A stretch of 64,000 nt of DNA, taken from contig CAZMIB010000001.1 in the NCBI GenBank assembly GCA_964566245.1, positions 4,777 to 68,776 of the forward strand, read 5' to 3'. Below the pieces are notes generated by a model that was not told the origin of the DNA, did no database searches, and saw nothing but the letters and a program-made list of their open reading frames with translations. Position numbers and translations under genes: made by a program. Numbering within the stretch: position 1 is the stretch's first letter; every line of letters begins with the position of its first letter. This document shows positions 1 to 64,000 of this stretch, piece after piece. Source of the DNA: an uncultured Elusimicrobia bacterium (GTDB lineage Bacteria; Elusimicrobiota; Elusimicrobia; CAZMIB01).

Positions 1-474
1 CTTGCCGACCGCCTTGAAGATGGCGTCTGCCAGATGCAGATGCTCCTCGGTGGCGTGCGCGCCGCGCGCGATCGCGGTCGCGCCCTGGTCGATCAGGCAG
101 GGAGTGTTCGGCATCGCGCGCACGACCGGCAGGTCCTGGCCCAGCTTCCGGGCGATCAGCTCGGTCGTGATGCCGGCCATCACCGAGATGACGAGCTGGT
201 CGTTGGTCAGCGCGGGAGCGAGCTGCGCGAGCACGTCGGAGGACTGCTGCGGCTTCACCGCCAGGATCACGATGTCCTTGCCGCGCACCGCCTTCGCGTT
301 ATCGGTCGTGACCGCGACGCCCCACTGCTTGTGAAGCGCCGCGAGGGCCTCCTCGTTGCGCCGGGAGCAGACGATCCGTCCGGGCTCGACCAGCTTGCCG
401 CGGACCATGCCGCCGACCAGCGCCGCCCCCATGTGACCCGCCCCGACCACCGCGATCGACTTGTGCTTGAGCAT
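1..474 (-). CDS. proC: Pyrroline-5-carboxylate reductase, 5'-partial; start codon at 472-474, gene runs off the window start
   Basis: My translation of the reverse complement gives MLKHKSIAVVGAGHMGAALVGG...VISVMAGITTELIARKLGQDLPVVRAMPNTPCLIDQGATAIA. This is the typical NAD(P)-binding Rossmann N-terminus and conserved MPNTP motif of ProC. Confidence 0.8.
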   Translation of the reverse strand, partial: MLKHKSIAVVGAGHMGAALVGGMVRGKLVEPGRIVCSRRNEEALAALHKQWGVAVTTDNAKAVRGKDIVILAVKPQQSSDVLAQLAPALTNDQLVISVMAGITTELIARKLGQDLPVVRAMPNTPCLIDQGATAIARGAHATEEHLHLADAIFKAVGK

Positions 475-535
475 GGACTTTCTCTCCCGTTGTCTCGGCG
501 GCAGTATACCAATACTTCTGTTATAATGCGCCCGC

Positions 536-3500
536 ATGAAAACAGCCTCGGTGCGACGACGAGAGTCCCTTGTCCTCGCGTTGCGGGGGCTGACGCTGCT
601 GCTCGCGCTGGCGTGCCCGTGGGGGCGCGCCTTCGCGGCGGCGGAGGACGAGGAGTCCAAGCCGGTCAACCTGTGGCCGGTGTTCGTCAAGAAGGCCGAC
701 AAGGACTACCTCGACGTCGAGGTCCTGTTCTCCCTGCTTTCGTACACGCGCGACGGACGCAAGCTGGACCTGGCGATACGGCCGCTGTACTGGCGCTCCA
801 CCGACCGCTCCCGCGACTACGCGCGCACCGACGTGCTCTGGCCGCTCGCGACCCGGATCCGCGAGGGAGACAAGCGCTCGCTGCGCGTCTTGCCGCTGTT
901 CTACCAGAAGCGGACCCCGCCCGAGTTCTACTCGCTGCTGTTCCCGCTTTATCACTACACGTCGGAAACCGATCGCTGGCGCCTGGGCGTGATCGGCTTC
1001 ATACCGTTCACGGTGTTCGACTTCGAGCACGATTACGAGCGCGACCGCACCCACCATCGCTACATCATCTGGACTTACGATCGGTCCGCCGAGCAGGTCA
1101 ATATCAACCTGGCCCCGCTCTACACGCAGCAGACCGCGCCCGGCCAGGGCTCGATCACCATGCTGCCGCTGTTCGCCGACGCCTGGCATCAGCCGACGGG
1201 CTACCACCGCGTGTCGTTCATCGGCTTCTCCGACTATTTCAACCTGGCCGAGTACCGGCGCGACCCGCCGAAGAAGCTCGTCGAGGGCCACTTCCTCGTC
1301 TTCTGGAAGAAGCGCATGGACCTCGACTACCGCACGATCTTCTTCCCGGTCTATTGGCATTCGAAAAGCGGGGCCGACACCTCGCTGTTCTTCTGGCCGG
1401 TCTTCGGCCGCCGCGAGCGCGGCACCGCGGTCGAATACTCGACCATCTGGCCGTTGTTCTCGTTCGAGCGCGACGCGAAGGAGAAGGAGACCGACATCGG
1501 CTTCCTCTGGCCGCTGGGCCGGGACTACAGCGTCGGGACGCGCCGCGAGGCTCGCTTCCTGCCGCTGTTCTCCTGGATCTCCGACCCCAAGACGCACGAG
1601 GAGCCGGGCCTGGTGACCTTGGCGCTGTCCTTGCCGCTGCCGCTGTCGTACCGCGCCGTCGGCGCCGACTTCCATTATCACCGCGTCTTCTATATCGCCT
1701 GGATCACCGAGAACAAGGATGCGGTCCGAAACGTGGTCTTCAACCATTACCTGTTCAAGGACAAGGCCTCGGGCACGATCCACCAGGGCTTTTTCCCGAT
1801 CTACCACGGCTCGCGCTGGGACAAGAGCGCGCTGGACGTGGTCCTGCCGCTGTTCGGGTCGTACCGGCGGCCCGACTTCCGCTTCGAGACCTTGCTGCCG
1901 CTGTACTGGCGCTACGCCTCCAGCGACACCGCGACCGGCGTGCTGTTTCCGTTCTACTTCTCGCACGAGTCGGCGCTGTACGGGATGCAGGTCGTGTTCC
2001 CGTTCTACTACCACTCGCTGGACCGCAAGCTCGGGACCGAGCTGAACTACTACTTCCCGCTCTACGGGACCTACCGCCGCGGCGACGTCGTCACGCGCCG
2101 GCTGCTTTTCTTCCCGCTGTACTCGCGGCTGTACGACCCGGCCCTGGGCCTGCGCTCGCTCGACGTGCTGTGGCCGTTCTTCCACGTCGACAGCGGGCCG
2201 GACGCCTCCTCGACGCGCGTGCTGCCGTTCTATTGGCGGGCCGACCGGCCGGAGCGCTCGTTCAGGATCGCCTTCCCGCTTTATTGGGACTACGCGACCC
2301 CGCAGACGCGGCACCGCTACTTGTTCCCGTTCTACGGCTCGTACGCGAGGGCCGACGAGCTGAGCCTCTCCGTCTTCGGCCCGTTCTACTGGGACGTGCG
2401 CCGCCCGCGCGAGAACTACCGGCGCAGCGACTTCCTGCTCGCGCTGTACTCGCGCGCGCAGGCCGGCGACGAGGTCCGCAGCCATCTCCTGCCGCTCTAC
2501 TGGCGCTGGACCTCCCCGGAGCAGGACGCGCGCTACCTGCCGCCGCTGGCCGGCTACCACAGGATGTCGGACGGCTACCGGAACCTCTTCCTGCTCGGGA
2601 TCAACCGCTCGGTGAACCTGTTCGACTTCGAGCGCGCCCCGCGCTACAACTCGCGCTCCGACCGCGCCCTGCTGTACTACAGCCGCGAGGACAGGACCTC
2701 GGCCTTCACGACGCTGTTCCCGCTGTACTGGAAATGGCGCGACCCCGAGGAGACGGGGCACATCCTGTTCCCGCTGTTCGGCAAGCACGAGGACCTGGCC
2801 GCCGGAAGCTGGGACGTGTCGGTGCTCGGCCTGCCGGAGGGCTTCAGCCTGCTGGAGTTCGGCGGCGAGCGCCAGCGCGACGCGGAGTCCTCGCGCTGGC
2901 TGCTGTTCTACCACGGACGCGAGGGCCGGGATTACACGACCGTCTTCTTTCCGCTGTTCTGGGACCGCCGCTCGCCGCCGTACAGCCGCTCGCAGTTGTT
3001 CCCGTTCTACGCCTACAAGCGCGACGACCAGGAGGGCGAGAAGCGCTTCGGAATCCTCGGCGTCACGCCGCGCATCAGCTTCTATTCGTGGTCCGACACG
3101 CCGCTCGACAAGACGAACCGCCTCTGGCCCCTGTTCAGCTACGGGAGGGACAAGAAGGAGGATGAGGTGTTCCTCAGCCTGCTCGGCGTCCAGCGCGAGA
3201 TCAGCCTGTTCCGCGCCTCGCGCCGCCGCGAGGACGTCTCGACCAGCCTGTTCCCGCTGTACGGCTACGAGCGGCGCGGGCATCTCGGCGAAAGGGACTA
3301 CTACCGCGAGACGAAGGTGCTGTGGCGCCTGTACTACAACGGGCGGGAGGTGACCGGGCGCTCGGACTTCCGCCTGCTGTACCGCTTCCGGCGCGTCTAC
3401 AACGCCCCCGACGAGTCGGCCTTCGAGCTGAACCCGTTCTATTTTTCCGTCCGCCACGGCGGCAGCACCTATCGCGCTATCCTAGGCGGCCTCTTCGGCG

Positions 3501-3553
3501 TCGAGACCCGAGCCGACGGCACCCACGGCTACACCTTCTTCTGGGTGTTCTGA
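536..3553 (+). CDS. Large (1005 aa) secreted repeat protein. It has an N-terminal signal peptide (…CPWGRAFA|AAED). The body consists of dozens of degenerate ~22-25 aa aromatic repeats (LFPLYW / FPFYG / LPLFG / WPLF). The C-terminus ends ...FFWVF. Possibly an outer-membrane or surface beta-rich protein.
   Basis: The ORF-track protein shows a periodic aromatic/Arg/Asp-rich motif, a signal peptide and a C-terminal aromatic residue, which is characteristic of beta-barrel outer-membrane proteins. No family recognised by eye. Confidence 0.55.
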   Translation: MKTASVRRRESLVLALRGLTLLLALACPWGRAFAAAEDEESKPVNLWPVFVKKADKDYLDVEVLFSLLSYTRDGRKLDLAIRPLYWRSTDRSRDYARTDVLWPLATRIREGDKRSLRVLPLFYQKRTPPEFYSLLFPLYHYTSETDRWRLGVIGFIPFTVFDFEHDYERDRTHHRYIIWTYDRSAEQVNINLAPLYTQQTAPGQGSITMLPLFADAWHQPTGYHRVSFIGFSDYFNLAEYRRDPPKKLVEGHFLVFWKKRMDLDYRTIFFPVYWHSKSGADTSLFFWPVFGRRERGTAVEYSTIWPLFSFERDAKEKETDIGFLWPLGRDYSVGTRREARFLPLFSWISDPKTHEEPGLVTLALSLPLPLSYRAVGADFHYHRVFYIAWITENKDAVRNVVFNHYLFKDKASGTIHQGFFPIYHGSRWDKSALDVVLPLFGSYRRPDFRFETLLPLYWRYASSDTATGVLFPFYFSHESALYGMQVVFPFYYHSLDRKLGTELNYYFPLYGTYRRGDVVTRRLLFFPLYSRLYDPALGLRSLDVLWPFFHVDSGPDASSTRVLPFYWRADRPERSFRIAFPLYWDYATPQTRHRYLFPFYGSYARADELSLSVFGPFYWDVRRPRENYRRSDFLLALYSRAQAGDEVRSHLLPLYWRWTSPEQDARYLPPLAGYHRMSDGYRNLFLLGINRSVNLFDFERAPRYNSRSDRALLYYSREDRTSAFTTLFPLYWKWRDPEETGHILFPLFGKHEDLAAGSWDVSVLGLPEGFSLLEFGGERQRDAESSRWLLFYHGREGRDYTTVFFPLFWDRRSPPYSRSQLFPFYAYKRDDQEGEKRFGILGVTPRISFYSWSDTPLDKTNRLWPLFSYGRDKKEDEVFLSLLGVQREISLFRASRRREDVSTSLFPLYGYERRGHLGERDYYRETKVLWRLYYNGREVTGRSDFRLLYRFRRVYNAPDESAFELNPFYFSVRHGGSTYRAILGGLFGVETRADGTHGYTFFWVF

Positions 3554-3567
3554 CACAACTAAAGAGT

Positions 3568-3602
3568 GCCCTCTCCTAATGGGAGAGGGTGGGGGTGAGG
3601 GG
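3568..3602. repeat. GC-rich palindromic element copy (CCCTCTCC-TAAT-GGGAGAGGGTGGGGGTGAGGG), intergenic after the large repeat-protein gene. A perfect 14-bp palindrome GGGTCCTAGGACCC lies at 3656-3669.
   Basis: Sequence read directly; it shares the GGGAGAGGGTGGGGGTGAGGG arm with the other copies. Confidence 0.7.
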
Positions 3603-3727
3603 CAGGTCTAGGTCTCCCTGCCTAATGACCCAGGTCACCTTTCCCGTCGATGACATGGGTCCTAGGACCCCTGACCCTCCGGGAGCCTTCCTTTAATATA
3701 TGGGGGACCGGCAAGCGCCGGCTCTCC

Positions 3728-5380
3728 ATGACCGTCTTCCGTCTGTTCCTTTGCGCTGTTCTCGCTCTTCAGCCCTTCCGCGCCGCGTTGGGCGCGACCA
3801 AGGCCGATAAGCCCGGCTTCTCGCCCATCCTTCCCGTCGGGCTGAACCAGGCCGCGCCGGCCCTGCCTCAACTCCAAGCTCCGCTTGTCGCTCCCTCGGC
3901 CGCGCCGGCTCCAGCGCCGAGTCTCGCCCCGGTCTCGGGCACCTCCGGGGTCAACGCCAAGGAGGCGATCGCCTTTCTCAAAGGGCGGAAAAAAATAAGG
4001 GCGGTGTTCGTCGACGCGGCCGGCTACGGACACCAGACGGCGACGCTGTCCTTGATACGGCGTTTGCGCGAGTTGGGCTACGAAGGGAAACTAGAGGCCG
4101 TCTTTGAGAACGACATCTTGGACGAGGACCGCGGATTGTCCAAGAAGCTGGGCCAGCTTCTTCCGGAGTTCGACCCGTTCGGGCCCGCCGTCCAGCATCT
4201 GCCGGGCCTCGGCCTGACGATGCGGGATCTCGGGCCCCGCGACCGCGGCCAAGGGCCCGTCCGCCTGGAGCCCGTCGCGCTGGCGTTCACGGGCGGCGCC
4301 GACCCCAAGCGTTCCTACGCGCGAAAATACAACGCCGACGTCTTCCTGCGCCTGGGTCCGATGGGCTGGCTGGAGCAAAACTATTGGGAGGTCTATCCGG
4401 ACCAGCTCTATCGTCGCGACCAGGAGGCCGGGATTCCGATCCGGTCGAGACGAGACGCTCCGTTGATCTACCGGCCTTTGGCCGAGGAGATGGACGATGC
4501 TTGGTTCTCGCGGATAGCCCCCGCGAACCTCGAGCCTGAAAAGGCGGCGGGCCTGAAGACCTTGGCGCGCCGCATTGAAGAGCATGACGTTCTCGCCGCC
4601 TACGGGCTTCAGTATTTCAACGAGGACAGATTGACCTTGCTTCTCGTTTCCATCTCGCACGCCATGGAGACTCGTCCCGAGCTGTTCAAGGGCCGCGGCG
4701 TGGTCGTGCCGCTGTTGTCGGAGTTCCAAGGCGCTATCGCCGGCGTTCAATCCCGGCTCGATCACCCAAGGCGGGACAACGGCTGGATAGCGGCGCCGCG
4801 CCGGGGCGCGGCGATCTCGAGCAAGCGAAAGGCGGCTCGGCGCGTGAGCTTCGCCGACGTGCGCGATCCGGACCTGGACGTGACGCTGCGCCGCGTGGGT
4901 CCGGGGGATATCGTCGTCGTCGAGACGGGCGCCGTCCCGCCGGCGCTGTTCGAGCGACTGTTTTCCGCGAGCACCTTGCCGCCGACCCTGGAGGGCTGCA
5001 ACGCGACCAACCTGGCCCGTCTGCTGGGCCTGCCTTTCCTGCCGGTCACCATGTGGCAGCTCGACCGGCTCGTCGATCGGTTCGCCGCCTCCGAGGCCAA
5101 GCGACGGGAGGTGAGCCGGTTGGTTTATTCCCGCCGCGCCGGCATGCACGACTCGATCGCTTACGCGCTGCTGGGCGGCGAGGGCGAGTTCGCCTTCGAG
5201 CGCATCGCGGCGTACATCGCGGCCGCGATGACGCCCGGCTCGTCGCTCCGGCGCATGTTCGAGGACGCGAAACTGCGACAGGATGATTATATTCGCGACA
5301 AGCTGGTTTTCGCCGCGCGGCGAGCCCTGGCCATGTCGCGCCGAGACGCCGCGGGCGCGTCGGGGAAGCCTTCGCCATGA
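3728..5380 (+). CDS. Secreted protein, paralog 1 of 3 (unknown family). It has a signal peptide, a Pro/Ala-rich linker and a conserved ~450-aa domain. Motifs: KKIRAVFVDAAGYGHQTATLSLIRRLRELG, TGGADP, and ETGAVPPALFERLFSASTLPPTLEGCNATNLARLLGLPFLP.
   Basis: ORF 3650..5380 re-started at ATG 3728 (MTVFRLFLCAVLALQPFRAALGATKADKP) by alignment with the paralog 2 and 3 N-termini. Stop overlaps the next start (ATGA). Confidence 0.6.
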   Translation: MTVFRLFLCAVLALQPFRAALGATKADKPGFSPILPVGLNQAAPALPQLQAPLVAPSAAPAPAPSLAPVSGTSGVNAKEAIAFLKGRKKIRAVFVDAAGYGHQTATLSLIRRLRELGYEGKLEAVFENDILDEDRGLSKKLGQLLPEFDPFGPAVQHLPGLGLTMRDLGPRDRGQGPVRLEPVALAFTGGADPKRSYARKYNADVFLRLGPMGWLEQNYWEVYPDQLYRRDQEAGIPIRSRRDAPLIYRPLAEEMDDAWFSRIAPANLEPEKAAGLKTLARRIEEHDVLAAYGLQYFNEDRLTLLLVSISHAMETRPELFKGRGVVVPLLSEFQGAIAGVQSRLDHPRRDNGWIAAPRRGAAISSKRKAARRVSFADVRDPDLDVTLRRVGPGDIVVVETGAVPPALFERLFSASTLPPTLEGCNATNLARLLGLPFLPVTMWQLDRLVDRFAASEAKRREVSRLVYSRRAGMHDSIAYALLGGEGEFAFERIAAYIAAAMTPGSSLRRMFEDAKLRQDDYIRDKLVFAARRALAMSRRDAAGASGKPSP

Positions 5381-7200
5381 CGCGCTCCCGGCTGGCCGCT
5401 TGCTTTCTCCTCGTCGGCGCTCGCCTCGCCGCCTTCGGCGCGACGAAGGCGGACAAGCCCGTCCTTCCGTTCCTCGCGCCGACGGCTCTCAACGAAACAG
5501 TTCCGGCGATCCCCGCAATCGCGCGGCCCTTGGTGGAAGGGGCAGGTCTTGAACAGCCGGTTCTTGTCCCCGTAGCCCCGCGGCCCGAGCCCTCACCCCA
5601 CCCTCTCCCGCTACCGGGAGAGGGTGCTGAGGCGGTCGCGAAGTTTCCCCGGCGCCTGGCCGGGCTCTCCGAGGTGCTCGACGCGAATCGGCCCGCCGAA
5701 CGGCAGGCCGCGGCGCTCGACGCGGCGTTCTCCGGCGCGGCGGGAAAAGAGGAGGGGGAGCGGGGCGTCTCGGGCCTCGCCCTTGCGGAAGGAAAGGTTC
5801 CGCCCGAGGAGGCGATCGCCTACCTTAAAAGCCTCAAGAAGATCCGGGTCGCTTTCGTCAACGCTCCGGGCTTCGGCCATCAGATGGCGACGGTCTCGTT
5901 GATCCGCCGACTCAGGGAGCTGGGCTGCGAGGGCGAGATCGAGGCGGTTTATAAGGATCTGGATTTGCTGGGGAAAGCGAACCGGGTGCTGCGCGACAAG
6001 CTGGGCCAGCTTTTACCGGAGTTCAACCCCATCGGGCACAAAGTCCAACTCCTGCGGAGCGTGGGCGTGACGATGCGCAACATCACGCACGAGGAAGACT
6101 CCTTGCCCCGCGTCTCCTTCGGCCTCACCGGCGGCGCCGACGGCAACGAGCGTTTCGCGGACAAGTACAACGTCGATACCTTCCTGCGCCTGGGGCCCAT
6201 GGACTGGCACCGCCATTACCGGGACCAAGTCTACTTCAGGGCGCTCGGCGCCGGCATCCCGGTAGACGTCCGCGACGACGCGGCGCTCCTCTATCGTCCG
6301 GGATCGGAGGCGATCAACGATGATTGGTTCGGCCGTCTCAAGCGGGCGAACGTCGATCCGTCGAAGGCGGCCGGCCTGCGGACCTTGGTCCGCGGGCTCG
6401 GGGAGCACGACGTCCTCGCGTCCTACGGGCTGGCGAAGTTCAGGCCGAGCTCTCTGGCGGTGGCGCTCGCCTCCGTCGCCCGCGCGATGGACGAGCGGCC
6501 CGAGCTGTTTCGGAAACGAGGCGTCGTCGTGCCGCTTCTCCTGGATGTCGACTCGACGGTCACGGGAGTGGAAGCGATCGTCGCCGCGCCGGAGAAACAT
6601 AACGCGGACGTCGCTCCGACGCGCCTGCCGGCGGTGATCGCGGCGAAGCGCCGGCTGGGCGAACGGCTCAAGATCGCGTCGATCGGTGAGCCCGGGCTGA
6701 AGCACAGGCTGGGACGGTTGGGATCCGGGGACATTTTGGTCGTGAAGACGGGCGGCGCCCCGCCCGCGTTGTTCGAGCATTTTTTCAAGCGAAGCACGTT
6801 GCCGCCGACCGTGGAGGGCAAGAACGCTCAAAACCTTTGCCGCCTCCTGGGTATCCCTTTCCTGCCGCTGGACATGCTGCAGCTCAACGCGCTGATGCAA
6901 GAGCTTCCGGAACTGGGCGCGGACCGCCAGGCGGTCCAAGGCTTGCTCTATTTTCCAGGAGAGGACGGTCCGATGTCGCTGGCGTTGGCGTTGCGCTACG
7001 CGCAAACGGAGTTCGCCGTCGAGCCGATCGCGGCGTATATCGCCGCCGCCCTGACTCCCGGCTCGCCGCTGCGCCGGATGTTCGCCGACGCGCGGCTCGG
7101 GCAGGACGACTACGCCCGCGACAAGCTCGTCTCCGCGGTCCAACGCGTCCTCTTCCTTCAAAAAAGCGACTTGTCCTTGGCCCGCGCGCCGCGACCATGA
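5377..7200 (+). CDS. Secreted protein, paralog 2 of 3. Motifs: KKIRVAFVNAPGFGHQMATVSLIRRLRELG and KTGGAPPALFEHFFKRSTLPPTVEGKNAQNLCRLLGIPFLP.
   Basis: Aligns clearly with paralogs 1 and 3. Signal peptide MTRSRLAACFLLVGARLAAFGATKADKP. The N-terminal linker contains a palindromic-element copy (5589-5629). Confidence 0.65.
   Translation: MTRSRLAACFLLVGARLAAFGATKADKPVLPFLAPTALNETVPAIPAIARPLVEGAGLEQPVLVPVAPRPEPSPHPLPLPGEGAEAVAKFPRRLAGLSEVLDANRPAERQAAALDAAFSGAAGKEEGERGVSGLALAEGKVPPEEAIAYLKSLKKIRVAFVNAPGFGHQMATVSLIRRLRELGCEGEIEAVYKDLDLLGKANRVLRDKLGQLLPEFNPIGHKVQLLRSVGVTMRNITHEEDSLPRVSFGLTGGADGNERFADKYNVDTFLRLGPMDWHRHYRDQVYFRALGAGIPVDVRDDAALLYRPGSEAINDDWFGRLKRANVDPSKAAGLRTLVRGLGEHDVLASYGLAKFRPSSLAVALASVARAMDERPELFRKRGVVVPLLLDVDSTVTGVEAIVAAPEKHNADVAPTRLPAVIAAKRRLGERLKIASIGEPGLKHRLGRLGSGDILVVKTGGAPPALFEHFFKRSTLPPTVEGKNAQNLCRLLGIPFLPLDMLQLNALMQELPELGADRQAVQGLLYFPGEDGPMSLALALRYAQTEFAVEPIAAYIAAALTPGSPLRRMFADARLGQDDYARDKLVSAVQRVLFLQKSDLSLARAPRP
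5589..5629. repeat. GC-rich palindromic element copy (GCCCTCACCCCACCCTCTCCCG-CTACC-GGGAGAGGGTG) inserted in frame in the paralog 2 linker, where it encodes EPSPHPLPLPGEGAEA
   Basis: Direct read of the sequence and its translation. Confidence 0.75.
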
Positions 7201-9185
7201 CCGCCTCCCGCCGTCTCGCGCTTCTCCTCTCGCTCGGCCTCGCGGCCGGAGCAAGAGCCGCGACGGAGAAGGAATCCCCTCCGGCCGTCGTTGTCGTTCC
7301 CTCGCCCCCGATGGGGGGAGAGGGTGGGGTGAGGGGGTTGGCGGCTCCCATGCCCTCACCCCTTCCCTCTCCCGCAAGCGGGCGAGGGAGTTCCTTGGGA
7401 AACATCTCCCAGCCTGCCGCGCATTTTCATCCTTTGCCTCCTGCGGTCGTGTCCGCGGTTCGCGTTATCACCGCCGCGAAGGCGGCTGTCGGCAATGCCG
7501 TCTCTCCGGCGGCGAAAGCCGCGGCGCTGGATCGCCTCTACTCCGGCGCGGCCGAGAGAGACGGCGTCGAAATTCTCGAGACCTCCGATGCCGCGGGGCC
7601 GGGTTTCGCGAGCCTCGCGGCGCGTCGATCCGAGCCTCCGGCGCGCGCGCCCGCGGCCTTCGATCCGGCGCCGGATATCGCCTTCCTCAAGCGCCTCAAG
7701 AAGATACGCGTCGTGTTCACTCATGCCCCGGGCCTCGGCCACCAGACGGCGACGTTGTCGATCGTCCGCCGGCTCAGGGATTTGGGCGTCAAGGCGCCGA
7801 TCGAGGCGATCTATCATGCCGTCAAAGGGGACCCGCAAGACCTCAGGCTCAAGCTGGCCCAGCTCATGCCCGAGTTCGATCCTCACGGCCCGGATGATCA
7901 GCGCGTGCCGTCGCTGAACATGACTTTGCGAAGCTGGGACAGCTTCAGGCGCGACAGGGACGACGTGGTGCTGGGGCTGACCGGAGGCGCGGACAAGTCC
8001 ATCGGCAATTTCGCCCGCCAATACCGGACAGAGATTTTCGCGAGGCTGAAACCTTACGGCTGGGGGGACTACGAGGACGAGCTTCACGTCCTCGAGAGCG
8101 GCAAGGTGAGCTTGCTGTCCTACATCGACGCGTCCTCGGGCCACGGGGCCTTTGTCTATCGGCCCGCCCAGGATCAGGTCGGCGCGGCGTATGTCGATGC
8201 TTTAAACCCGAATAATGTTCCGGCGGCGAAGGCCGCCGGCCTGAAGGTCCTGTTGCGCGAGCTGCCGAAGCGCGACTCCTTGGCCGCCTACGGCCTCCAC
8301 TTCTTCACGCCGCGCGCGCTTCACCGCCTGCTGCTCGGAGTGTCTCGCGCGTTGGACGATCGGCCCGGCTTGTTCAAGGGCCGGGGCGTGGTCGTGCCGC
8401 TGCTTCTCGATATCGACGACACGGTCGACGACATGCAGGATCAAATCAAAATCCCGCGCTTGATCTTGAACTCCGTCACCGATCCGCGGTGGCGCGCCGT
8501 CCTTGTCGCCAACGGCAAGCTGCGCCGCCGGCTGAAGATCGCCGACATACGCGACCCGGCCCTGTCGGAAAAGATCGAGGGAATGAAGCCCGACGACATC
8601 CTTGTCGTGAAGACGGGTGCCGTTCCGCCGCCGCTCTTCGAATGGTTCTTTTCGCGTAGCACCTTGCCGCCGACCTTGGAGGGCAAGAACGCGACCAACC
8701 TCGCGCATCTGCTGGGCATCCCCTTCCTCCCTATCAAGGAGGACGTCCTGGCGGGGCTCATCGATCGCGTTCCCGAGGGCGGGCCCAGGGAGGCGGTCGC
8801 CGCGCTGCTCCACGTCCGGACCGGCGTCATCGGCATGTCCATCTCCGCCGTGCTGCACCATGACGATTTCAGCTTCGCCTTCGAGAAGCTCGCCGACTAC
8901 ATGATCGCGGCGATGACGCCCGGCTCGCCGCTGCGGGAGATGTTCCGGAGCGCGCGCATCGCCCAGGACGATTACGCGCGCGACAAGCTGCTGCAGGCGG
9001 TCCGACAGGCGAGGCCGCGGATGGGCGCCCCGCCGAGTCCATGGCGCCGGTTCCTCGACGCCTGCCTCCGGTGGCTTCCCGGCCGCTCCAAGGAAAAGCC
9101 CGCGCCGCCGCCGGCTTCCCAGGGCCGGCAAGGGCCCACGGGACGCGAGCGGGTGAGCTTTTTCGGCCCCAAGGACCCTCTTTAA
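7197..9185 (+). CDS. Secreted protein, paralog 3 of 3. Motifs: KKIRVVFTHAPGLGHQTATLSIVRRLRDLG and KTGAVPPPLFEWFFSRSTLPPTLEGKNATNLAHLLGIPFLP.
   Basis: ORF 6837..9185 re-started at ATG 7197 (MTASRRLALLLSLGLAAGARAA) by paralog alignment. Start overlaps the paralog 2 stop. The linker carries two palindromic-element copies. Confidence 0.6.
   Translation: MTASRRLALLLSLGLAAGARAATEKESPPAVVVVPSPPMGGEGGVRGLAAPMPSPLPSPASGRGSSLGNISQPAAHFHPLPPAVVSAVRVITAAKAAVGNAVSPAAKAAALDRLYSGAAERDGVEILETSDAAGPGFASLAARRSEPPARAPAAFDPAPDIAFLKRLKKIRVVFTHAPGLGHQTATLSIVRRLRDLGVKAPIEAIYHAVKGDPQDLRLKLAQLMPEFDPHGPDDQRVPSLNMTLRSWDSFRRDRDDVVLGLTGGADKSIGNFARQYRTEIFARLKPYGWGDYEDELHVLESGKVSLLSYIDASSGHGAFVYRPAQDQVGAAYVDALNPNNVPAAKAAGLKVLLRELPKRDSLAAYGLHFFTPRALHRLLLGVSRALDDRPGLFKGRGVVVPLLLDIDDTVDDMQDQIKIPRLILNSVTDPRWRAVLVANGKLRRRLKIADIRDPALSEKIEGMKPDDILVVKTGAVPPPLFEWFFSRSTLPPTLEGKNATNLAHLLGIPFLPIKEDVLAGLIDRVPEGGPREAVAALLHVRTGVIGMSISAVLHHDDFSFAFEKLADYMIAAMTPGSPLREMFRSARIAQDDYARDKLLQAVRQARPRMGAPPSPWRRFLDACLRWLPGRSKEKPAPPPASQGRQGPTGRERVSFFGPKDPL
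7298..7338. repeat. GC-rich palindromic element copy (CCCTCGCCCCCG-ATGG-GGGGAGAGGGTGGGGTGAGGGGG) in frame in the paralog 3 linker
   Basis: Direct read. Confidence 0.7.
7352..7391. repeat. GC-rich palindromic element copy (GCCCTCACCCCTTCCCTCTCCCGCAAGCGGGCGAGGGAG, followed by TTCCTTGGGAA) in frame in the paralog 3 linker, where it encodes [15 protein letters not shown]
   Basis: Direct read. Same left arm and GCAAGC loop as the copies at 15673 and 33975. Confidence 0.75.
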
Positions 9186-9234
9186 AAGCTCGCCCGCCCT
9201 TGTCCCGTCGACGGGGGGGTGGTAAAATAAATTC

Positions 9235-9909
9235 ATGGCGTCGCCGTCGCAGTTTCAAAAAATCCTGGAGAACACCCAAGTGGTGCTCCAGCCGAGCCAT
9301 GCGCTGTCGACCTTCGGCGCGACCCGGGTCGTCTATCACCTGGTCTCGTCCATCGACGGGCTCGACGACCGCGCGCGCTTGCGCGAGGGCGAGATCGCGG
9401 CCGAGAAGCCGCTGATCCTGACGCCCGACGCCCTCAAGGAGCGCTTCGAGGGCTTCGGCGAGGAAGGCCGGCCCTACGCCGAGTTCATCCAGGGCGCCTA
9501 CCGCGAGGCCCTGCGCGCGCTCGAGTACCGGTTCAAGAACACGCCCGGCTCGACGCGCGTGCTGCACGAAAGCGCGCGCACCGTGGCCGAGCGCATCAAG
9601 GCCGAGGTCGAGTCCGGCGATAAACGCGCCGGGGTGCTGGTCTGCCCGGACGGCGGCTGGCAGCTCGCGCTGATGCGCTTCACCCTCGAGGAGGCGCTGC
9701 GCTCCTTTCCGACCAACGTGCGCGACCTCGAGCGGCGGGGGATGTTCGACCCGGACAAGCGCGAGAGCGACAGGAAGCGGCGCGAGATCGACGAGCTTTT
9801 CCGGCGCGCCGCGGGCGACCGTTCCCTTCTCTCCCAGCTCGGCGAGCGCCTGAAGGCCTACGGGCTGTTCAGCGAGTACGAGGACCGCTTTTACCGGCTA
9901 TTGAACTAG
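9235..9909 (+). CDS. Hypothetical protein (224 aa)
   Basis: ORF track only; no motif recognised. Acidic/basic helical composition. Confidence 0.45.
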   Translation: MASPSQFQKILENTQVVLQPSHALSTFGATRVVYHLVSSIDGLDDRARLREGEIAAEKPLILTPDALKERFEGFGEEGRPYAEFIQGAYREALRALEYRFKNTPGSTRVLHESARTVAERIKAEVESGDKRAGVLVCPDGGWQLALMRFTLEEALRSFPTNVRDLERRGMFDPDKRESDRKRREIDELFRRAAGDRSLLSQLGERLKAYGLFSEYEDRFYRLLN

Positions 9910-10726
9910 GCCGCCGCCAGGCGGCCTCGAGATTTTCCAGCCTCGGATAAGGATAGGACTGCGCCGCCGCTTTCTCAAGAGGAACTCCCTCGCGCAGCCG
10001 CCGGCACAGTTTCCCGAAAGCGAGCGGGCCGTGCGTCTCGAGAAGGAAGCGCACCAGCGACTCGGCCTGCGCGTACCACGCGCTCACGCGCTGCGCGGGA
10101 TCGTCGTCCGCGGGCGCGGTCCGCGCGAGGTCTCTCAGCGAGGGTGACGGGGCGGGCGGGCGGCGCTGACTTTCGTCCTCCATCGCCATCGCGAGCCCCT
10201 CGTCCAGCCAGCGCGGCGGGGTTGTTCGCTCCTCGGCGAAATAGGCGCCCATCAGCAGATGGGTCAGCTCGTGCGCCAAGGTCTTCTCGATGCCGTCCTG
10301 CGCGAAAGTCTCGACCGCGCGCCCCTGAAGCCCGCCTCCGCCCTGCGGCCGGTACGAGGCGAAGCCGGTCGACCACGGGGGCGGATGCAGGGGGCCGGCC
10401 AGGTAGGCCGCGCGGTCCTTGTGGATGACGATGTCGATCCGCTCCTGGCTCATCCACGGCGCGACGCCGCCCAGGCTCGCGCGCAGGCGGCCGTGGATCC
10501 TCTCCAGCGAGCCGAGCACACCGCGAGGGGGGAAGGGCGTCTCGTAGCGGACGCGGAAGTGAAGCGTGAGGCTGTCGTGCGCCCACTCCATGCCGAACGA
10601 CAGCAGCGCCGAAAGGATCAGGCTCGCCAGCAGGAGCAGTCCGACGAAGAGGACGCCCCACCGTCTGGCGCGCGGCGTCTCCTCGGGCGGAGGCGCCTGC
10701 ATATACTCCCGGTCTCGAAGCCCCAT
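9869..10726 (-). CDS. Membrane-anchored putative zinc metallopeptidase (HExxH: AHELTHLLMG), peptidase-MA-like
   Basis: N-terminal TM segment WGVLFVGLLLLASLILSALLSFG, plus the HELTH motif with a downstream Glu (WLDEGLAMAME). Confidence 0.5.
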   Translation of the reverse strand: MGLRDREYMQAPPPEETPRARRWGVLFVGLLLLASLILSALLSFGMEWAHDSLTLHFRVRYETPFPPRGVLGSLERIHGRLRASLGGVAPWMSQERIDIVIHKDRAAYLAGPLHPPPWSTGFASYRPQGGGGLQGRAVETFAQDGIEKTLAHELTHLLMGAYFAEERTTPPRWLDEGLAMAMEDESQRRPPAPSPSLRDLARTAPADDDPAQRVSAWYAQAESLVRFLLETHGPLAFGKLCRRLREGVPLEKAAAQSYPYPRLENLEAAWRRPSSIAGKSGPRTR

Positions 10727-10756
10727 CCCGTCGATTTTAGCAGTTTGTCTTTTGTC

Positions 10757-11650
10757 TCACCGTGCCCTCTCCCCAAGGGAGAGGGGGAGGGCGAGGGGTT
10801 CTGATTTCATCCATCCTAATCCGACCACCGACCCCACCACCAGCGCCATCCCCACCCACGTCGCCGCGTTGGGTCGTTCATTCCAAAACATCCATCCGCC
10901 GGCCGCGGTCATCACGACCGAGAGCATCATCGCCGCCCCGCTTTTCGAGACCGGGCAAAGCTCGAAGCCGCGCGTCATCAGCCCTTGTCCCGCGGTCGCG
11001 CTCGTGGAGACGGCGAGCAGGACGGCCCAGCCGATCACGTCGGGCCGGCTCCATTGAACAACGGCGAAGGGCGCGGTCGCGGCCGCCCCGACGAGGTTGA
11101 AGTAGAACACGATCCTCCACGCGGGCTCGTCCTTCGTCAGGGCCCTGACCGTGGCGTACGAGACGCCGCCGATCACTCCGGCGCCGAGGCCGATCGCGTA
11201 GCCGACCCAGTCGCTGCCGCCCTGGGGGTGGACGACCAGGGCGACTCCGGTCAGGGCCGAGGCCAGCAGCCCCCCCGACGCGGGCGTGAGGCTCTCGCCG
11301 AGCGCGACGACGGCGATCACGGCCGCGAACAGCGGCGCGGTGTAGTTGAGCAGCACCGCGGTCCCGAGCGGGATGTGCGCGAGGGCCCAGAAGTAGCAGG
11401 CCATGCTCCCGATGCCCCACAGCCCCCGCGAGACGAGCAGCGGCCACCGCCGGCTGGCCGCGGAAAGGCCCTGCCGGCGCATGATCCGCAGCACCACCGG
11501 GAGCGCGAGCGCGTTGCGGAACAGGCATATCTCCGCGGTGCCGATAGAGCCCTTCAGGGCCTTGATCAGCATGCTCATGACCGCGAAGCACACGGCCGAC
11601 GCGGCGACGAGGCCGATGCCCCGCAGCTCGCTTTCCCGGGAGGGACGCAT
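10757..11650 (-). CDS. EamA/DMT-family transporter. Its C-terminal tail (...SEPLALPLSLGERAR) is encoded by a palindromic-element copy.
   Basis: Duplicated EamA-like TM pattern (NYTAPLFAAVIAVVALGE...). Stop at 10757. Confidence 0.7.
   Translation of the reverse strand: MRPSRESELRGIGLVAASAVCFAVMSMLIKALKGSIGTAEICLFRNALALPVVLRIMRRQGLSAASRRWPLLVSRGLWGIGSMACYFWALAHIPLGTAVLLNYTAPLFAAVIAVVALGESLTPASGGLLASALTGVALVVHPQGGSDWVGYAIGLGAGVIGGVSYATVRALTKDEPAWRIVFYFNLVGAAATAPFAVVQWSRPDVIGWAVLLAVSTSATAGQGLMTRGFELCPVSKSGAAMMLSVVMTAAGGWMFWNERPNAATWVGMALVVGSVVGLGWMKSEPLALPLSLGERAR
10764..10798. repeat. GC-rich palindromic element copy (GCCCTCTCCCCAAGGGAGAGGGGGAGGGCGAGGGG) overlapping the 3' coding end of the EamA gene
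   Basis: Direct read. Confidence 0.7.
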
Positions 11651-11767
11651 GCGGGGAGTCTAGCAGAATCGCCATGTTGAGGCCGCGGGGTCAAAATGAT
11701 AAAATACCTATCCAACCTAGATTCGCATCACGATCGTCGACGGCGGCCGGCAGCGAGGAGAGAGAGA

Positions 11768-12928
11768 ATGCCCTTCTTCATCGGTCATGACCGCGAAGCG
11801 AAACGAGCCTACGGCTTCGACGAGATAGCGCTGGTCCCCGGCTCGGTGACGGTAAATCCCGAAGAGGTCGACATCGCCCTCAAGCTCGGGAAGCTGAACC
11901 TTCAAATTCCCTTCATCGCCTCGGCGATGGACGGCGTGACCGACCCCCGCTTCGCGATCACGCTGGGCAAGTTCGGCGGGCTCGCGGTCCTCAACCTCGA
12001 CGGCATTTACTCGCGCTACAAGGAGCCGGAGAAGGTCCTCGCTGAGATCGCGAGCGCCGGCCCCGAGAAGGCCACCCATCTCGTCCAGGACATCTATAAG
12101 GAACCGGTCCGCGAGGAGCTGATCGCGGAGCGCGTCCAGCAGATCAAGCGCGCGAAGGTCCCCTGCGCTGTCTCGACGATCCCCCAGAACGCGGATAAGT
12201 ACGGTCCGATCGCCGCCGAGGCCGGCTGCGACGTCTTCTTCGTGCAGTCGACCGTGACGACGGTCCGCCACGTCGCGACCAAGTACAAGCCCTTCGACGT
12301 CGCCGCGTTCGTCAAGAAGATGCCTATCCCGGTCGTCGTCGGCAACTGCGTGACCCACGAGGTCGCGCTCGAGCTGATGGAGACCGGCGTCGCCGGCCTG
12401 CTGGTCGGCGTCGGCCCCGGCGCGGCGTGCACCACGCGCGGCGTGCTGGGCCTGGGCGTCCCCCAGGTCACCGCGATCGTCGACTGCGCCTCGGCGCGCG
12501 ACCAGTTCTTCAAGAAGACCGGCAAGTACGTGAACATCATCGCCGACGGCGGCATGTCGACCGGCGGCGACGTCTGCAAGGCCTTCGCCTGCGGCTCGGA
12601 CGCGGTGATGATGGGCTCGCCGTTCGCGCGCACGAAGGAGGCTCCCGGCGGCGGCTACCACTGGGGCATGGCGACCCCGCACCAGAACCTGCCGCGCGGC
12701 ACGCGCATCCACGTCGGCACGACCGGGACCTTGGAGGAGATACTCTTCGGTCCCTCGCGCCTCGACGACGGCAGCCAGAACCTGGTCGGCGCTCTCCGGA
12801 CCTGCATGGGCGCGGTCGGCGCGCGCAACATCAAGGAGATGCAGCTCACGGAGATCATCATCGCCCCCGCGATCAAGAGCGAAGGCAAGATTTTCCAGAA
12901 GGCCCAGATGATCGGAATGGGCAAGTAG
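11768..12928 (+). CDS. IMP dehydrogenase/GMP reductase-family protein without a CBS subdomain (GuaB-related)
   Basis: [11 protein letters not shown]...[11 protein letters not shown]...[27 protein letters not shown] matches the IMPDH barrel. Start moved to ATG 11768, which is preceded by GGAGAGAGAGA. Adjacent to guaA. Confidence 0.7.
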
Positions 12929-13031
12929 CGGCGCAAGTAGTCGCTGTCGCCGCAAAAATGTTAGGGTCCCAGCGAAGGGACCGCCAATAAGGGGTGAATG
13001 TTCCGGGCCGAGGCGAAACGGCCTACCCGCG

Positions 13032-14558
13032 ATGATAATCATCCTCGACTTCGGATCGCAGTACACCCAGCTCATCGCTCGCCGCCTGCGCGAGCTCGAG
13101 ATTTTCTGCGAGATACTGCCGTACTCCACCCCTCTCGCCGAGCTGGTCGAACGCAACCCCAAAGGACTCATTTTCTCCGGCGGCCCCGCCTCCGTCTATC
13201 GCGGCTCCTCGCCCAAGCTTTCCGACGGCGTCATGGGCCTGGGCATCCCGATGCTCGGCATCTGCTACGGCATGCAGCTTCTGGCCCAGATGCACGGCGG
13301 CAAGGTCGAGGCGGCCAAGCGGCGCGAGTACGGCCACGCGACGCTGGACATCGTCGAGGACTCCCCGCTCTTCAAGGACCTGCCGAGCTCGCTCGAGGTG
13401 TGGATGAGCCACGGCGACGGCGTGCAGGCCGTCTCGAACGGCGTGCGCGCGATCGCCGCGACGCCGACCGCGCCCCTGGCCGCGATCGCCTATCCTGAAA
13501 GGCGCTGGTGGGGCGTGCAGTTCCATCCCGAGGTCGCGCACACCCCTCTCGGCGCCAAGCTGCTCGAGAACTTCGCGCGCGACATCTGCGGCATCCGCGA
13601 GCGCTGGACGGCGGGCCGCTTCATCCACGACTCGGTCGAGGCCATAAGGAAGCAGGTCGGCGGCGGCAAGGTGCTGCTGGCCCTCTCGGGAGGCGTCGAC
13701 TCCTCGGTCGCCGCGGCGCTCGTTCATAAAGCGATCGGCCCGCGCCTGACCTGCGTGTTCGTCGACCACGGCCTGCAGCGCAAGGGCGAGGCCGAGCGCA
13801 TACGCCGGCTGTTCGTCCACGCGCTCGGCGTCAAGGTGCGCATGGTCGACGCCTCGAGGGCTTTCCTAGGGCGCCTGAAGGGCGTCGCCGATCCGGAGCG
13901 CAAGCGCAAGATCATCGGCCGCGAGTTCATCCGCGTCTTCGAGACCGAGGCCAAGAAGATCGGCGGCGCCGGCTTTCTCGCGCAGGGCACCCTTTACCCG
14001 GACGTGATCGAGAGCGTCAGCGTGCGCGGACCGTCGGCCACGATCAAGACGCACCACAACGTCGGCGGCCTGCCGAAGCGCATGAAGCTCAAGCTCGTCG
14101 AGCCGCTGCGCTTCCTGTTCAAGGACGAGGTCCGCAAGGTCGGCCTCGAGCTGGGCCTGCCGGAGGAGGCGGTGTACCGCCATCCGTTTCCCGGGCCCTC
14201 GCTCGCGATACGCATCATCGGGGCCGTCTCGCCGGAGCGGCTGCGCATCGTCCGCGAGGCGGACGCGATCGTCGAGGAGGAGCTTCGCGCCGCCGGGCTC
14301 TACGACCGGGTCTGGCAGGGCTTCGCGGTGCTGCTGCCGACCAAGACCGTCGGCGTGATGGGCGACGAGCGCACCTACGAGAACGTCGCCGCGGTGCGCG
14401 TCGTCGAGAGCCAGGACGGCATGACCGCCGACTGGGCGCGCCTGCCCGAGGGCGTTCTGCGCAAGATTTCGAGCCGCATCGTCAGCGAGGTCAAGGGCAT
14501 CAACCGGGTCGTCTACGACGTCACGTCGAAGCCGCCCGGCACGATAGAATGGGAGTGA
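13032..14558 (+). CDS. guaA: GMP synthase (glutamine-hydrolysing)
   Basis: [21 protein letters not shown]...GICYGMQ (GATase), SGGVDSSV (PP-loop), ...PGTIEWE C-terminus. Confidence 0.9.
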
Positions 14559-14563
14559 AACCG

Positions 14564-15451
14564 ATGATAGAGACACTTTCGGCGACGGAGCTTCCGGGCG
14601 TCACCAGGCTGCGCAGCGGCAAGGTGCGCGACGTCTTCGACCTCGGCGACAGGCTGCTGCTGGTCTCGACCGACCGCCTCTCGGCCTTCGACCACATCCT
14701 GCCGACGCCGATCCCGGACAAGGGGCGCGTGCTGAACGCGCTGTCGACCTTCTGGTTCAACTGGTCGCGCGAGCTGGCGCCCAATCATTTGATCACGACC
14801 GACGTCTCCAAGTACCCCATGCCGCTGCGCGAGCACCGCGCGACGCTGGAGGGGCGCTCGAGCCTCGTCCGCAAGGCCAAGCGCATCGACGTCGAGTGCG
14901 TCGTGCGCGGCTACCTCTCCGGCTCCGGCTGGAAGGACTACAAGGCGCACGGGATGATCTGCGGCCAGGCGCTTCCGGAGGGCTTGGTCGAGTCCCAGCG
15001 CCTGCCGATGCCGATCTTCACGCCGACGACGAAGGCCGATGAGGGCCACGACAAGCCGATCACGATGACCGAGGTCCAGTCGATGATCGGCCCGGAGCTC
15101 GCGCGGCGCGTGCAGGACATGAGCCTTTTGCTTTACTCCGCGGGGGCCGACTACGCCGAGAAGCGCGGCCTCATCCTCGCCGACACGAAGTTCGAGTTCG
15201 GCGTGCTGGACGGCGAGGTGATCGTGATCGACGAGATGCTCACGCCCGACTCGTCGCGCTTCTGGGACAAGGAGTCCTACGCGCCGGGCCGCTCGCAGAA
15301 CCAGTTCGACAAGCAGTACGTCCGCGACTATCTGGAGAAGATCGGCTGGAACAAGGAAGCCCCGGCCCCCGCGCTCCCGCCCGACGTCGTCGCCCAGACG
15401 ACCAAGCTTTACCGCGAGGCTTACCGGAGGCTGACCGGGCTGGAACTGTGA
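14564..15451 (+). CDS. purC: Phosphoribosylaminoimidazole-succinocarboxamide synthase (SAICAR synthetase)
   Basis: GKVRDVFDLGDRLLLVSTDRLSAFDHILPTPIPDKGRVLNALSTFWF is diagnostic. ATG 14564 follows GGGAG; the alternative start at 14549 overlaps guaA. Confidence 0.85.
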   Translation: MIETLSATELPGVTRLRSGKVRDVFDLGDRLLLVSTDRLSAFDHILPTPIPDKGRVLNALSTFWFNWSRELAPNHLITTDVSKYPMPLREHRATLEGRSSLVRKAKRIDVECVVRGYLSGSGWKDYKAHGMICGQALPEGLVESQRLPMPIFTPTTKADEGHDKPITMTEVQSMIGPELARRVQDMSLLLYSAGADYAEKRGLILADTKFEFGVLDGEVIVIDEMLTPDSSRFWDKESYAPGRSQNQFDKQYVRDYLEKIGWNKEAPAPALPPDVVAQTTKLYREAYRRLTGLEL

Positions 15452-16011
15452 ACCGAACGCCGGCGGCGCTGATCGAGGTCTCGACGCGAGAGGGCTTCAG
15501 CGACTCCGCCGCCTCCGGCGTTCTATCGCTGGCGAAAGAGCTGGGCGTCCCGGTCGAAAAAGCCGCGACCGTCGCGCTGTACCGGTTGGAAGGGGACCTG
15601 GATCGCGCGGCGCTGACGAAGCTGGCGTCCGAGCTGCTGACGGATCCGGTCACCGAAACATACGAAATTGTTCCCTCACCCCAACCTTCTCCCGCAAGCG
15701 GGCGAGGGAGCTCTTCAATAAGCAACTCTGTTCCATTAGAAAGGAACTCCCTCGCACCGCGTGAGCGGGGAGAGGGCCGGGGTGAGGGGCAGTCGTTGCC
15801 GTGCCTCACCCTCGACATCTGGCTCAAACCCCAAGTCGCCGACCCGGTCGCGCCATCCATTGAACGCGGCGCGAAGGACCTGGGCTTTTCCTTGAAGGCC
15901 CGCATCGGCCGCCGCTATCGCCTGTTCGGGCCGTTGAACGCCGAGGCCGCCAAGACCGTCGCCTGGAAGGCGCTGGCCAATCCCGTCGTCCACGAGTGCG
16001 AGGTCCGATGA
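15448..16011 (+). CDS. purS: PurS-like FGAM synthase subunit. It is unusually long (187 aa) and contains two PurS-like halves separated by a 117-bp palindromic-element insertion.
   Basis: The second half, CLTLDIWLKPQVADPVAPSIERGAKDLGFSLKARIGRRYRLF...ANPVVHECEV, is canonical PurS. The first half, ...LTDPVTETYEIV, is PurS-like. Position is between purC and purL. Confidence 0.65.
   Translation: MNRTPAALIEVSTREGFSDSAASGVLSLAKELGVPVEKAATVALYRLEGDLDRAALTKLASELLTDPVTETYEIVPSPQPSPASGRGSSSISNSVPLERNSLAPRERGEGRGEGQSLPCLTLDIWLKPQVADPVAPSIERGAKDLGFSLKARIGRRYRLFGPLNAEAAKTVAWKALANPVVHECEVR
15673..15789. repeat. Long (117 bp) version of the GC-rich palindromic element, with terminal inverted repeats CCCTCACCCC...GGGGTGAGGGG. 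Inserted in frame in purS, where it encodes [14 protein letters not shown]...RERGEGRGEG.
   Basis: Direct read: the left end CCCTCACCCCAACCTTCTCCCGCAAGCGGGCGAGGGAG and the right end GCGGGGAGAGGGCCGGGGTGAGGGG are inverted relative to each other. Confidence 0.75.
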
Positions 16012-18383
16012 GCTTCCTGCGCGCGTCCCTCGCCGAGCTTGAGACCCTCAGCCGTGAGCGGCAATGGTCGCTGGATCGGATCGAGCTGAAGGCGATCCAA
16101 GACCATTTCAAGAAGCTCAAGCGCGAGCCGACCGACGTCGAGCTGGAGACGTTGGCCCAGACCTGGTCCGAGCACTGCAAGCATAAGACGCTCACCAGCC
16201 CGCTCCTATATAAGGAAGGGGGCAAGGCCCGCCGCTTCAAGAACCTGCTCAAGGAGACGATTTTCGACGCGACCCGGCGGCTCAAGAAGCCATGGTGCCT
16301 GTCGGTGTTCAAGGATAACGCCGGCATCGTCGCCTTGGACAAGGACTGGGCCTTGGCCTTCAAGGTCGAGACCCACAACCACCCCTCGGCGATCGAGCCC
16401 TACGGCGGCGCGGCCACCGGCGCGGGCGGCGTGATACGCGACGTGCTCGGGGCCGGCCTCGGCGCCAAACCGGTGATGAACACCGACGTGTTCTGCGTCG
16501 GCCCGCTGGATCACGAGGGCGACCTGCCCGAGGGCTTCTTCCCGCCGCGCCGCACCTTGCGCCAGATCACGGCCGGCGTGCGCGACTACGGCAACCGCAT
16601 GGGCATACCGACCGCCAACGGCGGCCTGGCCTTCGACCCCGGCTTTCTGACGAACCCGCTCGTCTTCTGCGGCACGGTCGGCGTGATCCCGCGCAAGGCC
16701 GTGAAGAAAAGCGTACGCCCGGGCGACCTCATCGTCGCGGTCGGCGGCCGCACCGGCAGGGACGGCCTTCACGGCGCCACTTTTTCTTCCGCCGCGCTGG
16801 ATGATGCCGCGAGCGTCAGCGCGGTGCAGATCGGCAACGCGATCGAGGAGAAGAAATTCCTCGACGTTCTGCTGCAGGCGCGCGACAAAGGCCTGTACCG
16901 CGGCGTCACCGACTGCGGGGCCGGCGGCTTCTCATCCGCGATCGGCGAGCTCGGCGCGGAAATCGGCGCCGAGGTGCGCCTCGAGACGGCCCCGCTGAAG
17001 CACGAGGGGCTGAAGGCGTGGGAAATTTGGCTGTCCGAGTCCCAGGAGCGCATGGTCCTGGCCGTGCCCCCGTCCCGCTGGCCGGCGCTGAAGTCCCTGT
17101 TCGACGCCGAGGACGTGGAGGCCGTCGCGCTCGGGACCTTCAAGAAGACGGGGCGGCTGCAGGTCTACTTCAAGGACGAGCTGGTCGCCGATTTGTCGAT
17201 GAAGTTCCTGCATGAGGGACTGCCGAGGTATGAGCGAAGGGCGGAGTGGAGCGGACGAAAGAACCCTCACCCGCCCTCCGGGCACCCTCTCCCACAAGTG
17301 GGAGAGGGTGGGGGTGAGGGGCATGATTCCTCCAATCTAGGCTCCGCCCTCAAGGCCCTCCTCTCCCATCCCAACATCTGCTCCCGCGAGTGGATCGTCC
17401 GCCAGTATGATCATGAAGTCCAAGGTCAGACGATCGGCAAGCCGTTTCAGGGGCCGGGGCAGGGGCCGGGGGACGCGGCGGTGATTTGGCCGGTGACGAC
17501 CACGGGCGCCAAGCGCATTCCCGCGTTCGCGGTCTCGAACGGGATCACGATCGGGGCCGCCGATCCGTATAAAGGCGCCGTCGCCGCGGTCGACGAGGCG
17601 CTGCGCAATCTCGCCGCGGCCGGGGCCGACGTCCGGCGCGCGGCCTTGCTCGACAATTTCTGCTGGGGCGATCCGAAGGACCCGCGCGAGCTGGGCGGCC
17701 TCGTCCGCGCGGCGCTCGGCTGCCGCGACGCGGCGCTCGGTTACGGCGCGCCGTTCATCTCGGGCAAGGACAGCCTCAACAATACCTACGCCGACGCCTC
17801 CGGCCGCCGTGCCTCGATCCCCGGGACCTTGCTGATCTCGGCGCTGGCCCCGCTGCCCGATCCGAAGCGCCGCATGACGATGGATTTGAAAGGCTCCGGT
17901 CACGCGGCGTTTCTCGTGGGCCCGGCGGCCGAGGGCTTCGTCTTTTCGCGAGAGGTTCTGGCCGCGCTGTTCAAGGCGATCCAAAGCGGCTTCGTCCTCG
18001 CCTGCCACGACCTTTCGGAGGGCGGGCTCGCGGTCGCCGCGGCCGAGATGGCCTTCGCGGGGAACGTCGGCCTGGAGCTGTCGCTGAACGGCTTCACCTC
18101 CTCGAGCGACGCCGAGGCGCTGTTCGGCGAGGGCCTTACGCGCTTCTTGATCGAGGCCGCCCCCGGGCGCGAGCGCAAGCTGGCGGCCTTGCTGCACGAC
18201 CATCTTTTCATCGAGGTCGGCCGGACGATCGCCGAGCCCGTCCTGCGCGCGCGGCATCAGAGCCGCGTCGTCCTTCAGGAGAACCTCGGCGAGCTGCGCG
18301 AGGCCTGGTCCACGGCCTTGGCCCGCGAGCTGGACGGCCGGCGCTCCCAAGCGCCGGCGCCGGCCCGGGAGGTGGCGGCATGA
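16008..18383 (+). CDS. purL: Phosphoribosylformylglycinamidine synthase subunit PurL (small PurL). It carries an in-frame 58-bp palindromic-element insertion.
   Basis: ...ETHNHPSAIEPYGGAATGAGGVIRDV...; ATGA overlap with the purS stop. Confidence 0.9.
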   Translation: MSFLRASLAELETLSRERQWSLDRIELKAIQDHFKKLKREPTDVELETLAQTWSEHCKHKTLTSPLLYKEGGKARRFKNLLKETIFDATRRLKKPWCLSVFKDNAGIVALDKDWALAFKVETHNHPSAIEPYGGAATGAGGVIRDVLGAGLGAKPVMNTDVFCVGPLDHEGDLPEGFFPPRRTLRQITAGVRDYGNRMGIPTANGGLAFDPGFLTNPLVFCGTVGVIPRKAVKKSVRPGDLIVAVGGRTGRDGLHGATFSSAALDDAASVSAVQIGNAIEEKKFLDVLLQARDKGLYRGVTDCGAGGFSSAIGELGAEIGAEVRLETAPLKHEGLKAWEIWLSESQERMVLAVPPSRWPALKSLFDAEDVEAVALGTFKKTGRLQVYFKDELVADLSMKFLHEGLPRYERRAEWSGRKNPHPPSGHPLPQVGEGGGEGHDSSNLGSALKALLSHPNICSREWIVRQYDHEVQGQTIGKPFQGPGQGPGDAAVIWPVTTTGAKRIPAFAVSNGITIGAADPYKGAVAAVDEALRNLAAAGADVRRAALLDNFCWGDPKDPRELGGLVRAALGCRDAALGYGAPFISGKDSLNNTYADASGRRASIPGTLLISALAPLPDPKRRMTMDLKGSGHAAFLVGPAAEGFVFSREVLAALFKAIQSGFVLACHDLSEGGLAVAAAEMAFAGNVGLELSLNGFTSSSDAEALFGEGLTRFLIEAAPGRERKLAALLHDHLFIEVGRTIAEPVLRARHQSRVVLQENLGELREAWSTALARELDGRRSQAPAPAREVAA
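17264..17321. repeat. GC-rich palindromic element copy (CCCTCACCCGCCCTCCGGGCACCCTCTCCCACAAGTGGGAGAGGGTGGGGGTGAGGGG) inserted in frame in purL, where it encodes [21 protein letters not shown]
   Basis: Direct read. Confidence 0.8.
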
Positions 18384-19080
18384 AGCGCGTCCTCGTGCTG
18401 CGCGCCGCGGGCGTCAACTGCGACGCGGAGCTGGAGCTGGCCTTCCGCTGGTGCGGGGCCAAGGTGGAGCGCGTCCACGTCAACGCCCTTTTGTCCGGCG
18501 CGCGCCGGCTGCTCGATTTCGACGTGCTCGGCCTGCCGGGAGGCTTCTCGTACGGCGACGACATCGCCGCCGGCAAGGTGCTGGCGAACGAGGTCCGCAA
18601 GCTGCCCGGCCTCGCGGAGTTCGTCCGCTCGGGGCGGCCGGTGTTCGGCGTCTGCAACGGTTTCCAGGTGCTCGTGAAGGCCGGTCTTCTGCCGGGCGAC
18701 GGCGAGGGACGCCAGACCGCGAGCCTCGCCGCGAACGACTCCGGGCGCTTCGAGTGCCGCTGGGTGAAGCTGCGCGTGCGAGACGGGTCTTTCTTCACGC
18801 GCGGCCTGCCCGAGGAGATCGAGCTGCCGATCGCGCACGGCGAGGGAAAGTTCGTCGCGCCCGAGGGCGTGCTCGACAAGGTGCGCGTCGCGCTGAGTTA
18901 CGCGGAGAACCCCAACGGCTCGATGCGCGACATCGCCGGGATCGTCAACGCGGCCGGCAACGTTTTCGGGCTGATGCCCCACCCCGAGCGCTTCCTGACC
19001 CCGCTGCATCATCCGAGCCGGCGCGAGGTCGAGGCGCGCGAGCTGGGGCTCGCGATCGTCGAGAATATCGTGAGGCGCTG

Positions 19081-19081
<1 letters not shown>
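18380..19081 (+). CDS. purQ: Phosphoribosylformylglycinamidine synthase glutaminase subunit PurQ
   Basis: MKRVLVLRAAGVNCDAE...GVCNGFQVL...HGEGKF...MPHPER. Confidence 0.9.
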
Positions 19082-20483
<1,402 letters not shown>

Positions 20484-20487
<4 letters not shown>

Positions 20488-21797
20488 ACATCCTCGTCGT
20501 CGGCTCGGGCGGGCGCGAGCACGCCTTGGTGTGGGCGCTCAAGAAGAGCCCCTCGGTCAAAAAGCTTTGGGCGCTGCCCGGCAATCTCGGCATGCTCGAC
20601 TTAGCCGAGCGCGTCTCGCTGAACCCGGTGGACGTGCCGGCCGTCGTCCGCTTCGCGGTCCAGAAGAAGGCCGACTTGGTCGTGATCGGCCCCGAGGCCC
20701 CGCTCGCGGCCGGTCTGGCCGACGCGCTGCGCGCCGAGGGCATCGCGGCCTTCGGCCCCGGCGCGGCCGCCGCGAAGCTCGAGTCGTCGAAGGTCTTCGC
20801 GAAGGACTTCATGTCGCGCCACGGCCTGCCGACCGCGGAGCACCGCTCCTTCGACGACCCGCAGAAGGCGCGCGATTTCCTGCACTCGCCGGAGGGGGCC
20901 GCGTTCCGCGTCGTGAAGGCGGACGGGCTCGCGGCCGGCAAGGGCGTCGTGGTCTGCGACTCCTTGGAGGACACGCTCAAGGCCGTGGCCGACTTCATGG
21001 TCGCGCGCGTGCACGGCGCCGCGGGCGCGACGGTCGTGCTCGAGGAGACGCTGGCCGGCCCCGAGGCGACCGTGATGGCGCTGTGCGACGGAAAAACGAT
21101 TCTTCCGCTTTTGCCGACGCGCGATCATAAACGCCTGCTGGACGGTGACCAGGGTCCGAACACCGGCGGCATGGGCGCGGTGGCCCCGGTGGAGATCGGG
21201 CCCCGCGACTGGGCCGCGATCGAAAAGATGCTCGCGGCTTTCGCGAAGGGCCTCGCGAAGGACAAGCTCGAGTATCGCGGAACGATCTACTTCGGCCTGA
21301 TGCTGACGCCGCGCGGGCCCAAGCTGCTCGAGTTCAACGTCCGCTTCGGCGACCCCGAGACGCAGGCGGTGCTGCCGCTCTTGCAGGACGACCTCGGCGA
21401 GCTGCTGGCCGCGACGGCCGCGGGACGCCTCGAAGGGAGGACGCTGCGCTGGGCCCCCGGCGCCTCGGTGTGCGTCGTGCTGGCCTCGGCGGGTTACCCG
21501 CAGTCCCCCCAGACCGGCGCGCCGATTTCGGGGCTCGACCAGCTTCCCGCCGGCGTCGTCGCGTTTCACGCCGGAACCGACGTGCACCGCGAGCGCTGGC
21601 GCACCGCCGGCGGGCGCGTGCTCGCGGTTTCCGCGACGGGACCCAATCTGGACGCCGCGCGCGGCCGAGCCTACGCCGGCGCGGCCGCGGTGCAGTTCAA
21701 GGGCTGCCACTACCGGACCGACATCGGCGTCGCCGCCTCGACCAAGGCCCACGAGGAACAGAGAGCCGAGACATCAAGGAGGAAGACCCATGCCTGA
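20484..21797 (+). CDS. purD: Phosphoribosylamine--glycine ligase
   Basis: MNILVVGSGGREHALVWAL..., ATP-grasp body; ATGA overlap with the purF stop. Confidence 0.9.
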
Positions 21798-22278
21798 CGA
21801 GAAAGTTTGGATTTTCATGGGAAGCGAGTCGGACCGGCCGGTGATGGCCAAGGCCGCCGAGAGGCTGAAGGACCTCGGCATCGGCAGCAGGCTCACCGTG
21901 GCCTCGGCGCATCGCAGCCCGGACTATCTGGAGCGGCTGATCAAGGACGCCGGCGATCGCGCGCGGGTCTTCATCGCGGGCGCGGGCGGGGCCGCGCACC
22001 TGGCCGGAGTCGTCGCGTCGAAGACGACCAAGCCGGTGATCGGCGTGCCGATGTCGACCAAGATGGGAGGCATCGATAGCCTGCTTTCGACGGTGCAGAT
22101 GCCGAAAGGCGTGCCGGTCGCGACGGTCGCGGTCGACGGCGCGGAGAACGCGGCCATCCTCGCCGCGCAGATGCTGGCCCTGGGCGATCCGGAGCTGGCG
22201 CGGCGCTTGAAGGAGCACCGTGAGAAGCAGGCGCGCGAGATCGAGGCCGGAGCGGCGCCCGCCGCCGCGGCGAAATAA
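21790..22278 (+). CDS. purE: N5-carboxyaminoimidazole ribonucleotide mutase
   Basis: [14 protein letters not shown]...ASAHRSPD...[15 protein letters not shown]. Confidence 0.85.
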
Positions 22279-23217
22279 ATGAAGCACCTTCTCGGCATCG
22301 AGGACCTGTCGGCCGCGGACATCACCGCCTTGCTGGACGAGGCGGAGGGGTTCAAGCGCCGCTGGAGCTCGAGCCGGAAGGCGTCGGCGAATCTTAAGGG
22401 CAAGACGGTCGGCCTGCTGTTCTACGAGCCGTCGACGCGCACGCGCTCCTCGTTCGAGTTGGCCGCGAAGCGCCTCGGGGCCGAGGTGGTCAACCTCTCG
22501 CCGTCCTCCTCCAGCGTCGTTAAGGGAGAGAGCCTTTCGGACACCTTGCGCACCTTGGAGGCGATGGGCGTCGACGCCTTCGTGATACGTCACGCCGAGT
22601 CCGGGGCGGCGCGCGCCGCGGCGAAGGCCGTGAGCGCCTCGATCGTCAACGCCGGCGACGGCGCGCACGAGCACCCGACCCAGGCCTTGCTCGACTTCAT
22701 GACCTTGCGCGAGAAGAAGAAGCGCCTGGCCGGGCTGAAGGTCGTTTACGTCGGAGACATCCTGCACAGCCGGGTCGCGCGCTCCGGCGTCTTCGGCCTC
22801 ACCAAGCTCGGCGCGACGGTCGCCTTCTGCGGCCCGCCGACCTTGGTCCCCGAGGAGGCCCGCGCGTTGGGCGCCGAGGTGCATCACGATCTGAGGCGCG
22901 CCTTGAAGGACGCCGACGCCGTCGTCACGCTGCGGCTCCAGCTTGAGCGTCAGAAGGAAAATCTTTTCCCGAGCCTGGGCGAGTACGCGAAGCTTTACGG
23001 CCTGAGCAGCGAGAAGCTCCACTGGGCCAAACCCGGCTGCGTCGTCCTGCATCCTGGCCCCATGAACCGCGGCGTCGAGATCACCGACGAGCTTGCCGAC
23101 GGCGCGTCGTCCTTGGTGCTGGAGCAAGTCGCGAACGGCGTCTTCATAAGGATGGCCGTGCTGGCCCGACTCCTCTCTGGGAGTCGTTCAAAGACAAGAG
23201 GTTCGGTTCTGAAATGA
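22279..23217 (+). CDS. pyrB: Aspartate carbamoyltransferase catalytic subunit
   Basis: [15 protein letters not shown]...HPTQALLD motifs. Confidence 0.9.
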
Positions 23218-24068
23218 AGGGCATGACTCGGGTTCTCCCTCGCCCCGCGTGCGGGGAGAGGGTGGGGGTGAGGGGATCGAGGATCGCCGTCATACTTGCC
23301 GTTCTCTGCGCCGCCTCGGCCTACGCCTCCACCCCAACCGAAACTCACTTTCACGAGTCCGCCCTTCTATCCTCCGTGGTCCGTTACGCTCAAGCCCATC
23401 CCGCCGCCACGCCCGCCGACATCGCCCGCAAGGCCGACGAACTGTTGCCCCGCGAAGGCCTAAACTTTAAAGCCGCGCTCGACGATTGGAAGACCGACGT
23501 CGAAGCCACCTTGCACAAGGATGCCGCCCTCAAGCGGAAGCTGGGCAAATATCGTCTGGAACCGCTGTCGGCCCAAGCCAGCACGACCTCGTGCGGGACC
23601 GCTTATTACCTGCCGTTCACCAACAATCCCGCCGAGATCGCCGGCATAAGCCTGGCCGACCGGACCGCGTACCTGAAAACGCGCGGCGCCTTCCGCTTCG
23701 ACAGCGTCGCCTTGCTGGAGCGCGGCCGCGCGCGGCCGGTGCGTCGCTGGCCGCTGCCCGATGAGAGCGAGGTTCCCGCGGGGATATCGAAGGATGGCCG
23801 GACCCTCTTTCTGGAGTATAAGCTCGCCTCGGCCGAGACCGGTTGGACGCCGATCAAGGCCGGCGGCGAGGACCACATGCTCCTGGCGATCGGCCCGGAA
23901 AGTCTCATTTTCGCCGACAACTACGCCGAGCTGTCGAAGCAAAGTTGGGACACCCTCGAGGAACTACCCTGGAAGGTCCCGGCCCCCGAAGGCGACTACG
24001 AATCCTTCGGCGTGCTGAAGGCGTGGGGAAAAGAATTCTATTTCGGCTTCGAGCCTATATGTCGATAA
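23214..24068 (+). CDS. Hypothetical secreted protein. The 5' end overlaps a palindromic-element copy; the true start may be GTG 23268, which gives the signal peptide VRGSRIAVILAVLCAASAYAS.
   Basis: ORF track; signal-peptide-like N-terminus; no family recognised. Confidence 0.45.
   Translation: MKGMTRVLPRPACGERVGVRGSRIAVILAVLCAASAYASTPTETHFHESALLSSVVRYAQAHPAATPADIARKADELLPREGLNFKAALDDWKTDVEATLHKDAALKRKLGKYRLEPLSAQASTTSCGTAYYLPFTNNPAEIAGISLADRTAYLKTRGAFRFDSVALLERGRARPVRRWPLPDESEVPAGISKDGRTLFLEYKLASAETGWTPIKAGGEDHMLLAIGPESLIFADNYAELSKQSWDTLEELPWKVPAPEGDYESFGVLKAWGKEFYFGFEPICR
23230..23276. repeat. GC-rich palindromic element, deletion variant (GGTTCTCCCTCGCCCCGCGTGCGGGGAGAGGGTGGGGGTGAGGGG)
   Basis: Matches the internal hairpin plus right terminal repeat of the 173-bp copy at 31150. 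Confidence 0.7.
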
Positions 24069-24766
24069 AGGTAGTGAGAAAAAAATCACCTTCCCCCACG
24101 AGGGGGGGAGGAGTTCGAAGAGAAGACATCATCGCCCGCGCCGCCGATCACGTCCGCGCGAAGCTCGAAGGCGAGGGCACCGGCCATGACTGGTGGCACA
24201 TCCGCCGGGTATGGAAGACGGCCGTTGCGATCGGCAAGCGCGAGAAGGCAGACCTCTTCATCGTCGAGCTGGCGGCGCTTTTGCACGACATCGCGGATTG
24301 GAAGTTTCATGGCGGCGACCTTTCGGCCGGCCCGCGCGCGGCGCGGGCGTGGCTTGAAAGCTTGGGCGCCGAGCCCGCGGCGATCGATCGCGTCTGCGCG
24401 GTCATCAACGAGGTGACCTTCAAGGGGGCAGGCGTGCCGACGCCGACGTCCAGCTTGGAGGCGAAGGTCGTTCAGGATGCGGATCGGCTTGATGCTCTCG
24501 GCGCGATAGGCATCGGGCGTGCCTTCGCCTACGGCGGCGCGAAGGGACGATTGATGCACGATCCTAACGAAAAGCCCCGACTGCACGCCTCGTTCGAGGC
24601 GTACAAGAAGAGCCGCGGCACGACCATCAACCATTTTCATGAGAAGCTGCTTCTGCTCAAGGAGCGTATGAACACGGCGGCCGGACGGCGCATGGCGGCG
24701 CAGCGGCATAAGTTCATGGAGAGCTTTCTCAAGGAATTCATGAAGGAGTGGGACTCCGATGCCTGA
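24059..24766 (+). CDS. HD-domain metal-dependent phosphohydrolase
   Basis: ...LAALLHDIADWKFHG...DADRLDALGAIGIGRAFAYGG is the H...HD...D signature. Start taken at ATG 24059 (MSIKVV). Confidence 0.65.
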   Translation: MSIKVVRKKSPSPTRGGGVRREDIIARAADHVRAKLEGEGTGHDWWHIRRVWKTAVAIGKREKADLFIVELAALLHDIADWKFHGGDLSAGPRAARAWLESLGAEPAAIDRVCAVINEVTFKGAGVPTPTSSLEAKVVQDADRLDALGAIGIGRAFAYGGAKGRLMHDPNEKPRLHASFEAYKKSRGTTINHFHEKLLLLKERMNTAAGRRMAAQRHKFMESFLKEFMKEWDSDA

Positions 24767-26066
24767 AGCCAGATTGTTGATCGAGGGCGGCCGCGTTCTC
24801 GACGCGGCGCAGAAGGTTAATGAGATTCGCGATCTGCTCATTGAAGACGGAAAGGTGCGCGAGTGCGCGCCGGGGCTAAAGGGTAAAATTTCAAAGGATG
24901 GGCTCAAGGTCATCTCCGCGAAGGGGCGGTGGGTCCTTCCGGGGATCATCGACGCGCACGTGCACCTGCGCGAGCCGGGGCGCGGCAAGGACGAGACGAT
25001 CGCCAGCGGGACCGCGGCGGCCGCCAAGGGCGGCGTGACGGCCGTGCTTGCGATGCCGAACACCGATCCGCCGGTCGACTCTCCGGAGCGCGTGCGGTGG
25101 GTGCTCGACGCGGCGCGCAAGGACGCGGCGGTGCGCGTGCTCGCCTCGGGCGCGGTATCGAAGGGACAGAAGGGAGAGGAGCTGGCGCCGCTCGGCGGGA
25201 TGGTCGAGGCCGGGGCGGTCGCGTTCACCGACGACGGGCGCGCGGTCGCGACGGCCCAGTTGATGCGGCGCGCCTTGGAGTACGCTAAGGCCTTCGGCGT
25301 CCCGGTGATCGACCACTGCGAGGAGCCTAGCCTTTCGGCCGGCGGCTGCATGAACGAGGGCGAGGTCAGCTTCCGCCGCGGCCTGAACGGCATTCCCCGC
25401 GCGGCCGAGGCCGTGATCGCCTTGCGCGACATCGAGCTCGCGCGTTTGGCCGGGGGCAAGCTGCATCTGGCGCACGTAAGCTGCCGCGAGACGGTCGAGG
25501 CGCTGCGCCGCGCGAAGAAGGACGGGCTTGCGGTGACCGGCGAGGCCTGCCCGCACCATTTCACCCTTATCGACGCCGACGTCCCGGAGTACGATCCGAA
25601 CTTCAAGATGAACCCGCCGCTTCGGACGGCGGGAGACAGGGACGCGCTGCGCGAGGGCCTCGCCGACGGCACCTTGGACGCGATCGCGACCGACCACGCG
25701 CCGCATGCCCCGGACCGCAAGGCGTTGTCCTTCCAGGAGGCGCCGTTCGGCGTCATCGGCCTGGAGACCTTGATCCCGCTTTCACTGGACCTGGTTCATG
25801 CCGGGGTCCTATCGCCGCTGCGCTGGGCGGAACTGCTGACGGCCGGGCCGGCGCGCATCCTCGGCCTGCGCGCCTCGGGCAGCCTGAGGCCCGGCTTCGA
25901 CGCCGACGTCACGATCGTGGACCCGGAAGCGCAGTGGACGGCCGAAGCCTTCGCGTCCAAGTCCAAGAACAGCCCTTTCATCGGCAAGCGGCTGAAGGGC
26001 CGCGCCGCCGCGACGATCGTCGGCGGGAAGATAGTGTTCGGCGAGAAGGGCCATGGGGTGGTATAG
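24759..26066 (+). CDS. pyrC: Dihydroorotase
   Basis: PGIIDAHVHLREPG...metal-binding His pairs...DHAPH. Confidence 0.85.
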   Translation: MPEARLLIEGGRVLDAAQKVNEIRDLLIEDGKVRECAPGLKGKISKDGLKVISAKGRWVLPGIIDAHVHLREPGRGKDETIASGTAAAAKGGVTAVLAMPNTDPPVDSPERVRWVLDAARKDAAVRVLASGAVSKGQKGEELAPLGGMVEAGAVAFTDDGRAVATAQLMRRALEYAKAFGVPVIDHCEEPSLSAGGCMNEGEVSFRRGLNGIPRAAEAVIALRDIELARLAGGKLHLAHVSCRETVEALRRAKKDGLAVTGEACPHHFTLIDADVPEYDPNFKMNPPLRTAGDRDALREGLADGTLDAIATDHAPHAPDRKALSFQEAPFGVIGLETLIPLSLDLVHAGVLSPLRWAELLTAGPARILGLRASGSLRPGFDADVTIVDPEAQWTAEAFASKSKNSPFIGKRLKGRAAATIVGGKIVFGEKGHGVV

Positions 26067-27072
26067 CGCGGTGAGGCCGCTTCTGTTCGCGATGGAGCCC
26101 GAGCGCGCGCACGAGCGCGTGACCGGCCTGCTGTCGATGTGCCAGCGCTCCGAGCTGGCGCTGTCCGCGCTTCATCGCTTTTGCAGCGGCCCGTCGATGC
26201 CGGTCGAGGTCGCGGGGCTGCGCTTTCCGAACCCGATCGGCCTCGCGGCCGGCTTCGACAAGGACGCGCGCCTCGTGCTCGCGGCCGCGAGCCTGGGCTT
26301 CGGCTTCGTCGAGGTCGGCACCGTGACGCCGCGCCCCCAGGAGGGCAACCCGCGCCCGCGCGTGTTCCGCTATCCGGGGCGCGAGGCGCTGGTCAACCGG
26401 CTCGGCTTCAACAACGCCGGCGCCGAGGCCGCCGCGCGGCGCTTGGCGGCGACGCCGAGAGGGATCCCCGTCGGCGTGAACGTCGGCAAGTCGGCGACGA
26501 CGCCGCTGGACGAGGCCGCGAACGACTACGTGCAGGCGATGGACGCCCTCCACCCGCACGCGGACTATTTCACGCTGAACATCAGCTCGCCTAACACCGC
26601 CGAGCTGAGGCGGCTGCATGAGCCGTCGCGCCTGGCCGCGCTCTTGGACGCCGTCGCCGGATTCCTCGCGCGCAAGGGGCCGAAGCCGCTTTTCCTCAAG
26701 CTCTCTCCCGACGCCGGCGACGCCGAGCTGGAGAACGCGGCCCGCGCCGCGCTCGATTACAAGCTGGGCTTGATCGCGACGAATACCACCGTCGACCGGA
26801 CGGGGATGGAAGGGCTCGAGTCCGGAGGCCTTTCCGGGAGGCCGCTCGCCTCCCGCGCGACCTCCGTGCTGCGCAAGCTCAAGGCGCTGACCGGGGGGCG
26901 CGTTCCGCTGATCGGCGTCGGCGGCATCTTCACCGTCGAGGACGCGCGCGAGCGCCTCGCGGCCGGGGCGGACCTCGTCCAAGTTTACACCGGCCTCATC
27001 TACCGCGGCCCGGGCCTTGTCCGGGAATTGTTGTCGGGGCTGGCTCAACATCCGCGGGAGGCCCGCGCATGA
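26053..27072 (+). CDS. pyrD: Dihydroorotate dehydrogenase (quinone), class 2
   Basis: FPNPIGLAAGFDKD...GFGFVEVGTVTPRPQEGNPRPRVFR...NISSPNT. Confidence 0.9.
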   Translation: MGWYSAVRPLLFAMEPERAHERVTGLLSMCQRSELALSALHRFCSGPSMPVEVAGLRFPNPIGLAAGFDKDARLVLAAASLGFGFVEVGTVTPRPQEGNPRPRVFRYPGREALVNRLGFNNAGAEAAARRLAATPRGIPVGVNVGKSATTPLDEAANDYVQAMDALHPHADYFTLNISSPNTAELRRLHEPSRLAALLDAVAGFLARKGPKPLFLKLSPDAGDAELENAARAALDYKLGLIATNTTVDRTGMEGLESGGLSGRPLASRATSVLRKLKALTGGRVPLIGVGGIFTVEDARERLAAGADLVQVYTGLIYRGPGLVRELLSGLAQHPREARA

Positions 27073-27770
27073 CGTATCCGATCGTCGCGTTGGACGTCCG
27101 CACCTTGCCCGAGGCGCAGAAGCTTTTGACCGAGCTCCAGGACACGATCCATTTCTACAAGGTCGGCTTGAGGCTGTTCACCGCCGAGGGCGCGCGCGCG
27201 GTGAGACTCGTCGACCAGATGGGCGGAAAAGTGTTTCTCGATCTCAAGCTGCACGACATACCGCAGACCGTCGCTCACGCGGTGGAGGAGGCGGGGCGTC
27301 TCGGCGTGCACTCGGTCTCGCTGCACCTGTCGGGCGGCCGCGAGATGCTGCGCGCGGCCGTCCGCGCCCAGCCGCGGCCGAAGCTGTGGGGCGTCTCGGT
27401 GCTGACGAGCCTCGATCAGGACGATTTGAAGGTCCGGGCCGGTGCGAGGCCGGCTGGGGTGTGTTGTGACGGCGCGGGCCTGGCGGCCGCCGAGGGGCTG
27501 GCGCGCGAGGATTGCTCTGGGGAGGACCTGCCCATCGGCTCCAAGCTCGAGCCGCGGCCGGCGTGCATCGTGCCCGGCGTGCGCGGCGCGGCTGACAAGG
27601 TCGGCGATCAGAAGCGCGTCGTCACCCCGGCCGAGGCGGCGAAGCGCGGGGCGGACTATATCGTCGTCGGCCGGCCGATCACGCAGGCCGCGGATCCGAA
27701 GGCGGCCGCCCAGCGCATCATCAAGGAATTGGAGGAAGCACAGGACGTATCCTATGACCCACGCGACTGA
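27069..27770 (+). CDS. pyrF: Orotidine-5'-phosphate decarboxylase
   Basis: IVALDV...FYKVGL...FLDLKLHDIPQTV. Confidence 0.85.
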   Translation: MTYPIVALDVRTLPEAQKLLTELQDTIHFYKVGLRLFTAEGARAVRLVDQMGGKVFLDLKLHDIPQTVAHAVEEAGRLGVHSVSLHLSGGREMLRAAVRAQPRPKLWGVSVLTSLDQDDLKVRAGARPAGVCCDGAGLAAAEGLAREDCSGEDLPIGSKLEPRPACIVPGVRGAADKVGDQKRVVTPAEAAKRGADYIVVGRPITQAADPKAAAQRIIKELEEAQDVSYDPRD

Positions 27771-28407
27771 AGATCTCATCAAGTGGCTGCGCGACGCCGG
27801 CGCTCTTCTGGAGGGGCATTTCCTGCTGTCCTCCGGGATGCACAGCCGGCAATACGTGCAGTGCGCCCAGCTTTTCCAGTACCCGCACATGACCGAGAAG
27901 GTGGCCAAGATGCTGGCCAAGAAGGCCCCCGCGGCGCAGCTCGTCGTCTCGCCGGCGATGGGCGGCCTGTTCCTCGGCCACGAGGTCGCCAAGGCGCTCG
28001 ACCTGCGGCACATCTTTTGCGAGCGAGAGGACGGCAAGATGGTCCTGCGCCGCGGCTTCAAGCTCAAGGCCGGCGAAAAAATCGTGATCGTCGAGGACGT
28101 GTTCACGACCGGCAAGTCGACGCGCGAGGTGATGACGGTCGTCGAGCGCGCCGGCGGCAAGGTGGTCGGGGCGCTGTCCTTGATCAACCGCTCGGTGGGC
28201 GACCTGGGTTTCGGCGTTCCGACCGAAAGCCTCGCCGAGTTGCCGATCGTCAACTACGAGCCCGATGAGTGCACGCTCTGCAAGCGCGGCGTCCCGGTGA
28301 TAAAGCCAGGCTCGCGGCCGAAGCCGGAAGCCGAGAAAAAGGCCGAGGCCGAAAAAAAAGCGGAGCCGAAAGCGGCGCTGAAGCTCCAGCGGGAGTTTTA
28401 CGGATAG
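27754..28407 (+). CDS. pyrE: Orotate phosphoribosyltransferase with an unusual Lys/Ala/Glu-rich C-terminal tail (KPEAEKKAEAEKKAEPKAALK)
   Basis: GHFLLSSGMHSRQYVQC...IVIVEDVFTTGKST PRTase motif. Confidence 0.85.
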   Translation: MTHATEDLIKWLRDAGALLEGHFLLSSGMHSRQYVQCAQLFQYPHMTEKVAKMLAKKAPAAQLVVSPAMGGLFLGHEVAKALDLRHIFCEREDGKMVLRRGFKLKAGEKIVIVEDVFTTGKSTREVMTVVERAGGKVVGALSLINRSVGDLGFGVPTESLAELPIVNYEPDECTLCKRGVPVIKPGSRPKPEAEKKAEAEKKAEPKAALKLQREFYG

Positions 28408-28410
28408 CTC

Positions 28411-29382
28411 ATGCCACTGACCTATAAGCAGTCCGGCGTCGACGTCGGCCTCGCCGACAAGCTCGTCGAGCATTTGCGGAAGCGCTCGCCGGTCATCGGC
28501 GGTTTCTCGGGGCTGCATCCGTTTCGTCTCGGCAGCCGCGAGATTTTCCTCGCGGCCTCGACCGACGGGGTCGGTACCAAGCTTAAGCTCGCGTTCCTGT
28601 TGGACAAGCACGACACGGTCGGGGTCGACCTGGTCGCGATGTGCGTCAACGACCTCGTCACCTGCGGGGCGACGCCGCTGTTCTTCCTGGACTACTACGC
28701 CACCGCGAAGCTCGACCTAAAGCGCTCGAAGAAGCTGCTGGACGGCGTGCTCGAGGGGTGCAGGCTCGGGCGCATGACGCTTTTGGGCGGCGAGACCGCC
28801 GAGATGCCGGGCTTCTATAAGGAAAAGGAGTACGACCTGGCCGGCTTCGCGGTGGGCTGGGTCGAGAAGAACGACGTGCTCGACGGCCGTTCCGCGCGCG
28901 AGGGCGACCTGCTGGCCGCCTTGCCCTCCTCGGGCCTGCACTCGAACGGCTTCTCCTTGGTGCGCAAGGCCTTCAGCGACGCCAAGCTCAAGCGTCAGCC
29001 GGACCTGCTGACACCCACGCGCATCTACGTCGACGAGGCCCGCACCTTGCGCGCGGCCTTGGGCGGGCGCTTGAAGGCCATGGCGCACATCACCGGCGAG
29101 GGTTTGGAAGGGAACGTGCCGCGCGTGTTGCCGAAGGGGCTGCGCGCGGTCGTCGAGCGCGGGCGCTGGGACGTGCCCGAAATTTTTCGCAGGGTGCAAC
29201 ACGCCGGCAAGGTGCCCGAGGCCGACATGTGGTCGACGTTCAACATGGGGACGGGCCTCGTGGCGGTCATTTCGCCGGAGGCGCTGACGCGCGCCAAGCG
29301 CGCCGCGCCGGATTTGTTCGTGATCGGGCGCATCGAGAAGGGTCGAACGGGCTTCGCGTTCGAGGGGGACTCGCGTGGCTAA
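28411..29382 (+). CDS. purM: Phosphoribosylformylglycinamidine cyclo-ligase (AIR synthetase)
   Basis: LTYKQSGVDV...TDGVGTKLKLA.... Confidence 0.9.
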   Translation: MPLTYKQSGVDVGLADKLVEHLRKRSPVIGGFSGLHPFRLGSREIFLAASTDGVGTKLKLAFLLDKHDTVGVDLVAMCVNDLVTCGATPLFFLDYYATAKLDLKRSKKLLDGVLEGCRLGRMTLLGGETAEMPGFYKEKEYDLAGFAVGWVEKNDVLDGRSAREGDLLAALPSSGLHSNGFSLVRKAFSDAKLKRQPDLLTPTRIYVDEARTLRAALGGRLKAMAHITGEGLEGNVPRVLPKGLRAVVERGRWDVPEIFRRVQHAGKVPEADMWSTFNMGTGLVAVISPEALTRAKRAAPDLFVIGRIEKGRTGFAFEGDSRG

Positions 29383-31729
29383 GCTGGCCGTCCTCGCGTC
29401 CGGCGAGGGAACGAACTTCCAAGCGATCGTGGACGCCGCGCGCTCCGGCTGGCTGAGCGCGCAGGTGGCCGTGCTGATCTCAAGCCGCAAGGACGCGGGC
29501 GCGCTGCGCCGCGCGCGCGAGGCGGGCATCGAGACCACGGTCCTGGAGCCGACGGCCTTCCCCACGCCCGAGGCTTACGGCGAGGCTCTCGCGAAGGCCT
29601 GCCGTGACAAAGGTGTCGATCTGATCTGCCTCGCGGGCTATCTGCCCAAACTGCCCGACGCGGTGCTCAAGGCCTTCCCGGGAAAGGTGCTGAACATCCA
29701 TCCGGGGCTTTTGCCCGCCTTCGGCGGCAAGGGCATGTACGGGCGCAAGGTCCACGAGGCCGTGATCGCGGCGGGGGCCAAGGTCACCGGCTGCACGGTG
29801 CACATCGTCGACGAGGAATACGATCACGGGCCGATCGTGCTTCAAGCCACGGTCCCGGTCGCGGACGGCGACACGCCGGAGACGCTGGCCGCGCGCGTCC
29901 TCGAGGTCGAGCACCACCTTTATCCGAAAGCCGTGAAGCTGTTCTGCGAGGGGCGGGTTCACCTTGAAGGCCGGATGGTCCGCATAAAACCCGAGACAGC
30001 CAAGTCCGGCCAGGTGCGCCGCGCGCTGATCTCGGTCTCGGACAAGACCGGCGTCATCGAGCTGGCGCGCGAGCTGGCACGGCTGGGCGTCGAGCTGGTT
30101 TCGACCGGCGGCACCGCGAAGGCTCTCGCCGCGGCGGGACTGTACGTGCGCCCGCTCGGCACGATGACCCACTGGCCCGAGATGTTCGGGGGGCGCGTGA
30201 AAACCCTTCACCCCGCGGTGCACGGCGGCATCCTGTTTCGGCGCGACGATCCGGAGCACGCGCGTGAGGCGGCCCAGCACATGATCGAGCCGATCGATCT
30301 GGTGGTGGTGAACCTGTACCCGTTCGCGGAGGCCGCGAAGAAGCACCGCGCTTTCGAGCCCGAGCTGATCGAGGAGATCGACATCGGCGGGCCGACCCTC
30401 GTTCGCGGCACGGCGAAGAACTGCGACTCGGTGGCCATCGTCACGAGCCCGGCCGACTATGGGGCCGTCGTCGAGGAGCTGAAGTCGAAGGGCGAGCTGT
30501 CGCTGGAGACGCGAAGGAATCTGGCGAGGAAGGCGTTTCAGTCGACCGCCGCGTACGACGCCGAGATCGCGCGGGCCCTCTCCACGGCCGCCGATGGGGC
30601 GCGCTTCCCGGCCGCGTTGGACCTGCGCCTCGACAAGGTGCAGGACCTGCGCTACGGCGAGAACCCGCATCAAGCCGGCGCGCTCTACCGTGTCAGCGGA
30701 TCGGAACGGCCGTTCGAGCAGCTCCAGGGAAAGGAGCTCTCGTATAACAATCTGCTCGATGCCGAGGGGGCTTGGGGACTCGTCCAAGAGTTGGACGGCC
30801 CGGCCGCGGTGATCTTCAAGCACGTCACCCCCTGCGGCGCCGGCGCCGGACGGACCATCGTCGAGGCCTACCGCCGCGCCTGGGAGGCCGACGGCGTCTG
30901 CGCCTTCGGCGGCATCCTCGCGCTGAACCGCCCGCTCGATGCCGAGGTGGCGAAGGCGATCGGGGAGTTTTTCCTAGAGGTCATCGTCGCGCCGGAATTC
31001 ACCCCCGAGGCGCGCGAGTTGCTGCAACGAAAGAAGAACCTGCGCCTCCTGGAGCGTCGCCCCGGCGAGGCCGCTGCGCTGGAGTACCGCGTGGTGGGGA
31101 CGGAGGTGCTGGTTCAAGAACCGGATAAGGCCTTGTGGGCTGCGCAGAACCCCTCACCCCCACCCTCTCCCACAAGTGGGAGAGGGAGCTCCTTGGGAGT
31201 TCTCCGGCACCAGGTCTCCCTCGCCCCGCGTCAGCGGGGACGGGGGGAGCCCGGTGGGCTCCCCCACGAGCCTGGCCGTGGAGGGGGGCGGCTGGGAAAG
31301 GATGAGGGTGGGGGTGAGGGGGCGGATCTCTGGAAAGTCGTCACGCGCCGCGCGCCCACGCCGGAGGAATCCGAAGCCCTTCGCTTCGCCTGGCCGGTCT
31401 CGAAATACACCCGCTCCAACGCGATCGTGGTCGCGACGTCCGTTCAGACGCTCGGCATCGGCGCCGGGCAGATGTCGCGCGTCGACGCGGTGCAGGTCGC
31501 GGCGATGAAGCTCGCGCAGTACGCGCAGCGCAAGCCGATCCCGGCGACTCTCGCCGCGGCCTCGGATGCCTTCTTCCCGTTCCGCGACGGCATCGACGAA
31601 TTGGCTAAACTGAACGTGACGGCGATCGCCCAACCCGGCGGCTCGGTGCGCGACGAGGAAACGATCAAGGCCGCCGACGAGCGCGGCATGGCGATGGTAT
31701 TCACGGGGATGCGGCATTTCAGGCATTGA
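29375..31729 (+). CDS. purH: Fused PurN-PurH protein (784 aa): GAR formyltransferase (PurN-like, ~aa 1-200) joined to bifunctional AICAR formyltransferase/IMP cyclohydrolase. Carries an in-frame 173-bp palindromic-element insertion.
   Basis: The N-terminus [16 protein letters not shown]...[12 protein letters not shown]...[16 protein letters not shown] is PurN. ...[11 protein letters not shown]...LYPF... is the PurH MGS-like domain. There is no stop between them. The start is GTG 29375. Confidence 0.8.
31150..31322. repeat. Full-length (~173 bp) GC-rich palindromic/MITE-like element. Its terminal inverted repeats are CCCTCACCCCCACCCTC ... GAGGGTGGGGGTGAGGG, and it has internal hairpins (CCCTCTCCC-ACAAGT-GGGAGAGGG; GGGAGCCC-GGT-GGGCTCCC). 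Inserted in frame in purH, where it encodes about 58 extra residues.
   Basis: Direct read of both ends and the internal perfect hairpins. The translation [14 protein letters not shown]...GGGEGADLW interrupts an otherwise PurH-like sequence. Confidence 0.8.
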
Positions 31730-31775
31730 GTATTATTTATTGATAAGTAAAGTGTCTGAAAATCGAAGGGAATTC

Positions 31776-32318
31776 ATGGAAAATAAAAGAGCGACGCGCT
31801 GGTTGGTGCCTCACGGCGAAACGCTAGAGGAGCGCATCTACCTCGTTCGTGGACGCAGGGTCATGCTCAGCACGGATTTGGCCGAGCTCTATGGAGTAAA
31901 GCCCAAGGCGCTCGTGCAGGCCGTAAAGAGGAACACGGCGCGGTTCCCCGCGGATTTCATGTTCCGCTTGACGGCCAAGGAGGCCGGTTCTTTAAGGTCA
32001 CAAATTGTGACCTTAAAGAGGGGTGCGCATCGTAAGTATCCGCCGTATGCTTTCACCGAGCAGGGTGTCGCTATGCTCTCGGGCGTATTGCGCAGTCGGA
32101 GGGCTGTCCAAGTCAATGTAGCTATCATGCGGACATTCGTCAAACTTCGAGAGACATTGTCATTGCATAAGCAGCTTGCAGTGAGGCTTGATGACTTGGA
32201 AAGAAAAATAATGGAGCATGACGGCCAAATTCAAAGCGTTTTCGATGCGATCAGACAGCTTATGGAGCCGCCGGAGAAGGATAGTTTGAAGATTGGTTTT
32301 CGGCTTGAGGGGCGGTAG
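31776..32318 (+). CDS. ORF6N-domain DNA-binding protein, encoded in a low-GC insertion
   Basis: RVMLSTDLAELYGVKPKALVQAVKRNTARFPADFMFRLTAKE...YAFTEQGVAMLSGVL matches the ORF6N/KilA-N-type domain. Local GC is clearly lower than in the flanks. Confidence 0.6.
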   Translation: MENKRATRWLVPHGETLEERIYLVRGRRVMLSTDLAELYGVKPKALVQAVKRNTARFPADFMFRLTAKEAGSLRSQIVTLKRGAHRKYPPYAFTEQGVAMLSGVLRSRRAVQVNVAIMRTFVKLRETLSLHKQLAVRLDDLERKIMEHDGQIQSVFDAIRQLMEPPEKDSLKIGFRLEGR

Positions 32319-32360
32319 CATGGATTTGCAGGGCAGCCGACCTTGGATCGGAGACGATTT

Positions 32361-33518
32361 ATGAACAGGCTCGCGGCGTTGGCGATGGAGGATGGGACGG
32401 TTCTTTTCGGCGAGGCTTGCGGGGCCGAGGGGGAACGCACCGGGGAGCTTGTTTTTAATACGTCGCTGACCGGCTATCAAGAGGTGCTGACCGATCCTTC
32501 CTATAAAGGGCAGATCGTCGTGATGACGTATCCGCATATCGGCAACTATGGCGTGACGCGGGAGGATATGGAGGCGCCTAATCCCGCGGCCGAGGGGCTC
32601 GTGGTGCGGGAGAGCAATCGAGTTTACTCCAACTGGCAGGCTGTCGAAGGATTAGAGTCATTCCTCAAGAGGTACAGCCTCGTCGCGATTTCCGATGTCG
32701 ATACGCGGCATCTCGCGACCTTGCTGCGGCAGAAGGGGGCGATGCGGGCCGTCGTGTCCACGTTGGACATGGACAAGCGGCGGCTCGTGAAGAAGGCGCG
32801 CGAGGCGCCTTCGATGGCGGGGCTCGATCTGACGGGGCGCGTCACGTGCCGGAAGACGTATGTTTACTCCGAGGGGCCCGTGGCAGGTCCGAGGCCCGCT
32901 ACTCCGGCGTTGCCGACGCCGCATGTGGTCGCGGTCGATTACGGCGTGAAGCTGGGAATCCTCAGGCAGCTCGCGGCGATCGGGGCGCGCGTCACCGTCG
33001 TGCCGGCGCATGCGACCGCGGATGAGATCAAGGCGCTCAATCCGGATGGACTTTTGCTCTCCAACGGGCCGGGCGATCCGGAGCCGGTGAGGCACGCGAT
33101 CGAGACGATCAAGCGGACTTTGGAGTGGGAGCTGCCGACCTTCGGCATCTGCCTGGGCCACCAACTGCTCGGGCTGGCGCTCGGCGGCAGGACGTACAAG
33201 CTCAAGTTCGGCCATCGCGGGGCGAACCATCCGGTGAAGGACCTCGACACCGGCAAGATCGAGATCTCGACGCACAACCACGGCTTCGCGGTCGATGAGC
33301 GGAAATTGCCGCGCGAGCTGAAGCCGACCTACGTCAATTTGAACGACAAGACGCTGGAAGGAATGGCGCACACCCAGCTTCCGGTGTTCTCGGTGCAGTT
33401 CCACCCGGAGGCCTCGGGCGGGCCGCACGACAGCCGGCACCTCTTCATGAGGTTCCGCGACATGATGCTCAAGCGCATGGGCGCCCTGGCGGGCGCGGGA
33501 GAGACCCTTGGCCGATAA
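32361..33518 (+). CDS. carA: Carbamoyl-phosphate synthase small (glutaminase) subunit
   Basis: LVFNTSLTGYQEVLTDPSYKGQIVVMTYPHIGNYG...GICLGHQLL... Confidence 0.9.
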   Translation: MNRLAALAMEDGTVLFGEACGAEGERTGELVFNTSLTGYQEVLTDPSYKGQIVVMTYPHIGNYGVTREDMEAPNPAAEGLVVRESNRVYSNWQAVEGLESFLKRYSLVAISDVDTRHLATLLRQKGAMRAVVSTLDMDKRRLVKKAREAPSMAGLDLTGRVTCRKTYVYSEGPVAGPRPATPALPTPHVVAVDYGVKLGILRQLAAIGARVTVVPAHATADEIKALNPDGLLLSNGPGDPEPVRHAIETIKRTLEWELPTFGICLGHQLLGLALGGRTYKLKFGHRGANHPVKDLDTGKIEISTHNHGFAVDERKLPRELKPTYVNLNDKTLEGMAHTQLPVFSVQFHPEASGGPHDSRHLFMRFRDMMLKRMGALAGAGETLGR

Positions 33519-33972
33519 GAACGACAAGACCCGCAGGCTCATCGTCACCGACATCGAGCGCCAATGGCTGTCCAGGGTGCTCGAGATCAATTTCCAGGGG
33601 CCCTCGGCCGACGATTTGAAGGCGCTGCTGCCCTCGCTGACGCGCGAGAGCTTCGCGAAGGGCGAGGCCATCGTTCAGGAGGGCTCGGACGGGACCGACG
33701 TGTTCTTCCTTCATAAGGGCCTGGCGCTGGTGACGAAGAAGAAGTTCATCGGCGCCCGCAACGTCGTGAAGCTCAAGCCGGGAGAGGTGTTCGGCGAGGT
33801 GGGATCCTTGGTTCACGCCGAGCGCTCGGCCAGCGTCGTCGCGGACGACGCCGTCGAGGTGCTGCGCGTCCCGTGCAAGGAGTTCCAGGCCTTGCTGGAG
33901 AAGCATCCGCAGCTCGAGGCTTACTTTCAGACGGTGGCGCGGCAGAGGATGCAGGAGTTGGCGGGGGGGTAG
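33508..33972 (+). CDS. Stand-alone cyclic nucleotide-binding (CAP effector-like) domain protein
   Basis: FAKGEAIVQEGSDGTDVFFLHKGLALVTKK...GEVFGEVGSLVHAERSASVVA is the cNMP-binding fold signature (FGE...RSA). Confidence 0.65.
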   Translation: MADKNDKTRRLIVTDIERQWLSRVLEINFQGPSADDLKALLPSLTRESFAKGEAIVQEGSDGTDVFFLHKGLALVTKKKFIGARNVVKLKPGEVFGEVGSLVHAERSASVVADDAVEVLRVPCKEFQALLEKHPQLEAYFQTVARQRMQELAGG

Positions 33973-33974
33973 GC

Positions 33975-34027
33975 ACCCTCACCCCCACCCTCTCCCGCAA
34001 GCGGGAGAGGGCGAGGGGGAGGGGGAG
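33975..34027. repeat. GC-rich palindromic element copy (CACCCTCACCCCCACCCTCTCCCGCAAGCGGGAGAGGGCGAGGGGGAGGGGGAG), intergenic upstream of carB
   Basis: Direct read. Confidence 0.8.
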
Positions 34028-34038
34028 TCTGGGGAGAT

Positions 34039-37284
<3,246 letters not shown>

Positions 37285-37294
37285 ACCGGTTGGC

Positions 37295-38260
37295 ATGAAA
37301 GCCATCCTGGTACGCGCCCACGGCGGGCCCGAGGTCCTGCGTCTGGAGGAAGCCCCCGATCCGCAGCCCGGCCCCGGCCAGGTGATGGTGCGCCTGGAGG
37401 CCGTCGGCGTCAACTTCGTCGACGTCTACTTCCGGATGGGCCTGTACCCCTCGCCGACCCCGTACATCCCCGGCTCCGAGGGAGCCGGGGTGGTGGAGGC
37501 CGTCGGCCCACGCGTCACCAGCTTTAAGCGCGGCGAGCGCGTCGCCTACGCCGGCGTGCCGGGCGCCTACGCCCAGTACGCGGTGATCCCGGCCGAGCGG
37601 TTGGTCAAAGTCCCCAAGGGCATGGACGGCAAGACGGCCGCGGCCGCGATGCTGCAGGGCATGACGGCCCACTACCTGACGCACGCCACCTACCCGCTCA
37701 AGAAAGGCGACTTCTGCCTGGTGCACGCGGCGGCCGGCGGCGTGGGGCTATTGATCTGCCAGATGGCCAAGCGCCGCGGCGCGAAGGTGATCGGCACCGT
37801 CTCGACCGAGGAGAAGGCCCGCCAGGCCCGCGAGGCCGGCGCCGACGACGTGATCCTCTACTCGAAACAGGACTTCGAGGCCGAGGTGAAGCGGATCACG
37901 AAGAACAAGGGCGTGCAGGTGGTCTACGACTCGGTCGGCAAGGCGACCTTCCAGAAAAGCCTCAACTGCCTGGCGACGCGCGGCGTGATCGCCCTGTTCG
38001 GCCAATCGAGCGGGATGGTGCCGCCGCTCGATCTGCTGCTGCTAAGGCGCGGCTCCCTGTTCCTGACGCGTCCCAACCTGGCCGACTACATCGCGACCCG
38101 CGAAGAGCTATTGGAGCGCGCCACCGCCGTCCTGAACGCCGTGAAGACCGGCAAGCTGAAACTGAAAATCGGCCTGACCTTGCCCCTCTCCGAAGCCTCC
38201 CAAGCCCACCACCGGCTGGAAGGCCGACAAACGACCGGAAAAGCGCTCCTGATCCCGTAG
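37295..38260 (+). CDS. NADPH:quinone oxidoreductase / zeta-crystallin-family MDR dehydrogenase
   Basis: MKAILV...GGPEVL...VGVNFVDVY...AAGGVGLLICQMAK pattern. Confidence 0.8.
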   Translation: MKAILVRAHGGPEVLRLEEAPDPQPGPGQVMVRLEAVGVNFVDVYFRMGLYPSPTPYIPGSEGAGVVEAVGPRVTSFKRGERVAYAGVPGAYAQYAVIPAERLVKVPKGMDGKTAAAAMLQGMTAHYLTHATYPLKKGDFCLVHAAAGGVGLLICQMAKRRGAKVIGTVSTEEKARQAREAGADDVILYSKQDFEAEVKRITKNKGVQVVYDSVGKATFQKSLNCLATRGVIALFGQSSGMVPPLDLLLLRRGSLFLTRPNLADYIATREELLERATAVLNAVKTGKLKLKIGLTLPLSEASQAHHRLEGRQTTGKALLIP

Positions 38261-38262
38261 AC

Positions 38263-38673
38263 TTACGCAGCGTCGCGGAACAAGCCTAGAAAGGCTCGGG
38301 GTTCCAGCACGCGCATGCCTTGCCGCTTGTCCGGGGGGTAGTGGCGGATATTCCCGGTGACTAGCGCCTGGGCGCCGGCGGCCAGCGCGATTTCGAGAAA
38401 GGCCTCGTCCTCGGAATCAGGCAGCGCCTTGGCCAGCGGCATGGGGGCGACGAGGCGTCCGCCGGTCTTTATTTGCTCCAGCAGGACCGAGACTTCTTCG
38501 GGGTCAAAACCAAACTTTGGACGGGAGAGCACCTCCCGGTACTCGGCGAGTATTCTGCCGTCATAACAGAGCTCTGAAATCCCGGAGGCCGCCAACTGGA
38601 CGACCTCGCCGGGCGCTCCATAAGGCGAGAGCAAGCCTGAGACGAGGACGTTGGTGTCGAGGACGACTCTCAC
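38263..38673 (-). CDS. PIN-domain toxin (VapC-like)
   Basis: MRVVLDTNVLVSGL... with conserved acidic residues (D6, E..., D...). Confidence 0.7.
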   Translation of the reverse strand: MRVVLDTNVLVSGLLSPYGAPGEVVQLAASGISELCYDGRILAEYREVLSRPKFGFDPEEVSVLLEQIKTGGRLVAPMPLAKALPDSEDEAFLEIALAAGAQALVTGNIRHYPPDKRQGMRVLEPRAFLGLFRDAA

Positions 38674-38960
38674 CGGGAGCGGCGGCGGCGACGTGACGCG
38701 GCGATCTCGGCGTTAATCTCCTCCCCGCTGATCCGGTCCTTTCCGCGCTCCAGAGAACGCTGCTGGAGGGCCGCGACGGCCGCGACGGCCTTGGCTCGGC
38801 GAATGGCGGCCAGCGACTCCTCCCAGGTCGACTCGCTGACCGAGGAAATAATCGCGAGGGGCTTGCCGTTTGACGTAATGATCATCTCCCGCTCCTCCGC
38901 GAGTCGCCGCCAAACCTCGGCCGAACGCCCTCGCAGGTCGCGCACCGTGACAAAGCGCAT
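38670..38960 (-). CDS. Antitoxin (Phd/YefM-like) partner of the PIN toxin
   Basis: Small ORF overlapping the toxin start by 4 nt; MRFVTVRDLRGRSAEVWRRLAEEREMIITSNGKPLAIIS resembles the Phd/YefM N-terminus. Confidence 0.6.
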   Translation of the reverse strand: MRFVTVRDLRGRSAEVWRRLAEEREMIITSNGKPLAIISSVSESTWEESLAAIRRAKAVAAVAALQQRSLERGKDRISGEEINAEIAASRRRRRSR

Positions 38961-38995
38961 GGCATCCTCCTGTCACGCGATAGTGTATACGATCG

Positions 38996-40495
38996 TCACT
39001 CATTTGTCAACGCCATGTCGTGCCGCAGCGCCTGGGGCACCACGGCCCATTCCAGCAGATCAAAGAGCGCGTGCAGGGCAAGGGCCAGCAGGGCGGCGGG
39101 GATGGCGCCGGTGAGGATCATGCGGGTGTCGTTGAGGGCCAGGCCGGCGACGATGGGGACGCCGTAGCCGCCGGCGCCGATCAGCGCGGCGAGCGTCGCG
39201 GTGCCGACGCCGACGATCGCGGAGGTGCGTATCCCGCCCAGGATGCTGACCGAGGCCAGCGGCAGCTCCACGTGACGCAGGCGCTGCGCCTCGCTCAGGC
39301 CCAGCGCCTTGGCGGATTCGATCAGCCTGGGGTCCAGCGAGGCGAGGCCGTTGCAGGTGTTCAGCACGATCGGCAGAAGGCCGTAGAGGAACAGCGCGAC
39401 CAAGGCGGGCACGGCGCCGATGCCGCAGAGCGGGATCAAAAAACACAGCAAGGCCAGCGAAGGGACGGTCTGAAGCACGCCGCTCGCGCCGAGGATCACC
39501 TTCCCCAAGCGCCGACGCCGCGCGGCCAAGACACCCAGCGGCAAGCCCACCGCCAGCGAGGCCGCGAGGGAAATCGCCAGGAGCAACAGATGCTCCTTCG
39601 TCCGGCGCAGCAGACCGCCCGCGAGGCCGTCCTCCTCCCGGTGCGGAACCGCGCGGCCCAAAAAGCCGGCGGCGATCGCGCCGAAGTCGCGCTTCTCCAG
39701 GTCCGCCTCGGCGTTCAGCCTCGCCATCTGTCGCTCCGAAAGCCGGCCCTCCAGCGCGCGCCGCGCGGCGGCCCAGAGCTTCGGCCGGCGCCGGGCGAAG
39801 TCGCTCCGCGCGAGCAGCACCGCGTCGTAGCGCGGAAAGAAGCGCTTGTCGTCCTTCAGCACCGTCAGGTTCAGCCGCTCCAGCATCGCGTCGGTCGAGT
39901 AGACGTCGGTAATGTCCAACTCGCCGCGGCGCATGGCTTCGTAGGCCAGCGAATGCTCGACCTCGCGGATGTCTGTCAGCGCGAGGCTGTAACTTCGCGC
40001 CAGGCCCGGGTAGCCGTCCGGTCGGCGCATGAACTCGTGCGTGAAGCCGGCCTTAAGCGCTGGGGCGCGCGCCAAATCGCCGAGGCTCGTCAGCCCCAGC
40101 CGGGCGGCCGCGTCGGGGCGCGCGGCGAGCGCGTAGGTGTTGTTGAAGCCCAGCGGCTCGCCGACCACTATGCCCGCCGGGGCCAACCCCGCGCGCAGGC
40201 CCGCGAGGTCGCGCACCGAGGAATCCTTCAGCACCGTCTCGGAGATGGTGCCGGTGTACTCCGGATAGATGTCGATGTCCCCGCCGGCGAGCGCGCGGTA
40301 AAGAAAGCCCGTCCCGCCCAGGCCGAACTTGCGTATGACCACCGCCTCGCCGGTGGCCTCCAGCGATTGGGCGACGATCTCGGCCAGGATATAGCTCTCG
40401 GTGAAGGTCTTCGAGCCGACGGTGACCGTCGGCTTGTCGGCGGCCCGGGCCGGCAAAGCCAACAGGGCGGCAACCAGCGCGGCGCGGGCGCTCAT
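38996..40495 (-). CDS. Fused substrate-binding/permease protein of an osmoprotectant (glycine betaine/choline/carnitine-type) ABC transporter. The OpuBC-like SBP is N-terminal and the OpuBB-like permease is C-terminal.
   Basis: Signal peptide MSARAALVAALLALPARAADKP, then an SBP fold (KTFTESYILAEIVAQSLEATG...), then a permease with the EAA-like loop (LIESAKALGLSEAQRLRHVELPLA). There is no stop between the domains. The 820-aa ORF in the track is an upstream read-through artefact. Confidence 0.7.
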   Translation of the reverse strand: MSARAALVAALLALPARAADKPTVTVGSKTFTESYILAEIVAQSLEATGEAVVIRKFGLGGTGFLYRALAGGDIDIYPEYTGTISETVLKDSSVRDLAGLRAGLAPAGIVVGEPLGFNNTYALAARPDAAARLGLTSLGDLARAPALKAGFTHEFMRRPDGYPGLARSYSLALTDIREVEHSLAYEAMRRGELDITDVYSTDAMLERLNLTVLKDDKRFFPRYDAVLLARSDFARRRPKLWAAARRALEGRLSERQMARLNAEADLEKRDFGAIAAGFLGRAVPHREEDGLAGGLLRRTKEHLLLLAISLAASLAVGLPLGVLAARRRRLGKVILGASGVLQTVPSLALLCFLIPLCGIGAVPALVALFLYGLLPIVLNTCNGLASLDPRLIESAKALGLSEAQRLRHVELPLASVSILGGIRTSAIVGVGTATLAALIGAGGYGVPIVAGLALNDTRMILTGAIPAALLALALHALFDLLEWAVVPQALRHDMALTNE

Positions 40496-41238
40496 AAGTA
40501 GGCCCGAAGCTCCTCGGGCGGGCGCTGGGCGTTGATGAACTCGGCCACGAAGGGGCCTGCCGGCCGCTCGGCCAGGTCCGGGAAGGCGCCGTGCTGGGCG
40601 ATGACGCCGCCGTCCAGCAAGGTGACCGTGTGGCCGAAGAAGGCCGCCTCGCCGATGTCGTGCGTCACGATCACGACCGTCTTGCGCAGCGCGTTGAAGA
40701 TCCGCTTCAGCTCGCGGCGCAACGTCGTGCGCGCGATCGGGTCGAGGGCGCCGAGGGGCTCGTCCAGCAGCAAGGCGGGCGGGTCCATCATCAACGCGCG
40801 CATCAGCGCCACGCGCTGCTTCTGGCCGCCGCTCAAACGGGACGGGGGCCGCGAAAGCTCCGCCCGCCCCAGGCCGATCAATGACGCCAACGCGTCGATG
40901 CGCGCGCGGACGCGCTTCGAGTCCCAGCCGCACGTCCGCGCCGCGAGGCTTACGTTCGCCTCGGCGTCGAGGTGGGGGAACAGCCCGCCGTCCTGTATCA
41001 CGTAGCCCACGCGCCGGGCCAGACGGCGCTGGGAACGCGGCGTCACCCGCTCCCCGTCCAGCGTGATCGTGCCGGCGTCGGGCTCGATAAGCCCCAGCAT
41101 CAGCCGCAGCAAGGTGGACTTGCCGCAGCCGCTCGACCCGAGCAGCACGTGCGTCTGCCCCGCCGCGAGCCGCAAGGAAACGTTCTTCAGGACCGCCTTC
41201 GCCCCGTAGCTCTTCGTCACCCCGTCGAGCGCGATCAC
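40492..41238 (-). CDS. ABC transporter ATP-binding protein (OpuCA/OpuBA-like, no CBS domains)
   Basis: Walker A GSSGCGKST, signature LSGGQKQRV, Walker B LLLDEPLGALD. Confidence 0.85.
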   Translation of the reverse strand: MIALDGVTKSYGAKAVLKNVSLRLAAGQTHVLLGSSGCGKSTLLRLMLGLIEPDAGTITLDGERVTPRSQRRLARRVGYVIQDGGLFPHLDAEANVSLAARTCGWDSKRVRARIDALASLIGLGRAELSRPPSRLSGGQKQRVALMRALMMDPPALLLDEPLGALDPIARTTLRRELKRIFNALRKTVVIVTHDIGEAAFFGHTVTLLDGGVIAQHGAFPDLAERPAGPFVAEFINAQRPPEELRAYL

Positions 41239-41264
41239 CCGTCGAATTTATAATATCGCCGCCC

Positions 41265-41939
41265 ATGAGGAAAGTAATCGTCGGCGCCCAGGTTTCATTG
41301 GACGGCGTCATGCAGGCTCCCGGCGGACCGCAAGAAGACCCCACCGGAGGCTTCAAGTTCGGCGGCTGGGTCGCTCCGCTGGGGGACGACCCGGTTTTCG
41401 GCGAAGAGATCGGCAAAATGTTCGGCGAGCCGTTCGACTTGCTGCTCGGCCGGCGCACCTACGAAATCTTCGCCGCGTACTGGCCCTACATCGAGGCCGG
41501 GCCTTACGACTACATCGCCACCGCCTTCAACCGGGTCACCAAGTACGTCGCGACGCGCAAGGGCGTGGACTTAACTTGGAAGGGCTCGGTGGCCCTGCGC
41601 GACGCCGTCAAGGACGTCGCGAAACTGAAGCAGGAAAACGGTCCCGTCCTCCTCACTCAAGGCAGCACGGAGCTGGTGCACGCCCTGCTCGCCGCCGGCC
41701 TCGTCGACGAGATTCGCATGTTCACCTTCCCCGTGGTGCTGGGCAAGGGCAAACGGCTGTTCAACGACGCCGGCCAGCCGCGCACCTTCAAAATGACGCA
41801 CGGCGCCGTCTCCCCGAACGGCCTCATCGCCGCGACCTACGCGCGCGCCGGCGAAGTGAAAACCGCCACCGTCGGCGGCGAGGTCAAACCCTCCCCGGCC
41901 GAGTTGACCCGCCGCGAGAAACTGAACCGCGAAGGCTAG
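41265..41939 (+). CDS. Dihydrofolate reductase-family (RibD C-terminal domain, YwjB-like) protein
   Basis: MRKVIVGAQVSLDGVMQAPGGP...LLLGRRTYE...LTQGSTELVHALL pattern. Confidence 0.65.
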   Translation: MRKVIVGAQVSLDGVMQAPGGPQEDPTGGFKFGGWVAPLGDDPVFGEEIGKMFGEPFDLLLGRRTYEIFAAYWPYIEAGPYDYIATAFNRVTKYVATRKGVDLTWKGSVALRDAVKDVAKLKQENGPVLLTQGSTELVHALLAAGLVDEIRMFTFPVVLGKGKRLFNDAGQPRTFKMTHGAVSPNGLIAATYARAGEVKTATVGGEVKPSPAELTRREKLNREG

Positions 41940-41945
41940 CCGGCA

Positions 41946-41990
41946 AGAACTACTCAGTACGCTGAGTAAATTTACTCAGCGTACTGAGTA
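41946..41990. promoter_or_regulatory. AT-rich inverted-repeat pair (TACTCAGTACGCTGAGTAA ATT TACTCAGCGTACTGAGTAAAAAA) immediately upstream of the HxlR-family gene. Candidate operator, or a bidirectional terminator.
   Basis: Direct read: the two 19-mers are exact reverse complements of each other, and each is internally near-palindromic. Confidence 0.45.
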
Positions 41991-41994
41991 AAAA

Positions 41995-42363
41995 ATGCTC
42001 CTTGACTTACTTACAAACGGTAAGTATACTATGCCTATGATAATGGAACTGCTCGGGCATAAGGACTACCTGCGCATCCTGATGGTTCTGGCGAAGAAGC
42101 CGCTCAGGTTTACCGAGATCCAGAAGACATTAAGCCTCAATCCGACCCAGGTGGATCGAGCTCTCGCGTTCCTGCGTAAGGGTCTGTGGATCATTCCCAA
42201 GACTATCTCGACCGAAAAGGGGCCAGTGAGAGTGGAATACGGGATAGGCAAGCGGGGCGAGGCCTTTCTTGCCTCGTGGCAGTCGTTCCGGGTTCAAGTT
42301 GAGCGCCATGAAGCGGAACTCGGAAGGTCCGAAGTCGCCGAGCTTCATAGCCTGGCGCTGTGA
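41995..42363 (+). CDS. HxlR-type winged-helix transcriptional regulator (low GC). An alternative start lies at ATG 42031.
   Basis: ...YLRILMVLAKKPLRFTEIQKTLSLNPTQVDRALAFLRKGLWI...GPVRVEYGIGKRGEAF matches the HxlR HTH pattern. Confidence 0.6.
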   Translation: MLLDLLTNGKYTMPMIMELLGHKDYLRILMVLAKKPLRFTEIQKTLSLNPTQVDRALAFLRKGLWIIPKTISTEKGPVRVEYGIGKRGEAFLASWQSFRVQVERHEAELGRSEVAELHSLAL

Positions 42364-42370
42364 TCCAATA

Positions 42371-42865
42371 ATGGCGGTCGTCTTTCTTCTTGGTCCGGGA
42401 ATGTGGGGGCCTGAGAAGGGCCCCTCTTCCAATCCGTCGCCTATGGATATCCGCCGCGAGATAGCGCGGATACTAACGATGGGCGGGCATGAAGTCATTC
42501 TCATGGAGGATCAAGCGGACCGGAAGGGCGAAGACATGATCCAGAAGTTCGATCGTCTTCTTCGCTCCAGGATCACCGATGTCGTCATGTATTGGCCTCC
42601 GGCGGCAAAGATGCAGACGACATACGATGAGCTGATCCTTCTCTATGATCGTCAAGAGTTCTTGCAGGAAGAGGAGATTCCCGTCTGGGTTCTGCACCAT
42701 ACCTCAGTGGCAGAGATTACGAGGGATCAATTCAAGGTTCTCGAGACCGGAAATCGCAGCCGCTATCTTACGGCGGTAGCTCGCTTGGGCATTCATCCGC
42801 TTGAGTGGGAAACGGATGCCGATCTGAGGGAGATGACGCGCCTGCTTTCAGCCCAGTTGGATTAA
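42371..42865 (+). CDS. Hypothetical protein (165 aa), low GC, co-transcribed with the HxlR regulator. N-terminus MAVVFLLGPG... suggests a Rossmann-like fold.
   Basis: ORF track, re-started at ATG 42371. No family recognised. Confidence 0.4.
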   Translation: MAVVFLLGPGMWGPEKGPSSNPSPMDIRREIARILTMGGHEVILMEDQADRKGEDMIQKFDRLLRSRITDVVMYWPPAAKMQTTYDELILLYDRQEFLQEEEIPVWVLHHTSVAEITRDQFKVLETGNRSRYLTAVARLGIHPLEWETDADLREMTRLLSAQLD

Positions 42866-42897
42866 CGTAATCGTGCAACGACCCGTTGCACGATTAC
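42866..42897. terminator. Perfect 14-bp-stem hairpin GTAATCGTGCAACG-ACC-CGTTGCACGATTAC immediately after the stop of the 42371 gene
   Basis: Direct read. No strong T-tract follows, so it could be a terminator or a protein-binding palindrome. Confidence 0.45.
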
Positions 42898-43157
42898 CTC
42901 GTCTTGAACATTGCCCTGCTGGGAGTTTATATATAGTCTTGGCTGCCGAAGGGGAATTCCTCGTCGAGAGCTTACATATAGTCTACATATAGTTTGGTAA
43001 ACTCATCCCGGCTGTTTGCCCAATTCTGACACCTACCGTGTCAGAGCTTTGGGAGAATCGTAAAGGGCTCACCAAGGGCTCAAAGGGCTCACCGAGATAC
43101 CCGAGAAAAGCCTCCTGACTCTCCAACCCAAGATCTCGGCGCGCAATACCCCGCTGA

Positions 43158-44429
43158 ATGTCCGACATCCTCATCGTCTGCCCCACCCACCGCGACAAGC
43201 GCGAGCTTGAGGCCTACAAGCCGCAAGGCCACCGCTTCCATTTCTACGACTACGCGAGCGACGACCTCGAGACCCTCACCGCCGCGCAAGGCGGCGCCGC
43301 CCCGTCCGTAAAGCCGGCGGAGCAGGCGCTGAACGAACTGCTGCGCCTGGCGCGAAAGGTGGGCGCCGAGGGCGTGCTCAGCACCGACGACTACCCGGGC
43401 AGCACGCTCGCCAGCATCGTCGCCCGCGAGCTGGGCCTGCCGGGCGTGCCGCCCGAGGTGAATCTGCTGTGCCAGCACAAGTACTACTCCCGGCTCGCGC
43501 AGCTGCGCCTGGTTCCCGAGGCCGTCCCCGAATTCCACCTCATCGACCCGCGCGGCGGCACGGCCCCGCCCGGGCGCCTGCCGCTGTTCCTCAAGCCGGC
43601 CAAGTCCTTCTTCTCGGTCGGCGCGCGCAAGGTCGAGCGCCCCGAGGACTGGCCGGCCGCCGTCCGCGGCGCCGCCTTGCCGGACGCGTTCTTCGCGCCG
43701 TTCAACCGTCTGCTCAAAAGCTACACGCGCCTCGAGCTGGGCGCGGACCGCGTGCTGGCGGAAGGGTACCTCGCCGGCGACCAGGTCACGGTCGAGGGCT
43801 GGTGTCGGAGAGGCCGGGCCGGGATTTTGGGGGTCGTGGACTCCGTCTTCTTCCCGGGGACGCGCTCCTTCAAGCGCTTCGACTACCCGTCCCGCCTGCC
43901 GGAGGCGGTGCAGGCGCGCATGACTATCCTCGCGCGGGGAGTGATGGAGGGTCTGGACTACGGCGACGGACTCTTCAACATCGAGCTGATGCACGACCCG
44001 GACACCGGCCGCCTCGGCATCATCGAGATCAACCCGCGCATGAGCTCCCAGTTCGCCGACCTCTTCGAGAAGGTGGACGGCGTCAACAGCTACGCGCTGG
44101 CGCTCGACCTCGCCTTGGGCAGGCCCCCGTCCGTCCCCAAGCGCGCCGGCCGCCACGCCGCGGCCGCGAGCTGCGTGCTGCGCGCCTTCGAGGACCGCAA
44201 GCTGCTCCGCGTCCCGAGCGAGGTCCGCCTCGACGCCCTGCGCCGCGCCCACCCCGACATCCGCATCGAGCTGCTGGCCACCGAGGGCCTGCGCCTCTCC
44301 GAGCAGATGCAGGACCCGGAGAGCTACCGGTACGGGATCGTCAACCTGGGCGGGGCGTCGCTGGCCGCGATCCTGGAGGCGTTTGAGGACGCGGAGCGGC
44401 GGCTGGACTTCGTTTTCGCGCCGGTGTAA
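43158..44429 (+). CDS. ATP-grasp family enzyme (unknown substrate)
   Basis: ...LPLFLKPAKSFFSVGARKV..., ...LFNIELMHDPDTGRLGIIEINPRMS matches ATP-grasp B/C-domain motifs. Confidence 0.65.
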   Translation: MSDILIVCPTHRDKRELEAYKPQGHRFHFYDYASDDLETLTAAQGGAAPSVKPAEQALNELLRLARKVGAEGVLSTDDYPGSTLASIVARELGLPGVPPEVNLLCQHKYYSRLAQLRLVPEAVPEFHLIDPRGGTAPPGRLPLFLKPAKSFFSVGARKVERPEDWPAAVRGAALPDAFFAPFNRLLKSYTRLELGADRVLAEGYLAGDQVTVEGWCRRGRAGILGVVDSVFFPGTRSFKRFDYPSRLPEAVQARMTILARGVMEGLDYGDGLFNIELMHDPDTGRLGIIEINPRMSSQFADLFEKVDGVNSYALALDLALGRPPSVPKRAGRHAAAASCVLRAFEDRKLLRVPSEVRLDALRRAHPDIRIELLATEGLRLSEQMQDPESYRYGIVNLGGASLAAILEAFEDAERRLDFVFAPV

Positions 44430-44491
44430 TGAATATCGCCGCGGCGCGAGCAGCGGGAGTCGCTCCAGTCGTGTGATATAATTCCGACGAC

Positions 44492-45874
44492 ATGAGGCTC
44501 AAAATCGCGGATATTCTACGCCTGATCCGGAAGGGCGAATCTCAGACGCTCGAGTTCAAGCAATCCTTCGGCCGCGAAACCCTGGAAACTCTCTGCGCCT
44601 TCGCGAATACCGATGGTGGGATCGTTCTGGTCGGGGTCAGCGACGCCGGCGTAGTGACCGGAACGCAGGCGTCCAAGGCTTCTCTGCGTGACTGGGCCAA
44701 CCAGATAGCTCAGGGCCTCGGTCTTCATCCATCGATCCGTACGGCCCCGCTTGAGGGGAAGGAAGTCGTTGTCATCGAGGCCCCGGAGAGCCATATCAAG
44801 CCCGTGCTCTTTCAGGGGAGGGGCTATGGGCGCTCCGGCTCCACGACCCACCAGATGACCGTTGAAGAAATCGCGTCCGCCGCCCTTTCCCGCGTCGGTA
44901 TGACGTGGGACTCGGTCCCCGAGAGCCGCGCCAAGCTCGCCGACATCTCTGGTCCCAAGATTCGGGCGTTCATCGCCGCGGCGAACCGAGAGAAGCGGCG
45001 TCCGGTGCCAGCCGGGACTTCGCCGATGGACTTGCTGAAGAAACTCAAGCTCGTCCGAGCGGGCAAACCGACTCGGGCGGCGATCCTCCTCTTTGGGAAG
45101 GATCCTCAGGATTTTTATCCACAGGCTAGGCTCAAGATCGGGCGATTCCGGGACGAGACTCTGATCGTGGATGACCGCCGCATAGACGGCACCCTCTTCG
45201 ACCAGGTGGAAGGCGCGATGAGCTACTTCCGCGAGAAGCTGGATACCCGATTCGAGAGGACCGGCCGCCCGCAGCGCGACGTGATCTGGGAATACCCGTT
45301 GAAGGCTTTGCGCGAGGCCGTAACCAACGCTATCTGCCATCGGGACTACTCAGGCACCCGCGACTCCGAAGTTCGGCTCTACGATCACGAGGTCATGATC
45401 TGGAACGATGGCGACTTGCCGCCGGAATTGTCGGTGCAGGCGCTCAGGAAGAAGCACCCCTCGGTGCCTCGCAACAAGCAGATCGCCGAAATCTTCTACT
45501 ACGCTGGGATGATCGAGCAGTGGGGAAGCGGGACCGGTATGATGCGCGACGAATGCAGGGCGGCCGGAATGCCGGCTCCCATCTTCGAGCAAAAGCACGG
45601 CCTTCGGGTGACGTTCAAGAAGGCGGTCCCCAAGACCCTCCCAGGACCCTCCCATGACACCTCCCATGAACCTCCCATGACCGAGACGACCGTGGACCGG
45701 GTGCTTTCTTTCTGTAAAGCGCCGCGGTCCAGGGTCGAGATCGCCAAAGAACTGGGTTTGAGCTCGGAGTATGTCCGAAAGTGGATACTTCCCGAGCTCG
45801 TTCGTTCCGGGAAGCTGAGGCTTACTCTGCCTGAAAAGCCGCAGAGCAAACAACAGCGCTATGTCAGCCGCTAA
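44492..45874 (+). CDS. Schlafen-like AlbA_2 plus HATPase_c_4 domain protein (putative transcriptional regulator; this family is often mis-annotated as RecG-like)
   Basis: N-terminus ESQTLEFKQSFG...LCAFANTDGGIVLVGVSDAG (AlbA_2); C-terminus LREAVTNAICHRDYSG...VRLYDHEVMIWNDGDL (HATPase_c_4). Confidence 0.7.
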   Translation: MRLKIADILRLIRKGESQTLEFKQSFGRETLETLCAFANTDGGIVLVGVSDAGVVTGTQASKASLRDWANQIAQGLGLHPSIRTAPLEGKEVVVIEAPESHIKPVLFQGRGYGRSGSTTHQMTVEEIASAALSRVGMTWDSVPESRAKLADISGPKIRAFIAAANREKRRPVPAGTSPMDLLKKLKLVRAGKPTRAAILLFGKDPQDFYPQARLKIGRFRDETLIVDDRRIDGTLFDQVEGAMSYFREKLDTRFERTGRPQRDVIWEYPLKALREAVTNAICHRDYSGTRDSEVRLYDHEVMIWNDGDLPPELSVQALRKKHPSVPRNKQIAEIFYYAGMIEQWGSGTGMMRDECRAAGMPAPIFEQKHGLRVTFKKAVPKTLPGPSHDTSHEPPMTETTVDRVLSFCKAPRSRVEIAKELGLSSEYVRKWILPELVRSGKLRLTLPEKPQSKQQRYVSR

Positions 45875-46094
45875 GTCTAGGCGGAGGGCTGCCGTGAGCG
45901 GTAAACGGAAGCGCACCCCAAGAATGCCCGCCATCGTCCGCAAGGCCGAGCAGGCCTTGCGGATCGCGGTGGCGAAGGCCATCGAGGACCATCGCCGAAG
46001 CGGCGATCCCATCGTGGTTTGGAAGAACGGACGCGTCGTGACCATTCCCGCCAGTAGGATTCCGCGAGGGAAGCCCATTCGCCGCGGCCGGTAG
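45861..46094 (+). CDS. Small basic protein (77 aa), possibly antitoxin- or regulator-like, upstream of the Fic gene
   Basis: ORF track only. It is followed by the hairpin GGGCAAC-TGGTG-GTTGCCC (46128-46146). Weak call. Confidence 0.3.
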   Translation: MSAAKSRRRAAVSGKRKRTPRMPAIVRKAEQALRIAVAKAIEDHRRSGDPIVVWKNGRVVTIPASRIPRGKPIRRGR

Positions 46095-46306
46095 CTTCGG
46101 CGGCTGCCCTATCTCCCCGCGAAGCAAAAGGGCAACTGGTGGTTGCCCAAATATCCTGAGCACAATACGTCTTGTTGATGCGGAAATTTTAATGCTGTAA
46201 ATCCAGGCCTTATCCATCGTAATCTTGATAAAATATGCCGCGTCTGTTATCTTATCTATAAAAATTAGGACAACTTAGCCTTGGTTCTATCTCTAATCAT
46301 CAAAAA

Positions 46307-47758
46307 ATGTCCCCTATAACCGACCTTATCTTCGGCACCTCCGAGAACAAAGAGGCCAAGCGCCTGCGGAGGCTGATCCAGTCCAAGAAAGCCCGCAAGA
46401 TCGCCTCCCGAATCTACACGACCAATCTGATCGACCCGCCCGAGGGGATCATTCGAGAGAATATGTGGGCGGTGCTCGGGCGCCTCTTTCCAAACACGGT
46501 CATCAGCCACCGCACCGCATTGGAGGGGGGGCCGACCAAGAATTCGGAAGTTTTTCTCACGGGACCCTATCCGCGCAAGGTGAGGCTGCCCGGGCTGACG
46601 GTGACGGTGCTCAAGGGGCCTTCCGCTGGAACGGATGACAAGCCGTTCATGGAGAATCTCTTCATCGCGTCCGAACCAAGGGCTTTTTTGGAGAACCTCC
46701 AAATCAGCCGCCCCAAGGGACTTTCCGCCAAGACCATCCCGCGGACGGAGTTGGAGGATCGCCTCGACCGCATCTTGAGGCTGAAAGGCGAAAGGGCGCT
46801 CAATGACCTGCGCGATAAGGCGCGCGACGTCGCCAAAAAGCTTGGGCTCGCGGCTGAATTCCAGGCGCTCGACAAGATCATCGGCGCCCTGCTCCTGACG
46901 AAGCCGGCCGAGCCCCGGGTCGCGGGCCGAGCTTACGATCCTGAGCGACTGAGGATATTCGAGGCGCTGTTCTCCGCTCTAAAGCGGACCGCTCTTCGCG
47001 AAAGTCCCGAACCACTGACCGACCCAGGGGCTCTGAGGACGCTCGCCTTCTTCGAGGCGTATTTTTCGAACTACATCGAAGGCACCCGCTTCGAGGTCGA
47101 TGAAGCGCGATCCATAGTCTTCGAGGGGACGATCCCCAGGACCCGTCCGCAGGATGCGCACGACGTCTTGGGCACCTATCAAATAGTTTCGAATCCGACG
47201 GAGTACCGGAAGGTCCCGGCCGACTTCGAGACTTTTTGGTCCCTGTTATCGACCCGCCATACGACGATTCTTAGCGCCCGACCGGAGAAGGATCCGGGCG
47301 AGGTCAAAACCGACGTGAACCGCGCCGGAGAAACGATCTTCGTGGCGCCCGATTTGGTCAAGGGAACGCTGTCCCAAGGCTTTGAGTTCTACAAGGTCCT
47401 GGAATCGCCCTCCGCCCGGGCCGCGTTCATGATGTTTCTCGTGTCGGAAGTCCATCCCTTCAACGATGGCAACGGCCGCATCGCCCGCGTGATGATGAAC
47501 GCGGAGCTCGTCGCCGAGGGCCTGCGCCGGATCATCGTTCCCACGGTATTCCGCGACGATTACCTCGGCGCCCTGAGAGCGCTCAGCCGCAACGGCGATC
47601 CGGCGGTTTATCTTCGCATGCTCGACCGGGCACAGGAGTTCTCGGCCAGCATCGACTTCTCCGACTTCGCCGCCGCCCAGCGCGCGCTTTCCGCGGCGAA
47701 CGTGTTCAAGGATCCGACCGAGGGGACCCTGGAAATTCGTCCACGCGCGGAGGGATAG
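46307..47758 (+). CDS. Fic/Doc-family protein (AMPylation-type active site)
   Basis: Canonical Fic motif HPFNDGNGRIARVMMN. Confidence 0.8.
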   Translation: MSPITDLIFGTSENKEAKRLRRLIQSKKARKIASRIYTTNLIDPPEGIIRENMWAVLGRLFPNTVISHRTALEGGPTKNSEVFLTGPYPRKVRLPGLTVTVLKGPSAGTDDKPFMENLFIASEPRAFLENLQISRPKGLSAKTIPRTELEDRLDRILRLKGERALNDLRDKARDVAKKLGLAAEFQALDKIIGALLLTKPAEPRVAGRAYDPERLRIFEALFSALKRTALRESPEPLTDPGALRTLAFFEAYFSNYIEGTRFEVDEARSIVFEGTIPRTRPQDAHDVLGTYQIVSNPTEYRKVPADFETFWSLLSTRHTTILSARPEKDPGEVKTDVNRAGETIFVAPDLVKGTLSQGFEFYKVLESPSARAAFMMFLVSEVHPFNDGNGRIARVMMNAELVAEGLRRIIVPTVFRDDYLGALRALSRNGDPAVYLRMLDRAQEFSASIDFSDFAAAQRALSAANVFKDPTEGTLEIRPRAEG

Positions 47759-47823
47759 GCGGACACTCAGGATGTTCCCACCGACTCAACGTTTTCCATT
47801 TTGCTGAGATTTAACGGAATGAC

Positions 47824-48192
47824 TTGAGCATATTTGCTAGACTTGAACTTCCTGTGCCCAGAAAATGTTCCGTGCCTATCGAGATTACGTCCGAAGACCG
47901 GGCCGAGCTATTGATTTTGCGACGAACCTCGCCTAAAAAACGGAATTGGGTCCGTGCCGACATCATTTTGCGTGCCGCCAAAGGCCAGAGCAACTATAGG
48001 ATCGCCAAGCAGCTCGGCCTCAGCCGCAACACCGTGCAGCATTGGCGCTATCGCTTCGCGCGGGAGAGGCTGGCCGGCTTGATGACTCGGCCGATCCCGG
48101 GCCGACCGAAAAGGATCGCCGAGGTTCCGTCGGATAACGGTTCTTTCCGGGTCGCGCGGATTCAGCCCCCAGGGACAGCCCATGAGTTCTAA
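47824..48192 (+). mobile_element. IS630-family transposase N-terminal (HTH) fragment; the catalytic DDE part is missing
   Basis: ...RADIILRAAKGQSNYRIAKQLGLSRNTVQHWRYRFARERLAGLMTRPIPGRPKR matches IS630/Tc1-type transposase HTH domains. Only ~120 aa remain before the frame ends. Confidence 0.6.
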
Positions 48193-48660
48193 GAAGGCGA
48201 GGCGGGTCCGCGGTCGTTCGAGGGAAGATGCCGCATTTCCCGTCGCCTTGCCATCGTCAGACATGCCGCGCGGCTACCCGGAAATGCTCTCCGCCCTTAA
48301 GGAACGGATCGGGCATGAGAGGCAACGCGTCGTATTCGCCGCCAACACCGCCATGATCGTCCTGTACTGGGACATCGGCCGCATGATCCGCCAGCACCAG
48401 ACCCAGAAGGGCTGGGGCTCGAAGGTAGTCGACCGGCTCTCTCAGGACCTCCGTAACGCCTATCCCGACATGAAGGGATTTTCGCCGCGAAATCTCAACT
48501 ACATGCTGTCCTTCGCGGCCGCCTGGCCCGACGCTTCAATTTTGCAACGGGTCGTTGCAAAATTGCCTTGGCGACAGAATATCGCTCTGCTTGAACGACT
48601 TGACGACGAGAAAACGCGCCTTTGGTACGCCCAGGAGACCCTGCGAAACGGCTGGTCCCA
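48182..48660 (+). pseudogene. N-terminal fragment of a YhcG/DUF1016-family (PDDEXK nuclease-associated) protein, a truncated paralog of the intact gene at 59529
   Basis: ...NTAMIVLYWDIGRMIRQHQTQKGWGSKVVDRLSQDLRNAYPDMKGFSPRNLNYMLSFAAAWPD...KTRLWYAQETLRNGWS parallels VALVMRNWLIGRHIVEYEQKG...RLIPKLAEAF...GFSLSNLKLMRQFFLLYP in the 59529 protein. The frame then breaks. Confidence 0.5.
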
Positions 48661-49245
48661 GCCGATCCGCGTTATCCTCCACTCGCGCTCCGAGAGGCTC
48701 TCGCCAACGCCTTCTGCCACCGGGACTACTCCATTGGCGGCGGCTCCGTTGGCGTAGCGATCTACGATGACCGCTTGGAGATCAGCTCATCAGGCTCTCT
48801 GCACTTCGGCCTTGCGGTCCAGGACCTATACAAGCCGCATGAGTCCTTGCCGTGGAATCCGATTGTCGCCGATGTCTTTTATAGGCGCGGCATCATCGAG
48901 ACATGGGGTCGCGGCACGATCAAGATGGCCGAGATGATGGGCCTTGCTGGCCTTCCGCGACCGGAAATTGAGGAGATCTCGGGAGCGATCATTGTCCGTT
49001 TCCGCGCGAGCCGTTATCAGCCGCCGACCCGGATCGGCCACGACCTTACGGATAGGCAGCGCAAAATTCTCGATGTGCTTGCTTCCTCGGGGGCTCTTCG
49101 CCTGGGCGAGATCTTGCCCCTGCTTAAAGCCGGCGCCACGACGAGAGCTTTGCGCGAGGACCTGTATCTGCTTCGGCGGTTCAAGCTCGTTGACTTTTCA
49201 GGCCGAACCAGCGGCGCGCGTTGGCGTTTGAAGAGGGGAAGCTGA
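48622..49245 (+). pseudogene. C-terminal fragment of an AlbA_2/HATPase_c_4 protein, a truncated paralog of 44492..45874
   Basis: LREALANAFCHRDYSIGGGSVGVAIYDDRLEISSSGSL aligns with LREAVTNAICHRDYSGTRDSEVRLYDHEVMIWNDGDL. There is no N-terminal AlbA part. Confidence 0.5.
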
Positions 49246-49377
49246 GCCAGTTATGGCTAATTCTGTCCAATCCTGGCTAATTCTGGCCAATCTTGCGAAT
49301 TGTGATTATAATTTAAGCAGAATTATGGGGTGTTTTTAAGCCATGGGGTTGTATCCAGAGTTTCCTGTCTCGCCCTA

Positions 49378-49530
49378 CGCGCCGCTGATGGGCAGACCAG
49401 CTACATGATCGCCAAGCGGCTCAGGCTCAGTCGCAACACCGTGCAGCACTGGCGTTACCGGTTCGCGCGAGAAAGTTTGGCCGGCTTGATGACTCGGCCG
49501 ATCCCGGGCCGACCTAAAAGGACAGTTATG
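49378..49530 (+). mobile_element. Second, shorter IS630 transposase HTH fragment. It is a direct repeat of 48001-48120 at about 85-90% nucleotide identity.
   Basis: IAKRLRLSRNTVQHWRYRFARESLAGLMTRPIPGRPKR. The nucleotide alignment with the first fragment was read directly. Confidence 0.55.
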
Positions 49531-49636
49531 GAAACTCGCCCGGAACATAGCTCAACAATGGCCGATGCAAGCCAGGCATGAGACCGTCGACGCCGGGCCA
49601 ATCGGGCAACCGGGGTTGCCCAATTCGACGAAGCCC

Positions 49637-52552
49637 ATGAGCACCCCTTTTCATTCGAAATATTACGCGCACGAGTTGACCAAGCGGTGCTCCTCCGACA
49701 GCTTGGAGAAGCTCTCGCAGTCCCTCAACAACGCCACCATCGACTTGAACCCGCATCAAGTGGACGCGGCGCTGTTCGCCTTCAAGTCGCCGCTTTCGCG
49801 CGGCGCGCTTCTCGCGGATGAGGTCGGCCTCGGCAAGACGATCGAGGCGGGCTTGATCATGAGCCAGCTCTGGGCCGAAGGCAAGAGGCGAATGCTTTGC
49901 ATCATGCCGGCGGCGCTACGCCAGCAATGGGAGCGGGAGCTGGCCGAGAAATTCTTCATCGACTCCCTCATCCTGGAGTCGGGCAGTTACAAATCACTTC
50001 AAGCCCAGGGTGTTGCCAACCCCTTCGAACAGAAGAACCGGGTGGTCCTGTGCTCCTTCCAGTTCGCGCGACGAGAGGCCGCCGCCATTCAGCGGACTCA
50101 TTGGGACTTGGTGGTGATGGACGAGGCGCACCGCCTGCGCAACGTCTATAAGAGCGACAATAAGATCGCGCGCGCTATCCGGGACGCTGTCGGCGCGCGG
50201 CCGAAGATCCTGCTCACCGCGACGCCCCTTCAAAACTCCCTGATGGAGCTCTACGGCCTCATCAGCTTCATCGATCCACACCTGTTCGGCAATGCGGAGT
50301 CGTTCCGGGATCAATTCGCCAAGCGCCTCGTCAATGGCCGGGGCGACGAGTTCTCCGACTTGAAGCGGCGCATCCAGCCGGTTTGCATGCGCACGCTGAG
50401 GCGGCAGGTGTCCGAGTATGTCCGGTACACCGACAGGCGGTCCCATACCCAGGACTTCACTCCCAGCGACCAGGAGTGGGAGCTTTATGAGTCCGTATCG
50501 GCCTATCTTCAGCGCCCGCAATCCTACGCGCTCCCGGCCAGCCAACGGGCCCTTATCACCCTCGTGCTCCGCAAGATATTGGCTTCGTCGTCCTTCGCCA
50601 TCGGCGACACCCTGGGCACCCTTATCAAGAGGCTCGAAGCGAAGGAGAAAAGTTTGGCCCCGGCGGAGGGCGACACCGCCGCCGCTCTTGCTTCGGAATA
50701 TGAATCCCTCGCCGATACGAAAGAGGAGTGGGACGAAGCATCGGCGGACACTTCTTTTCCAGGCGGCGAGGCCGCTGCCAATCCGGCCGACGCCGAGCGG
50801 GAGGCAATCCGCAAGGAGTTGGAGGACCTCAAGAACTACAAGAAGCTCGCGGAGTCGATCACTCGCAATGAGAAGGGCGCCGCCCTCCTTACCGCGCTTA
50901 AGACGGGCTTGGCCTGGGCAGAGAAGCTGGGGGCCCGGCGCAAGGCCCTCATCTTCACCGAGTCGCGCCGGACCCAAGCCTACCTCAAGGAACTTCTCGC
51001 GGCCAACGGCTATGCCGGACAGTTGGTGACCTTCAACGGAACCAACACCGATCCCGACTCCCATCGGATTTACAAGGAATGGCTGGCTCGTCACGCGGGT
51101 CAGGACTGCGTGACCGGCGCCCCGAGCGCCGACACCCGCTCCGCGCTCGTTGAGGAATTCCGCGACCGCGCGGCCATCATGATCGCCACCGAGTCCGCGG
51201 CGGAAGGCATCAACCTCCAGTTTTGCAGCCTGGTCGTCAACTATGACCTTCCTTGGAACCCGCAGCGCATCGAGCAGCGCATTGGCCGTTGCCACCGTTA
51301 CGGCCAGCAGCACGACGTTGTCGTCATCAACTTCGTCAACCGCAAGAACGCGGCCGACAAGCGAGTCTTCGAGCTGCTCTCGCAGAAGTTCAAGCTTTTC
51401 GAGGGCATCTTCGGAGCCTCGGACCAAGTGCTCGGCGCCTTGGAGTCCGGCGTGGACTTCGAGAAGCGCGTCAACGACATCTACCAATCCTGCCGCACGA
51501 CGGCGGAGATCGATGCCGCCTTCGACCGGCTTCAGCAAGAATTGGAATTGCAGATTGAGTCCCGTTTGGAAACCGCGAAGAGCCAGCTCCTGGAGCATTT
51601 TGACGTAGATGTTCAGCAGCGGCTGAGACTCAGCCAGGACGGCAAGAATCGGCAGAGAAGCAGATTCCAGCACCTCCTGTGGTGGTTCGCGAAGGGAGAG
51701 CTGCGCGATTGCGCGGAGTTTGCCTCGGACGAGGCGATGGAATTCACCCTCAAGAGCGTGCCAGCCGAAGTCGAGGGAGACGGCATCAAAACCGGATCCT
51801 ACGCCGTCATCCCCGACAGCATGCCGGAGGGCGCCCATCACTTCCGCGTCGGCCATCCGCTGGCGGAACGCCTGATTGCTGCCGCTCGGCGACGGCCACT
51901 TGAGCCGCAAACCGTTCGATTCGACTACGACCGGCTGAGAAAGGTAACGCCTGTCGAGACCCTGCAAGGCCTTTCAGGCTGGCTGCGGCTCCACCTCGTT
52001 ACGCTGGACTCGCTCGAGCCGGAAGATCGCCTCGTGTTCTCCGGGCTGCGCGACGATGGCCAGCCAATGTCCGAGGAGGCCTGCCGGCGGCTCTTCGACT
52101 TCGGGGGGGAAGCGCTTGGCGATGCCGCGGTGCCGGACGAGGTCGCGCGCAGGCTCGACGCGGGCGTCGAGGCCGGCGTCAAGTCGCTGATGGAGGACGC
52201 CCAATCGCGCAACCGTGATTTCTTCGACTCGGAGATCGAGAAGCTGGAGAACTGGGCCGCCGACCTTAAGGACGGCCTCGAGTCCGAGCTGAAGGAGCTT
52301 CAGCGCGAGATCGCCGCCCTCAAACGTGAGTTCCGGCAGGCCGTGGACCTGCAGACCAAGGTCGATCTTCAGCGCAAGGTCGCCGAGTTGGAGCGCAAGC
52401 GCAGCGACAAGCGAAAGGGCATCTTCGAGGCACAGGACCGCATCGACAGCCAAAAGGACGAGGTCCTCTCGAAGGTGGAGCTACGTCTCAAGCTCGACAT
52501 CAAGAAAGAGCCGCTCTTCACGATCCGCTGGCAGGTGGGGGCGAAGGCATGA
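49637..52552 (+). CDS. SNF2-family DNA helicase/translocase
   Basis: Motif I ADEVGLGKTIEAG; motif II VVMDEAHRLRN; LLTATPLQNSLMELYGL; C-terminal helicase domain ...GINLQFCSLVVNYDLPWNPQRIEQRIGRCHRYGQ. Start set at ATG 49637 (MSTPFHSKYY), downstream of the IS fragment. Confidence 0.8.
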   Translation: MSTPFHSKYYAHELTKRCSSDSLEKLSQSLNNATIDLNPHQVDAALFAFKSPLSRGALLADEVGLGKTIEAGLIMSQLWAEGKRRMLCIMPAALRQQWERELAEKFFIDSLILESGSYKSLQAQGVANPFEQKNRVVLCSFQFARREAAAIQRTHWDLVVMDEAHRLRNVYKSDNKIARAIRDAVGARPKILLTATPLQNSLMELYGLISFIDPHLFGNAESFRDQFAKRLVNGRGDEFSDLKRRIQPVCMRTLRRQVSEYVRYTDRRSHTQDFTPSDQEWELYESVSAYLQRPQSYALPASQRALITLVLRKILASSSFAIGDTLGTLIKRLEAKEKSLAPAEGDTAAALASEYESLADTKEEWDEASADTSFPGGEAAANPADAEREAIRKELEDLKNYKKLAESITRNEKGAALLTALKTGLAWAEKLGARRKALIFTESRRTQAYLKELLAANGYAGQLVTFNGTNTDPDSHRIYKEWLARHAGQDCVTGAPSADTRSALVEEFRDRAAIMIATESAAEGINLQFCSLVVNYDLPWNPQRIEQRIGRCHRYGQQHDVVVINFVNRKNAADKRVFELLSQKFKLFEGIFGASDQVLGALESGVDFEKRVNDIYQSCRTTAEIDAAFDRLQQELELQIESRLETAKSQLLEHFDVDVQQRLRLSQDGKNRQRSRFQHLLWWFAKGELRDCAEFASDEAMEFTLKSVPAEVEGDGIKTGSYAVIPDSMPEGAHHFRVGHPLAERLIAAARRRPLEPQTVRFDYDRLRKVTPVETLQGLSGWLRLHLVTLDSLEPEDRLVFSGLRDDGQPMSEEACRRLFDFGGEALGDAAVPDEVARRLDAGVEAGVKSLMEDAQSRNRDFFDSEIEKLENWAADLKDGLESELKELQREIAALKREFRQAVDLQTKVDLQRKVAELERKRSDKRKGIFEAQDRIDSQKDEVLSKVELRLKLDIKKEPLFTIRWQVGAKA

Positions 52553-52743
52553 CGCAAGCGGACCAGACCCCGGATTCAGTCCTGACCGAAGAGGTCATCA
52601 AGAGCCTGCGAAAGGAGATGCTGCTCCCCGAGAAGCAGTTGGACGCTCTTCGGACAAAGATTTCGTCCGGAAAGATGAGGGCCGAAGATTGGCAGGTGAT
52701 GATCGAGCTGGCGATGGACGCGGAGGCCAAGAAGGATGCCTAG
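52549..52743 (+). CDS. Small helical protein (64 aa), translationally coupled between the SNF2 helicase and the SMC-like ATPase
   Basis: ATGA overlap with the SNF2 stop; its own stop overlaps the next start. Composition is all helical. Low individual confidence. Confidence 0.4.
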   Translation: MTQADQTPDSVLTEEVIKSLRKEMLLPEKQLDALRTKISSGKMRAEDWQVMIELAMDAEAKKDA

Positions 52744-55078
52744 ACGCATCGAAAAGCTCTCCTTGGCCGGCTTTCGGGGCGCGTCCAATAGCGTGGAGAT
52801 CCCATTCGACCCCGACAAGCCGATCACGATGATCTTCGGTGAGAACGGGACCGGCAAGTCGTCCATCATCGATGCCATCGATTTCGTGTGCAACAAGCAA
52901 TACGGCTCCGTCGCGGAGCGAAGCGGCACCAAGCCGCGCGAGCACATCGTCGCCTTGAAATCGGAGGCCAAGGACTTGCGCGTCTTGCTCCAGCACGGAG
53001 GCTCCTCCTGGACCGGCACGCTTGAGAAGGGTACGCCTTCGATCGCCGGGGCAGGGGCGCCTCCGCGTGCCCGAATCCTGCGTCGTGGGCAGATCCAGAA
53101 GGTGATCAACGCCCCCGCCGGGGAGCGGTATAAAGAACTTCAGGACTTCATCGTTCCTCCGAAGGTCGAGACCGCCGAGAATGCCCTGCGGGATTGCGTC
53201 AAATCTCTCAAGGACGAGCTGGATCGGGCGGTTTTCGCCAAGACCCATGCCGAAGAGCAACTGCGAGGTTTTTGGACTGGGGTCGGGAGTCCCGGCAAGG
53301 ACTGCTTTTCCTGGGCGAAGGAGCGCGCCAAAGAGAACGAGGCCGGCCTGACGGCCATCGCCGCCGAGGCAAAAGCTCTGCTGTCGGCCTTGGACAAGGC
53401 CCAGGCGGCCGTGGATTCGTGGACCGCAGCCTTCAAGGCCCATGCGGACGCCGCCGGTAAATTGGAGAAGGCGCAAGCGGCGCTGGCCGCGGCCGAAGCG
53501 GCGCAGGAGTTGGATTTGGTCGAGTTGCTGACCGCGGCCCAGGGGTACCTGCCAAAGGCCGCAAAGGCGGATGAATGCCCGCTGTGCGAGCGGCCGGGAA
53601 TTTCCTTGGAAGTCTTGCTCAGGCGCATCGCCGAGCGTCTTGCGGCCATGAACCGTTTGGTCCTGTTGAAGAAGGAGTTGGACGCGGCGAGCAAACTGGC
53701 CGAGAAGGCGGGGTCCCTTTTGGAGTATGGACGAGGCGGCCTGGTGGCGGCGGCGCGCGAATTGGCGAAGGCCCTGGAGAAGTCCAAACTCAGCGAGGTC
53801 GCCGCGCTGAAGTTGGTTTGGACGCACTATCCCGCTATGGGGGCCGCGCCGGAGCCTGAGATCAGCGATGCCGTGCTGAAGGAGGCTCAGAAGCTCCAGC
53901 TTTCCTCTAAAGCGTGCCATGCAGGCGTGAAGGCGAGGCAGGAAGCCGCTTCTCGCGAGGCCAGCCAGCTCGGCATGATCCAGCGGGCCCTGGCCGCGGT
54001 CGGGGAGAACACGAAACACGCCGAAAGCGTCAGTGGCCGCCTCACGCGCGGGGTGGCCAACCGCCGAACCGGTAAACAGCGCGGGAGGAGGTTGGTTGAG
54101 GGCATTTTAGGCGCCATCTCGGGCGAGGTCGGGGACCTCTGCGAGAAGATCCATCCCGGCGAAGGGATCAAAACCCGCCTTTACCTAAACCCCAAGACGA
54201 GAGGCTCGCTGGAGTGCGACGGCGAGTTCGAGGGCGTCAAAGGTCTCCCGCCGCAAGCTTACTACAGCGAGTCCCACCTGGACTCGCTCGGAGTATGCAT
54301 CTTCCTGGCGCTGACCAAGAAGTTCGGGGGCAAGGATCTGATAGTCGTGCTGGATGACGTCGTGACCTCGGTCGATGCGCCTCACATGGGCCGTTTTCTC
54401 GACCTCCTGCTGGACCAGGCCGAGCACTTCGGGGAGATCGTTGTGGCGACCCACTACCGGCCTTGGCTTGAGCGGGTCCGGCACGGCAAGGGGCCGACCG
54501 CGAACATCCACCTTCTCCACCTTTCGCGCTGGTCCTTGGCGCATGGCATCAGGCACGGCATAGGCAAGCTGGCGGTCCAGGAACTGAAGGACGCCGTGGC
54601 GGCGGCGCCGCTTGACCGCCAAGCCGTCGCATCGAAGGCCGGTATTTTCTTGGAAAGCCTCCTCGACCAGTTGGCGCTTCTCTATCAGTGCCGCCTTCCT
54701 CGGCGGCCCGAGCCGGAGTATACGCTGGGCGAGCTTCTCGACTGCTTCGGAAAGAAGCTCCGCCCCGCGATGAAATGCGAGACGTACGCCAAGGGGCAGC
54801 CGCCAAAGGAGATTCCGCTTAAGCCCCTGCTGGACGCCCTTGCCGGGACAGAGTGGATTCGCAATCAGGTCGGCTGCCACTGCAATATCCACGGCTACGA
54901 CGTGCCGGACAGGGACGTGCAGGAATTCGGCGAGAAAACGATCGCGCTTGCCGAGGCCCTAATCTGCGCGGTCTGCGGCTCGTTGCCCCTCCGAGACAAG
55001 ACAGGGACGTATTGGCAATGTCACTGTGTGGGAGAATTGGGCCTGCGGTTGATTCCTTTGGAGAATCCGGATCGGTGA
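52736..55078 (+). CDS. SMC/Rad50/SbcC-like ABC ATPase (780 aa) with a central Ala/Glu/Lys-rich coiled coil and a C-terminal Cys cluster (CHCNIH...CAVCGS...CHC)
   Basis: N-terminus IEKLSLAGFRGASNSVEIPFDPDKPITMIFGENGTGKSSIIDAIDFV (Walker A); C-terminus DLIVVLDDVVTSVDAPH (Walker B/D-loop). Confidence 0.7.
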   Translation: MPRRIEKLSLAGFRGASNSVEIPFDPDKPITMIFGENGTGKSSIIDAIDFVCNKQYGSVAERSGTKPREHIVALKSEAKDLRVLLQHGGSSWTGTLEKGTPSIAGAGAPPRARILRRGQIQKVINAPAGERYKELQDFIVPPKVETAENALRDCVKSLKDELDRAVFAKTHAEEQLRGFWTGVGSPGKDCFSWAKERAKENEAGLTAIAAEAKALLSALDKAQAAVDSWTAAFKAHADAAGKLEKAQAALAAAEAAQELDLVELLTAAQGYLPKAAKADECPLCERPGISLEVLLRRIAERLAAMNRLVLLKKELDAASKLAEKAGSLLEYGRGGLVAAARELAKALEKSKLSEVAALKLVWTHYPAMGAAPEPEISDAVLKEAQKLQLSSKACHAGVKARQEAASREASQLGMIQRALAAVGENTKHAESVSGRLTRGVANRRTGKQRGRRLVEGILGAISGEVGDLCEKIHPGEGIKTRLYLNPKTRGSLECDGEFEGVKGLPPQAYYSESHLDSLGVCIFLALTKKFGGKDLIVVLDDVVTSVDAPHMGRFLDLLLDQAEHFGEIVVATHYRPWLERVRHGKGPTANIHLLHLSRWSLAHGIRHGIGKLAVQELKDAVAAAPLDRQAVASKAGIFLESLLDQLALLYQCRLPRRPEPEYTLGELLDCFGKKLRPAMKCETYAKGQPPKEIPLKPLLDALAGTEWIRNQVGCHCNIHGYDVPDRDVQEFGEKTIALAEALICAVCGSLPLRDKTGTYWQCHCVGELGLRLIPLENPDR

Positions 55079-55082
55079 ATTC

Positions 55083-57059
55083 ATGATCATCAAATCCATT
55101 GCCGTTAAGAACTTCAGGGCGATTCTTGAAGAGTCACTCGACTGCGCGGACTTGACCGTGCTCGTCGGCCGAAACGGTGCTGGGAAATCATCTTTTCTGC
55201 GGGCATTGGAGATGTTCTATGAATCAGCCGCCGCGGCGTCTGTCGACGATTTCTATGCGGAGGATGTGAGTAAGGAGATCGAGATTGCGGTCACGTTCGA
55301 CAGGCTGGAAGCCGCCGAAAAGGAACTCTTTGCGCCCTACTTGGACGCGGAGCGCCTGACTATTTCGCGAGTTTTCTCGTTAGCGGCAGGCAAGAAGTCG
55401 GGGACCTACCACGGATCGCGGCTACAAAACCCCGACTTCTTCCCCATCAGGATGGCCGGAGGCAAGAAGGAAGTCGTCGCCAAGTATAAAGAGGTACGCG
55501 AGCAACCAGCCTACCAGGCCCTGCCAGTTGCTCGTGCCGCTGACGAAGCGGAACAGGCCCTGAAGGCCTGGGAAGCCGCAAATGCGGACGCGTGTACCCG
55601 GCAGCGCGACGATGGACAGTTCTTTGGATTCACAGGCGTAGGGCAAGGCTATCTCGGAAGGCATACCCGCTTCATCAGGATTCCGGCCGTCCGTGATGCT
55701 TCGACCGATGCGATGGAGGGCCGCGGGTCGTGTGTCACCGAAATCATGGACCTTGTGGTCCGGAGCGCCCTAGCAAGGAAGGCCGAGTTCACGGCACTAA
55801 AAGATGATGCTCAAAGAAAGTACCGCGAGATAATGGACCCCGGCCGCCTCACTGAGCTGTCCTCCCTGCAAACGAAACTCTCTGAAACGCTGGCATACTA
55901 CGCCCCTGAAGCCGCTGTTTCCCTGGATTGGGCGAAGCTCGCCGACCTTGAGTTCCCACTGCCAAAGGCAGAAATCAAGTTGAATGAGGACGGCTACAAG
56001 TCGGCCGTCCGGCGGACTGGCCATGGCCTGCAACGCGCATTCATCCTGACCATGCTTCAGCACCTAGTCGCGGCAAAGGGCGGCGATGGCACCGCTCAGT
56101 CCGAGGCGGGACCGGCCGCCGGCGCTCCGGCTGAGCCAGACCAGAGGCTCCCAAGTCTTGTTCTCGCCATCGAGGAACCTGAGCTGTATCAGCACCCGAG
56201 CCGCCAGCGGCACCTGGCTTCGATCCTCCTTCGACTTGCATCCGGGACGATTCCCGGCGTCGCAAAGAAGACTCAGGTGATGTATACCACGCACTCGCCC
56301 CTCTTTGTTGGCTTGGATCGATTTGAGCAGATCCGATTGCTCAGGAAGGCGGACAATACCGCAGGGAAGCCGCGAATCACAAAGGTAACGAAAGCCGCGC
56401 TGGATGTCGTCGCCGAAGAGATATGGATTGCAGGCGGCCAGCAGGGGCCGCGGTTCACGGCCGAGACTCTAAAGCCTAGGCTCCAAGCGGTGATGACCCC
56501 TTGGGTCAACGAAGGTTTCTTCGCCGACGTTGCCGTGCTAGTAGAAGGCGAGGACGACCGCGCCGCGATTCTCGGGGTCGCCCTGTCCTTGGGCCATAAC
56601 TTCGACAGCGATGGAATCGCGGTCATCCCCTGCTCGGGCAAGAACAACCTCGACCGGCCGTTCGTAATCTTCCGGCGTCTTGGCGTTCCAGCCTATCTCG
56701 TTTGGGACGGCGACCATGGGGAGGGAGGCGCACGGCCCGACGACAATCGGAGACTCTTGAAGCTCATTGGACAGGCCGAGGAAGACTGGCCGGCCACGGT
56801 GGCCGGGAGCCATGCATGCTTCAAATCGAAGTTGGAGGATACGCTTGCGGATGAGATCGGGCGGGAACTCTTCGACCGGCTGTTAACCGAAGCTCAGACC
56901 ACCTTCGGAATTCCGCGCAAGAACCACGCCACGAAGAATCCAATGGTAATCCAGCAGGTCATCCAAAAGGCGGGCGCGCAGGGTAAGGAAAGCCATACGA
57001 TGAAGAGCATCGTAGGCAGGATAGTCGCCCTGAAGCCAAATCGGGTGGCGGTCAACTGA
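55083..57059 (+). CDS. OLD-family (overcoming-lysogenization-defect, GajA-like) ATPase-Toprim nuclease
   Basis: N-terminus IKSIAVKNFRAILEES...LTVLVGRNGAGKSSFLRALE; LVLAIEEPELYQHP...YTTHSP (AAA_15-type Walker B/H-loop); C-terminal Toprim-like VAVLVEGEDDRAAILGV...IPCSGKNNL...LVWDGDHG. Confidence 0.75.
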   Translation: MIIKSIAVKNFRAILEESLDCADLTVLVGRNGAGKSSFLRALEMFYESAAAASVDDFYAEDVSKEIEIAVTFDRLEAAEKELFAPYLDAERLTISRVFSLAAGKKSGTYHGSRLQNPDFFPIRMAGGKKEVVAKYKEVREQPAYQALPVARAADEAEQALKAWEAANADACTRQRDDGQFFGFTGVGQGYLGRHTRFIRIPAVRDASTDAMEGRGSCVTEIMDLVVRSALARKAEFTALKDDAQRKYREIMDPGRLTELSSLQTKLSETLAYYAPEAAVSLDWAKLADLEFPLPKAEIKLNEDGYKSAVRRTGHGLQRAFILTMLQHLVAAKGGDGTAQSEAGPAAGAPAEPDQRLPSLVLAIEEPELYQHPSRQRHLASILLRLASGTIPGVAKKTQVMYTTHSPLFVGLDRFEQIRLLRKADNTAGKPRITKVTKAALDVVAEEIWIAGGQQGPRFTAETLKPRLQAVMTPWVNEGFFADVAVLVEGEDDRAAILGVALSLGHNFDSDGIAVIPCSGKNNLDRPFVIFRRLGVPAYLVWDGDHGEGGARPDDNRRLLKLIGQAEEDWPATVAGSHACFKSKLEDTLADEIGRELFDRLLTEAQTTFGIPRKNHATKNPMVIQQVIQKAGAQGKESHTMKSIVGRIVALKPNRVAVN

Positions 57060-57064
57060 CAGGG

Positions 57065-57847
57065 ATGGACGAACCAAACTTTTCCGAAGGCCAGTTGCAG
57101 CAGCTTACGAACACCGAGATATTCAACTTGGTGCGGGGCACCCATCCTCTTGGGATTCCTGTCGTGATCCCTCCGTGGTTGGAGGACATGTGGGGATGGG
57201 ATACCGGGTTCTGGCTTCCATGGATTGGGCGGCGTCATCCTGTCCAGCGGGGTTGCAACTTCTTCATCCAGTACAAGCTATCAGCCCGGCATGAGTCCAA
57301 ATACGCGAAGGGCTGGAAGCACTGGCGGCAACCGTTCCTCCGGTTTCACCTCGGATATCGGAGAAAACGGAGGTGGGACTACAGCCAACGAAACGCGCTT
57401 GAGCGCCTTAGCGCCTCCGGTTTTCGCGTCGTGTACGTCACGAATCACGTCCTCGACTCGACCGACCTGTTCAGTCTCGCGGCTGCGGATCGCCTCCTCA
57501 CAGAGCTTCCGGTCCTTCGAGTCTCTCCTGGACTGACGAAGCATGGCTATGTCACCTTCGTCCCAGGCAACCCAAATTTCTGGCTGCACAGCAGGAGGGA
57601 GTCCGCAGAAGGGACGCACCTTAAGTCGTTGATTGAGTCGCTGGAGTCATCTTTGCTGGCAGATGATCTCCCGAGGTTGGTCAAGGTCGTCAAATCGTTC
57701 GAGGAAGAAGCAGGCATACGAGAGAACGGCTACAGCGCAGCGCTGCAACGATTTCCCGAAGGAAGCGCCGGAGACAAGGCCGCGCAAGCGATGCTCGTTT
57801 GGATATGTCTGCGCCGCTATTTCGGCGTGTTCTGGTGGAGGTTCTAA
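57065..57847 (+). CDS. Hypothetical protein (260 aa), Trp/Arg-rich, tightly coupled between the OLD-family gene and the methyltransferase
   Basis: ORF track. 5-nt gap upstream, 2-nt gap downstream. No family recognised. Confidence 0.45.
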   Translation: MDEPNFSEGQLQQLTNTEIFNLVRGTHPLGIPVVIPPWLEDMWGWDTGFWLPWIGRRHPVQRGCNFFIQYKLSARHESKYAKGWKHWRQPFLRFHLGYRRKRRWDYSQRNALERLSASGFRVVYVTNHVLDSTDLFSLAAADRLLTELPVLRVSPGLTKHGYVTFVPGNPNFWLHSRRESAEGTHLKSLIESLESSLLADDLPRLVKVVKSFEEEAGIRENGYSAALQRFPEGSAGDKAAQAMLVWICLRRYFGVFWWRF

Positions 57848-57849
57848 GC

Positions 57850-59532
57850 GTGAAGACAAAGCTCGAGCTGCAGTGGATCGGCAAGGAGAATAGGCCCAAG
57901 CTGGAGCCACGAATTCTCATCGAGGACCCGGCCAAGTCCTACCATGGGGCTCATCGCGTCACGGACAAAGACATTTTCGACAACTGCTTGATTTTCGGTG
58001 ATAACCTCCTCGCCCTCAAGGCTCTGGAGCAGGAGTTCGCGGGCAAGGTCCAGTGCATTTACATCGATCCACCTTATAACACCGGATCAGCCTTCGAGCA
58101 TTATGACGACGGAATTGAGCACTCTCTATGGCTCTCGCTCATGCGGGATCGGCTGGAGATCCTCCGCGCCCTTCTATCACCGGGCGGCTGCATCTTTGTG
58201 CAGATAGATGACCGCGAGCAAGCCTATCTTAAAGTCGTCATGGATGAGGTTCTCGGACGACGAAATCATTTCGGAACGATAGTCTGGCAGAAGAGGATTT
58301 CGCCAGATTCCGACAGTAAATTTGTATCTCCGACTCACGATTACATCCTTGGCTATGCAAAAGACGTCGAACATGCGGCCTTTTATCGGTTGCCGCGAAC
58401 AGATGTTCAGAATGCTCGATACGAAAACCCCGATAATGACCCCAGAGGACCGTGGACGAGCAGTGACCTTACAAGAAGGGAGTACCGGGAGCATGACTAC
58501 TACCCGATAGTCCTGCCTTCGGGCCGCAAGGTAAAACCAGCAGCCGGAAGGAGTTGGGGGGTCCCCAAGGACTCCCTTGAGAACCTTAGAAAGGATAACC
58601 GCATCTGGTTCGGTCCTGATGGCGATGCAATGCCGCGCCGCAAGCGATTCCTATCTGAAGTCCGAGAAGGAATTGTTCCAACGACTTGGTGGACCGAAGC
58701 CGAGACGGCTGGGAATCAGGACGGAAAGCGCGAGCTCAAGGGCTTATTTCCTGACCAGCCCAATGTTTTTGCCACACCCAAACCCGAAGGACTAATAAAG
58801 AGGATTCTTGAAATAGGGTCCCTTCCGGGCGACCTTGTTCTCGATTCCTTCGCCGGCTCCGGTACCACCGGCGCCGTGGCCCACAAGATGGGCCGCCGCT
58901 GGATCATGGTGGAATTGGGCGAGCATTGCCACACCCACATCATCCCCCGGCTCAAGAAAGTCATCGACGGCAAGGACCCCGGCGGGATCACCGAGGCCGT
59001 CGGGTGGAAGGGCGGCGGCGGTTTCCGCTACTATCGGCTGGCCCCTTCGCTCCTTGAGAAGGACCAGTTCGGCAACTGGGTCATCAACAAGAAGTACGAT
59101 GCCGTCATGCTGGCCGAGGCCATCTGCAAGCTCGAAGGCTTCGTCTACCGGCCGAGCGACACCCTCTACTGGCAGCACGGCCATTCGACCGAGAAGGACT
59201 TCATCTACGTCACCACGCAAACCCTCTCGCGCGAGCAGCTTCAGAAACTCTCGGACGAGGTCGGCGAAGACCGGACCCTCTTGGTCATGTGCGGCGCCTT
59301 CCGGGTCAAGGACCTGGACGAGTTCCCCAACCTGACGGTCAAGAAGATCCCGAAGGCGGTCCTCTCGCGTTGCGAGTGGGGCCACGACGACTATAGCCTG
59401 GAGATCAAGAATCTGCCAATGAAACCCGAGGAGGAGTCGGCGGCGCCGGTCGGCCCCAAGCCGCGTTCCAAATCGGAGCGCCGGGATCAGGCCCTGCTGT
59501 TCGACCTCTCCGGAGCCGAGGAGGGCGCGTGA
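57850..59532 (+). CDS. mod: Type III restriction-modification Mod subunit (beta-class N6-adenine/N4-cytosine DNA methyltransferase)
   Basis: KLELQWIGKE N-terminus; motif IV IYIDPPYNTG precedes motif I VLDSFAGSGTTGAVA (beta-class order). Start taken at GTG 57850. Confidence 0.75.
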   Translation: MKTKLELQWIGKENRPKLEPRILIEDPAKSYHGAHRVTDKDIFDNCLIFGDNLLALKALEQEFAGKVQCIYIDPPYNTGSAFEHYDDGIEHSLWLSLMRDRLEILRALLSPGGCIFVQIDDREQAYLKVVMDEVLGRRNHFGTIVWQKRISPDSDSKFVSPTHDYILGYAKDVEHAAFYRLPRTDVQNARYENPDNDPRGPWTSSDLTRREYREHDYYPIVLPSGRKVKPAAGRSWGVPKDSLENLRKDNRIWFGPDGDAMPRRKRFLSEVREGIVPTTWWTEAETAGNQDGKRELKGLFPDQPNVFATPKPEGLIKRILEIGSLPGDLVLDSFAGSGTTGAVAHKMGRRWIMVELGEHCHTHIIPRLKKVIDGKDPGGITEAVGWKGGGGFRYYRLAPSLLEKDQFGNWVINKKYDAVMLAEAICKLEGFVYRPSDTLYWQHGHSTEKDFIYVTTQTLSREQLQKLSDEVGEDRTLLVMCGAFRVKDLDEFPNLTVKKIPKAVLSRCEWGHDDYSLEIKNLPMKPEEESAAPVGPKPRSKSERRDQALLFDLSGAEEGA

Positions 59533-60572
59533 TGAATTTCAAGCAATTGGTTTCCCAGATTGAAGAAACCCATGGCGCCCTCCAGCGGCGGGCGGTGGCC
59601 GTCGTGGACGTGGCGCTTGTCATGCGGAATTGGCTGATCGGTCGCCATATCGTCGAGTACGAGCAGAAGGGGGCCGATCGCGCGGCTTATGGCGAGCGGC
59701 TGATACCCAAATTGGCCGAGGCCTTTGCCGGGCGAACCCAAGGGTTCTCGTTGTCCAATTTAAAACTGATGCGGCAATTTTTCCTGCTGTATCCGCAGAA
59801 AGGCCAGACAGTGTCTGGCTTTTTGGATGCCGACGGTCCACGGGGCAAGATGGGCCGGACACCCTCTGGCCAAAGGGACTCGTTACCCCTTACTTGGTCT
59901 CATTACGTGTTCTTGATGCAAATAACGAACGCGCAAGAGAGGCAGTTTTACGAAATAGAGGCGGTCAAGGAAAACTGGGCGATCCGTGAGTTGAAAAGAC
60001 AATACAACTCATCGCTCTACGAACGGCTGTCCCTCAGTCGCGACAAGAAGCAGGTGCGTTCCCTGGCGAGAAAGGGACATATCATCGCATCCGCGCAAGA
60101 CGCGGTGAAAGACCCCTATGTGCTGGAGTTCCTTGGATTGCGGGAGGCGGTGGCCTACTCCGAGAGCGACTTGGAATCAGCCATCATCGACAAACTGGAG
60201 CACTTCCTTCTTGAGCTAGGCAAGGGATTCTTGTTCGAAGCGCGTCAAAAACGGATCACGTTCAATGAAGAGCATTATTTTGTGGACTTGGTTTTCTACA
60301 ACCGCCTTCTCCGTTGTTACGTCGTCATCGATCTGAAGATCGGGAAGCTGACCCACCAGGACCTGGGCCAGCTCCAAATGTACGTGAACTATTTCGACCG
60401 GCGTGTAAAAACGAAGGATGAGGAGCCCACTATCGGCATCCTATTGTGCAAGACAAAAAGCGACGCTTTGGTCGAGATGGCCTTGCCGAAAGGCAACCGC
60501 ACGATTTTCGCGAGTCGTTATCAACTCTACTTGCCCAGTAAAGAGGAGTTGCGCAGGCAGATCAAGGGTTAG
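59529..60572 (+). CDS. YhcG/DUF1016-family PDDEXK nuclease-like protein, inserted between mod and res
   Basis: Full-length relative of the fragment at 48182. The C-terminal part has a PD-(D/E)xK-like FVDLVFYNRLLRCYVVIDLKIGK. Confidence 0.7.
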   Translation: MMNFKQLVSQIEETHGALQRRAVAVVDVALVMRNWLIGRHIVEYEQKGADRAAYGERLIPKLAEAFAGRTQGFSLSNLKLMRQFFLLYPQKGQTVSGFLDADGPRGKMGRTPSGQRDSLPLTWSHYVFLMQITNAQERQFYEIEAVKENWAIRELKRQYNSSLYERLSLSRDKKQVRSLARKGHIIASAQDAVKDPYVLEFLGLREAVAYSESDLESAIIDKLEHFLLELGKGFLFEARQKRITFNEEHYFVDLVFYNRLLRCYVVIDLKIGKLTHQDLGQLQMYVNYFDRRVKTKDEEPTIGILLCKTKSDALVEMALPKGNRTIFASRYQLYLPSKEELRRQIKG

Positions 60573-60688
60573 ATTGTGGAACGATCCGCCATTTTTTCTT
60601 ATCGAAGGACAATTCTCTACGCGGTGCGTAGAGAATTGTCGATTTCCGAGCCGCTGCCGCGGAAATCGGTCCAGAGAGGATCCGCTTT

Positions 60689-63445
60689 ATGAACCCGCAC
60701 GTCAACGCCATCGCCAACCGGCTCAGCCTTCGCCCTCCGCAAAGGACATCGCTCGACATCCTCGCGCGCGTGGCCGACATCCTTTCGTTGGAGAAGGGCA
60801 CGGACGCTGCCCAGGCGCTCAAGGCCATCCAGGCCGAGTTTCCGACCGTCGCGGACTTCGAGAGGGACTTCCCGTCGTTTTGCTTCGCCCTGGCCACCGG
60901 GGTCGGAAAGACGCGTCTCATGGGAGCGTTCATCGCTTACCTTTATAAGAAGGAGGGCATGAGGCACTTCTTCGTGCTGGCTCCGAACCTGACCATCTAC
61001 AACAAGCTCATCGCGGACTTCACCCCAAACACCCCGAAGTACGTCTTTCAGGGCATTGCCGAGTTCGCCGTGGAGCCGCCCTGGATCGTAACCGGGGACA
61101 ACTACGAGGACGGGCGCGGCGTCCGAGGCAGAGAGCTGTTCGATACCGCGGTCCACATCAACATCTTCAACATCAGCAAGATCACAAGCACCGAGACCAT
61201 CGGAGGTGCGACAAGGACGAACGTTCCAAGGTTTCGCCGGCTTCAAGAGTACATCGGCCAAAGCTATTTCGACTATCTATCGGGGTTGGATGACCTGGTC
61301 GTGATCATGGATGAGTCGCACCGCTACCGGGCCTCGGCCGGAATGCGGGCGATCAACGAGCTTAAGCCGGTCCTAGGGCTTGAGCTGACGGCAACGCCGC
61401 AGGTGGAGCGCGGCGGCGGCAGAGACGATTTCCGCAACGTGATCTACGGCTACCCCCTTTCCGACGCCATGAAGGACGGTTTCGTAAAGGAGCCGGCTGT
61501 CGCCACGCGGCAGAATTTCGATATCCGCAACTATGATGAAGCCCGTCTGGAGCGCCTGAAGCTTGAGGATGGCGTCCGCATCCATGAGAACACGAAAGTA
61601 GAGCTTGAGGTCTACGCCCGCGAGAACGGGGCGGCTATCGTCAAGCCGTTCGTGCTCGTTATCGCCAAGGATACGGAGCACGCCAACGCCCTGTTCAAGC
61701 TGATCGAGGACGACACGTTTTTCGAAGGCCGCTACAAGGGCAAGGTGGTCACGGTCCATTCGAACCTGCGCGGCGAGGAAAAGGATGAGACCATCGAGCA
61801 GCTCATTACGGTGGAGAAGGCCGATAACCCGACTGAAATCGTCATCCACGTAAACATGCTCAAGGAGGGGTGGGACGTCACCAATCTTTTCACCATCGTT
61901 CCGCTTCGCGCGGCCAACTCGAAGACCTTGGTCGAGCAATCCATCGGTCGCGGACTGCGCCTCCCCTACGGCAAACGCACCGGCGTTGGCTCCGTGGATC
62001 GACTGACTATCGTCTCTCACGATAAATTTCAAGAGATCATCGATTACGCGAACAGCCCGGAGTCCATTATCAAGGGTGGGCTCAAGATCGTCGGGATTCC
62101 AGAGGGGAGGTCCCAGGTCGTCGTATCACAGCCGGCGATCTACGGATTGCTTTCGGAAACTACGGGCCTGCCCGTCGGCGGCGCCAGCTTCATGTCGCAG
62201 GAAAAGCTGGTCTTCAAGACTCCCAAGGAGCAGGAGGCCGCGAAGGCCACCATCGAGATTATCCGGCGCGAATATGAGCGCCTGCCGAGCTCCGCGGACT
62301 TGGCCAAGCCGGAAATCCAGGAAGAAATCGCTGAGAAGGTCAAAGCTGCCATCGCCCCGGCGCAAGGCGAGCTTGAAGGGGTCGCCGAGAAGATCAACGT
62401 GGCGAAAATCGTCGCGAAGACGATTGAGCTTCGGAATGAATTTTCCATCGATATTCCTAGAATCACGCTTCAGCCGGTCGGAGAAGCGACGCGCGGGTTC
62501 AAGGAATTCAAGTTGGACCTCTCCGGCGTCCGCCTACAGCCGGTGGATAATGAGATCCTCATTCAGCATCTCCAGAGCATGGAGCAGCATCGCCTTATGA
62601 GCAGGGATGGGCTCGTCCCTGAGTCGAAGCCCGAGGACTACCTCATTCGCGGGCTCATCGATTTTAACGACGTGTGCTACGACGATCATGCGGCGCTGCT
62701 CTATGAGCTTGCCGGCCAAGTCGTGGCCCATCTGCGCTCCTATCTGAGAAATCCGGATGAGGTTCTGAACGTCCTTCAATACCATCAACAAGCCCTGGTG
62801 AACCTGACCCACGTACAAATGCAGGACCACTACGAGGAGAAGGCTGCCGCCTACGAAGTGCATGTCAGCAAGGGATTCACGACCTTGCGAGACAATGCTT
62901 ACTCGCTCCCTGCCGATGAATCCGCAAGGGATTTCCGAGTTCCGGTGACCGAGCGGCATGACATCCGCAGGATGCTCTTCAGCGGCTTTAAGAAGTGCCT
63001 CTACCGCGTTCAGAAATTCGATTCGGATCCCGAGAGGCGGTTCGCGGTGGTGCTAGAGAACGATAAAGAGGTTCGCAAGTGGTTCCGGCCCAGCAAGGGT
63101 GATCTGTTGATCCACTACAGCAGCGAAAGCTCTTATGAGGCGGACTTTGTCGTTGAAGCCACGGACGCGAAGTATATCTGTGAGGTCAAGAGCACGGCTG
63201 AACTAGCGGACGTCGAGGTCCTTGCGAAGGCCCGTGCTGCGGTGGAATGGTGCAGACACGCGACGGAGCACGCCAAGGCCCACGGTGGGAAGCCCTGGTC
63301 GTATCTCCTCATTCCGCACGATGTCGTCGCTGACAACAAGAACCTCGCGGGTTTGGCCGCGGCGCACAGTTGTCGAATAGAGCCCACAAGTGAGATGACC
63401 AGCAGTGTTGGCCCCAAATTCGTGAAAGCGGTAAAGAAAAAGTAG
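60689..63445 (+). CDS. res: Type III restriction enzyme Res subunit (helicase plus C-terminal PD-(D/E)xK endonuclease)
   Basis: FALATGVGKTRLMGAF (motif I), VVIMDESHRY (DEAH box), C-terminus ...ADFVVEATDAKYICEVKS. Confidence 0.8.
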   Translation: MNPHVNAIANRLSLRPPQRTSLDILARVADILSLEKGTDAAQALKAIQAEFPTVADFERDFPSFCFALATGVGKTRLMGAFIAYLYKKEGMRHFFVLAPNLTIYNKLIADFTPNTPKYVFQGIAEFAVEPPWIVTGDNYEDGRGVRGRELFDTAVHINIFNISKITSTETIGGATRTNVPRFRRLQEYIGQSYFDYLSGLDDLVVIMDESHRYRASAGMRAINELKPVLGLELTATPQVERGGGRDDFRNVIYGYPLSDAMKDGFVKEPAVATRQNFDIRNYDEARLERLKLEDGVRIHENTKVELEVYARENGAAIVKPFVLVIAKDTEHANALFKLIEDDTFFEGRYKGKVVTVHSNLRGEEKDETIEQLITVEKADNPTEIVIHVNMLKEGWDVTNLFTIVPLRAANSKTLVEQSIGRGLRLPYGKRTGVGSVDRLTIVSHDKFQEIIDYANSPESIIKGGLKIVGIPEGRSQVVVSQPAIYGLLSETTGLPVGGASFMSQEKLVFKTPKEQEAAKATIEIIRREYERLPSSADLAKPEIQEEIAEKVKAAIAPAQGELEGVAEKINVAKIVAKTIELRNEFSIDIPRITLQPVGEATRGFKEFKLDLSGVRLQPVDNEILIQHLQSMEQHRLMSRDGLVPESKPEDYLIRGLIDFNDVCYDDHAALLYELAGQVVAHLRSYLRNPDEVLNVLQYHQQALVNLTHVQMQDHYEEKAAAYEVHVSKGFTTLRDNAYSLPADESARDFRVPVTERHDIRRMLFSGFKKCLYRVQKFDSDPERRFAVVLENDKEVRKWFRPSKGDLLIHYSSESSYEADFVVEATDAKYICEVKSTAELADVEVLAKARAAVEWCRHATEHAKAHGGKPWSYLLIPHDVVADNKNLAGLAAAHSCRIEPTSEMTSSVGPKFVKAVKKK

Positions 63446-63515
63446 CACGCTAATGCAACCGCTGATATCCGAGTTCTCATATGGCTTCACCCGCACTGCC
63501 AAAGGATGCCATCGA

Positions 63516-63659
63516 TGAGCGACGAGATCGACAACCTCACGATGGAAGTGGCGCGGCTGCGCCAAGAGAACGAGTCATTGCGGCAACGGCTCGGCAAGTT
63601 CATCGCGCGCGAGGCGTCGTTCATCCAGAGTGGTACTATTGAGGCAGGCCATGATTAAA
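63516..63659 (+). CDS. Small coiled-coil ORF (47 aa), MSDEIDNLTMEVARLRQENESLRQRLGKF...
   Basis: Read from the sequence. Not in the track because it is shorter than 60 aa. Weak call. Confidence 0.25.
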
Positions 63660-64000
63660 CTCGTCGCGGGCAATCTGCTGGAAGCCGAAGTGGAAGCCCT
63701 GGTCAACACGGTGAACACGGTCGGGGTCATGGGAAAGGGGATCGCCCTTCAGTTCAAACGGTCATTTCCCGACAACTTCCGCGCCTATGAGCGGGCCTGC
63801 AAGAATGGGGAGGTCAAGCTCGGTCGGATGTTCGTCCAAGCGAACCCCGCGCTGCACGGCCCGCGATATATCATCAATTTCCCGACGAAGAGCCACTGGA
63901 AGGGGTCGAGCAAGCTGGAGGATATCCGAACGGGCCTGCGAAGCCTGGTGGAGACGATCAAGCAATACGGAATCAAGTCGATCGCCGTGCCGCCGGTGGG
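63651..64000 (+). CDS. Macro-domain (ADP-ribose-binding/processing) protein, 3'-partial at the window end
   Basis: LVAGNLLEAEVEALVNTVNTVGVMGKGIALQFKRSFP... matches the macro-domain N-terminal pattern. The gene continues beyond 64000. Confidence 0.55.
   Translation, partial: MIKLVAGNLLEAEVEALVNTVNTVGVMGKGIALQFKRSFPDNFRAYERACKNGEVKLGRMFVQANPALHGPRYIINFPTKSHWKGSSKLEDIRTGLRSLVETIKQYGIKSIAVPPV

Follow-up and report, generated by a model that had tools for sequence, protein, structure and literature searches.

The 64-kb stretch of DNA analysed here (the window) carries 13 repeat units at nine loci, all within 3569-34023, where none would be expected by chance, and several of them lie in the translated frame of conserved genes. 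Judged by their block pattern, these repeats belong to the boxC / PIT / TMECO "intrastrand triplex motif" family. We consider it rather probable that boxC-family units have been amplified locally in this genome, are tolerated in frame, are non-autonomous and have been mobilised by a YcjD-like DUF559 protein. The boxC/TMECO repeats have been orphan elements since 1992; known for three decades and well studied in structure (triplex, G4), they have to our knowledge no known origin, function or route of spread. New here are the in-frame coding copies and the link to DUF559, the boxC/PIT/TMECO repeat itself being already known.

The canonical unit has a length of about 35 nt and is composed of a 9-nt C-block, a short loop, a complementary G-block, 2-3 nt and a second G-block, and it can be read in five of the six frames without a stop codon. 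In a pattern search, the window units have been found to match the TMECO pattern, i.e., CCCTCNCCC, loop, GGGNGAGGG, N3, GGGNGAGGG. The criterion of Holder et al. (2015) is 5'-CCCTCNCCC N3-6 GGGNGAGGG N3 GGGNGAGGG-3' in which no more than one position may be mismatched; exact matches are located at 17285-17320 and on the reverse strands of 31151-31186 and 33976-34011, and a relaxed search (at most one mismatch per block, loops of 2-9 and 2-4 nt) has recovered 11 units. The view of the repeats as a novel or lineage-restricted family has to be abandoned, as the units match the published boxC/PIT/TMECO repeats and the identical 21-mer is present in the genomes of many bacterial phyla. Its interpretation of the short copies as collapsed pairs of terminal inverted repeats has been turned around: the three-block unit is the canonical form, and two such units in inverted orientation make up each long copy. 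For E. coli, 23 TMECO copies have been reported, all of them intergenic and of unexplained origin (Holder et al., 2015, PMC4666352) and without association to mobile elements (PMC4666352), and the family has been reported for 262 proteobacterial genomes (PMC4666352; PMC5100583). From Salmonella, TMECO is reported to be missing (Holder et al., 2015). In vitro, the motif forms triplex and G4/hairpin structures, for which the role of a regulatory switch has been proposed (PMC4666352, PMC5100583). Folded as single-stranded DNA, seven of the nine window stretches form hairpins with z = -4.3 to -6.7 relative to shuffles, and the weakest folding has been obtained for 10763-10799 (z = -2.5) and 23235-23276 (z = -2.4). 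By inspection, the four G-tracts of the unit fit a G4 motif as well, the computed folding being that of the hairpin only. The spacer "CA" (CA/TGG subfamily) is found in five of seven window copies vs two of 137 elsewhere, and it is this local CA/TGG-spacer subfamily that has multiplied in the genome, where it forms single units, inverted pairs and full palindromes.

With the 21-mer CCCTCACCCCNACCCTCTCCC as query and up to three mismatches allowed, 11 matches have been obtained in the window (3581, 7353, 10777, 15673, 15768, 17300, 23254, 31151, 31300, 33976 and 34003), compared to 0 in 100 dinucleotide shuffles of the 64 kb, which substantiates the multi-copy palindromic family recognised in the initial annotation. 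The relaxed three-block pattern has located units at 3569, 5590, 7299, 7353, 10765, 15673, 17285, 23237, 31151 and 33976/33988, accompanied by degenerate partner units at 15749-15788 and at 31218-31245 plus 31301-31321. Both searches have been negative beyond 34023, including the 42-64 kb island that had been described as free of copies. Scans of the whole window for Rfam families at gathering thresholds and of the window for tRNA/tmRNA genes have returned none. Seven of the nine loci overlap ORFs, and the copies at 3569 and 33976 are intergenic. The former (3569-3602, plus strand; hairpin of -9.1 kcal/mol, z -4.3) is a single three-block unit, CCCTCTCC-TAAT-GGGAGAGGG-TGG-GGGTGAGGG, situated 16 nt past the stop of ORF 536-3553, with secreted paralog 1 following downstream. 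The latter (33976-34023) is a full palindrome of C-block, C-block, loop GCAAGC, G-block and G-block, that is, an overlapping unit(-) and unit(+), placed between a cNMP-binding gene (33508-33972) and carB (34039-37284). Three further loci hold paired units. At 7299-7400, a left half on the plus strand (7299-7336) and a right half on the minus strand (7353-7400, unit plus extension AGTTCCTTGGGA) form a (+)/(-) layout as in the E. coli pairs. The 117-bp composite at 15673-15789 consists of unit(-) 15673-15708, AGCTCTTC, a spacer and degenerate unit(+) 15749-15788, and the composite of ~171 bp at 31151-31321 of unit(-) 31151-31186, AGCTCCTTGGGA, a degenerate hairpin at 31218-31245 and terminal G-blocks at 31301-31321; both have the layout (-)/(+), and an extension beside the units is conserved in all three. 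The terminal inverted repeats that had been ascribed to the two long copies are real, with 21 nt at 86% and 18 nt at 100% complementarity. An unrelated palindrome is also contained in the longer composite, at 31243-31265.

The initial annotation had further stated that the surrounding ORFs stay open across the copies, and the ORF check agrees for secreted paralogs 2 and 3, the EamA tail, the tandem PurS, PurL and the PurN-PurH fusion. Alignment with orthologs has placed the extra peptides of PurL, PurH and PurS in linkers or loops, and they are missing from the relatives. In the PurN-PurH fusion (29375-31729, plus strand), which is otherwise intact with its invariant residues conserved, the insert comprises ~57 aa (aa about 592-650) within the AICARFT domain. 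In the AlphaFold2 model of this protein, residues 565-651 have pLDDT <50 and 592-652 are predicted as coil between well-folded flanks. The tandem PurS-PurS gene (15448-16011, plus strand) carries its copy in the linker between the two PurS domains, adding ~36 aa, and relatives possess a tandem PurS without this insert. In the otherwise intact PurL (15996-18383, plus strand), a canonical TMECO unit at 17285-17321 follows a degenerate C-block at 17264-17284 (together 17264-17321, plus strand, in frame); the copy corresponds to about aa 423-442, in a variable loop that joins the first AIRS_C domain to the second AIRS domain, and the insert relative to orthologs amounts to ~7-14 aa. A single unit at 5590-5624 (minus strand), whose C-rich strand is the coding strand, is read in frame in secreted paralog 2 (ORF 5377-7200) as about aa 72-83 (PSPHPLPLPGEG), in the linker past the signal peptide. 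The unit pair at 7299-7400 lies in frame in the N-terminal linker of secreted paralog 3 (ORF 7197-9185), its right half corresponding to a 16-letter peptide, and secreted paralog 1 is without a unit in the corresponding position. The unit at 10765-10798 (plus strand) is overlapped by the 3' end of the EamA transporter gene (10757-11650, minus strand), whose last 13 codons derive from the element by read-through to the next stop, giving the tail PLALPLSLGERAR*. The single unit at 23237-23275 (plus strand), of a CGCGTG-loop subtype, is found at the 5' end of ORF 23214-24068 ahead of the signal-peptide core, where either it extends the N-terminus or, as a 5'-UTR copy, it supplies an in-frame GTG start. 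Taken at the level of alignments, these data support the view that several copies have truly been inserted in frame into conserved genes, in linkers or loops, and the intact conserved residues suggest that the function of the host proteins has been preserved.

No unit has been detected in four loci of the closest relatives (L121, L122, L124 and L125; about 58 kb in total), which speaks for a recent gain. The spacer between the cNMP-binding gene and carB measures 66 nt with the element, compared to 24 nt without it in the syntenic L121 (L121 4720-4743). As the available relatives are merely 54-75% identical, exact empty sites inside genes are not reconstructable. In other phyla, too, the motif has been found in frame within one conserved protein, in at least nine further genomes (Pfam-checked), the proteins concerned being Mfd, LigA, an IcmF-like fusion, a YgiQ-type radical SAM protein, an ABC exporter, HsdR, IspG, lipoamide dehydrogenase and MetRS. 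These cases have been counted from 10 Pfam-checked ones, nine of which lie within one protein and one of which (L071) may span two adjacent genes. A crude criterion for open frames, 80 or more open codons on each side of the motif, picks out 35 of the 137 motifs from other genomes, but it is noisy in high-GC DNA and also picks out the window match at 23254, at a gene start.

The association of the motif with DUF559 genes has been observed in other genomes. Among 80 metagenomic loci with a YcjD-like DUF559 gene, 51 have a unit within 200 nt, and the density of units is 1.64 per kb near DUF559 vs 0.059 per kb elsewhere in these loci, a 28-fold difference. Since the query alignment had been built in part from motif-linked genes and the 80 loci are its best matches, the resulting 64% holds for that subfamily and not for all DUF559. 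The gene is preceded by a unit(+) and followed by the reverse complement of this unit; in several loci the reverse complementarity extends to the loops, and variant blocks co-vary between both ends. The whole unit-DUF559-unit arrangement has been found in frame between the RecA domains of HrpA, and likewise in a linker of MetRS. In E. coli K-12, a boxC copy is located 168 nt downstream of ycjD. In 2080 of 5426 E. coli genomes the homology of this region is lost about 40 nt before the boxC copy, and O157:H7 has a TetR/RND module instead, without a clean empty site, so that the comparison says little on mobility. As a control of specificity, 56 distant Vsr/DUF559-like viral loci (about 225 kb) have been free of units, and a jackhmmer search of six-frame ORFs has found no DUF559 gene in the 64-kb window. 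A homing endonuclease is among the members of the Vsr/DUF559 clade of PD-(D/E)XK nucleases (PMC3424549). In the open-access literature on TMECO/boxC, DUF559 and ycjD, no link of the repeat to DUF559 has been found. The motif-bracketed DUF559 genes elsewhere lead us to infer that the copies in the window most probably derive from such elements and are non-autonomous. They would be moved by a DUF559 enzyme whose gene would reside in the genome outside the window. We know of no YcjD-like protein that acts biochemically on the boxC motif.

The relation between repeat and nuclease may also be read in the opposite direction, such that the units spread by replication slippage, gene conversion or another enzyme, and that DUF559 cassettes home into existing units or pairs, or exploit these as terminators or insulators. 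We regard this as unlikely, yet it has several observations on its side: E. coli combines 23 units with one ycjD and has gene-free pairs of the same (+)/(-) layout, in 120 genomes the majority of units are without a DUF559 nearby (4-5 hits in about 800 kb), and the long window composites unit(-)...unit(+) are the inverse of unit(+)-DUF559-unit(-), a layout shown in the window by 7299-7400 alone. This inversion implies that the two long composites are not simple internal deletions of a unit-DUF559-unit element. The mutually reverse-complementary and co-varying ends, in contrast, fit better with the ends of one element, and the whole units in HrpA and MetRS show no trace of an earlier solo copy. 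A mobilisation as REP/REPIN elements by a RAYT (an IS200/IS605-type Y1 transposase) encoded elsewhere in the genome would account for the presence of short, imperfect, GC-rich palindromes both alone and in inverted doublets, as described for REPs (PMC4666352), but it appears quite improbable given that the gene bracketed by units in other genomes is DUF559 and not RAYT. Moreover, REP families are usually species-specific, in contrast to a motif common to many phyla. REPs carry a conserved 5' GTAG-like tetranucleotide next to the palindrome, whereas the units and their flanks here have no conserved tetranucleotide of this type. A Pfam scan of the ORFs of 36-64 kb has found no transposase or RAYT, only defence and housekeeping genes.

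The same scan bears on the proposal that the long copies are classical MITEs, i.e., deletion derivatives of a DDE-transposase IS with terminal inverted repeats and target-site duplications. Two long copies of under 200 bp with inverted termini of 18-21 nt resemble such elements, but the canonical unit is a 35-nt three-block motif and not a TIR pair, and the window ORFs scanned have shown no related IS; matching ends have been found around DUF559 genes of other genomes instead. Target-site duplications above chance are absent from the 10 boundary sets (nine loci, purL under two boundary definitions), a flanking direct repeat of at least 4 nt being present in two of the 10 compared with 40% of random positions. 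We accordingly give the MITE reading very little credence, and in the strict sense the likeness to MITEs drawn in the initial annotation has not stood up. Just as improbable is a non-mobile origin, in which a structural or regulatory signal (G-quadruplex/hairpin switch, triplex or terminator) has been selected convergently and the coding copies are ancestral low-complexity linkers. The in vitro structures and the regulatory switch proposed for them would fit, as would the position of the Enterobacter copies at the 3' ends of genes. Ortholog alignments, in which the segments are missing, largely refute it; the relatives are also devoid of the motif, and intergenic and coding copies share the same DNA, including non-structural positions and the lineage-specific spacer. 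In addition, published work saw no promoter or terminator activity, and the motif brackets a nuclease gene and enters genes together with it as a unit.

Under the preferred reading of locally amplified, DUF559-mobilised boxC units, coding copies would survive if the added length keeps the frame, if the frame used is one of the five stop-free frames of the six, and if the site is a linker, a surface loop or a terminus. The translated element would then be a Pro/Ser/Leu-rich or Gly/Glu/Arg-rich disordered peptide that the protein can tolerate. The mobilising partner would be the YcjD-like DUF559 endonuclease (Vsr fold, PD-(D/E)XK), whose gene may travel with its bracketing units as a single entity, even in frame into host genes. 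Extended beyond this genome, boxC/TMECO might represent the termini and miniature derivatives of pan-bacterial selfish elements that encode this endonuclease and have ends stop-free in five of six frames, with the window as a case of extreme colonisation; we put this forward tentatively, as a possibility that falls somewhat short of probable. As stop-free ends encode flexible Pro/Ser or Gly/Glu linkers, the miniatures and the cassette would be able to colonise essential genes in frame without splicing. The window demonstrates that boxC repeats can sit, in translated frame, inside essential enzymes; such copies affect gene calling and mark insertion-tolerant loops of PurH, PurL and PurS. The cross-phylum data suggest YcjD/DUF559 as a testable partner, and as this candidate is present in E. 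coli K-12, the question of boxC mobility is open to experiment.

Compared with boxC/TMECO of E. coli, the window units have the same three-block pattern with some blocks nearly identical (GGGAGAGGG-N3-GGGTGAGGG), are likewise multi-copy, single and in inverted pairs, and have strong hairpin potential. They differ in their TGG/CCA spacer, a local variant, in their host, whose closest homologues come from MAGs labelled Elusimicrobia, and in their position, as the E. coli copies are all intergenic whereas seven of nine window loci fall on ORFs, three of which are essential purine genes. The Rickettsia palindromic elements (RPEs) are palindromic repeats inserted in frame in unrelated metabolic genes, with peptides compatible with fold and function (PMC10969869), and the window can be viewed as the high-GC counterpart of this phenomenon. 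The likeness drawn in the initial annotation has held for in-frame insertion into conserved genes, for which RPEs have become famous; as nothing points to homology with RPEs, it is a likeness of behaviour only. RPEs, with which the unit has been compared by description, measure about 150 bp and form ten Rickettsia-restricted families, each with a conserved peptide, whereas the window unit of about 35 nt is GC-rich, pan-bacterial and read in several frames. REP/REPIN-RAYT systems likewise comprise singlets, inverted doublets and a single-gene partner bracketed by inverted copies, yet their partner is a Y1 transposase instead of a Vsr-fold DUF559 endonuclease, and their motif is usually species-specific, unlike the boxC motif, which is common to many phyla and without GTAG-type signature. 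Homing endonuclease genes and inteins, including the Vsr-fold I-Bth0305I (PMC3239194), offer a further parallel, in that a gene of the Vsr/DUF559 clade resides in conserved hosts with the frame intact, as in HrpA and MetRS. These two cases differ by having no intron or intein splicing module, and the DUF559 domain apparently stays in the host protein, flanked by flexible peptides that the repeat itself encodes.

Thirteen units at nine loci of the window have been recognized by sequence reading and a three-block pattern search, and they fit, several of them exactly, the published pattern 5'-CCCTCNCCC N3-6 GGGNGAGGG N3 GGGNGAGGG-3', which was named boxC first, PIT next and TMECO last (Holder et al., 2015, PMC4666352). 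Based on this match, the basic element is a ~35-nt unit of three blocks, and the window element is, as judged by its sequence, a member of the known boxC/PIT/TMECO family. The multi-copy palindromic repeat described in the initial annotation is borne out by 11 matches to the 21-mer CCCTCACCCCNACCCTCTCCC (up to three mismatches allowed), compared with none in any of 100 dinucleotide-preserving shuffles of the window. E. coli K-12 carries 23 copies, all intergenic, with inverted pairs at five loci; in vitro, the strand in isolation adopts a triplex, neither promoter or terminator activity nor a link to mobile elements was found in that study, and the motif was reported from 262 proteobacterial genomes (PMC4666352). 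The same sequences have been described as a G-quadruplex/hairpin switch and as intergenic only (Kaplan et al., 2016, PMC5100583), and 100 CCCTCTCCC-loop-GGGAGAGGG hairpins were tallied in the genome paper on Enterobacter sp. 638.

As single-stranded DNA, all copies fold better than shuffled controls, with z = -4.3 to -6.7 for seven of the nine folded stretches and the weakest values at 10763-10799 (z = -2.5) and 23235-23276 (z = -2.4). An inverted-repeat search has recovered the terminal inverted repeats claimed for the two long copies at 15673-15789 (117 bp) and 31151-31321. Rather than being MITE-like, however, these are inverted pairs of ~35-nt units with a common architecture, in which the left unit carries an AGYTCCTT extension, the right unit has a CGCGTG-type loop and a spacer separates the two, the right unit being degenerate at 31151-31321. 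Of the original MITE/RPE-like reading, the RPE-like behaviour stands, whereas the element is boxC/PIT/TMECO and does not conform to a MITE in the strict sense. The loop ACAAGT is common to the purL and purH copies, and AGAAC precedes both (17261-17264 and 31147-31150), perhaps reflecting a target preference or belonging to the element itself. Within the purH composite, an additional perfect hairpin of unrelated sequence, GGGGGAGCCC-GGT-GGGCTCCCCC, occupies 31243-31265 and may be another small element nested there.

The proposed in-frame placement within conserved genes has held up, the host ORFs being identified by Pfam as an EamA transporter, a tandem PurS, PurL and a PurN-PurH fusion. The PurN-PurH protein has 784 aa in the window versus about 720-747 aa in 11 homologues (58-74% identity), and in their alignment a segment of ~57 residues, ending GGGGEGAD, is unique to the window protein. 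It is located where homologues vary in length; the closest relative, the syntenic soil contig L121 (75% amino-acid identity), has an unrelated Ala/Pro stretch at this position and no motif anywhere across its 5 kb. In an AlphaFold2 model, residues 565-651 have pLDDT <50 and 592-652 are modelled as coil, while the flanking AICARFT segments are predicted to fold confidently. The fusion itself, one ORF at 29375-31729 comprising PurN (Formyl_trans_N) and PurH (MGS and AICARFT_IMPCHas), is common to hundreds of homologues, many of them in Elusimicrobia-labelled MAGs. For the tandem two-domain PurS (15448-16011), three relatives were detectable in 5.8 billion proteins, all of them tandem PurS-PurS of 153-170 aa, and all three lack the linker insert of ~36 residues matching the 117-bp composite. 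The PurL unit (17264-17321) occupies a variable loop connecting the first AIRS_C domain to the second AIRS domain, which is 7-14 residues longer than in 10 homologues; the canonical 36-nt core at 17285-17320 accounts for this extra length, and the degenerate upstream "arm" (17264-17284) may in part be ancestral. Ancestral low-complexity linkers in relatives, which the initial annotation had named as refuting its reading, were not seen in these ortholog comparisons.

Among three secreted paralogs in tandem, with signal-peptide starts at 3729, 5377 and 7197, the second (5590-5624) and third (two units, 7299-7336 and 7353-7400) carry units in the N-terminal linker directly after the signal peptide, and the first has none at the corresponding linker. 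These proteins (3729-9185) are 43-51% identical, about 550-660 aa long and without Pfam match, and the stop of the second overlaps the start of the third in ATGA. In the EamA gene the unit at 10765-10798 encodes the final 13 codons, with the stop codon beyond it. The unit at 23237-23275 contains in-frame GTG codons and is followed by a signal-peptide hydrophobic core, so that it may be either coding or 5' UTR. Two copies are intergenic, at 3569-3602 and, as two overlapping units, at 33976-34023; the spacer holding the latter measures 66 nt versus 24 nt in L121 (4720-4743), which amounts to an empty site. Compared with the literature searched, the mostly intragenic, in-frame placement is new, including three purine-biosynthesis genes with in-frame copies within 16 kb.

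An exact 21-mer scan of species-representative genomes has yielded at least 120 loci with 137 motif instances, and the matches listed include Alpha-, Beta-, Gamma- and Deltaproteobacteria, Planctomycetota, Verrucomicrobiota, Acidobacteriota, Chloroflexota, Cyanobacteria, Deinococcus, Omnitrophota, WOR-3, Sumerlaeota and others. As almost all of the 137 instances continue from the 21-mer into a short loop and GGGAGAGGG, and so constitute the full unit, the family is pan-bacterial and not a lineage property. In 35 of the 137, 80 or more open codons flank the motif on either side, a criterion that is noisy in high-GC DNA. Ten of these were examined with Pfam, and in nine the motif lies within or between domains of one conserved protein; in the tenth, L071, domains flank the motif and may belong to two adjacent genes. 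In-frame hosts elsewhere are Mfd, NAD-dependent DNA ligase (inside the adenylation domain), an IcmF-like fusion, a YgiQ-type radical SAM protein, an ABC exporter, HsdR (just before the Walker A motif), IspG, lipoamide dehydrogenase and MetRS. Direct reading finds a stop codon in one of the element's six frames only, which, together with the encoded peptides (PSPxPSP, LTPxLS, PHPxPLP, GEGxGEG, ERVGVRV), explains its tolerance in genes. In-frame MITE insertion is known from other systems, such as RPE, Coxiella QMITE and ERIC (PMC10969869); no report for boxC/TMECO was found in the literature searched, against which both the breadth across phyla and the recurrent in-frame insertions are new.

The window PurL and PurH are 54-75% identical to MAG proteins, many labelled Elusimicrobia, and one related contig is binned as Myxococcota. 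No unit occurs in four loci (about 58 kb together) of the closest relatives, and a CA/TGG spacer occurs in five of seven window copies versus two of 137 elsewhere, which indicates that a local subfamily amplified after divergence from those relatives. As initially claimed, the 42-64 kb region is free of copies, the pattern search having found no block motif downstream of 34023. This region has a lower GC content (57-63%) and is, by Pfam, a defence island with Schlafen/AlbA_2 plus HATPase_c_4, Fic, an SNF2 helicase, an SMC-like AAA_23 protein, an OLD-family AAA_15 plus TOPRIM protein, an N6/N4 methylase plus ResIII helicase (type III-like RM), two DUF1016/YhcG nuclease genes, one truncated, and an HTH_23/29 transposase-like fragment (47824-48192). 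A perfect 40-bp palindrome (TACTCAGTACGCTGAGTAAA / TTTACTCAGCGTACTGAGTA; 41951-41990) lies exactly at the core/island border, upstream of an ArsR/HxlR-type HTH gene, and a PIN-domain toxin with a Phd/YefM antitoxin is encoded on the minus strand at 38263-38960.

Outside the window, the units are associated with YcjD-like DUF559 endonuclease genes, a connection not found in the literature searched on DUF559 and ycjD. In a Variovorax MetRS, a DUF559 domain (PF04480) flanked by two inverted units lies between the catalytic and tRNA-binding domains. A jackhmmer search of all fetched loci has added a unit-flanked DUF559 gene in Acinetobacter, a Dyella DUF559 whose C-terminus runs into a unit, and two more matches 0.6-1.6 kb from a motif; in E. 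coli K-12, TMECO copy no. 9 sits 168 nt downstream of ycjD, itself encoding a DUF559 protein. In the reverse test, on 80 metagenomic loci encoding YcjD-like proteins (L127-L206, best matches to an alignment built partly from motif-linked genes), a three-block unit lies no more than 200 nt from the gene in 51, and 92 units in 56 kb near these genes versus 16 in the remaining 273 kb correspond to a 28-fold enrichment. The layout is stereotyped: a (+) unit precedes the gene by 5-90 nt, and its reverse complement follows the gene at 2-30 nt. Loops of several loci are also reverse-complementary (e.g., CTTGA/TCAAG, GCTTGC/GCAAGC), variant blocks (GGGGGAGGG types) co-vary between both ends of one element, and in an HrpA helicase the two RecA domains are separated by an in-frame unit-DUF559-unit cassette. 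Coordinates of unit-linked DUF559 genes, within and beyond the 80 loci, are L002:1307-1795, L018:820-1474, L149:2047-5709 and, in L126, E. coli K-12 1351204-1351760. To control for specificity, distant Vsr/DUF559-like genes on viral contigs were scanned, and their 56 loci (about 225 kb) contain no unit, whereas two of six close YcjD-like loci do. In 2080 of 5426 complete E. coli genomes, K-12 homology in the fabI-ycjD-sapF region (L126, L207) ends about 40 nt before the boxC copy adjoining ycjD, and O157:H7 has a TetR/RND efflux module in place of this segment.

DUF559 is part of the Vsr clade of PD-(D/E)XK nucleases, a clade with a homing endonuclease among its members (PMC3424549). The model that we put forward builds on the observed repeat identity, insertion at tolerant sites, absence from relatives and the DUF559 association elsewhere. 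A DUF559 protein, presumably encoded by this genome, would act on the units, and solo units, (+)/(-) pairs, (-)/(+) composites and full palindromes would derive from one another by routes that we infer. The two long window composites are oriented inversely to the DUF559 cassette, which counts against a simple derivation from it. The main rival keeps the association and reverses causality, with DUF559 cassettes homing into pre-existing units. Window copies show no target-site duplications above chance, which speaks against transposition of the DDE type and agrees with nuclease-plus-repair or single-strand mechanisms; a classical MITE fits the data worse, as do a non-mobile regulatory motif and a REP/RAYT system proper. 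We take the window copies most likely to be non-autonomous relatives of unit-DUF559-unit elements, given the close parallel to REP/RAYT: in both systems, inverted copies of a short structured repeat frame a small nuclease gene, and the repeat far outnumbers the gene.

What the first reader, a model, noticed from the sequence alone, without database searches (positions are those of the whole stretch)
3728..9185. Three tandem, translationally coupled paralogs of a secreted ~550-650 aa protein of unknown family
Each protein has a signal peptide, a low-complexity Pro/Ala linker and the same ~450-aa domain. Two of the linkers were built by palindromic elements. Conserved blocks are KKIR(A/V)xFVxAxGxGHQxATxSLxRRLR(E/D)LG, TGGAD, LRLGPMxW, RPELFKGRGVVVPLL, and (E/K)TGAxPPxLFExxFSxSTLPPTxEGxNAxNLxxLLGxPFLP. 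The pattern is G-x-G-H early and a Gly/Pro-rich block late, which loosely recalls GT-B glycosyltransferases. The match is weak and I could not recognise the family. The three genes sit directly downstream of the 1005-aa aromatic-repeat secreted protein, which suggests a shared envelope-associated function.
Basis: seen in the sequence. Interest (0 to 1): 0.6.

Follow-up and report, generated by a model that had tools for sequence, protein, structure and literature searches.

The report
Three exported EarP-like glycosyltransferase-fold paralogs
Three neighbouring genes encode exported proteins from an unnamed family whose predicted fold is that of sugar-transferring enzymes normally found inside the cell, so they may be secreted sugar-adding effectors; no activity has been tested.

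Summary
Three same-strand genes (3728-5380, 5377-7200, 7197-9185) overlap by ATGA. They encode 550, 607 and 662 aa paralogs that are 44-54% identical. Each has a signal-peptide-like N-terminus, a Pro/Ala-rich linker and a ~470-aa domain. Copies of a dispersed palindromic repeat lie in frame in two of the linkers.

An exhaustive profile search finds 796 cluster representatives. About three quarters have a hydrophobic N-terminus. Others sit in giant multidomain proteins, and one is fused to an eCIS cargo marker beside an injection-system locus.

Best reading: a new, unannotated family of exported GT-B enzymes, possibly effectors. The fold is well supported; the activity, donor, target and role are inferred. 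The link to the upstream 1005-aa gene is not conserved elsewhere.

The parts
3728..5380 (+). Paralog 1 (550 aa). Predicted signal peptide aa 1-22 (3728-3793), Pro/Ala linker aa 23-~74 (3794-3949), GT-B-fold domain aa 75-~545 (3950-~5362).
4016..4036 (+). Motif AAGYGHQ of paralog 1 (aa 97-103). His102 (cac at 4031-4033) sits at the N-terminus of helix alpha-1, right after strand beta-1, and is the proposed catalytic base.
   Evidence: Gly and His are 100% and 96% conserved in 103 diverse family members. Secondary structure E15-20 / H27-41 in the model. hhalign places the GH on the GD of EarP (Asp17 in P. putida numbering), but without significance. EarP residue roles come from PMC5615199.
4289..4303 (+). 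Motif TGGAD of paralog 1 (aa 188-192). Asp192 is a candidate partner of the His, resembling the GT1-type His/Asp pair.
   Evidence: The Asp is 92% conserved across the family and follows strand 109-114 of the model. The functional role is inference only.
4973..5044 (+). C-domain motif TLPPTLEGCNATNLARLLGLPFLP of paralog 1 (aa 416-439): strand, Gly loop, helix, strand. This is the position of the donor diphosphate/sugar loop in GT-B enzymes.
   Evidence: The Gly of EG is 100% conserved, Asn 82%, Gly of LLG 95%, Pro 87%. hhalign aligns it without gaps to EarP VRGEDSFVRAQWAGRPLLW, at E 0.034 and probability 1.5%. The real EarP sequence was read from PDB chains.
5377..7200 (+). Paralog 2 (607 aa). 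Signal peptide aa 1-21, linker aa 22-~140, GT-B-fold domain from ~5797. Its start overlaps the stop of paralog 1 (ATGA).
   Evidence: Equals P0002. Sister of paralog 1 in the NJ tree, 54% identity.
5590..5627 (+). In-frame copy of the dispersed palindromic repeat inside the linker of paralog 2. It encodes ...EPSPHPLPLPGEGA...
   Evidence: Inverted repeats I1/I2; sequence; repeat family.
7197..9185 (+). Paralog 3 (662 aa). Signal peptide aa 1-21, linker aa 22-~155, GT-B-fold domain from ~7674, plus a ~55-aa basic/Pro-rich C-terminal tail (~9012-9182). Its start overlaps the stop of paralog 2 (ATGA).
   Evidence: The database version P0005 starts later, at about 7395. It is the most diverged copy, 46% to the other two.
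7298..7389 (+). Two in-frame copies of the palindromic repeat in opposite orientation inside the linker of paralog 3. They encode PSPPMGGEGGVRG...[14 protein letters not shown].
   Evidence: Inverted repeats I1, I2, I6, I7 and I12.
3568..3601 (+). Intergenic copy of the same repeat between the 1005-aa gene and paralog 1. It contains a perfect 10-bp hairpin with no T-run.
   Evidence: The terminator scan gives nothing above background.
536..3553 (+). Upstream 1005-aa signal-bearing protein with 26 copies of a [FWL]P[LFV][FY] motif, mostly spaced 17 aa apart. It is context only and was not shown to belong to the same system.
   Evidence: motif count. Only a sub-threshold NCBIfam LA_1737_Cterm hit, 33 bits against a cut-off of 60. 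No relative lies beside any homolog. The single-sequence AF2 model is unusable, pLDDT 30.8.
9235..9909 (+). Downstream 224-aa ORF without a signal peptide and without any family hit, 50 nt after paralog 3. Its relation to the array is unknown.
   Evidence: It is not conserved next to homologs.

Best explanation
Each of the three genes encodes a protein with three parts: an N-terminus that looks like a Sec signal peptide, a flexible Pro/Ala-rich spacer, and a ~470-aa enzyme domain.

The domain has the two-Rossmann-lobe GT-B glycosyltransferase fold. Its nearest solved relative is EarP, the EF-P arginine rhamnosyltransferase. It belongs to a large sequence family with no name in any library searched.

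Members of that family are almost always exported or attached to delivery or giant multidomain architectures. The most likely mechanism is therefore a sugar (or other nucleotide-activated group) transferase that works outside the producer's cytoplasm, either in another cell after delivery or at the cell surface.

Inferred chemistry: an inverting, metal-independent GT-B mechanism. The near-invariant His of the A-P-G-x-G-H-Q loop at the start of helix alpha-1 would act as general base, possibly paired with the conserved Asp of TGGAD. The conserved LPP..EG.N..NL...LG.PF strand-loop-helix of the C-lobe would hold the donor diphosphate-sugar.

The three old, diverged, translationally coupled paralogs would then offer three acceptor or donor specificities. 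The N-lobe, which usually binds the acceptor, is where paralog 3 differs most.

Shown here: gene structure, paralogy, fold, motif conservation, family size and architectures. Inferred here: export, catalysis, donor, target and biological role.

For: Motifs. G27, H28, D118, P137, W140, Y218, G327, P344, G349, G360 and D450 are at least 90% conserved in 103 diverse members, and all are kept in the three paralogs. hhalign independently puts GH on the catalytic GD of EarP and EG.N on its RGEDS donor loop. EarP residue roles are from PMC5615199.

Family. A word-indexed search of 5.8 billion proteins gives only 9 close relatives. The exhaustive profile search gives 796 representatives at E<=1e-3 and 557 at E<=1e-10.

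Export and delivery.
- 103 of 140 representatives that start with Met have a hydrophobic N-terminal core.
- P0104 carries an N-terminal eCIS_core/DUF4157 domain with an HExxH motif ahead of this domain. Its gene lies just after the CIS tape-measure and AAA genes. That is the architecture described for eCIS toxins in PMC8213781.
- The domain also occurs in giant proteins of Azospirillum (about 4,100 aa), Sorangium (5,955 aa) and Streptomyces (26,327 aa; hhalign probability 99.8%).

Evolution. In three syntenic Elusimicrobia loci this gene is the fastest-evolving one: 41% identity against 50-70% for its neighbours, and 59-61% against 88-91%. Copy number there varies from 1 to 2, against 3 in the window. 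There is no conserved operon partner.

Precedent. The Legionella effector SidI is a translocated protein with a predicted GT-B fold (10.1101/845313).
Against: - No enzymatic or localisation data exist.
- Nucleotide-sugar donors are not known to be available in the periplasm or outside cells. A Sec-exported GT-B enzyme therefore needs either entry into another cell or an unusual donor.
- The window shows no dedicated delivery system, receptor-binding domain or immunity gene.
- The eCIS link rests on a single family member that is only distantly related to the window proteins.
- The weak Ank hits on one other member (P0100) are below Pfam thresholds.
- Signal peptides were judged by a crude hydrophobicity rule, not by SignalP.
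The His/Asp assignment therefore rests on sequence position and on statistically insignificant profile alignments (probabilities 0.4% and 1.5%).
- The residue aligned with the diphosphate-binding Arg271 of EarP is Glu in this clade.
Confidence: 0.45

Rival explanations
1. Housekeeping envelope enzymes. The three proteins stay in the periplasm and modify the cell's own envelope glycans, lipids or outer-membrane proteins. They might work with the upstream 1005-aa repeat protein and use a non-nucleotide donor such as a lipid-linked sugar, or act as transglycosylases.
For: The proteins have Sec-type N-termini and no visible further secretion or delivery module. They lie directly downstream of a signal-bearing repeat protein on the same strand. 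The region is otherwise chromosomal and housekeeping, with purine and pyrimidine biosynthesis genes.
Against: The 1005-aa gene is not found next to any homolog, nor in a metagenome scan. A 175-nt spacer with a hairpin repeat separates it from paralog 1. The gene evolves faster than its neighbours and varies in copy number, which is atypical for housekeeping envelope enzymes. Relatives occur as eCIS cargo and in giant multidomain proteins. To my knowledge, no soluble periplasmic GT-B enzyme that uses lipid-linked donors is known.
Confidence: 0.2
2. A different chemistry on the same scaffold. The GT-B fold here would support some other reaction. Candidates are a TagF-like phosphotransferase, a phosphorylase, a hydrolase of nucleotide-sugars or glycoconjugates, or an epimerase.
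Against: The top structural matches, and most of the rest, are true glycosyltransferases. The position of the conserved Gly-His equals that of the catalytic base in inverting GT-B enzymes. That comparison rests on my own knowledge of GT1 and MurG, not on a test made here.
Confidence: 0.15
3. A non-catalytic module. The domain would be a degenerate GT-B fold used as a ligand-binding or structural unit of secreted or surface proteins, for example to bind glycans or nucleotides or to serve as an anchoring module in giant surface proteins.
For: The domain sits at the extreme N-terminus of several 3,700-4,100-aa proteins with LysM or Ig-like annotation. Extracellular space lacks donors.
Against: Small polar and glycine residues at canonical catalytic and donor-loop positions are very strongly conserved: G27 and G349 at 100%, H28 at 96%, D118 at 92%. 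That pattern is typical of active enzymes rather than scaffolds.
Confidence: 0.12
4. True EarP orthologues. The proteins would be cytoplasmic EF-P arginine rhamnosyltransferases whose N-termini are mis-called.
For: EarP is the best structural match.
Against: There is no PF10093 hit, while real EarP fragments do carry PF10093. The invariant D13, D17 and E273 of EarP are replaced. Profile-profile probability is at most 1.5%. The signal-like N-termini and long linkers are conserved in homologs from other lineages. Three to one copies per locus do not fit a single-copy translation-factor modifier.
Confidence: 0.02

Closest known systems
EarP (EF-P arginine rhamnosyltransferase; Pfam PF10093/DUF2331; PDB 6j7j, 5xvr, 5nv8)
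   Different: Sequence similarity is not significant: hhalign E 0.15 and 0.034, and no HMMER or Pfam hit. The EarP catalytic residues D13, D17 and E273 and the diphosphate-binding R271 correspond here to Ala/Pro, His, a variable Lys/Arg, and Glu. EarP is cytoplasmic and about 380 aa. These proteins carry a signal peptide, a long linker and about 100 extra C-terminal helical residues. They occur in tandem arrays.
GT1-type and MurG-type inverting GT-B glycosyltransferases (for example YojK, YjiC, plant UGTs, GtfB, MurG)
   Different: There is no Pfam hit to the UDPGT, Glyco_transf_28 or Glyco_tran_28_C families. Those enzymes are cytoplasmic or act on the cytoplasmic face of the membrane.
Legionella SidI (translocated effector with a predicted GT-B fold and GDP-mannose-dependent activity)
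   Same: It is a precedent for a GT-B-fold enzyme that is exported from the bacterium and acts in another cell using that cell's nucleotide sugars (10.1101/845313).
   Different: No sequence relationship was detected. SidI is delivered by the Dot/Icm system, not by Sec. Its best structural analogue is PimB rather than EarP.
eCIS-associated toxins with an N-terminal DUF4157/eCIS_core domain
   Same: One family member, P0104, has exactly this architecture and lies at the 3' side of a CIS locus (PMC8213781).
   Different: The three window proteins have Sec-type N-termini instead. They carry no DUF4157 domain, and no CIS genes were seen among the window ORFs scanned.
Glycosylating exotoxins and effectors of the GT-A fold (large clostridial toxins, NleB/SseK, Lgt1-3)
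   Same: They are exported bacterial enzymes that glycosylate target-cell proteins. This would be the functional analogy if the effector reading is right (background in PMC7199390 and PMC8961657, as listed).
   Different: They have a different fold (GT-A with a DxD motif and a metal ion). None appears among the structural matches.

Membership tests
GT-B fold superfamily | Two Rossmann-like alpha/beta lobes separated by a cleft, with C-terminal helices | tested here: met
GT-B fold superfamily | Nucleotide-sugar donor bound by the C-lobe, with demonstrable transferase activity | not testable with these tools
   Only motif conservation at the expected loop (LPP..EG.N..NL...LG.PF). No coordinates, docking or assay were available.
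EarP family (PF10093, DUF2331) | Match to the family profile PF10093 | tested here: not met
   hmmscan at E<=1 gives no PF10093 hit for any paralog. Genuine EarP fragments all carry PF10093. hhalign against EarP fragment alignments gives probability 0.4% and 1.5%.
EarP family (PF10093, DUF2331) | Invariant catalytic Asp13, Asp17 and Glu273, and the diphosphate-binding Arg271 (P. putida numbering; PMC5615199) | tested here: not met
   In the register found both by hand and by hhalign, these positions are Ala/Pro, His, variable (Lys, Cys or Arg) and Glu. The alignment itself is of low confidence.
EarP family (PF10093, DUF2331) | A cytoplasmic enzyme acting on EF-P | tested here: not met
   Signal-peptide-like N-termini and long linkers are conserved in the three paralogs and in homologs. 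This rests on a heuristic prediction only.
GT1 / MurG-type glycosyltransferases | Match to the UDPGT, Glyco_transf_28, Glyco_tran_28_C or related Pfam profiles | tested here: not met
   No Pfam or NCBIfam hit at E<=1. No hit for the wider family members examined.
GT1 / MurG-type glycosyltransferases | A catalytic His at the start of alpha-1, paired with an Asp after beta-4 or beta-5 | tested here: inconclusive
   His28 (96% conserved) and Asp118 (92%) occupy the corresponding secondary-structure positions. Spatial proximity could not be checked.
eCIS-associated toxins | An N-terminal DUF4157/eCIS_core domain, or a gene at the 3' end of a CIS operon | tested here: not met
   Not met for the window proteins: no DUF4157 domain, and no CIS genes among the window ORFs scanned. 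Met only for the distant family member P0104.
Sec-exported proteins | An N-terminal signal peptide with n, h and c regions and a signal peptidase I site | tested here: inconclusive
   Manual reading of the three N-termini, plus a hydrophobicity heuristic that flags 103 of 140 family representatives. No SignalP or LipoP was run and no lipobox was seen.

The most novel reading that the evidence does not exclude
These proteins would found a previously unrecognised class of exported GT-B-fold glycosylating toxins or effectors that are distantly derived from the EarP/MurG-like lineage. Delivery would be by Sec-dependent export, by contractile injection systems, or as modules of giant multidomain proteins. 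They would use the target cell's nucleotide sugars to glycosylate a protein or other macromolecule there. By analogy with EarP, the target might be a translation factor or an arginine residue. The tandem paralogs would be a diversified arsenal.
Probability: 0.2. Interest if true: 0.8.

Novelty: new variant of a known kind. Interest (0 to 1): 0.55.

Why it matters
GT-B glycosyltransferases are cytoplasmic or cytoplasm-facing enzymes, because their nucleotide-sugar donors are made there. A family of about 800 sequence clusters is unnamed in Pfam and NCBIfam yet is predominantly signal-bearing, or fused to an injection-system cargo marker or to giant proteins. It would either extend glycosylating toxins from the GT-A fold to an EarP-like GT-B fold, or reveal extracytoplasmic sugar-transfer chemistry with an unknown donor.

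Either outcome is directly testable with recombinant protein. The family also gives Elusimicrobia, a poorly understood phylum, a candidate interaction factor that evolves fast and varies in copy number.

If the proteins prove to be ordinary envelope enzymes, the finding reduces to naming a new GT-B family.

Tried and rejected
- **Sequence profile libraries.** Pfam, NCBIfam, PADLOC and PHROGs gave nothing for the three paralogs or for 20 wider family members. The exceptions among those members were accessory domains: eCIS_core on P0104, LysM on P0108 and P0130, HEAT on P0049, weak Ank hits on P0100 and a weak PIG-S hit on P0145.
- **PDB by sequence.** Profiles of 3 and of 103 sequences returned only chance hits.
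- **AlphaFold database fold search.** The library was unavailable.
- **Getting full-length EarP sequences.** I queried with two real EarP peptides. Only fragments of 97 aa or less came back, so the profile-profile test used partial EarP alignments. It was not significant.
- **Word-indexed search with the 103-sequence profile.** It added no named proteins. Cluster look-ups gave no informative names.
- **Synteny with the 1005-aa gene.** It was absent in all loci. A metagenome scan for the 1005-aa protein found nothing.
- **Downstream genes.** The 224-aa gene and the gene downstream in locus L003 are unrelated.
- **Structure of the 1005-aa protein.** The single-sequence AF2 run failed, pLDDT 30.8.
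- **RNA and signal scans.** Rfam and tRNA scans of the window were empty. The promoter/terminator scan was at background level.
- **PLD (cls-like) neighbour as a partner.** It recurs in three loci, but those loci share wider ancestral synteny, and the window lacks it. I rejected it as evidence of a functional link.
- **Lipoprotein reading.** Rejected, because there is no lipobox at the right distance.
- **Organism of origin.** The NCBI record of the window could not be retrieved, so the organism is only inferred to be close to Elusimicrobiota.

Full report

Yes. Three long + strand ORFs fill 3650/3728-5380, 5377-7200 and 7197-9185. The junctions read ATGA, so each stop overlaps the next start by 4 nt.

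The products are 51% and 44% identical to the first over the full length and 46-54% identical over 463 trimmed columns. tblastn E-values between copies are 1e-103 to 1e-139.

The N-termini are:
- MTVFRLFLCAVLALQPFRAALG|ATKADKP
- MTRSRLAACFLLVGARLAAFG|ATKADKP
- MTASRRLALLLSLGLAAGARA|ATEKESP

They look like type-I signal peptides and not lipoproteins. This is a manual judgement, because no signal-peptide predictor was available.

The linkers are 58, 124 and 138 aa long. Their Pro+Ala fraction is 0.35-0.43, against 0.18-0.19 in the domains.

The public gene calls for copies 1 and 3 (P0001, P0005) use other start codons (3650 and about 7395). The shared MT..R start, the hydrophobic core and the AT(K/E)..(K/S)P motif argue for 3728 and 7197.

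**2. The palindromic elements**

The 21-mer GGGAGAGGGTGGGGGTGAGGG occurs 11 times in the window at up to 3 mismatches, where none is expected. One copy forms a perfect hairpin in the 175-nt spacer after the upstream gene (3568-3601). One lies in frame in the linker of paralog 2 (5590-5627). Two lie in opposite orientation in the linker of paralog 3 (7298-7389).

The elements therefore contributed part of two linkers, roughly 12 and 27 codons. They did not build the whole linkers.

The same element is also inserted in frame in the housekeeping purL gene, where it encodes ...[13 protein letters not shown].... In-frame tolerance of this repeat is therefore a property of the genome, not of these genes.

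**3. What is the domain?**

Sequence libraries do not recognise it. Pfam, NCBIfam, PADLOC and PHROGs give no hit. HMMER profiles against all PDB chains give only chance hits.

I modelled residues 75-550 of paralog 1 with AlphaFold2, using an alignment of nine homologs. The model has pLDDT 84.5 and pTM 0.85, and shows two alpha/beta halves plus C-terminal helices.

Structure comparison results:
- Foldseek on the PDB returns GT-B-fold enzymes, again with EarP at the best TM-score.
- BFVD returns mostly GT-B glycosyltransferases among its stronger matches.

**4. Is it an EarP?**

No. I read the real EarP motifs from PDB chains and the roles of EarP residues from PMC5615199. The correspondences below hold both by hand and in hhalign.

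| EarP element | Role in EarP | Family counterpart |
|---|---|---|
| beta1-loop-alpha1, VVDNYGDIGVTWRLARQL | carries catalytic Asp13 and Asp17 | FVxAPGYGHQxATLSxxRRL |
| Asp17 | catalytic | near-invariant His |
| Asp13 | catalytic | Ala or Pro |
| C-lobe VRGEDSFVRAQWAGRPLLW | donor loop | LEGKNATNLARLLGIPFLP |
| Arg271 | binds the diphosphate | Glu |
| Glu273 | catalytic | variable |
| Asp274 | donor loop | Asn |

These alignments have probabilities of only 0.4% and 1.5%. Sequence homology to EarP is therefore not demonstrated, and the defining catalytic residues are not kept.

A Gly-rich loop ending in His at the start of alpha-1, together with a conserved Asp about 90 residues later (TGGAD), resembles the base/partner arrangement of GT1 and MurG-type inverting enzymes. 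That comparison rests on my own knowledge.

**5. How big is the family and where does it occur?**

The word-indexed search of 5.8 billion proteins found only nine close relatives, three of which are the window's own proteins. In the genome collection, close relatives lie in four Elusimicrobia MAGs and a more distant one lies in a Bdellovibrionales MAG.

The exhaustive profile search found 796 cluster representatives at E<=1e-3, 557 at E<=1e-10 and 133 at E<=1e-30. Most are 440-520 aa.

Across 103 diverse members, the residues conserved at 90% or more (paralog-1 domain numbering) are R17, G27, H28, G43, G46, P72, D118, P137, W140, Y218, G327, P344, G349, G360 and D450. The three paralogs keep all of them except G46 in paralog 3.

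By a crude hydrophobicity rule, 103 of 140 Met-initiated representatives have a signal-like N-terminus. The exceptions are informative:
- P0104 has an N-terminal eCIS_core/DUF4157 domain (with HExxH) followed by this domain. Its gene lies just downstream of the CIS tape-measure and AAA genes. PMC8213781 describes this layout for toxins loaded into extracellular contractile injection systems.
- Several proteins of 3,700-4,100 aa carry the domain at their extreme N-terminus. One example is an Azospirillum plasmid protein.
- A 5,955-aa Sorangium protein carries the domain internally.
- A single 26,327-aa CDS on a Streptomyces plasmid contains a complete copy (hhalign probability 99.8%, E 6e-30).

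**6. Genomic context**

No gene is consistently linked with the family. The 1005-aa repeat protein upstream has no relative beside any homolog, and none was found in a metagenome scan. The 224-aa ORF downstream is not conserved either.

Three Elusimicrobia loci (L006, L007, L017) share a helicase, PLD, GT, His-phosphatase and GGDEF neighbourhood. Within it, the GT gene is the most diverged member: 41% identity against 50-70% for the neighbours in one pair, and 59-61% against 88-91% in another. It is also inverted in one locus and present in one or two copies.

Tandem overlapping duplicates thus occur in three lineages: three copies in the window, two in L003 and two in L007. In the tree, paralogs 1 and 2 are sisters and paralog 3 is older and groups with other lineages. 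The array is therefore ancient and maintained.

Paralog 3 differs from the other two most in the N-lobe (40-41% against 54% between paralogs 1 and 2). The C-lobe is evenly conserved at 49-52%. That fits a conserved donor site and diversified acceptor sites.

The rest of the window is chromosomal. Purine and pyrimidine biosynthesis genes occupy 11.7-37 kb. A lower-GC island of defence-type genes occupies 42-64 kb.

**7. Most likely mechanism**

The following are shown:
- tandem, coupled, diverged paralogs;
- the GT-B fold, closest to EarP;
- a large unnamed family with strongly conserved residues at the canonical base and donor-loop positions;
- predominantly signal-bearing or delivery-linked architectures;
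- fast evolution and variable copy number.

The following are inferred:
- The proteins are exported by Sec.
- They act as inverting glycosyl (or related group) transferases, with His102 (paralog 1) as base.
- They work outside the producer's cytoplasm, most plausibly on molecules of another cell, where nucleotide sugars are available. The translocated Legionella effector SidI, which has a predicted GT-B fold, is a precedent (10.1101/845313).

The main weakness is that the window shows no way for a Sec-exported protein to enter a target cell, and the eCIS link rests on one distant member.

The rivals are a periplasmic envelope enzyme with an unconventional donor, another chemistry on the GT-B scaffold, and a non-catalytic binding module. 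None is excluded. A mis-annotated true EarP is effectively excluded.

**8. Novelty and verdict**

The proposed partnership with the upstream repeat protein is not supported.

The fold is well known, but this sequence family is absent from Pfam-A (2025) and NCBIfam (2026). I found no paper describing an EarP-like exported glycosyltransferase; the literature search was limited.

I rate it a new variant of a known kind: an exported or delivered GT-B family with an EarP-like architecture and a His in place of the EarP catalytic Asp. Interest is moderate to fairly high at 0.55. It would rise to about 0.8 if a toxin or effector activity were demonstrated, which I put at roughly 20% probability.

Noticed in passing
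window 17300-17320 (inside ORF 15996-18383, purL/FGAM synthase II): The same palindromic repeat is inserted in frame in a housekeeping enzyme, between its AIRS domains. It encodes ...[24 protein letters not shown].... This genome seems to tolerate REP-like insertions as coding linkers.
   Followed up: partly
window 3581, 7316, 7353, 10777, 15673, 15768, 17300, 23254, 31151, 31294/31300, 33976, 34003: This is a dispersed repeat family with core GGGAGAGGGTGGGGGTGAGGG: 11-12 copies in 64 kb against 0 expected. Copies often occur as inverted pairs flanking genes, for example 15673/15768 between purC and purL and 33976/34003 just upstream of carB.
   Followed up: partly
window ~42000-64000: GC content drops from ~0.67 to 0.57-0.62. 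The region carries a run of defence-type genes: Schlafen/AlbA_2 + HATPase_c_4 (44492-45874), Fic (46307-47758), SNF2 helicase (49565-52552), AAA_23/SMC-like (52736-55078), AAA_15 + OLD-TOPRIM, GajA-like (55083-57059), N6_N4 DNA methylase (57799-59532) and ResIII (60689-63445). It is probably an acquired defence island.
   Followed up: partly
L016 = NZ_CP108391.1 266539-345522 (Streptomyces sp. NBC_01320 linear plasmid): A single annotated CDS of 78,984 nt (26,327 aa, 'hypothetical protein' WP_327249993.1) contains a complete copy of this GT-B-like domain. hhalign probability is 99.8%, and the motifs AANFGHQAAA and LPAVLEGANTSNLVQLLGRPFF are kept.
   Followed up: partly
L015 = NC_013858.1 496931-509221 (Azospirillum sp. 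B510 plasmid pAB510d): A ~4,096-aa 'Ig-like domain-containing protein' (WP_012978053.1) starts with this domain. Metagenomic relatives of 3,700-4,100 aa (P0108, P0130, P0146, P0151) have the same layout, and the two scanned (P0108, P0130) carry a LysM domain mid-protein.
   Followed up: partly
L009 8043-9917 and L018 126-2261: In the distant Bdellovibrionales-type subfamily, the GT-like gene is preceded by a conserved 624-711-aa gene of unknown family. The two upstream genes are 32% identical to each other and have no Pfam hit. In L009 that gene's stop overlaps the GT start. The gene is unrelated to the window's 1005-aa protein.
   Followed up: partly
L006, L007, L017 (Elusimicrobia MAGs and a metagenome contig): These loci share a helicase, PLD (cls-like), GT, His-phosphatase and GGDEF neighbourhood. 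The GT-like gene is the fastest-evolving member, is inverted in one locus, and is present in one or two copies. L006 additionally has two TldD/PmbA genes next to it.
   Followed up: yes
window 536-3553: The 1005-aa signal-bearing protein has 26 [FWL]P[LFV][FY] motifs, mostly 17 residues apart, and is rich in Arg, Phe and Tyr. Its only family hit is a sub-threshold match to the Leptospira LA_1737 C-terminal model. No relative was found in a metagenome scan, and single-sequence AF2 failed. It remains unidentified.
   Followed up: partly
window 3650 versus 3728, and ~7395 versus 7197: Public gene calls for paralogs 1 and 3 (P0001 576 aa, P0005 596 aa) use start codons that add 26 residues before the signal-like N-terminus (paralog 1) or remove it together with the repeat-containing part of the linker (paralog 3). 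This would hide the export signal from automated annotation.
   Followed up: partly
window 9869-10726 (- strand): A 285-aa protein with a Peptidase_MA_2 (HExxH metalloprotease) domain and a hydrophobic N-terminal segment lies convergent to the 224-aa ORF downstream of the array.
   Followed up: no

Follow-up and report, generated by a model that had tools for sequence, protein, structure and literature searches.

The 64,000-nucleotide stretch of DNA analysed here (the window) contains an intact operon for purine biosynthesis, in which purC, purS, purL and purQ follow each other on the forward strand. purC (SAICAR synthetase, 14549..15451) was assigned by PF01259 with 247 bits and is found in the same gene order in the related loci L082, L081, L093 and L094. 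The purS gene (15448..16011) is followed by purL (16008..18383), encoding a small-type FGAM synthetase subunit of 791 aa with matches to PF18072, PF00586 and PF02769, and by purQ for the glutaminase subunit (18380..19081; PF13507 GATase_5, 190 bits). This places a small PurL and a separate PurQ, each supported by Pfam, beside PurS in an order that is kept in relatives. Further neighbours identified by Pfam are an IMPDH-like gene and guaA. The GTG start codon of purS overlaps the stop codon of purC (GTGA) and its TGA stop codon overlaps the ATG of purL (ATGA), by four nucleotides in both cases. These overlaps place purS in a tightly coupled operon and, judging from the arrangement of start and stop codons, its translation is coupled to that of purC on the upstream side and of purL on the downstream side. 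No second purS was seen in the operon, and small-type PurL needs PurS for FGAM synthesis (PMC3261824). Among the named loci, PurC, PurL and PurQ of the window were nearest to those of Elusimicrobiota metagenome-assembled genomes, with an identity of about 55%.

The purS ORF encodes a protein of 187 aa, in which the first-pass annotation had recognised two PurS-like halves. Searches with the Pfam PurS profile (PF02700, gathering score 22.2), together with the ORF list, the sequence itself and alignments with homologues, bear this out. The whole protein scored 49.6 bits in two stretches, and both halves passed the threshold separately, aa 1-75 (15448..15672, + strand) with 24.0 bits (E = 4.4e-5) and aa 118-187 with 32.0 bits (E = 1.4e-7). 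The second of these belongs to the canonical C-terminal PurS domain, which together with a residual native linker (QSLPCLT) occupies aa 115-187 (15790..16008, + strand). The first-pass annotation had also proposed to compare the halves with PurS profiles and had named an unrelated N-terminal extension, or an upstream frameshift fusing a separate small gene to purS, as the outcome if the first half failed; such a fusion of an unrelated gene was rejected, as the first half itself matches PF02700. The score of the N half was barely above the threshold. Solved single-domain PurS chains aligned to the C half of a profile of the tandem family (described below), the N half being the diverged one. Since the two halves share only 29% identity over 70 aa, the duplication is considered old. 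The NCBIfam PurS models scored below their cut-offs for the window protein and for an element-free relative as well. In a four-sequence alignment (A1) that includes the window protein, 30 residues are invariant, and all of these are kept in the window PurS.

A model of the protein was made with AlphaFold2 from an alignment of 70 sequences. Mean pLDDT was 87, with both domains at about 97 and residues 77-118 disordered at about 50. Secondary structure assignment by DSSP gave strand-helix-strand-helix-strand for the N domain (E7-13, H20-31, E38-49, H53-64, E70-76) and for the C domain E119-126, H135-144, E149-160, H165-176 and E182-186, i.e. two PurS-type alpha/beta units at residues 7-76 and 119-186, in agreement with Foldseek. 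When superposed on large PurL, the model matched its N-terminal domain across 131-137 residues at 2.4-2.5 Å, and it has both the PurS alpha/beta fold and halves packed as in the PurS dimer and the large-PurL N-terminal domain. As PurS is a homodimer and a structural homologue of that domain (PMC3815217; PMC3261824), the window PurS is predicted to be an intramolecular dimer. Modelling had been suggested earlier as a way to see whether the halves form the usual PurS dimer within one chain, and the predicted structure answers this positively. The protein would then be expected to bind small PurL and PurQ in a ratio of 1:1:1.

Between the two domains lies a 117-nt composite palindromic repeat element (15673..15789), reading in frame as codons 76-114. 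The long palindrome noted at first pass was recovered here with its inverted arms and its fold. The outer arms (15673-15693 and 15768-15788) are 21 nt in length and 86% complementary, with a pair of inner arms (15702-15713 and 15744-15755) nested between them. A folding energy of -77.1 kcal/mol was calculated for the RNA, against -47.5 ± 3.6 kcal/mol for dinucleotide shuffles (z = -8.25), and none of 200 shuffles was as good. The element measures exactly 39 codons, and the frame used is the sole stop-free frame of the plus strand. Its GC3 is 0.54, versus 0.80 and 0.88 in the flanking PurS domains. The encoded stretch of 39 residues is rich in Pro, Ser, Gly and Arg and of low complexity, and the linker of 44 aa consists mostly of repeat-element DNA. 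Terminal inverted arms are present, and no flanking direct repeat indicating a target-site duplication was evident around the element. No Rfam family matched at its gathering score; only generic hairpin matches to miRNA models were obtained, at 13-26 bits versus thresholds of 40-168. The exact composite peptide, taken as 45 aa encoded by the element, had no match among 5.8 billion proteins. An in-frame TTG codon is located at 15796, 6 nt after the purine-rich GAGGGG.

Repeats are classic trouble spots of assembly, and the sequence comes from an uncultured lineage of which the closest named relatives are metagenome-assembled genomes of Elusimicrobiota at about 55% identity. The gene might on these grounds be a purS pseudogene inactivated by the repeat, or a product of metagenome misassembly at the repeat. 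Both are highly improbable, given an insert of exactly 39 stop-free codons in the only open frame, flanks that continue the gene on both sides in the order and register of the relatives, retention of the 30 invariant residues and two domains modelled at a pLDDT of about 97. The overlaps with purC and purL are intact, and PurS is required along with small PurL (PMC3261824) in an operon with no other purS. Pseudogene and chimeric assembly were rejected on the stop-free 39-codon insert, the intact junctions and the confidently modelled domains.

The element belongs to a family of repeats in the window. Upon searching with up to three mismatches, the arm motif CCCTCACCCCCACCCTCTCCC was found eight times against an expectation of zero, and at least 10 loci within the 64 kb carry the repeat when shorter hairpin copies are counted. 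Members of the family are rich in GC and have a modular build of nested CCCTCTCCC/GGGAGAGGG hairpins, with lengths that vary from about 40 to 180 nt. Besides purS, two other purine genes contain in-frame copies. In purL, a copy at 17266-17325 (motif match at 17300-17320) accounts for some 16-20 extra residues, at a stretch that is gapped and poorly aligned with the PurL of T. thermophilus (3viu), and is read in a different frame from the copies in PurS and PurH. In the purH part of the purN-purH ORF (29375-31729), a longer composite copy at 31143..31325, identified by motif matches and the inverted repeat I7, is in frame and adds about 60 residues compared with the solved PurH 9ou7. Further copies were located in two paralogous genes for secreted proteins (5377-7200 and about 7200-9185), in the N-terminal region of each, at the start of an ORF at 23214-24068 and in the C-terminal tail of an EamA transporter gene on the reverse strand (10757-11650). 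Two short hairpin copies with motif matches are intergenic, one at 3560..3605 and the other at 33976..34023, upstream of an ORF of 1081 aa (34039-37284). Most copies overlap ORFs and some are intergenic. A peptide PSPxPSPxSGRGSS is common to PurS, PurH and the unrelated secreted protein of the 7200 gene, which read the element in the same frame. The motif was absent from 629 kb of related loci, L082 included. Because its copies are dispersed, we infer that the repeat is mobile, no target-site duplication having been seen.

The first search for homologues yielded three proteins of 153-170 aa whose alignment extends across both halves and whose linkers are short and devoid of the element; the tandem relatives P0006 (149 aa), P0002 (157 aa), P0003 (153 aa) and P0004 are all element-free. 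A profile built from element-free homologues was then searched against 1.84 billion cluster representatives, yielding 2250 matches, of which 829 clusters had E<=1e-10. Among the 150 best, almost every match covers both domains of the profile without a break, and most of the proteins measure about 145-175 aa. Species-representative genomes were scanned as well, and 146 loci in several phyla encode a relative; 80 of these were kept, nearly all matching both PurS halves. The loci are from Phycisphaerae, Sedimentisphaerales, Pirellulales, Elusimicrobiota, Ratteibacteria, Anaerolineae, the cultured Thermogemmatispora aurantia and others. Hundreds of clusters, in Planctomycetota, Elusimicrobiota, Chloroflexota and other groups, consist of a two-domain PurS with a linker of 7-16 aa and without the element. 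Among 254 tandem proteins the most frequent linker length was 12 aa, the longest being the 44 aa of the window protein. In the alignment of the family, each half pairs with its counterpart, N with N and C with C, in one register, and at some related loci the tandem PurS is fused in frame to small PurL. The tandem architecture is a conserved family trait and not a one-off fusion.

A synthetic 'PurSS' alignment was built by others for a study of the allosteric role of the N-domain of large PurL (PMC3815217). No description of a natural tandem or fused PurS was found in the literature searched, which lay outside subscription journals; with such incomplete coverage this is weak evidence for novelty, and free-standing PurS-PurS proteins are apparently undescribed.

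The closest relative of the window PurS is P0006, encoded on the forest-soil contig L082. This contig shares the gene order IMPDH-guaA-purC-purS-purL, and its PurC is 74% identical to that of the window. P0006 and the window PurS aligned from end to end with a single gap of 38 aa, positioned exactly at the palindrome, and the DNA alignment gave the same result. The comparison with purS of related genomes, as advised at first pass, has in this way revealed the same two-domain protein without the element. It is most parsimonious that the element was gained in the lineage of the window; the identity with this nearest element-free relative is only about 59% outside the gap, so that date and direction (gain here or loss elsewhere) rest on parsimony. 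In a single metagenome scan no close relative of the window PurS was found, and as the best match was only 39% identical, this provided no presence/absence polymorphism between near strains, which leaves L082 as the best example of an empty site. A tblastn search of plasmids found nothing. When the 39 aa are subtracted from the window linker, about 5-7 residues are left; few family members have so short a linker, and some native residues may therefore have been lost when the element was inserted.

The position of the element exactly between two PurS modules had led the first-pass annotation to propose that it mediated a tandem duplication or fusion. Repeats can mediate rearrangements, and recombination or transposition at the palindrome might have duplicated purS or fused adjacent purS genes. 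Such an origin of the architecture is extremely improbable and the proposal is not upheld: the closest relatives, and hundreds of clusters from several phyla, have tandem PurS proteins with short linkers and without the element, the halves are only 29% identical, N and C halves each align with their own kind in one register throughout the family, and the element family is absent from the 629 kb of related loci. The second possibility raised at first pass, a pseudo-dimeric PurS whose linker came from a mobile element, is supported with one correction. An intramolecular dimer is predicted and the linker is mostly repeat DNA, but a short native linker was there before the element.

Long linkers (23-35 aa) with repeat-like peptides also occur in several other tandem PurS proteins, and the linker DNA of six of these genes was examined (L093, L094, L095, L096, L097 and L098). 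The linker of L094 (protein P0055) contains a hairpin with the arm motif of the window, CCCCTCACCCCCACCCTCTCCCC...GGGTGAGGGG (z = -9.4), and that of L093 (P0016) a related double hairpin (z = -4.7). Linker hairpins of other sequence families were found in L095, L097 and L096, with z values of -4.8, -5.0 and -2.9 respectively. L098 (P0082) has a linker of 35 aa made of direct repeats that gave no hairpin signal (z = 0.08), so not every long linker is palindromic. Each element-bearing protein is closer to a shorter, element-free protein than to another element-bearing one, and the insertion points differ by a few residues between lineages. For both reasons the linker insertions are regarded as independent events, and by this comparison of sequences linker hairpin repeats have been acquired independently in no fewer than five further tandem purS genes, all divergent. 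Either the PurS linker is preferred as a target or, as a simpler explanation, this small essential protein has few other sites at which an insertion survives.

That the linker has received hairpin repeats in five or more other lineages could also be taken as a sign that the insertion is functional. The long flexible tether could alter the docking of the pseudo-dimer, the hairpin could slow translation between the domains or control the stability of the operon mRNA, or the element could provide an internal ribosome-binding site (GAGGGG) with the TTG at 15796 as a start, which would yield the C-terminal PurS domain alone in addition. The hairpin is very stable (-77 kcal/mol), copies of the family occur in three purine genes of the window (purS, purL and purH) and the in-frame TTG stands behind a purine-rich stretch. 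We nevertheless consider a function unlikely. The inserts of the other lineages are of different sequence families and at slightly shifted positions, which fits better with a filter of tolerance than with a shared function; the closest relative lacks the element; the peptide is of low complexity, predicted to be disordered and without an exact match among the 5.8 billion proteins; and copies are also located in intergenic DNA and in unrelated genes.

The reading that we prefer, with a probability of roughly 85%, is that of an old pseudo-dimeric PurS-PurS protein into which a selfish repeat was later inserted in frame and tolerated, the repeat not being the cause of the fusion. An ancient internal duplication would have joined both subunits of the PurS homodimer into a chain of about 150 aa, and this pseudo-dimer would dock as a unit on small PurL and PurQ, in the manner of the N-terminal domain in large PurL. 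From a GC-rich palindromic family specific to this genome, a 117-nt member would later have entered the short interdomain loop in this lineage only, landing in its sole stop-free frame and in a short native linker that already existed. By virtue of this stop-free frame, a disordered loop of 39 residues would have been added with neither PurS domain disturbed. We infer that the loop is neutral, and it is probably harmless. By analogy, it is most likely that selfish DNA was inserted and tolerated here, the same phenomenon as the Rickettsia palindromic elements.

For annotation this means that the 187-aa PurS is a normal member of the tandem PurS family and neither a frameshift nor a fusion artefact. 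With NCBIfam scores below the cut-offs, curated models barely recognise this family. The homology between PurS and the large-PurL N-domain and the in-frame insertion of palindromic repeats are already known. For enzymology, the family offers natural single-chain PurS dimers, free-standing or fused to small PurL, as real sequences where a synthetic 'PurSS' had to be built (PMC3815217), and it offers a testable evolutionary intermediate. With regard to genome evolution, the locus is a clear example of in-frame insertion of selfish DNA in essential genes outside Rickettsia, datable by parsimony, and the repeated independent insertions in the linker indicate how protein architecture filters where such elements survive. 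A far-reaching combination, unlikely as a whole, would make the linker a recurrent capture site for in-frame palindromic repeats across distant phyla, its element-encoded loops being not neutral but either shared flexible tags that influence the assembly of purine enzymes or mRNA hairpins that tune the pur operon, and would make free-standing PurS-PurS a living intermediate between PurS2-smPurL-PurQ complexes and single-chain large PurL.

Compared with the three-protein FGAR amidotransferase (PurS-smPurL-PurQ; T. maritima 3D54, B. subtilis 1TWJ), both halves of the window PurS belong to the same Pfam family as its PurS and have its predicted fold, and the purC-purS-purL-purQ neighbourhood with a small PurL and a separate PurQ is the same. 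The canonical PurS is a homodimer of about 80 aa per subunit, whereas the window PurS has two subunits in one chain, with diverged halves. The related loci in which tandem PurS is fused to small PurL are likened to the archaeal 'mdPurL' (PMC3261824). The N-terminal domain of large PurL (Salmonella 1T3T/4LGY, human FGAM synthase 9N9W) is, like the window PurS, a PurS-dimer-like module in a single chain.

The repeat itself is similar to REP and BIME sequences in that short GC-rich hairpin units occur singly or in composite clusters, with some copies intergenic. REPs are extragenic by definition, whereas most copies in the window overlap ORFs. A parallel was found in the Rickettsia palindromic elements, described in PMC10969869 (citing Ogata 2000, 2002) as short dispersed palindromic repeats that lie in frame in housekeeping genes unrelated to each other, where the fold can accommodate them. 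The window repeat differs in being from another organism, probably free-living, and in its GC-rich, modular build, the likeness being one of function. Like these elements and like intragenic MITE-like repeats, it is dispersed, palindromic and in frame in purS, purL and purH; it is also multi-copy, forms a stable hairpin and, in purS, is inserted without stop codons at a site that is empty in L082 (P0006).

The palindromic repeat found in the linker of the tandem PurS also occurs in frame within other purine biosynthesis genes of the window. A short copy (17266-17325) lies in frame in the small purL gene (16008-18383), where its reading frame differs from that of the copy in purS. In an alignment with Thermus thermophilus PurL (structure 3viu), the PurL segment encoded by this copy corresponds to a gapped, poorly aligned stretch. 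Another element (31143-31325) is located in an uninterrupted ORF of 784 aa (29375-31729), in which the domains of purN (Formyl_trans_N) and of purH (MGS and AICARFT/IMPCHase) were identified; this ORF may represent a purN-purH fusion. Its repeat-derived insert is in frame in the purH part and accounts for approximately 60 aa extra compared with the solved PurH structure 9ou7.

Copies of the repeat were also located near the ends of coding sequences. Two neighbouring paralogous genes (5377-7200 and about 7200-9185) both encode a signal-peptide-like N-terminus, and each carries one in-frame copy directly behind the signal peptide (5590-5627 and 7296-7400, respectively). A Pfam scan of the first gene, the one of the pair that was scanned, gave no match. 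At the 3' end of an EamA transporter gene on the minus strand (10757-11650), the final residues (…PLALPLSLGERAR) and the stop codon appear to come from a repeat copy (10765-10797). Similarly, the residues ahead of the signal-peptide hydrophobic core in ORF 23214-24068 appear to be derived from a copy at its 5' end (23230-23275).

A perfect intergenic palindrome of 40 nt (TACTCAGTACGCTGAGTAAA/TTTACTCAGCGTACTGAGTA; 41951-41990) is AT-rich against the 65% GC of the window, with a promoter-like pair TTGACT-N17-TATACT directly downstream. For this palindrome, a role as operator or terminator is possible.

Among all loci seen, the longest PurS linker, with 72 aa, is encoded by an Elusimicrobiales tandem purS (locus L068, 3908-4633). 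Its insert has a different sequence, with repeated TCACCAGTTTCC(A/G)GCGG units. The tandem purS genes of loci L094 (679-1188) and L093 (1153-1695), whose products are distant relatives with 33-35% identity to the window protein, share the hairpin motif CCCTCACCCC…CCCTCTCCC / GGGAGAGGG…GGTGAGGG with the repeat of the window, which indicates a repeat motif family common to divergent lineages.

In the purS-purL regions of related genomes (L032, L054, L058, L060, L066 and L079), the tandem PurS and the small PurL form an in-frame fusion, giving single ORFs of about 980-1085 aa in which …ANPVIH… continues directly into the FGAR-AT linker motif ELETLAQTWSEHC. These fusions suggest a graded series from PurS to the large PurL. 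The representative hit P0107 (1273 aa) may be similar to them, and they resemble the archaeal 'mdPurL'.

Follow-up and report, generated by a model that had tools for sequence, protein, structure and literature searches.

One gene, purNH, in the 64-kb stretch of DNA analysed here (the window) is likely to encode a trifunctional purine enzyme, in which a fusion typical of the phylum has received an apparently recent, nearly neutral in-frame insertion of a repeat, most likely with its activity kept. According to this reading, purNH would supply GAR transformylase, IMP cyclohydrolase and AICAR transformylase (AICARFT). An inverted pair of BoxC/PIT/TM repeats, 171 bp long, codon-aligned and stop-free, would have entered a length-variable loop of the AICARFT domain, apparently recently, and would be translated as an intrinsically disordered loop of 57 residues rich in Gly, Pro, Arg and Ser. 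The enzyme would most likely be active despite the insertion, which would persist because it is nearly neutral and not because of any function. We infer the translation of the insertion, its recency, its neutrality and the retained activity from the evidence laid out below.

Three predicted activities in one reading frame

A sequence-only reading of this DNA had proposed a single open reading frame (ORF) of 784 aa in which a complete PurN runs on, with no stop, into a bifunctional PurH, and this is borne out by Pfam, NCBIfam and the ORF scan. The frame (29375..31729, + strand, GTG start, stop codon at 31727-31729) is, on its profile matches, real and carries PurN, IMP cyclohydrolase and AICAR transformylase in that order in one chain (Table 1). 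The purM stop and the purNH start overlap by 8 nt (GTGGCTAA). The closest homolog (P0002, 75% identical) has the same N-terminus, MAKLAV, and the same 8-nt overlap at its locus; the exact purNH protein is present in the public protein collection (P0001).

Pfam recognizes Formyl_trans_N, MGS and AICARFT_IMPCHas, the last with a second stretch. The NCBIfam models agree: TIGR00639 (PurN) scores 202.4 bits against a cut-off of 150.1 and covers profile positions 1-190 of 192, TIGR00355 (PurH) scores 587.6 bits against a cut-off of 528, and PRK00881 (PurH) scores 651.4 bits against a cut-off of 402, with its match in two stretches, that is, interrupted. The AICARFT domain is accordingly not continuous, its two profile stretches being separated by residues 593-649.

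The residues expected of both enzymes are present, in columns that are invariant across 93 homologs: N107, H109 (NIHP) and D150 (YDHGP) in PurN, and S220-K224 (SVSDK), Y315 (NLYPF), D336 (IDIGG), K348 (AKN), K482, H483 and N682 in PurH. We take the PurN residues to be the equivalents of the catalytic Asn, His and Asp of E. coli (N106, H108, D144), and the KH pair and the Asn of the SN motif in PurH presumably map to K266, H267 and N431 of ATIC. K348 lies just past the IMP cyclohydrolase part, at the start of the AICAR transformylase part.

Table 1. Features of purNH and of the inserted repeat pair (window positions; residues are those of the 784-aa protein)
Feature	Position	Strand	Evidence
PurN (GAR transformylase) domain, residues 1-205	29375..29989	+	PF00551 3-187; TIGR00639
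Fusion linker KPETAKS, residues 206-212	29990..30010	+	Alignment; counterpart of the short spacer between purN and purH in unfused relatives
IMP cyclohydrolase (MGS-like) domain, residues 213-346	30011..30412	+	PF02142 227-341; PDB matches 3ZZM, 4EHI
AICAR transformylase, N-terminal part, residues 347-592, with K482-H483	30413..31150	+	PF01808 347-588, profile 2-247 of 311
In-frame 171-bp insertion, residues 593-649, ending GGGEG; inverted pair of BoxC/PIT/TM units	31151..31321	+	Absent from 121 other fused homologs
Left arm, complete three-block TM unit CCCTCTCCC-ACTTGT-GGGAGAGGG-TG-GGGGTGAGGG	31151..31186	-	Regex test; TMECO consensus
Spacer between the arms, with local hairpin GGGAGCTCC/GGGAGTTCTCC	31187..31217	.	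Folding, coordinates
Right arm, TM unit CCCTCGCCCC...GCGGGGA / GAGGG-TG-GGGGTGAGGGG, split by a 63-nt G-rich segment (31241-31303)	31218..31321	+	92% matches to 15747-15771 and 23234-23257
AICAR transformylase, C-terminal part, residues 650-784, with N682, ending in the conserved RHFRH	31322..31726	+	Second PurH stretch

Spread and origin of the fusion

The architecture PF00551+PF02142+PF01808 is shared by at least 120 protein clusters, with lengths of 714-750 aa. A fusion in a single ORF was verified in two genomes of the Elusimicrobiales/Elusimicrobiaceae (L002, L004) and at seven Chloroflexota loci with a conserved PurH C-terminus. One further locus (L013) also reads through from purN to purH and has an aberrant end. 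Matches by tblastn over query residues 1-344 had placed the fusion in about ten phyla; a check of the frames showed that most of these matches are two neighbouring genes, purN and purH, divided by a stop after about 200 aa, and for this reason the claim is narrowed to Elusimicrobiota and Chloroflexota. On the clusters and verified frames, the PurN-PurH fusion is typical of Elusimicrobiota and of some Chloroflexota. The phylum of the window is Elusimicrobiota, as pointed to by its CarB, whose best named matches are Elusimicrobia MAGs.

The fusion put forward in the sequence-only reading therefore stands and is found in relatives, while its novelty does not, since by this distribution it is a lineage-typical feature. 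A sequencing error at the purN-purH junction is ruled out: the fusion is conserved in at least 120 clusters, and P0002 has nearly the same linker, KPETAK(S/P)GQV. The fused proteins of Elusimicrobiota and Chloroflexota MAGs (e.g., MBI5493732.1, HAH07341.1, TPW21706.1) follow the same order of PurN, MGS/IMPCH and AICARFT with the same short linker and 50-75% identity to purNH, and two relatives whose loci were read (L001, L082) share its purM-purNH-carA neighbourhood. These proteins, however, are 714-750 aa long and are without the 57-residue insertion. In the public database they are named only "bifunctional PurH", and reconstructions of the pathway in Elusimicrobiota and Chloroflexota could therefore wrongly call purN missing.

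In unfused relatives, purN and purH are adjacent, with a gap of -13 to +60 nt and often in the same frame, and in the Anaerolineaceae both fused and unfused forms occur, a patchy distribution. Once the purN stop was lost in such a gene pair, the short spacer would have become the linker of a fused protein.

A literature search for a bacterial PurN fused to a full-length PurH found no description, and the haloarchaeal case alone turned up, a published PurN-PurH1 fusion (Brown et al. 2011, Biol Direct 6:63, PMC3261824). That protein likewise joins both 10-formyl-THF-dependent purine transformylases in one polypeptide, but its PurH1 is the AICARFT half only and PurO supplies the IMP cyclohydrolase (PMC3261824), whereas here the host is bacterial and PurH is fully bifunctional, the MGS/IMPCH domain being present at residues 213-346. 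A fusion of the two transformylases has arisen in both bacteria and haloarchaea.

It had been suggested that one polypeptide would channel both formyl transfers. GAR is formylated at step 3 of the pathway and AICAR at step 9; no intermediate is handed from one step to the other, and the sole item that they share is the cofactor 10-formyl-THF. Channelling is unsupported because the two transfers are non-consecutive, and because only the cofactor is shared, co-expression and co-localisation are the most that can be inferred. Given the patchy distribution, a mild and recurrent advantage seems to come from co-expression rather than from channelling.

An insertion in a loop of the AICARFT domain

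The insertion was previously sized at 173 bp and 58 residues. Deleting it in silico corrects this to a net 171 bp, or 57 codons: removal of 171 bp restores the frame and leaves a 7-aa loop, and removal of 172 bp shifts the frame. The inserted stretch is aligned with the codons and free of stops in the frame used, and PurH, which had been described as "split" by the element, is read continuously through it. In the alignment only 1 of 122 fused homologs carries it. Its site is a length-variable loop, which in P0002 has an unrelated 19 extra residues and whose counterpart in M. tuberculosis PurH (PDB: 3ZZM) is the loop around residues 388-398. In an AF2 model of purNH the mean pLDDT is 87.5 and only residues 593-649 fall below 50, as coil; the insertion is thus, on the model, probably a floppy 57-residue loop on the surface.

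The base composition sets the insertion apart from the gene around it. The GC contents at the three codon positions are 0.81/0.69/0.69 in the insertion and 0.72/0.46/0.88 upstream, and the insertion, lacking the codon signature of the host (GC3 of 0.69 vs 0.88), would be of non-coding origin. No terminator- or promoter-like site was found within it. Its ends are perfect 18-nt terminal inverted repeats (31150-31167 and 31304-31321), as is expected of a MITE. Neither the purH nor the purS copy shows a visible target-site duplication, and excision of the 171 bp requires none. No empty site was recovered: metagenome contigs scanned with a codon-degenerate version of the left flank had 0 hits, and the closest relative in the protein search is only 75% identical. 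The composition and the perfect repeats are what make the insertion appear recent.

A 57-residue disordered loop might impair dimerisation, and the gene could be inactivated, with AICARFT activity or dimerisation destroyed and purine salvage or another purH in its place. The insertion is large for a catalytic domain and ends 32 residues before the catalytic N682, and TM repeats have been linked to local genomic instability (PMC4666352). We consider inactivation unlikely nevertheless: the 2.35-kb frame is otherwise intact and keeps every residue that is invariant in the 93 homologs, the site already varies in length among homologs, and GC3 on the flanks stays at 0.87-0.88. The surrounding purM, purS, purL, purQ, carA and carB are likewise intact, and no paralog is found in the 64-kb window; a second, uninterrupted purH may lie elsewhere in the genome, outside the window.

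The extra residues could also be removed before the protein matures, by an intron, an intein or translational bypass. The palindromic element folds strongly as RNA (-125.7 kcal/mol, z = -6.1 vs shuffles, with a folding tool that models hairpins only), the structure being closed by the 18-bp stem. Removal is nonetheless extremely improbable, as no Rfam family, introns included, reaches its gathering score anywhere in the 64-kb window, and the repeat family is ordinary intergenic DNA elsewhere. Inteins have at least about 130 aa and splice-junction residues; the insertion has 57 aa of low complexity and, by eye, neither a Cys/Ser/Thr start nor a His-Asn end. We therefore keep to a translated loop in an enzyme that is most likely active.

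Identity of the inserted repeat

That the extra residues derive from a dispersed palindromic repeat, as had been proposed, is confirmed by the terminal 18-mer, which occurs 7 times in the window against 0 expected. The 18-nt termini and the internal units match 8 other window loci, so that the family has at least 9 loci in 34 kb. The sequence-only reading had named neither the family nor its further in-frame copies in purS, purL and other window ORFs.

On its unit pattern, the inserted DNA is an inverted pair of BoxC/PIT/"TM" (TMECO) repeats, a family of intrastrand-triplex repeats (Holder et al. 2015, NAR 43:10126, PMC4666352). The left arm matches the TMECO consensus (PMC4666352, Table 1), and the unit is the same three-block one, CCCTC(T/G)CCC-loop-GGGAGAGGG-NN-GGGGTGAGGG, with the triplex predicted here from the sequence. 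A regex test, allowing at most 1 mismatch per block and a first loop of up to 10 nt (the published range being 1-6 nt), finds 9 complete three-block units in the window and 0 in 50 shuffles; the units at 7299 and 23237 have 8-nt loops and so exceed the published range. Like the known family, which occurs as single copies and inverted pairs across many phyla, the repeats here form inverted pairs (at purH, purS and 7298-7400), and such pairs are also found in metagenomic contigs. This arrangement of two units in inverted orientation is also that of REPINs with their REP-like units. Holder et al. describe TM repeats without a link to mobile elements and tie them to local genomic instability, and each of the 23 copies in E. 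coli MG1655 is intergenic (PMC4666352), whereas the present pair forms an in-frame part of an enzyme gene. The inner 63 nt of the right arm have no other copy in the window.

An assembly artefact, in which the assembler threaded the repeat or a part of its interior into a purH that truly has a short loop, has several points in its favour. The sequence is apparently derived from a metagenome (its only relatives are MAGs and metagenome contigs), P0001 is alone in its cluster and comes from one 87-kb contig, the repeat is multi-copy, and the inner segment is without a second copy. Because of the metagenomic assembly and the multi-copy repeat, the interior of the insertion could be mis-assembled. 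An artefact would, on the other hand, need an exact 3n length, no stop and codon alignment; both flanks belong to the same gene in the same frame and are collinear with 121 homologs; two further pur genes of the window carry the repeat; and independent assemblies have it in frame in other genes (L082 purNH, L203 carB). We regard an artefact as quite unlikely, and an insertion in the genome itself as the better account.

Copies in other genes and genomes

Six of the nine loci in the window overlap ORFs. In-frame copies lie in purH, purS and purL, in ORFs 5377 and 6837 and at the C-terminus of EamA; those of purS, purL and purNH fall within 16 kb, and the homologs of purS are without its copy. 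Two other Elusimicrobia independently have in-frame copies, L082 in its purNH, at a different loop, and L203 in its carB. Among the relatives' loci L001-L081 the repeat was found in 0 of 81. Of the metagenomic TM copies, 3 of 111 look genic by a rough heuristic based on GC3, a conservative and crude measure that misses the copies in the low-complexity ORF 6837 and at the EamA C-terminus.

With its composition (G16, P9, R7 and S6 of 57 residues) and its GRG, RGRG and GRGGGR motifs, the insertion could be an exapted module, a Gly/Arg-rich disordered loop (GRG/RGG-like) serving enzyme clustering, regulated proteolysis or nucleic-acid binding. The element frame PSP.PSP.SGRGSS, common to the copies in purH, purS and ORF 6837, would fit such a role. 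As a sign of function, however, the shared frame of three copies is underpowered, and it is weak evidence because two of the three forward frames of the element are open. With only 1 of 122 homologs carrying the insertion, its codon usage unameliorated and its sequence dictated by the repeat, exaptation is very unlikely, and a nearly neutral insertion remains our preferred reading.

The closest likeness is to the Rickettsia palindromic elements (Ogata et al. 2000, Science 290:347, as summarised in PMC10969869). As far as that summary describes them, these are likewise palindromes of 100-170 bp, in frame in unrelated housekeeping genes, and their translation adds peptide segments where the fold allows it (PMC10969869); in the window, too, several unrelated ORFs contain a palindrome in frame. 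Nothing points to a sequence relationship with the elements as summarised there, and the match to BoxC/TM and the Elusimicrobiota host set the repeat apart, as do its triplex-type unit and variable copy architecture. The hosts also differ, Rickettsia being an obligate intracellular alphaproteobacterium and the present lineage a GC-rich, apparently free-living one. By analogy, the purNH repeat "works like" a Rickettsia palindromic element, a likeness of behaviour and not a claim of membership in that family. As for those elements, selection would purge copies that are out of frame, contain stops or disrupt the core, and copies in loops and linkers would remain. Intragenic ERIC and other small mobile sequences of enterobacteria (Delihas 2007, as cited in PMC10969869) are, by that citation, normally intergenic palindromes that occasionally add to ORFs in frame; they belong to a different repeat family and are sporadic, whereas here several enzymes of one pathway are affected within 16 kb.

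We also propose, tentatively and with some doubt, that in this Elusimicrobiota lineage the BoxC/TM repeat may be a "protein-coding palindrome" that repeatedly enters essential enzymes in frame, at their loops and linkers (purS, purL and purNH here, purNH and carB elsewhere).

Implications

The understanding of the purine pathway is unchanged by these findings. For the repeat family, they mean that essential enzymes can harbour, in frame, repeats that were described as strictly intergenic and tied to genomic instability, and they extend behaviour like that of the Rickettsia palindromic elements to another phylum. The positions in PurH, PurL, PurS and CarB that tolerate 13-57 extra residues are useful for protein engineering and tag insertion. 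If the repeat is a protein-coding palindrome, it would be a second, independent case of what was supposed to be a peculiarity of Rickettsia, in a GC-rich, apparently free-living host and with a repeat that is strictly intergenic in E. coli. Selection against insertions would then have to be unusually relaxed, or else the repeat would spread by a mechanism with a preference for transcribed DNA, and its copies would show, as a natural map, where purine enzymes tolerate insertions.

The purN-purH fusion

The fused gene described in the sequence-only reading is real: a single 784-aa frame contains PurN (202 bits against a cut-off of 150) and bifunctional PurH (651 bits against 402; NCBIfam equivalogs), with the PurH match falling in two pieces. 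At its start the gene shares 8 nt with the end of purM, its upstream neighbour, and no purN or purH paralog is found within the 64-kb window. When catalytic and substrate-binding residues are checked against columns invariant across 93 homologs, PurN N107/H109/D150, IMPCH SVSDK, Y315, D336 and K348, and AICARFT K482/H483 and N682 are all present in such columns.

A homolog search of 5.8 billion proteins gives at least 120 clusters in which all three Pfam domains are found together (714-750 aa, 49-75% identity to the window PurNH), and the database label of these fused proteins is just "bifunctional PurH". The closest homolog among the matches listed, P0002 from a forest-soil metagenome (75% identity), has the same N-terminus, a linker (KPETAKPGQVK) nearly that of the window protein, and the same purM overlap at its locus. 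Because P0002 shares these three features and at least 120 clusters share the domains, a sequencing error at the junction that had only made separate purN and purH look fused is excluded.

A scan of species-representative genomes gave a first impression of a fusion across many phyla; once the frames are read, most cases turn out to be adjacent but separate genes. Within these genomes, a truly continuous ORF that closes with ...RHFRH occurs only in Elusimicrobiales/Elusimicrobiaceae (L002, L004) and at seven Chloroflexota loci, an eighth (L013) being a read-through with an aberrant end. Anaerolineae include loci with the fusion (L012, L022) and loci without it (L031, L065), and the trait is therefore patchy. 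In unfused relatives the purN-purH spacing is -13 to +60 nt, often in the same frame; the loss of a single stop codon would be enough to fuse the two, and the spacer would then become a linker of 7-12 residues. The fusion is already in the databases and is phylum-typical. The best named matches of the window CarB are Elusimicrobia MAGs (63-65% identity), in line with an origin of the window in an uncultured and divergent lineage of Elusimicrobiota.

The literature searched yielded no description of a bacterial PurN fused to full-length PurH; in haloarchaea PurN is fused to an AICARFT-only domain (PMC3261824), whereas the partner here is the full-length PurH. What the present fusion can ensure is that both transformylases are expressed equally and sit together at a common 10-formyl-THF pool; nothing beyond this is supported. 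While the fusion and the repeat-derived insertion of the sequence-only reading both hold, its proposal that the two formyl transfers are channelled is unsupported: GAR formylation is step 3 of the pathway and AICAR formylation step 9, and no intermediate is handed from one to the other.

The gene order pyrE-purM-purNH-(ORF6N)-carA-carB (27442-37284) is common to L082, the locus of a fused relative, where it extends upstream with pyrB, pyrC, pyrD and pyrF. This mixed purine/pyrimidine cluster is conserved in the lineage. The ORF6N-domain gene between purNH and carA (31740-32318, 110 bits) has a G+C of 0.52 versus 0.69 for purNH. The same slot is empty in L001, another fused relative (gap of 17 nt), and holds an unrelated 210-aa ORF in L082; the gap is therefore a variable insertion slot.

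Features of the window discussed in the text
Feature	Position	Strand	Remark
purNH, single ORF	29375-31729	+	784 aa, GTG start
Formyl_trans_N	residues 3-187 of purNH		Pfam
MGS	residues 227-341 of purNH		Pfam
AICARFT_IMPCHas	residues 347-588 of purNH + second stretch		Pfam
purH element, complete TM unit	31151-31186	-	three-block pattern
purH element, spacer between arms			31 nt
purH element, interrupted TM unit	31218-31321	+	break after GCGGGGA: 63-nt G-rich segment
PurS-like ORF, two PurS domains	15448-16011		inverted TM pair 15673-15789
PurL	15996-18383		in-frame TM unit 17264-17321
EamA-family transporter	10757-11650	-	degenerate TM unit 10765-10800

The insertion in PurH

A palindromic element does interrupt PurH, but its net size is 171 bp or 57 codons (31151-31321), not the 173 bp and 58 residues first assigned to it. 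The insertion starts exactly at a codon boundary; removal of 171 bp restores the purNH frame with a 7-aa loop, whereas removal of 172 bp gives a frameshift. The segment between the two PurH match pieces has at its ends an 18-nt inverted repeat free of mismatches (31150-31167, 31304-31321). Only one of 122 fused homologs, the window PurNH itself, has the extra segment, and neither the protein search nor a metagenome-contig scan for the left flank finds an empty insertion site. Elsewhere in the window, eight loci repeat the terminal 18-mer and the internal units; that the insert arose by mis-assembly inside such a multi-copy repeat is very improbable.

The site lies between the conserved motifs EPD(R/K)..W and WKVVT.R.PT, in a loop whose counterpart in M. 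tuberculosis PurH (3ZZM) is at around residues 388-398. Among homologs this loop varies in sequence and length (typically ~4-7 residues), and P0002 carries there an unrelated Ala/Pro-rich addition of 19 aa; judging from the alignment, it appears permissive. In the AlphaFold2 model (93 sequences, mean pLDDT 87.5), the only segment with pLDDT below 50 is 593-649, modelled as a coil that follows strand 577-581 and precedes helix 663-677.

The G+C of the insert at codon positions 1/2/3 is 0.81/0.69/0.69, compared with 0.72/0.46/0.88 in the upstream and 0.65/0.50/0.87 in the downstream flank of purNH, and by this measure it is unlike the coding sequence of the host. Gly makes up 28% of the encoded peptide, Pro 16%, Arg 12% and Ser 11%. 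An intein is ruled out by the small size and wrong composition, and no terminator- or promoter-like site is found in the insert. On the simplest reading the insert is transcribed and translated; its translation and the activity of the enzyme are what we infer.

Identity of the repeat

The repeat unit can be written CCCTC(T/G)CCC - loop - GGGAGAGGG - NN - GGGGTGAGGG. A full-text literature search traced the unit to Holder et al. 2015 (PMC4666352), and by sequence it is the BoxC/PIT/"TM" (TMECO) intrastrand-triplex motif. That motif is known from more than 260 genomes, with 23 copies in E. coli MG1655, "always located intergenically", and some copies in inverted pairs. Its single strand forms a triplex in vitro, formation in vivo not being shown; it has neither promoter or terminator activity nor transposon association, and is tied to local genomic instability (PMC4666352). 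Searching with a three-block pattern (at most one mismatch per block), we find 9 units in the window versus 0 in 50 shuffles. As RNA, the element gives a multibranch fold (-125.7 kcal/mol, z = -6.1) in which the terminal 18 bp pair as the closing stem. Across the whole 64 kb, Rfam yields no tRNA, riboswitch, sRNA or other family above its gathering score, although purine and pyrimidine genes, often under riboswitch control, are numerous here.

Other copies in the window and elsewhere

Three of the nine TM loci in the window are intergenic. The element in the PurS-like ORF (117 bp, exactly 39 codons, codon-aligned) occupies the interdomain linker, its peptide ending in GEGRGEG, and is absent from all three tandem-PurS homologs found (153-170 aa). 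The PurL unit is placed in the variable linker joining the two AIRS/AIRS_C halves, and two paralogous secreted proteins of unassigned function carry TM units in their N-terminal regions. These two belong to a set of three tandem paralogous ORFs (~576, 607 and 650+ aa) at 3650-9185 with signal-peptide-like N-termini and no Pfam match; their TM-derived peptides (copies 5590-5628 and 7298-7400) lie in N-terminal low-complexity regions. In the EamA transporter, the degenerate unit appears to supply the C-terminal ~14 residues together with the stop codon (…EPLALPLSLGERAR, stop). All nine loci fall in the first 34 kb (1-34100, G+C 0.673), the remaining 30 kb (34100-64000, G+C 0.620) being free of them.

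At least 120 metagenomic contigs (L083-L202) with G+C of 0.44-0.73 carry the exact TM unit (28 specified bases), and several of them (L104, L112, L141, L157) have inverted pairs 100-170 bp apart. For so short a repeat it is remarkably conserved across very different genomes. By a crude codon-position-GC heuristic, 4 of the 9 window loci are genic versus 3 of 111 evaluable copies from these contigs (Fisher p = 5e-4); the repeat is therefore normally intergenic and the window genome unusually permissive.

In-frame carriage extends beyond the window organism. The purNH of L082 (protein P0005, ~60% identity, forest soil) contains a single in-frame TM unit (7200-7250) encoding APHPALAPSGRGE, placed in the IMPCH-AICARFT linker, a different loop from that of the window insert; it is the sole 9-bp-stem hairpin of its kind in the 11.8-kb locus. 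The carB of the Elusimicrobia MAG GCA_016205045.1 (L203) has in frame a palindromic TM-like unit (1958-2015; CCTCACCC-TA-CCCTCTCCCCC-AAAAA-GGGGGAGAGG-AAAAA-GGTGAGGGGG), which adds 13 residues, relative to the window CarB, in the linker between the CarB halves.

Proposed mechanism

The window element is MITE-like in its terminal inverted repeats and REPIN-like in its inverted-pair architecture. No target duplication is visible at it, and for BoxC/PIT/TM no link to mobile elements was found (PMC4666352). Copies that shift the frame, add a stop or hit the protein core would be purged, while copies in loops and linkers would be kept as disordered extra peptide; 3 of the 6 reading frames of the element contain a stop. 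The behaviour described for Rickettsia palindromic elements, as summarized in PMC10969869, agrees with this scheme. The repeat family is known and its coding context is unusual; palindromic repeats carried in frame by genes have been described before, and the insertion adds a further case. The best-supported reading is of a lineage-typical trifunctional enzyme that carries a near-neutral in-frame repeat insertion.
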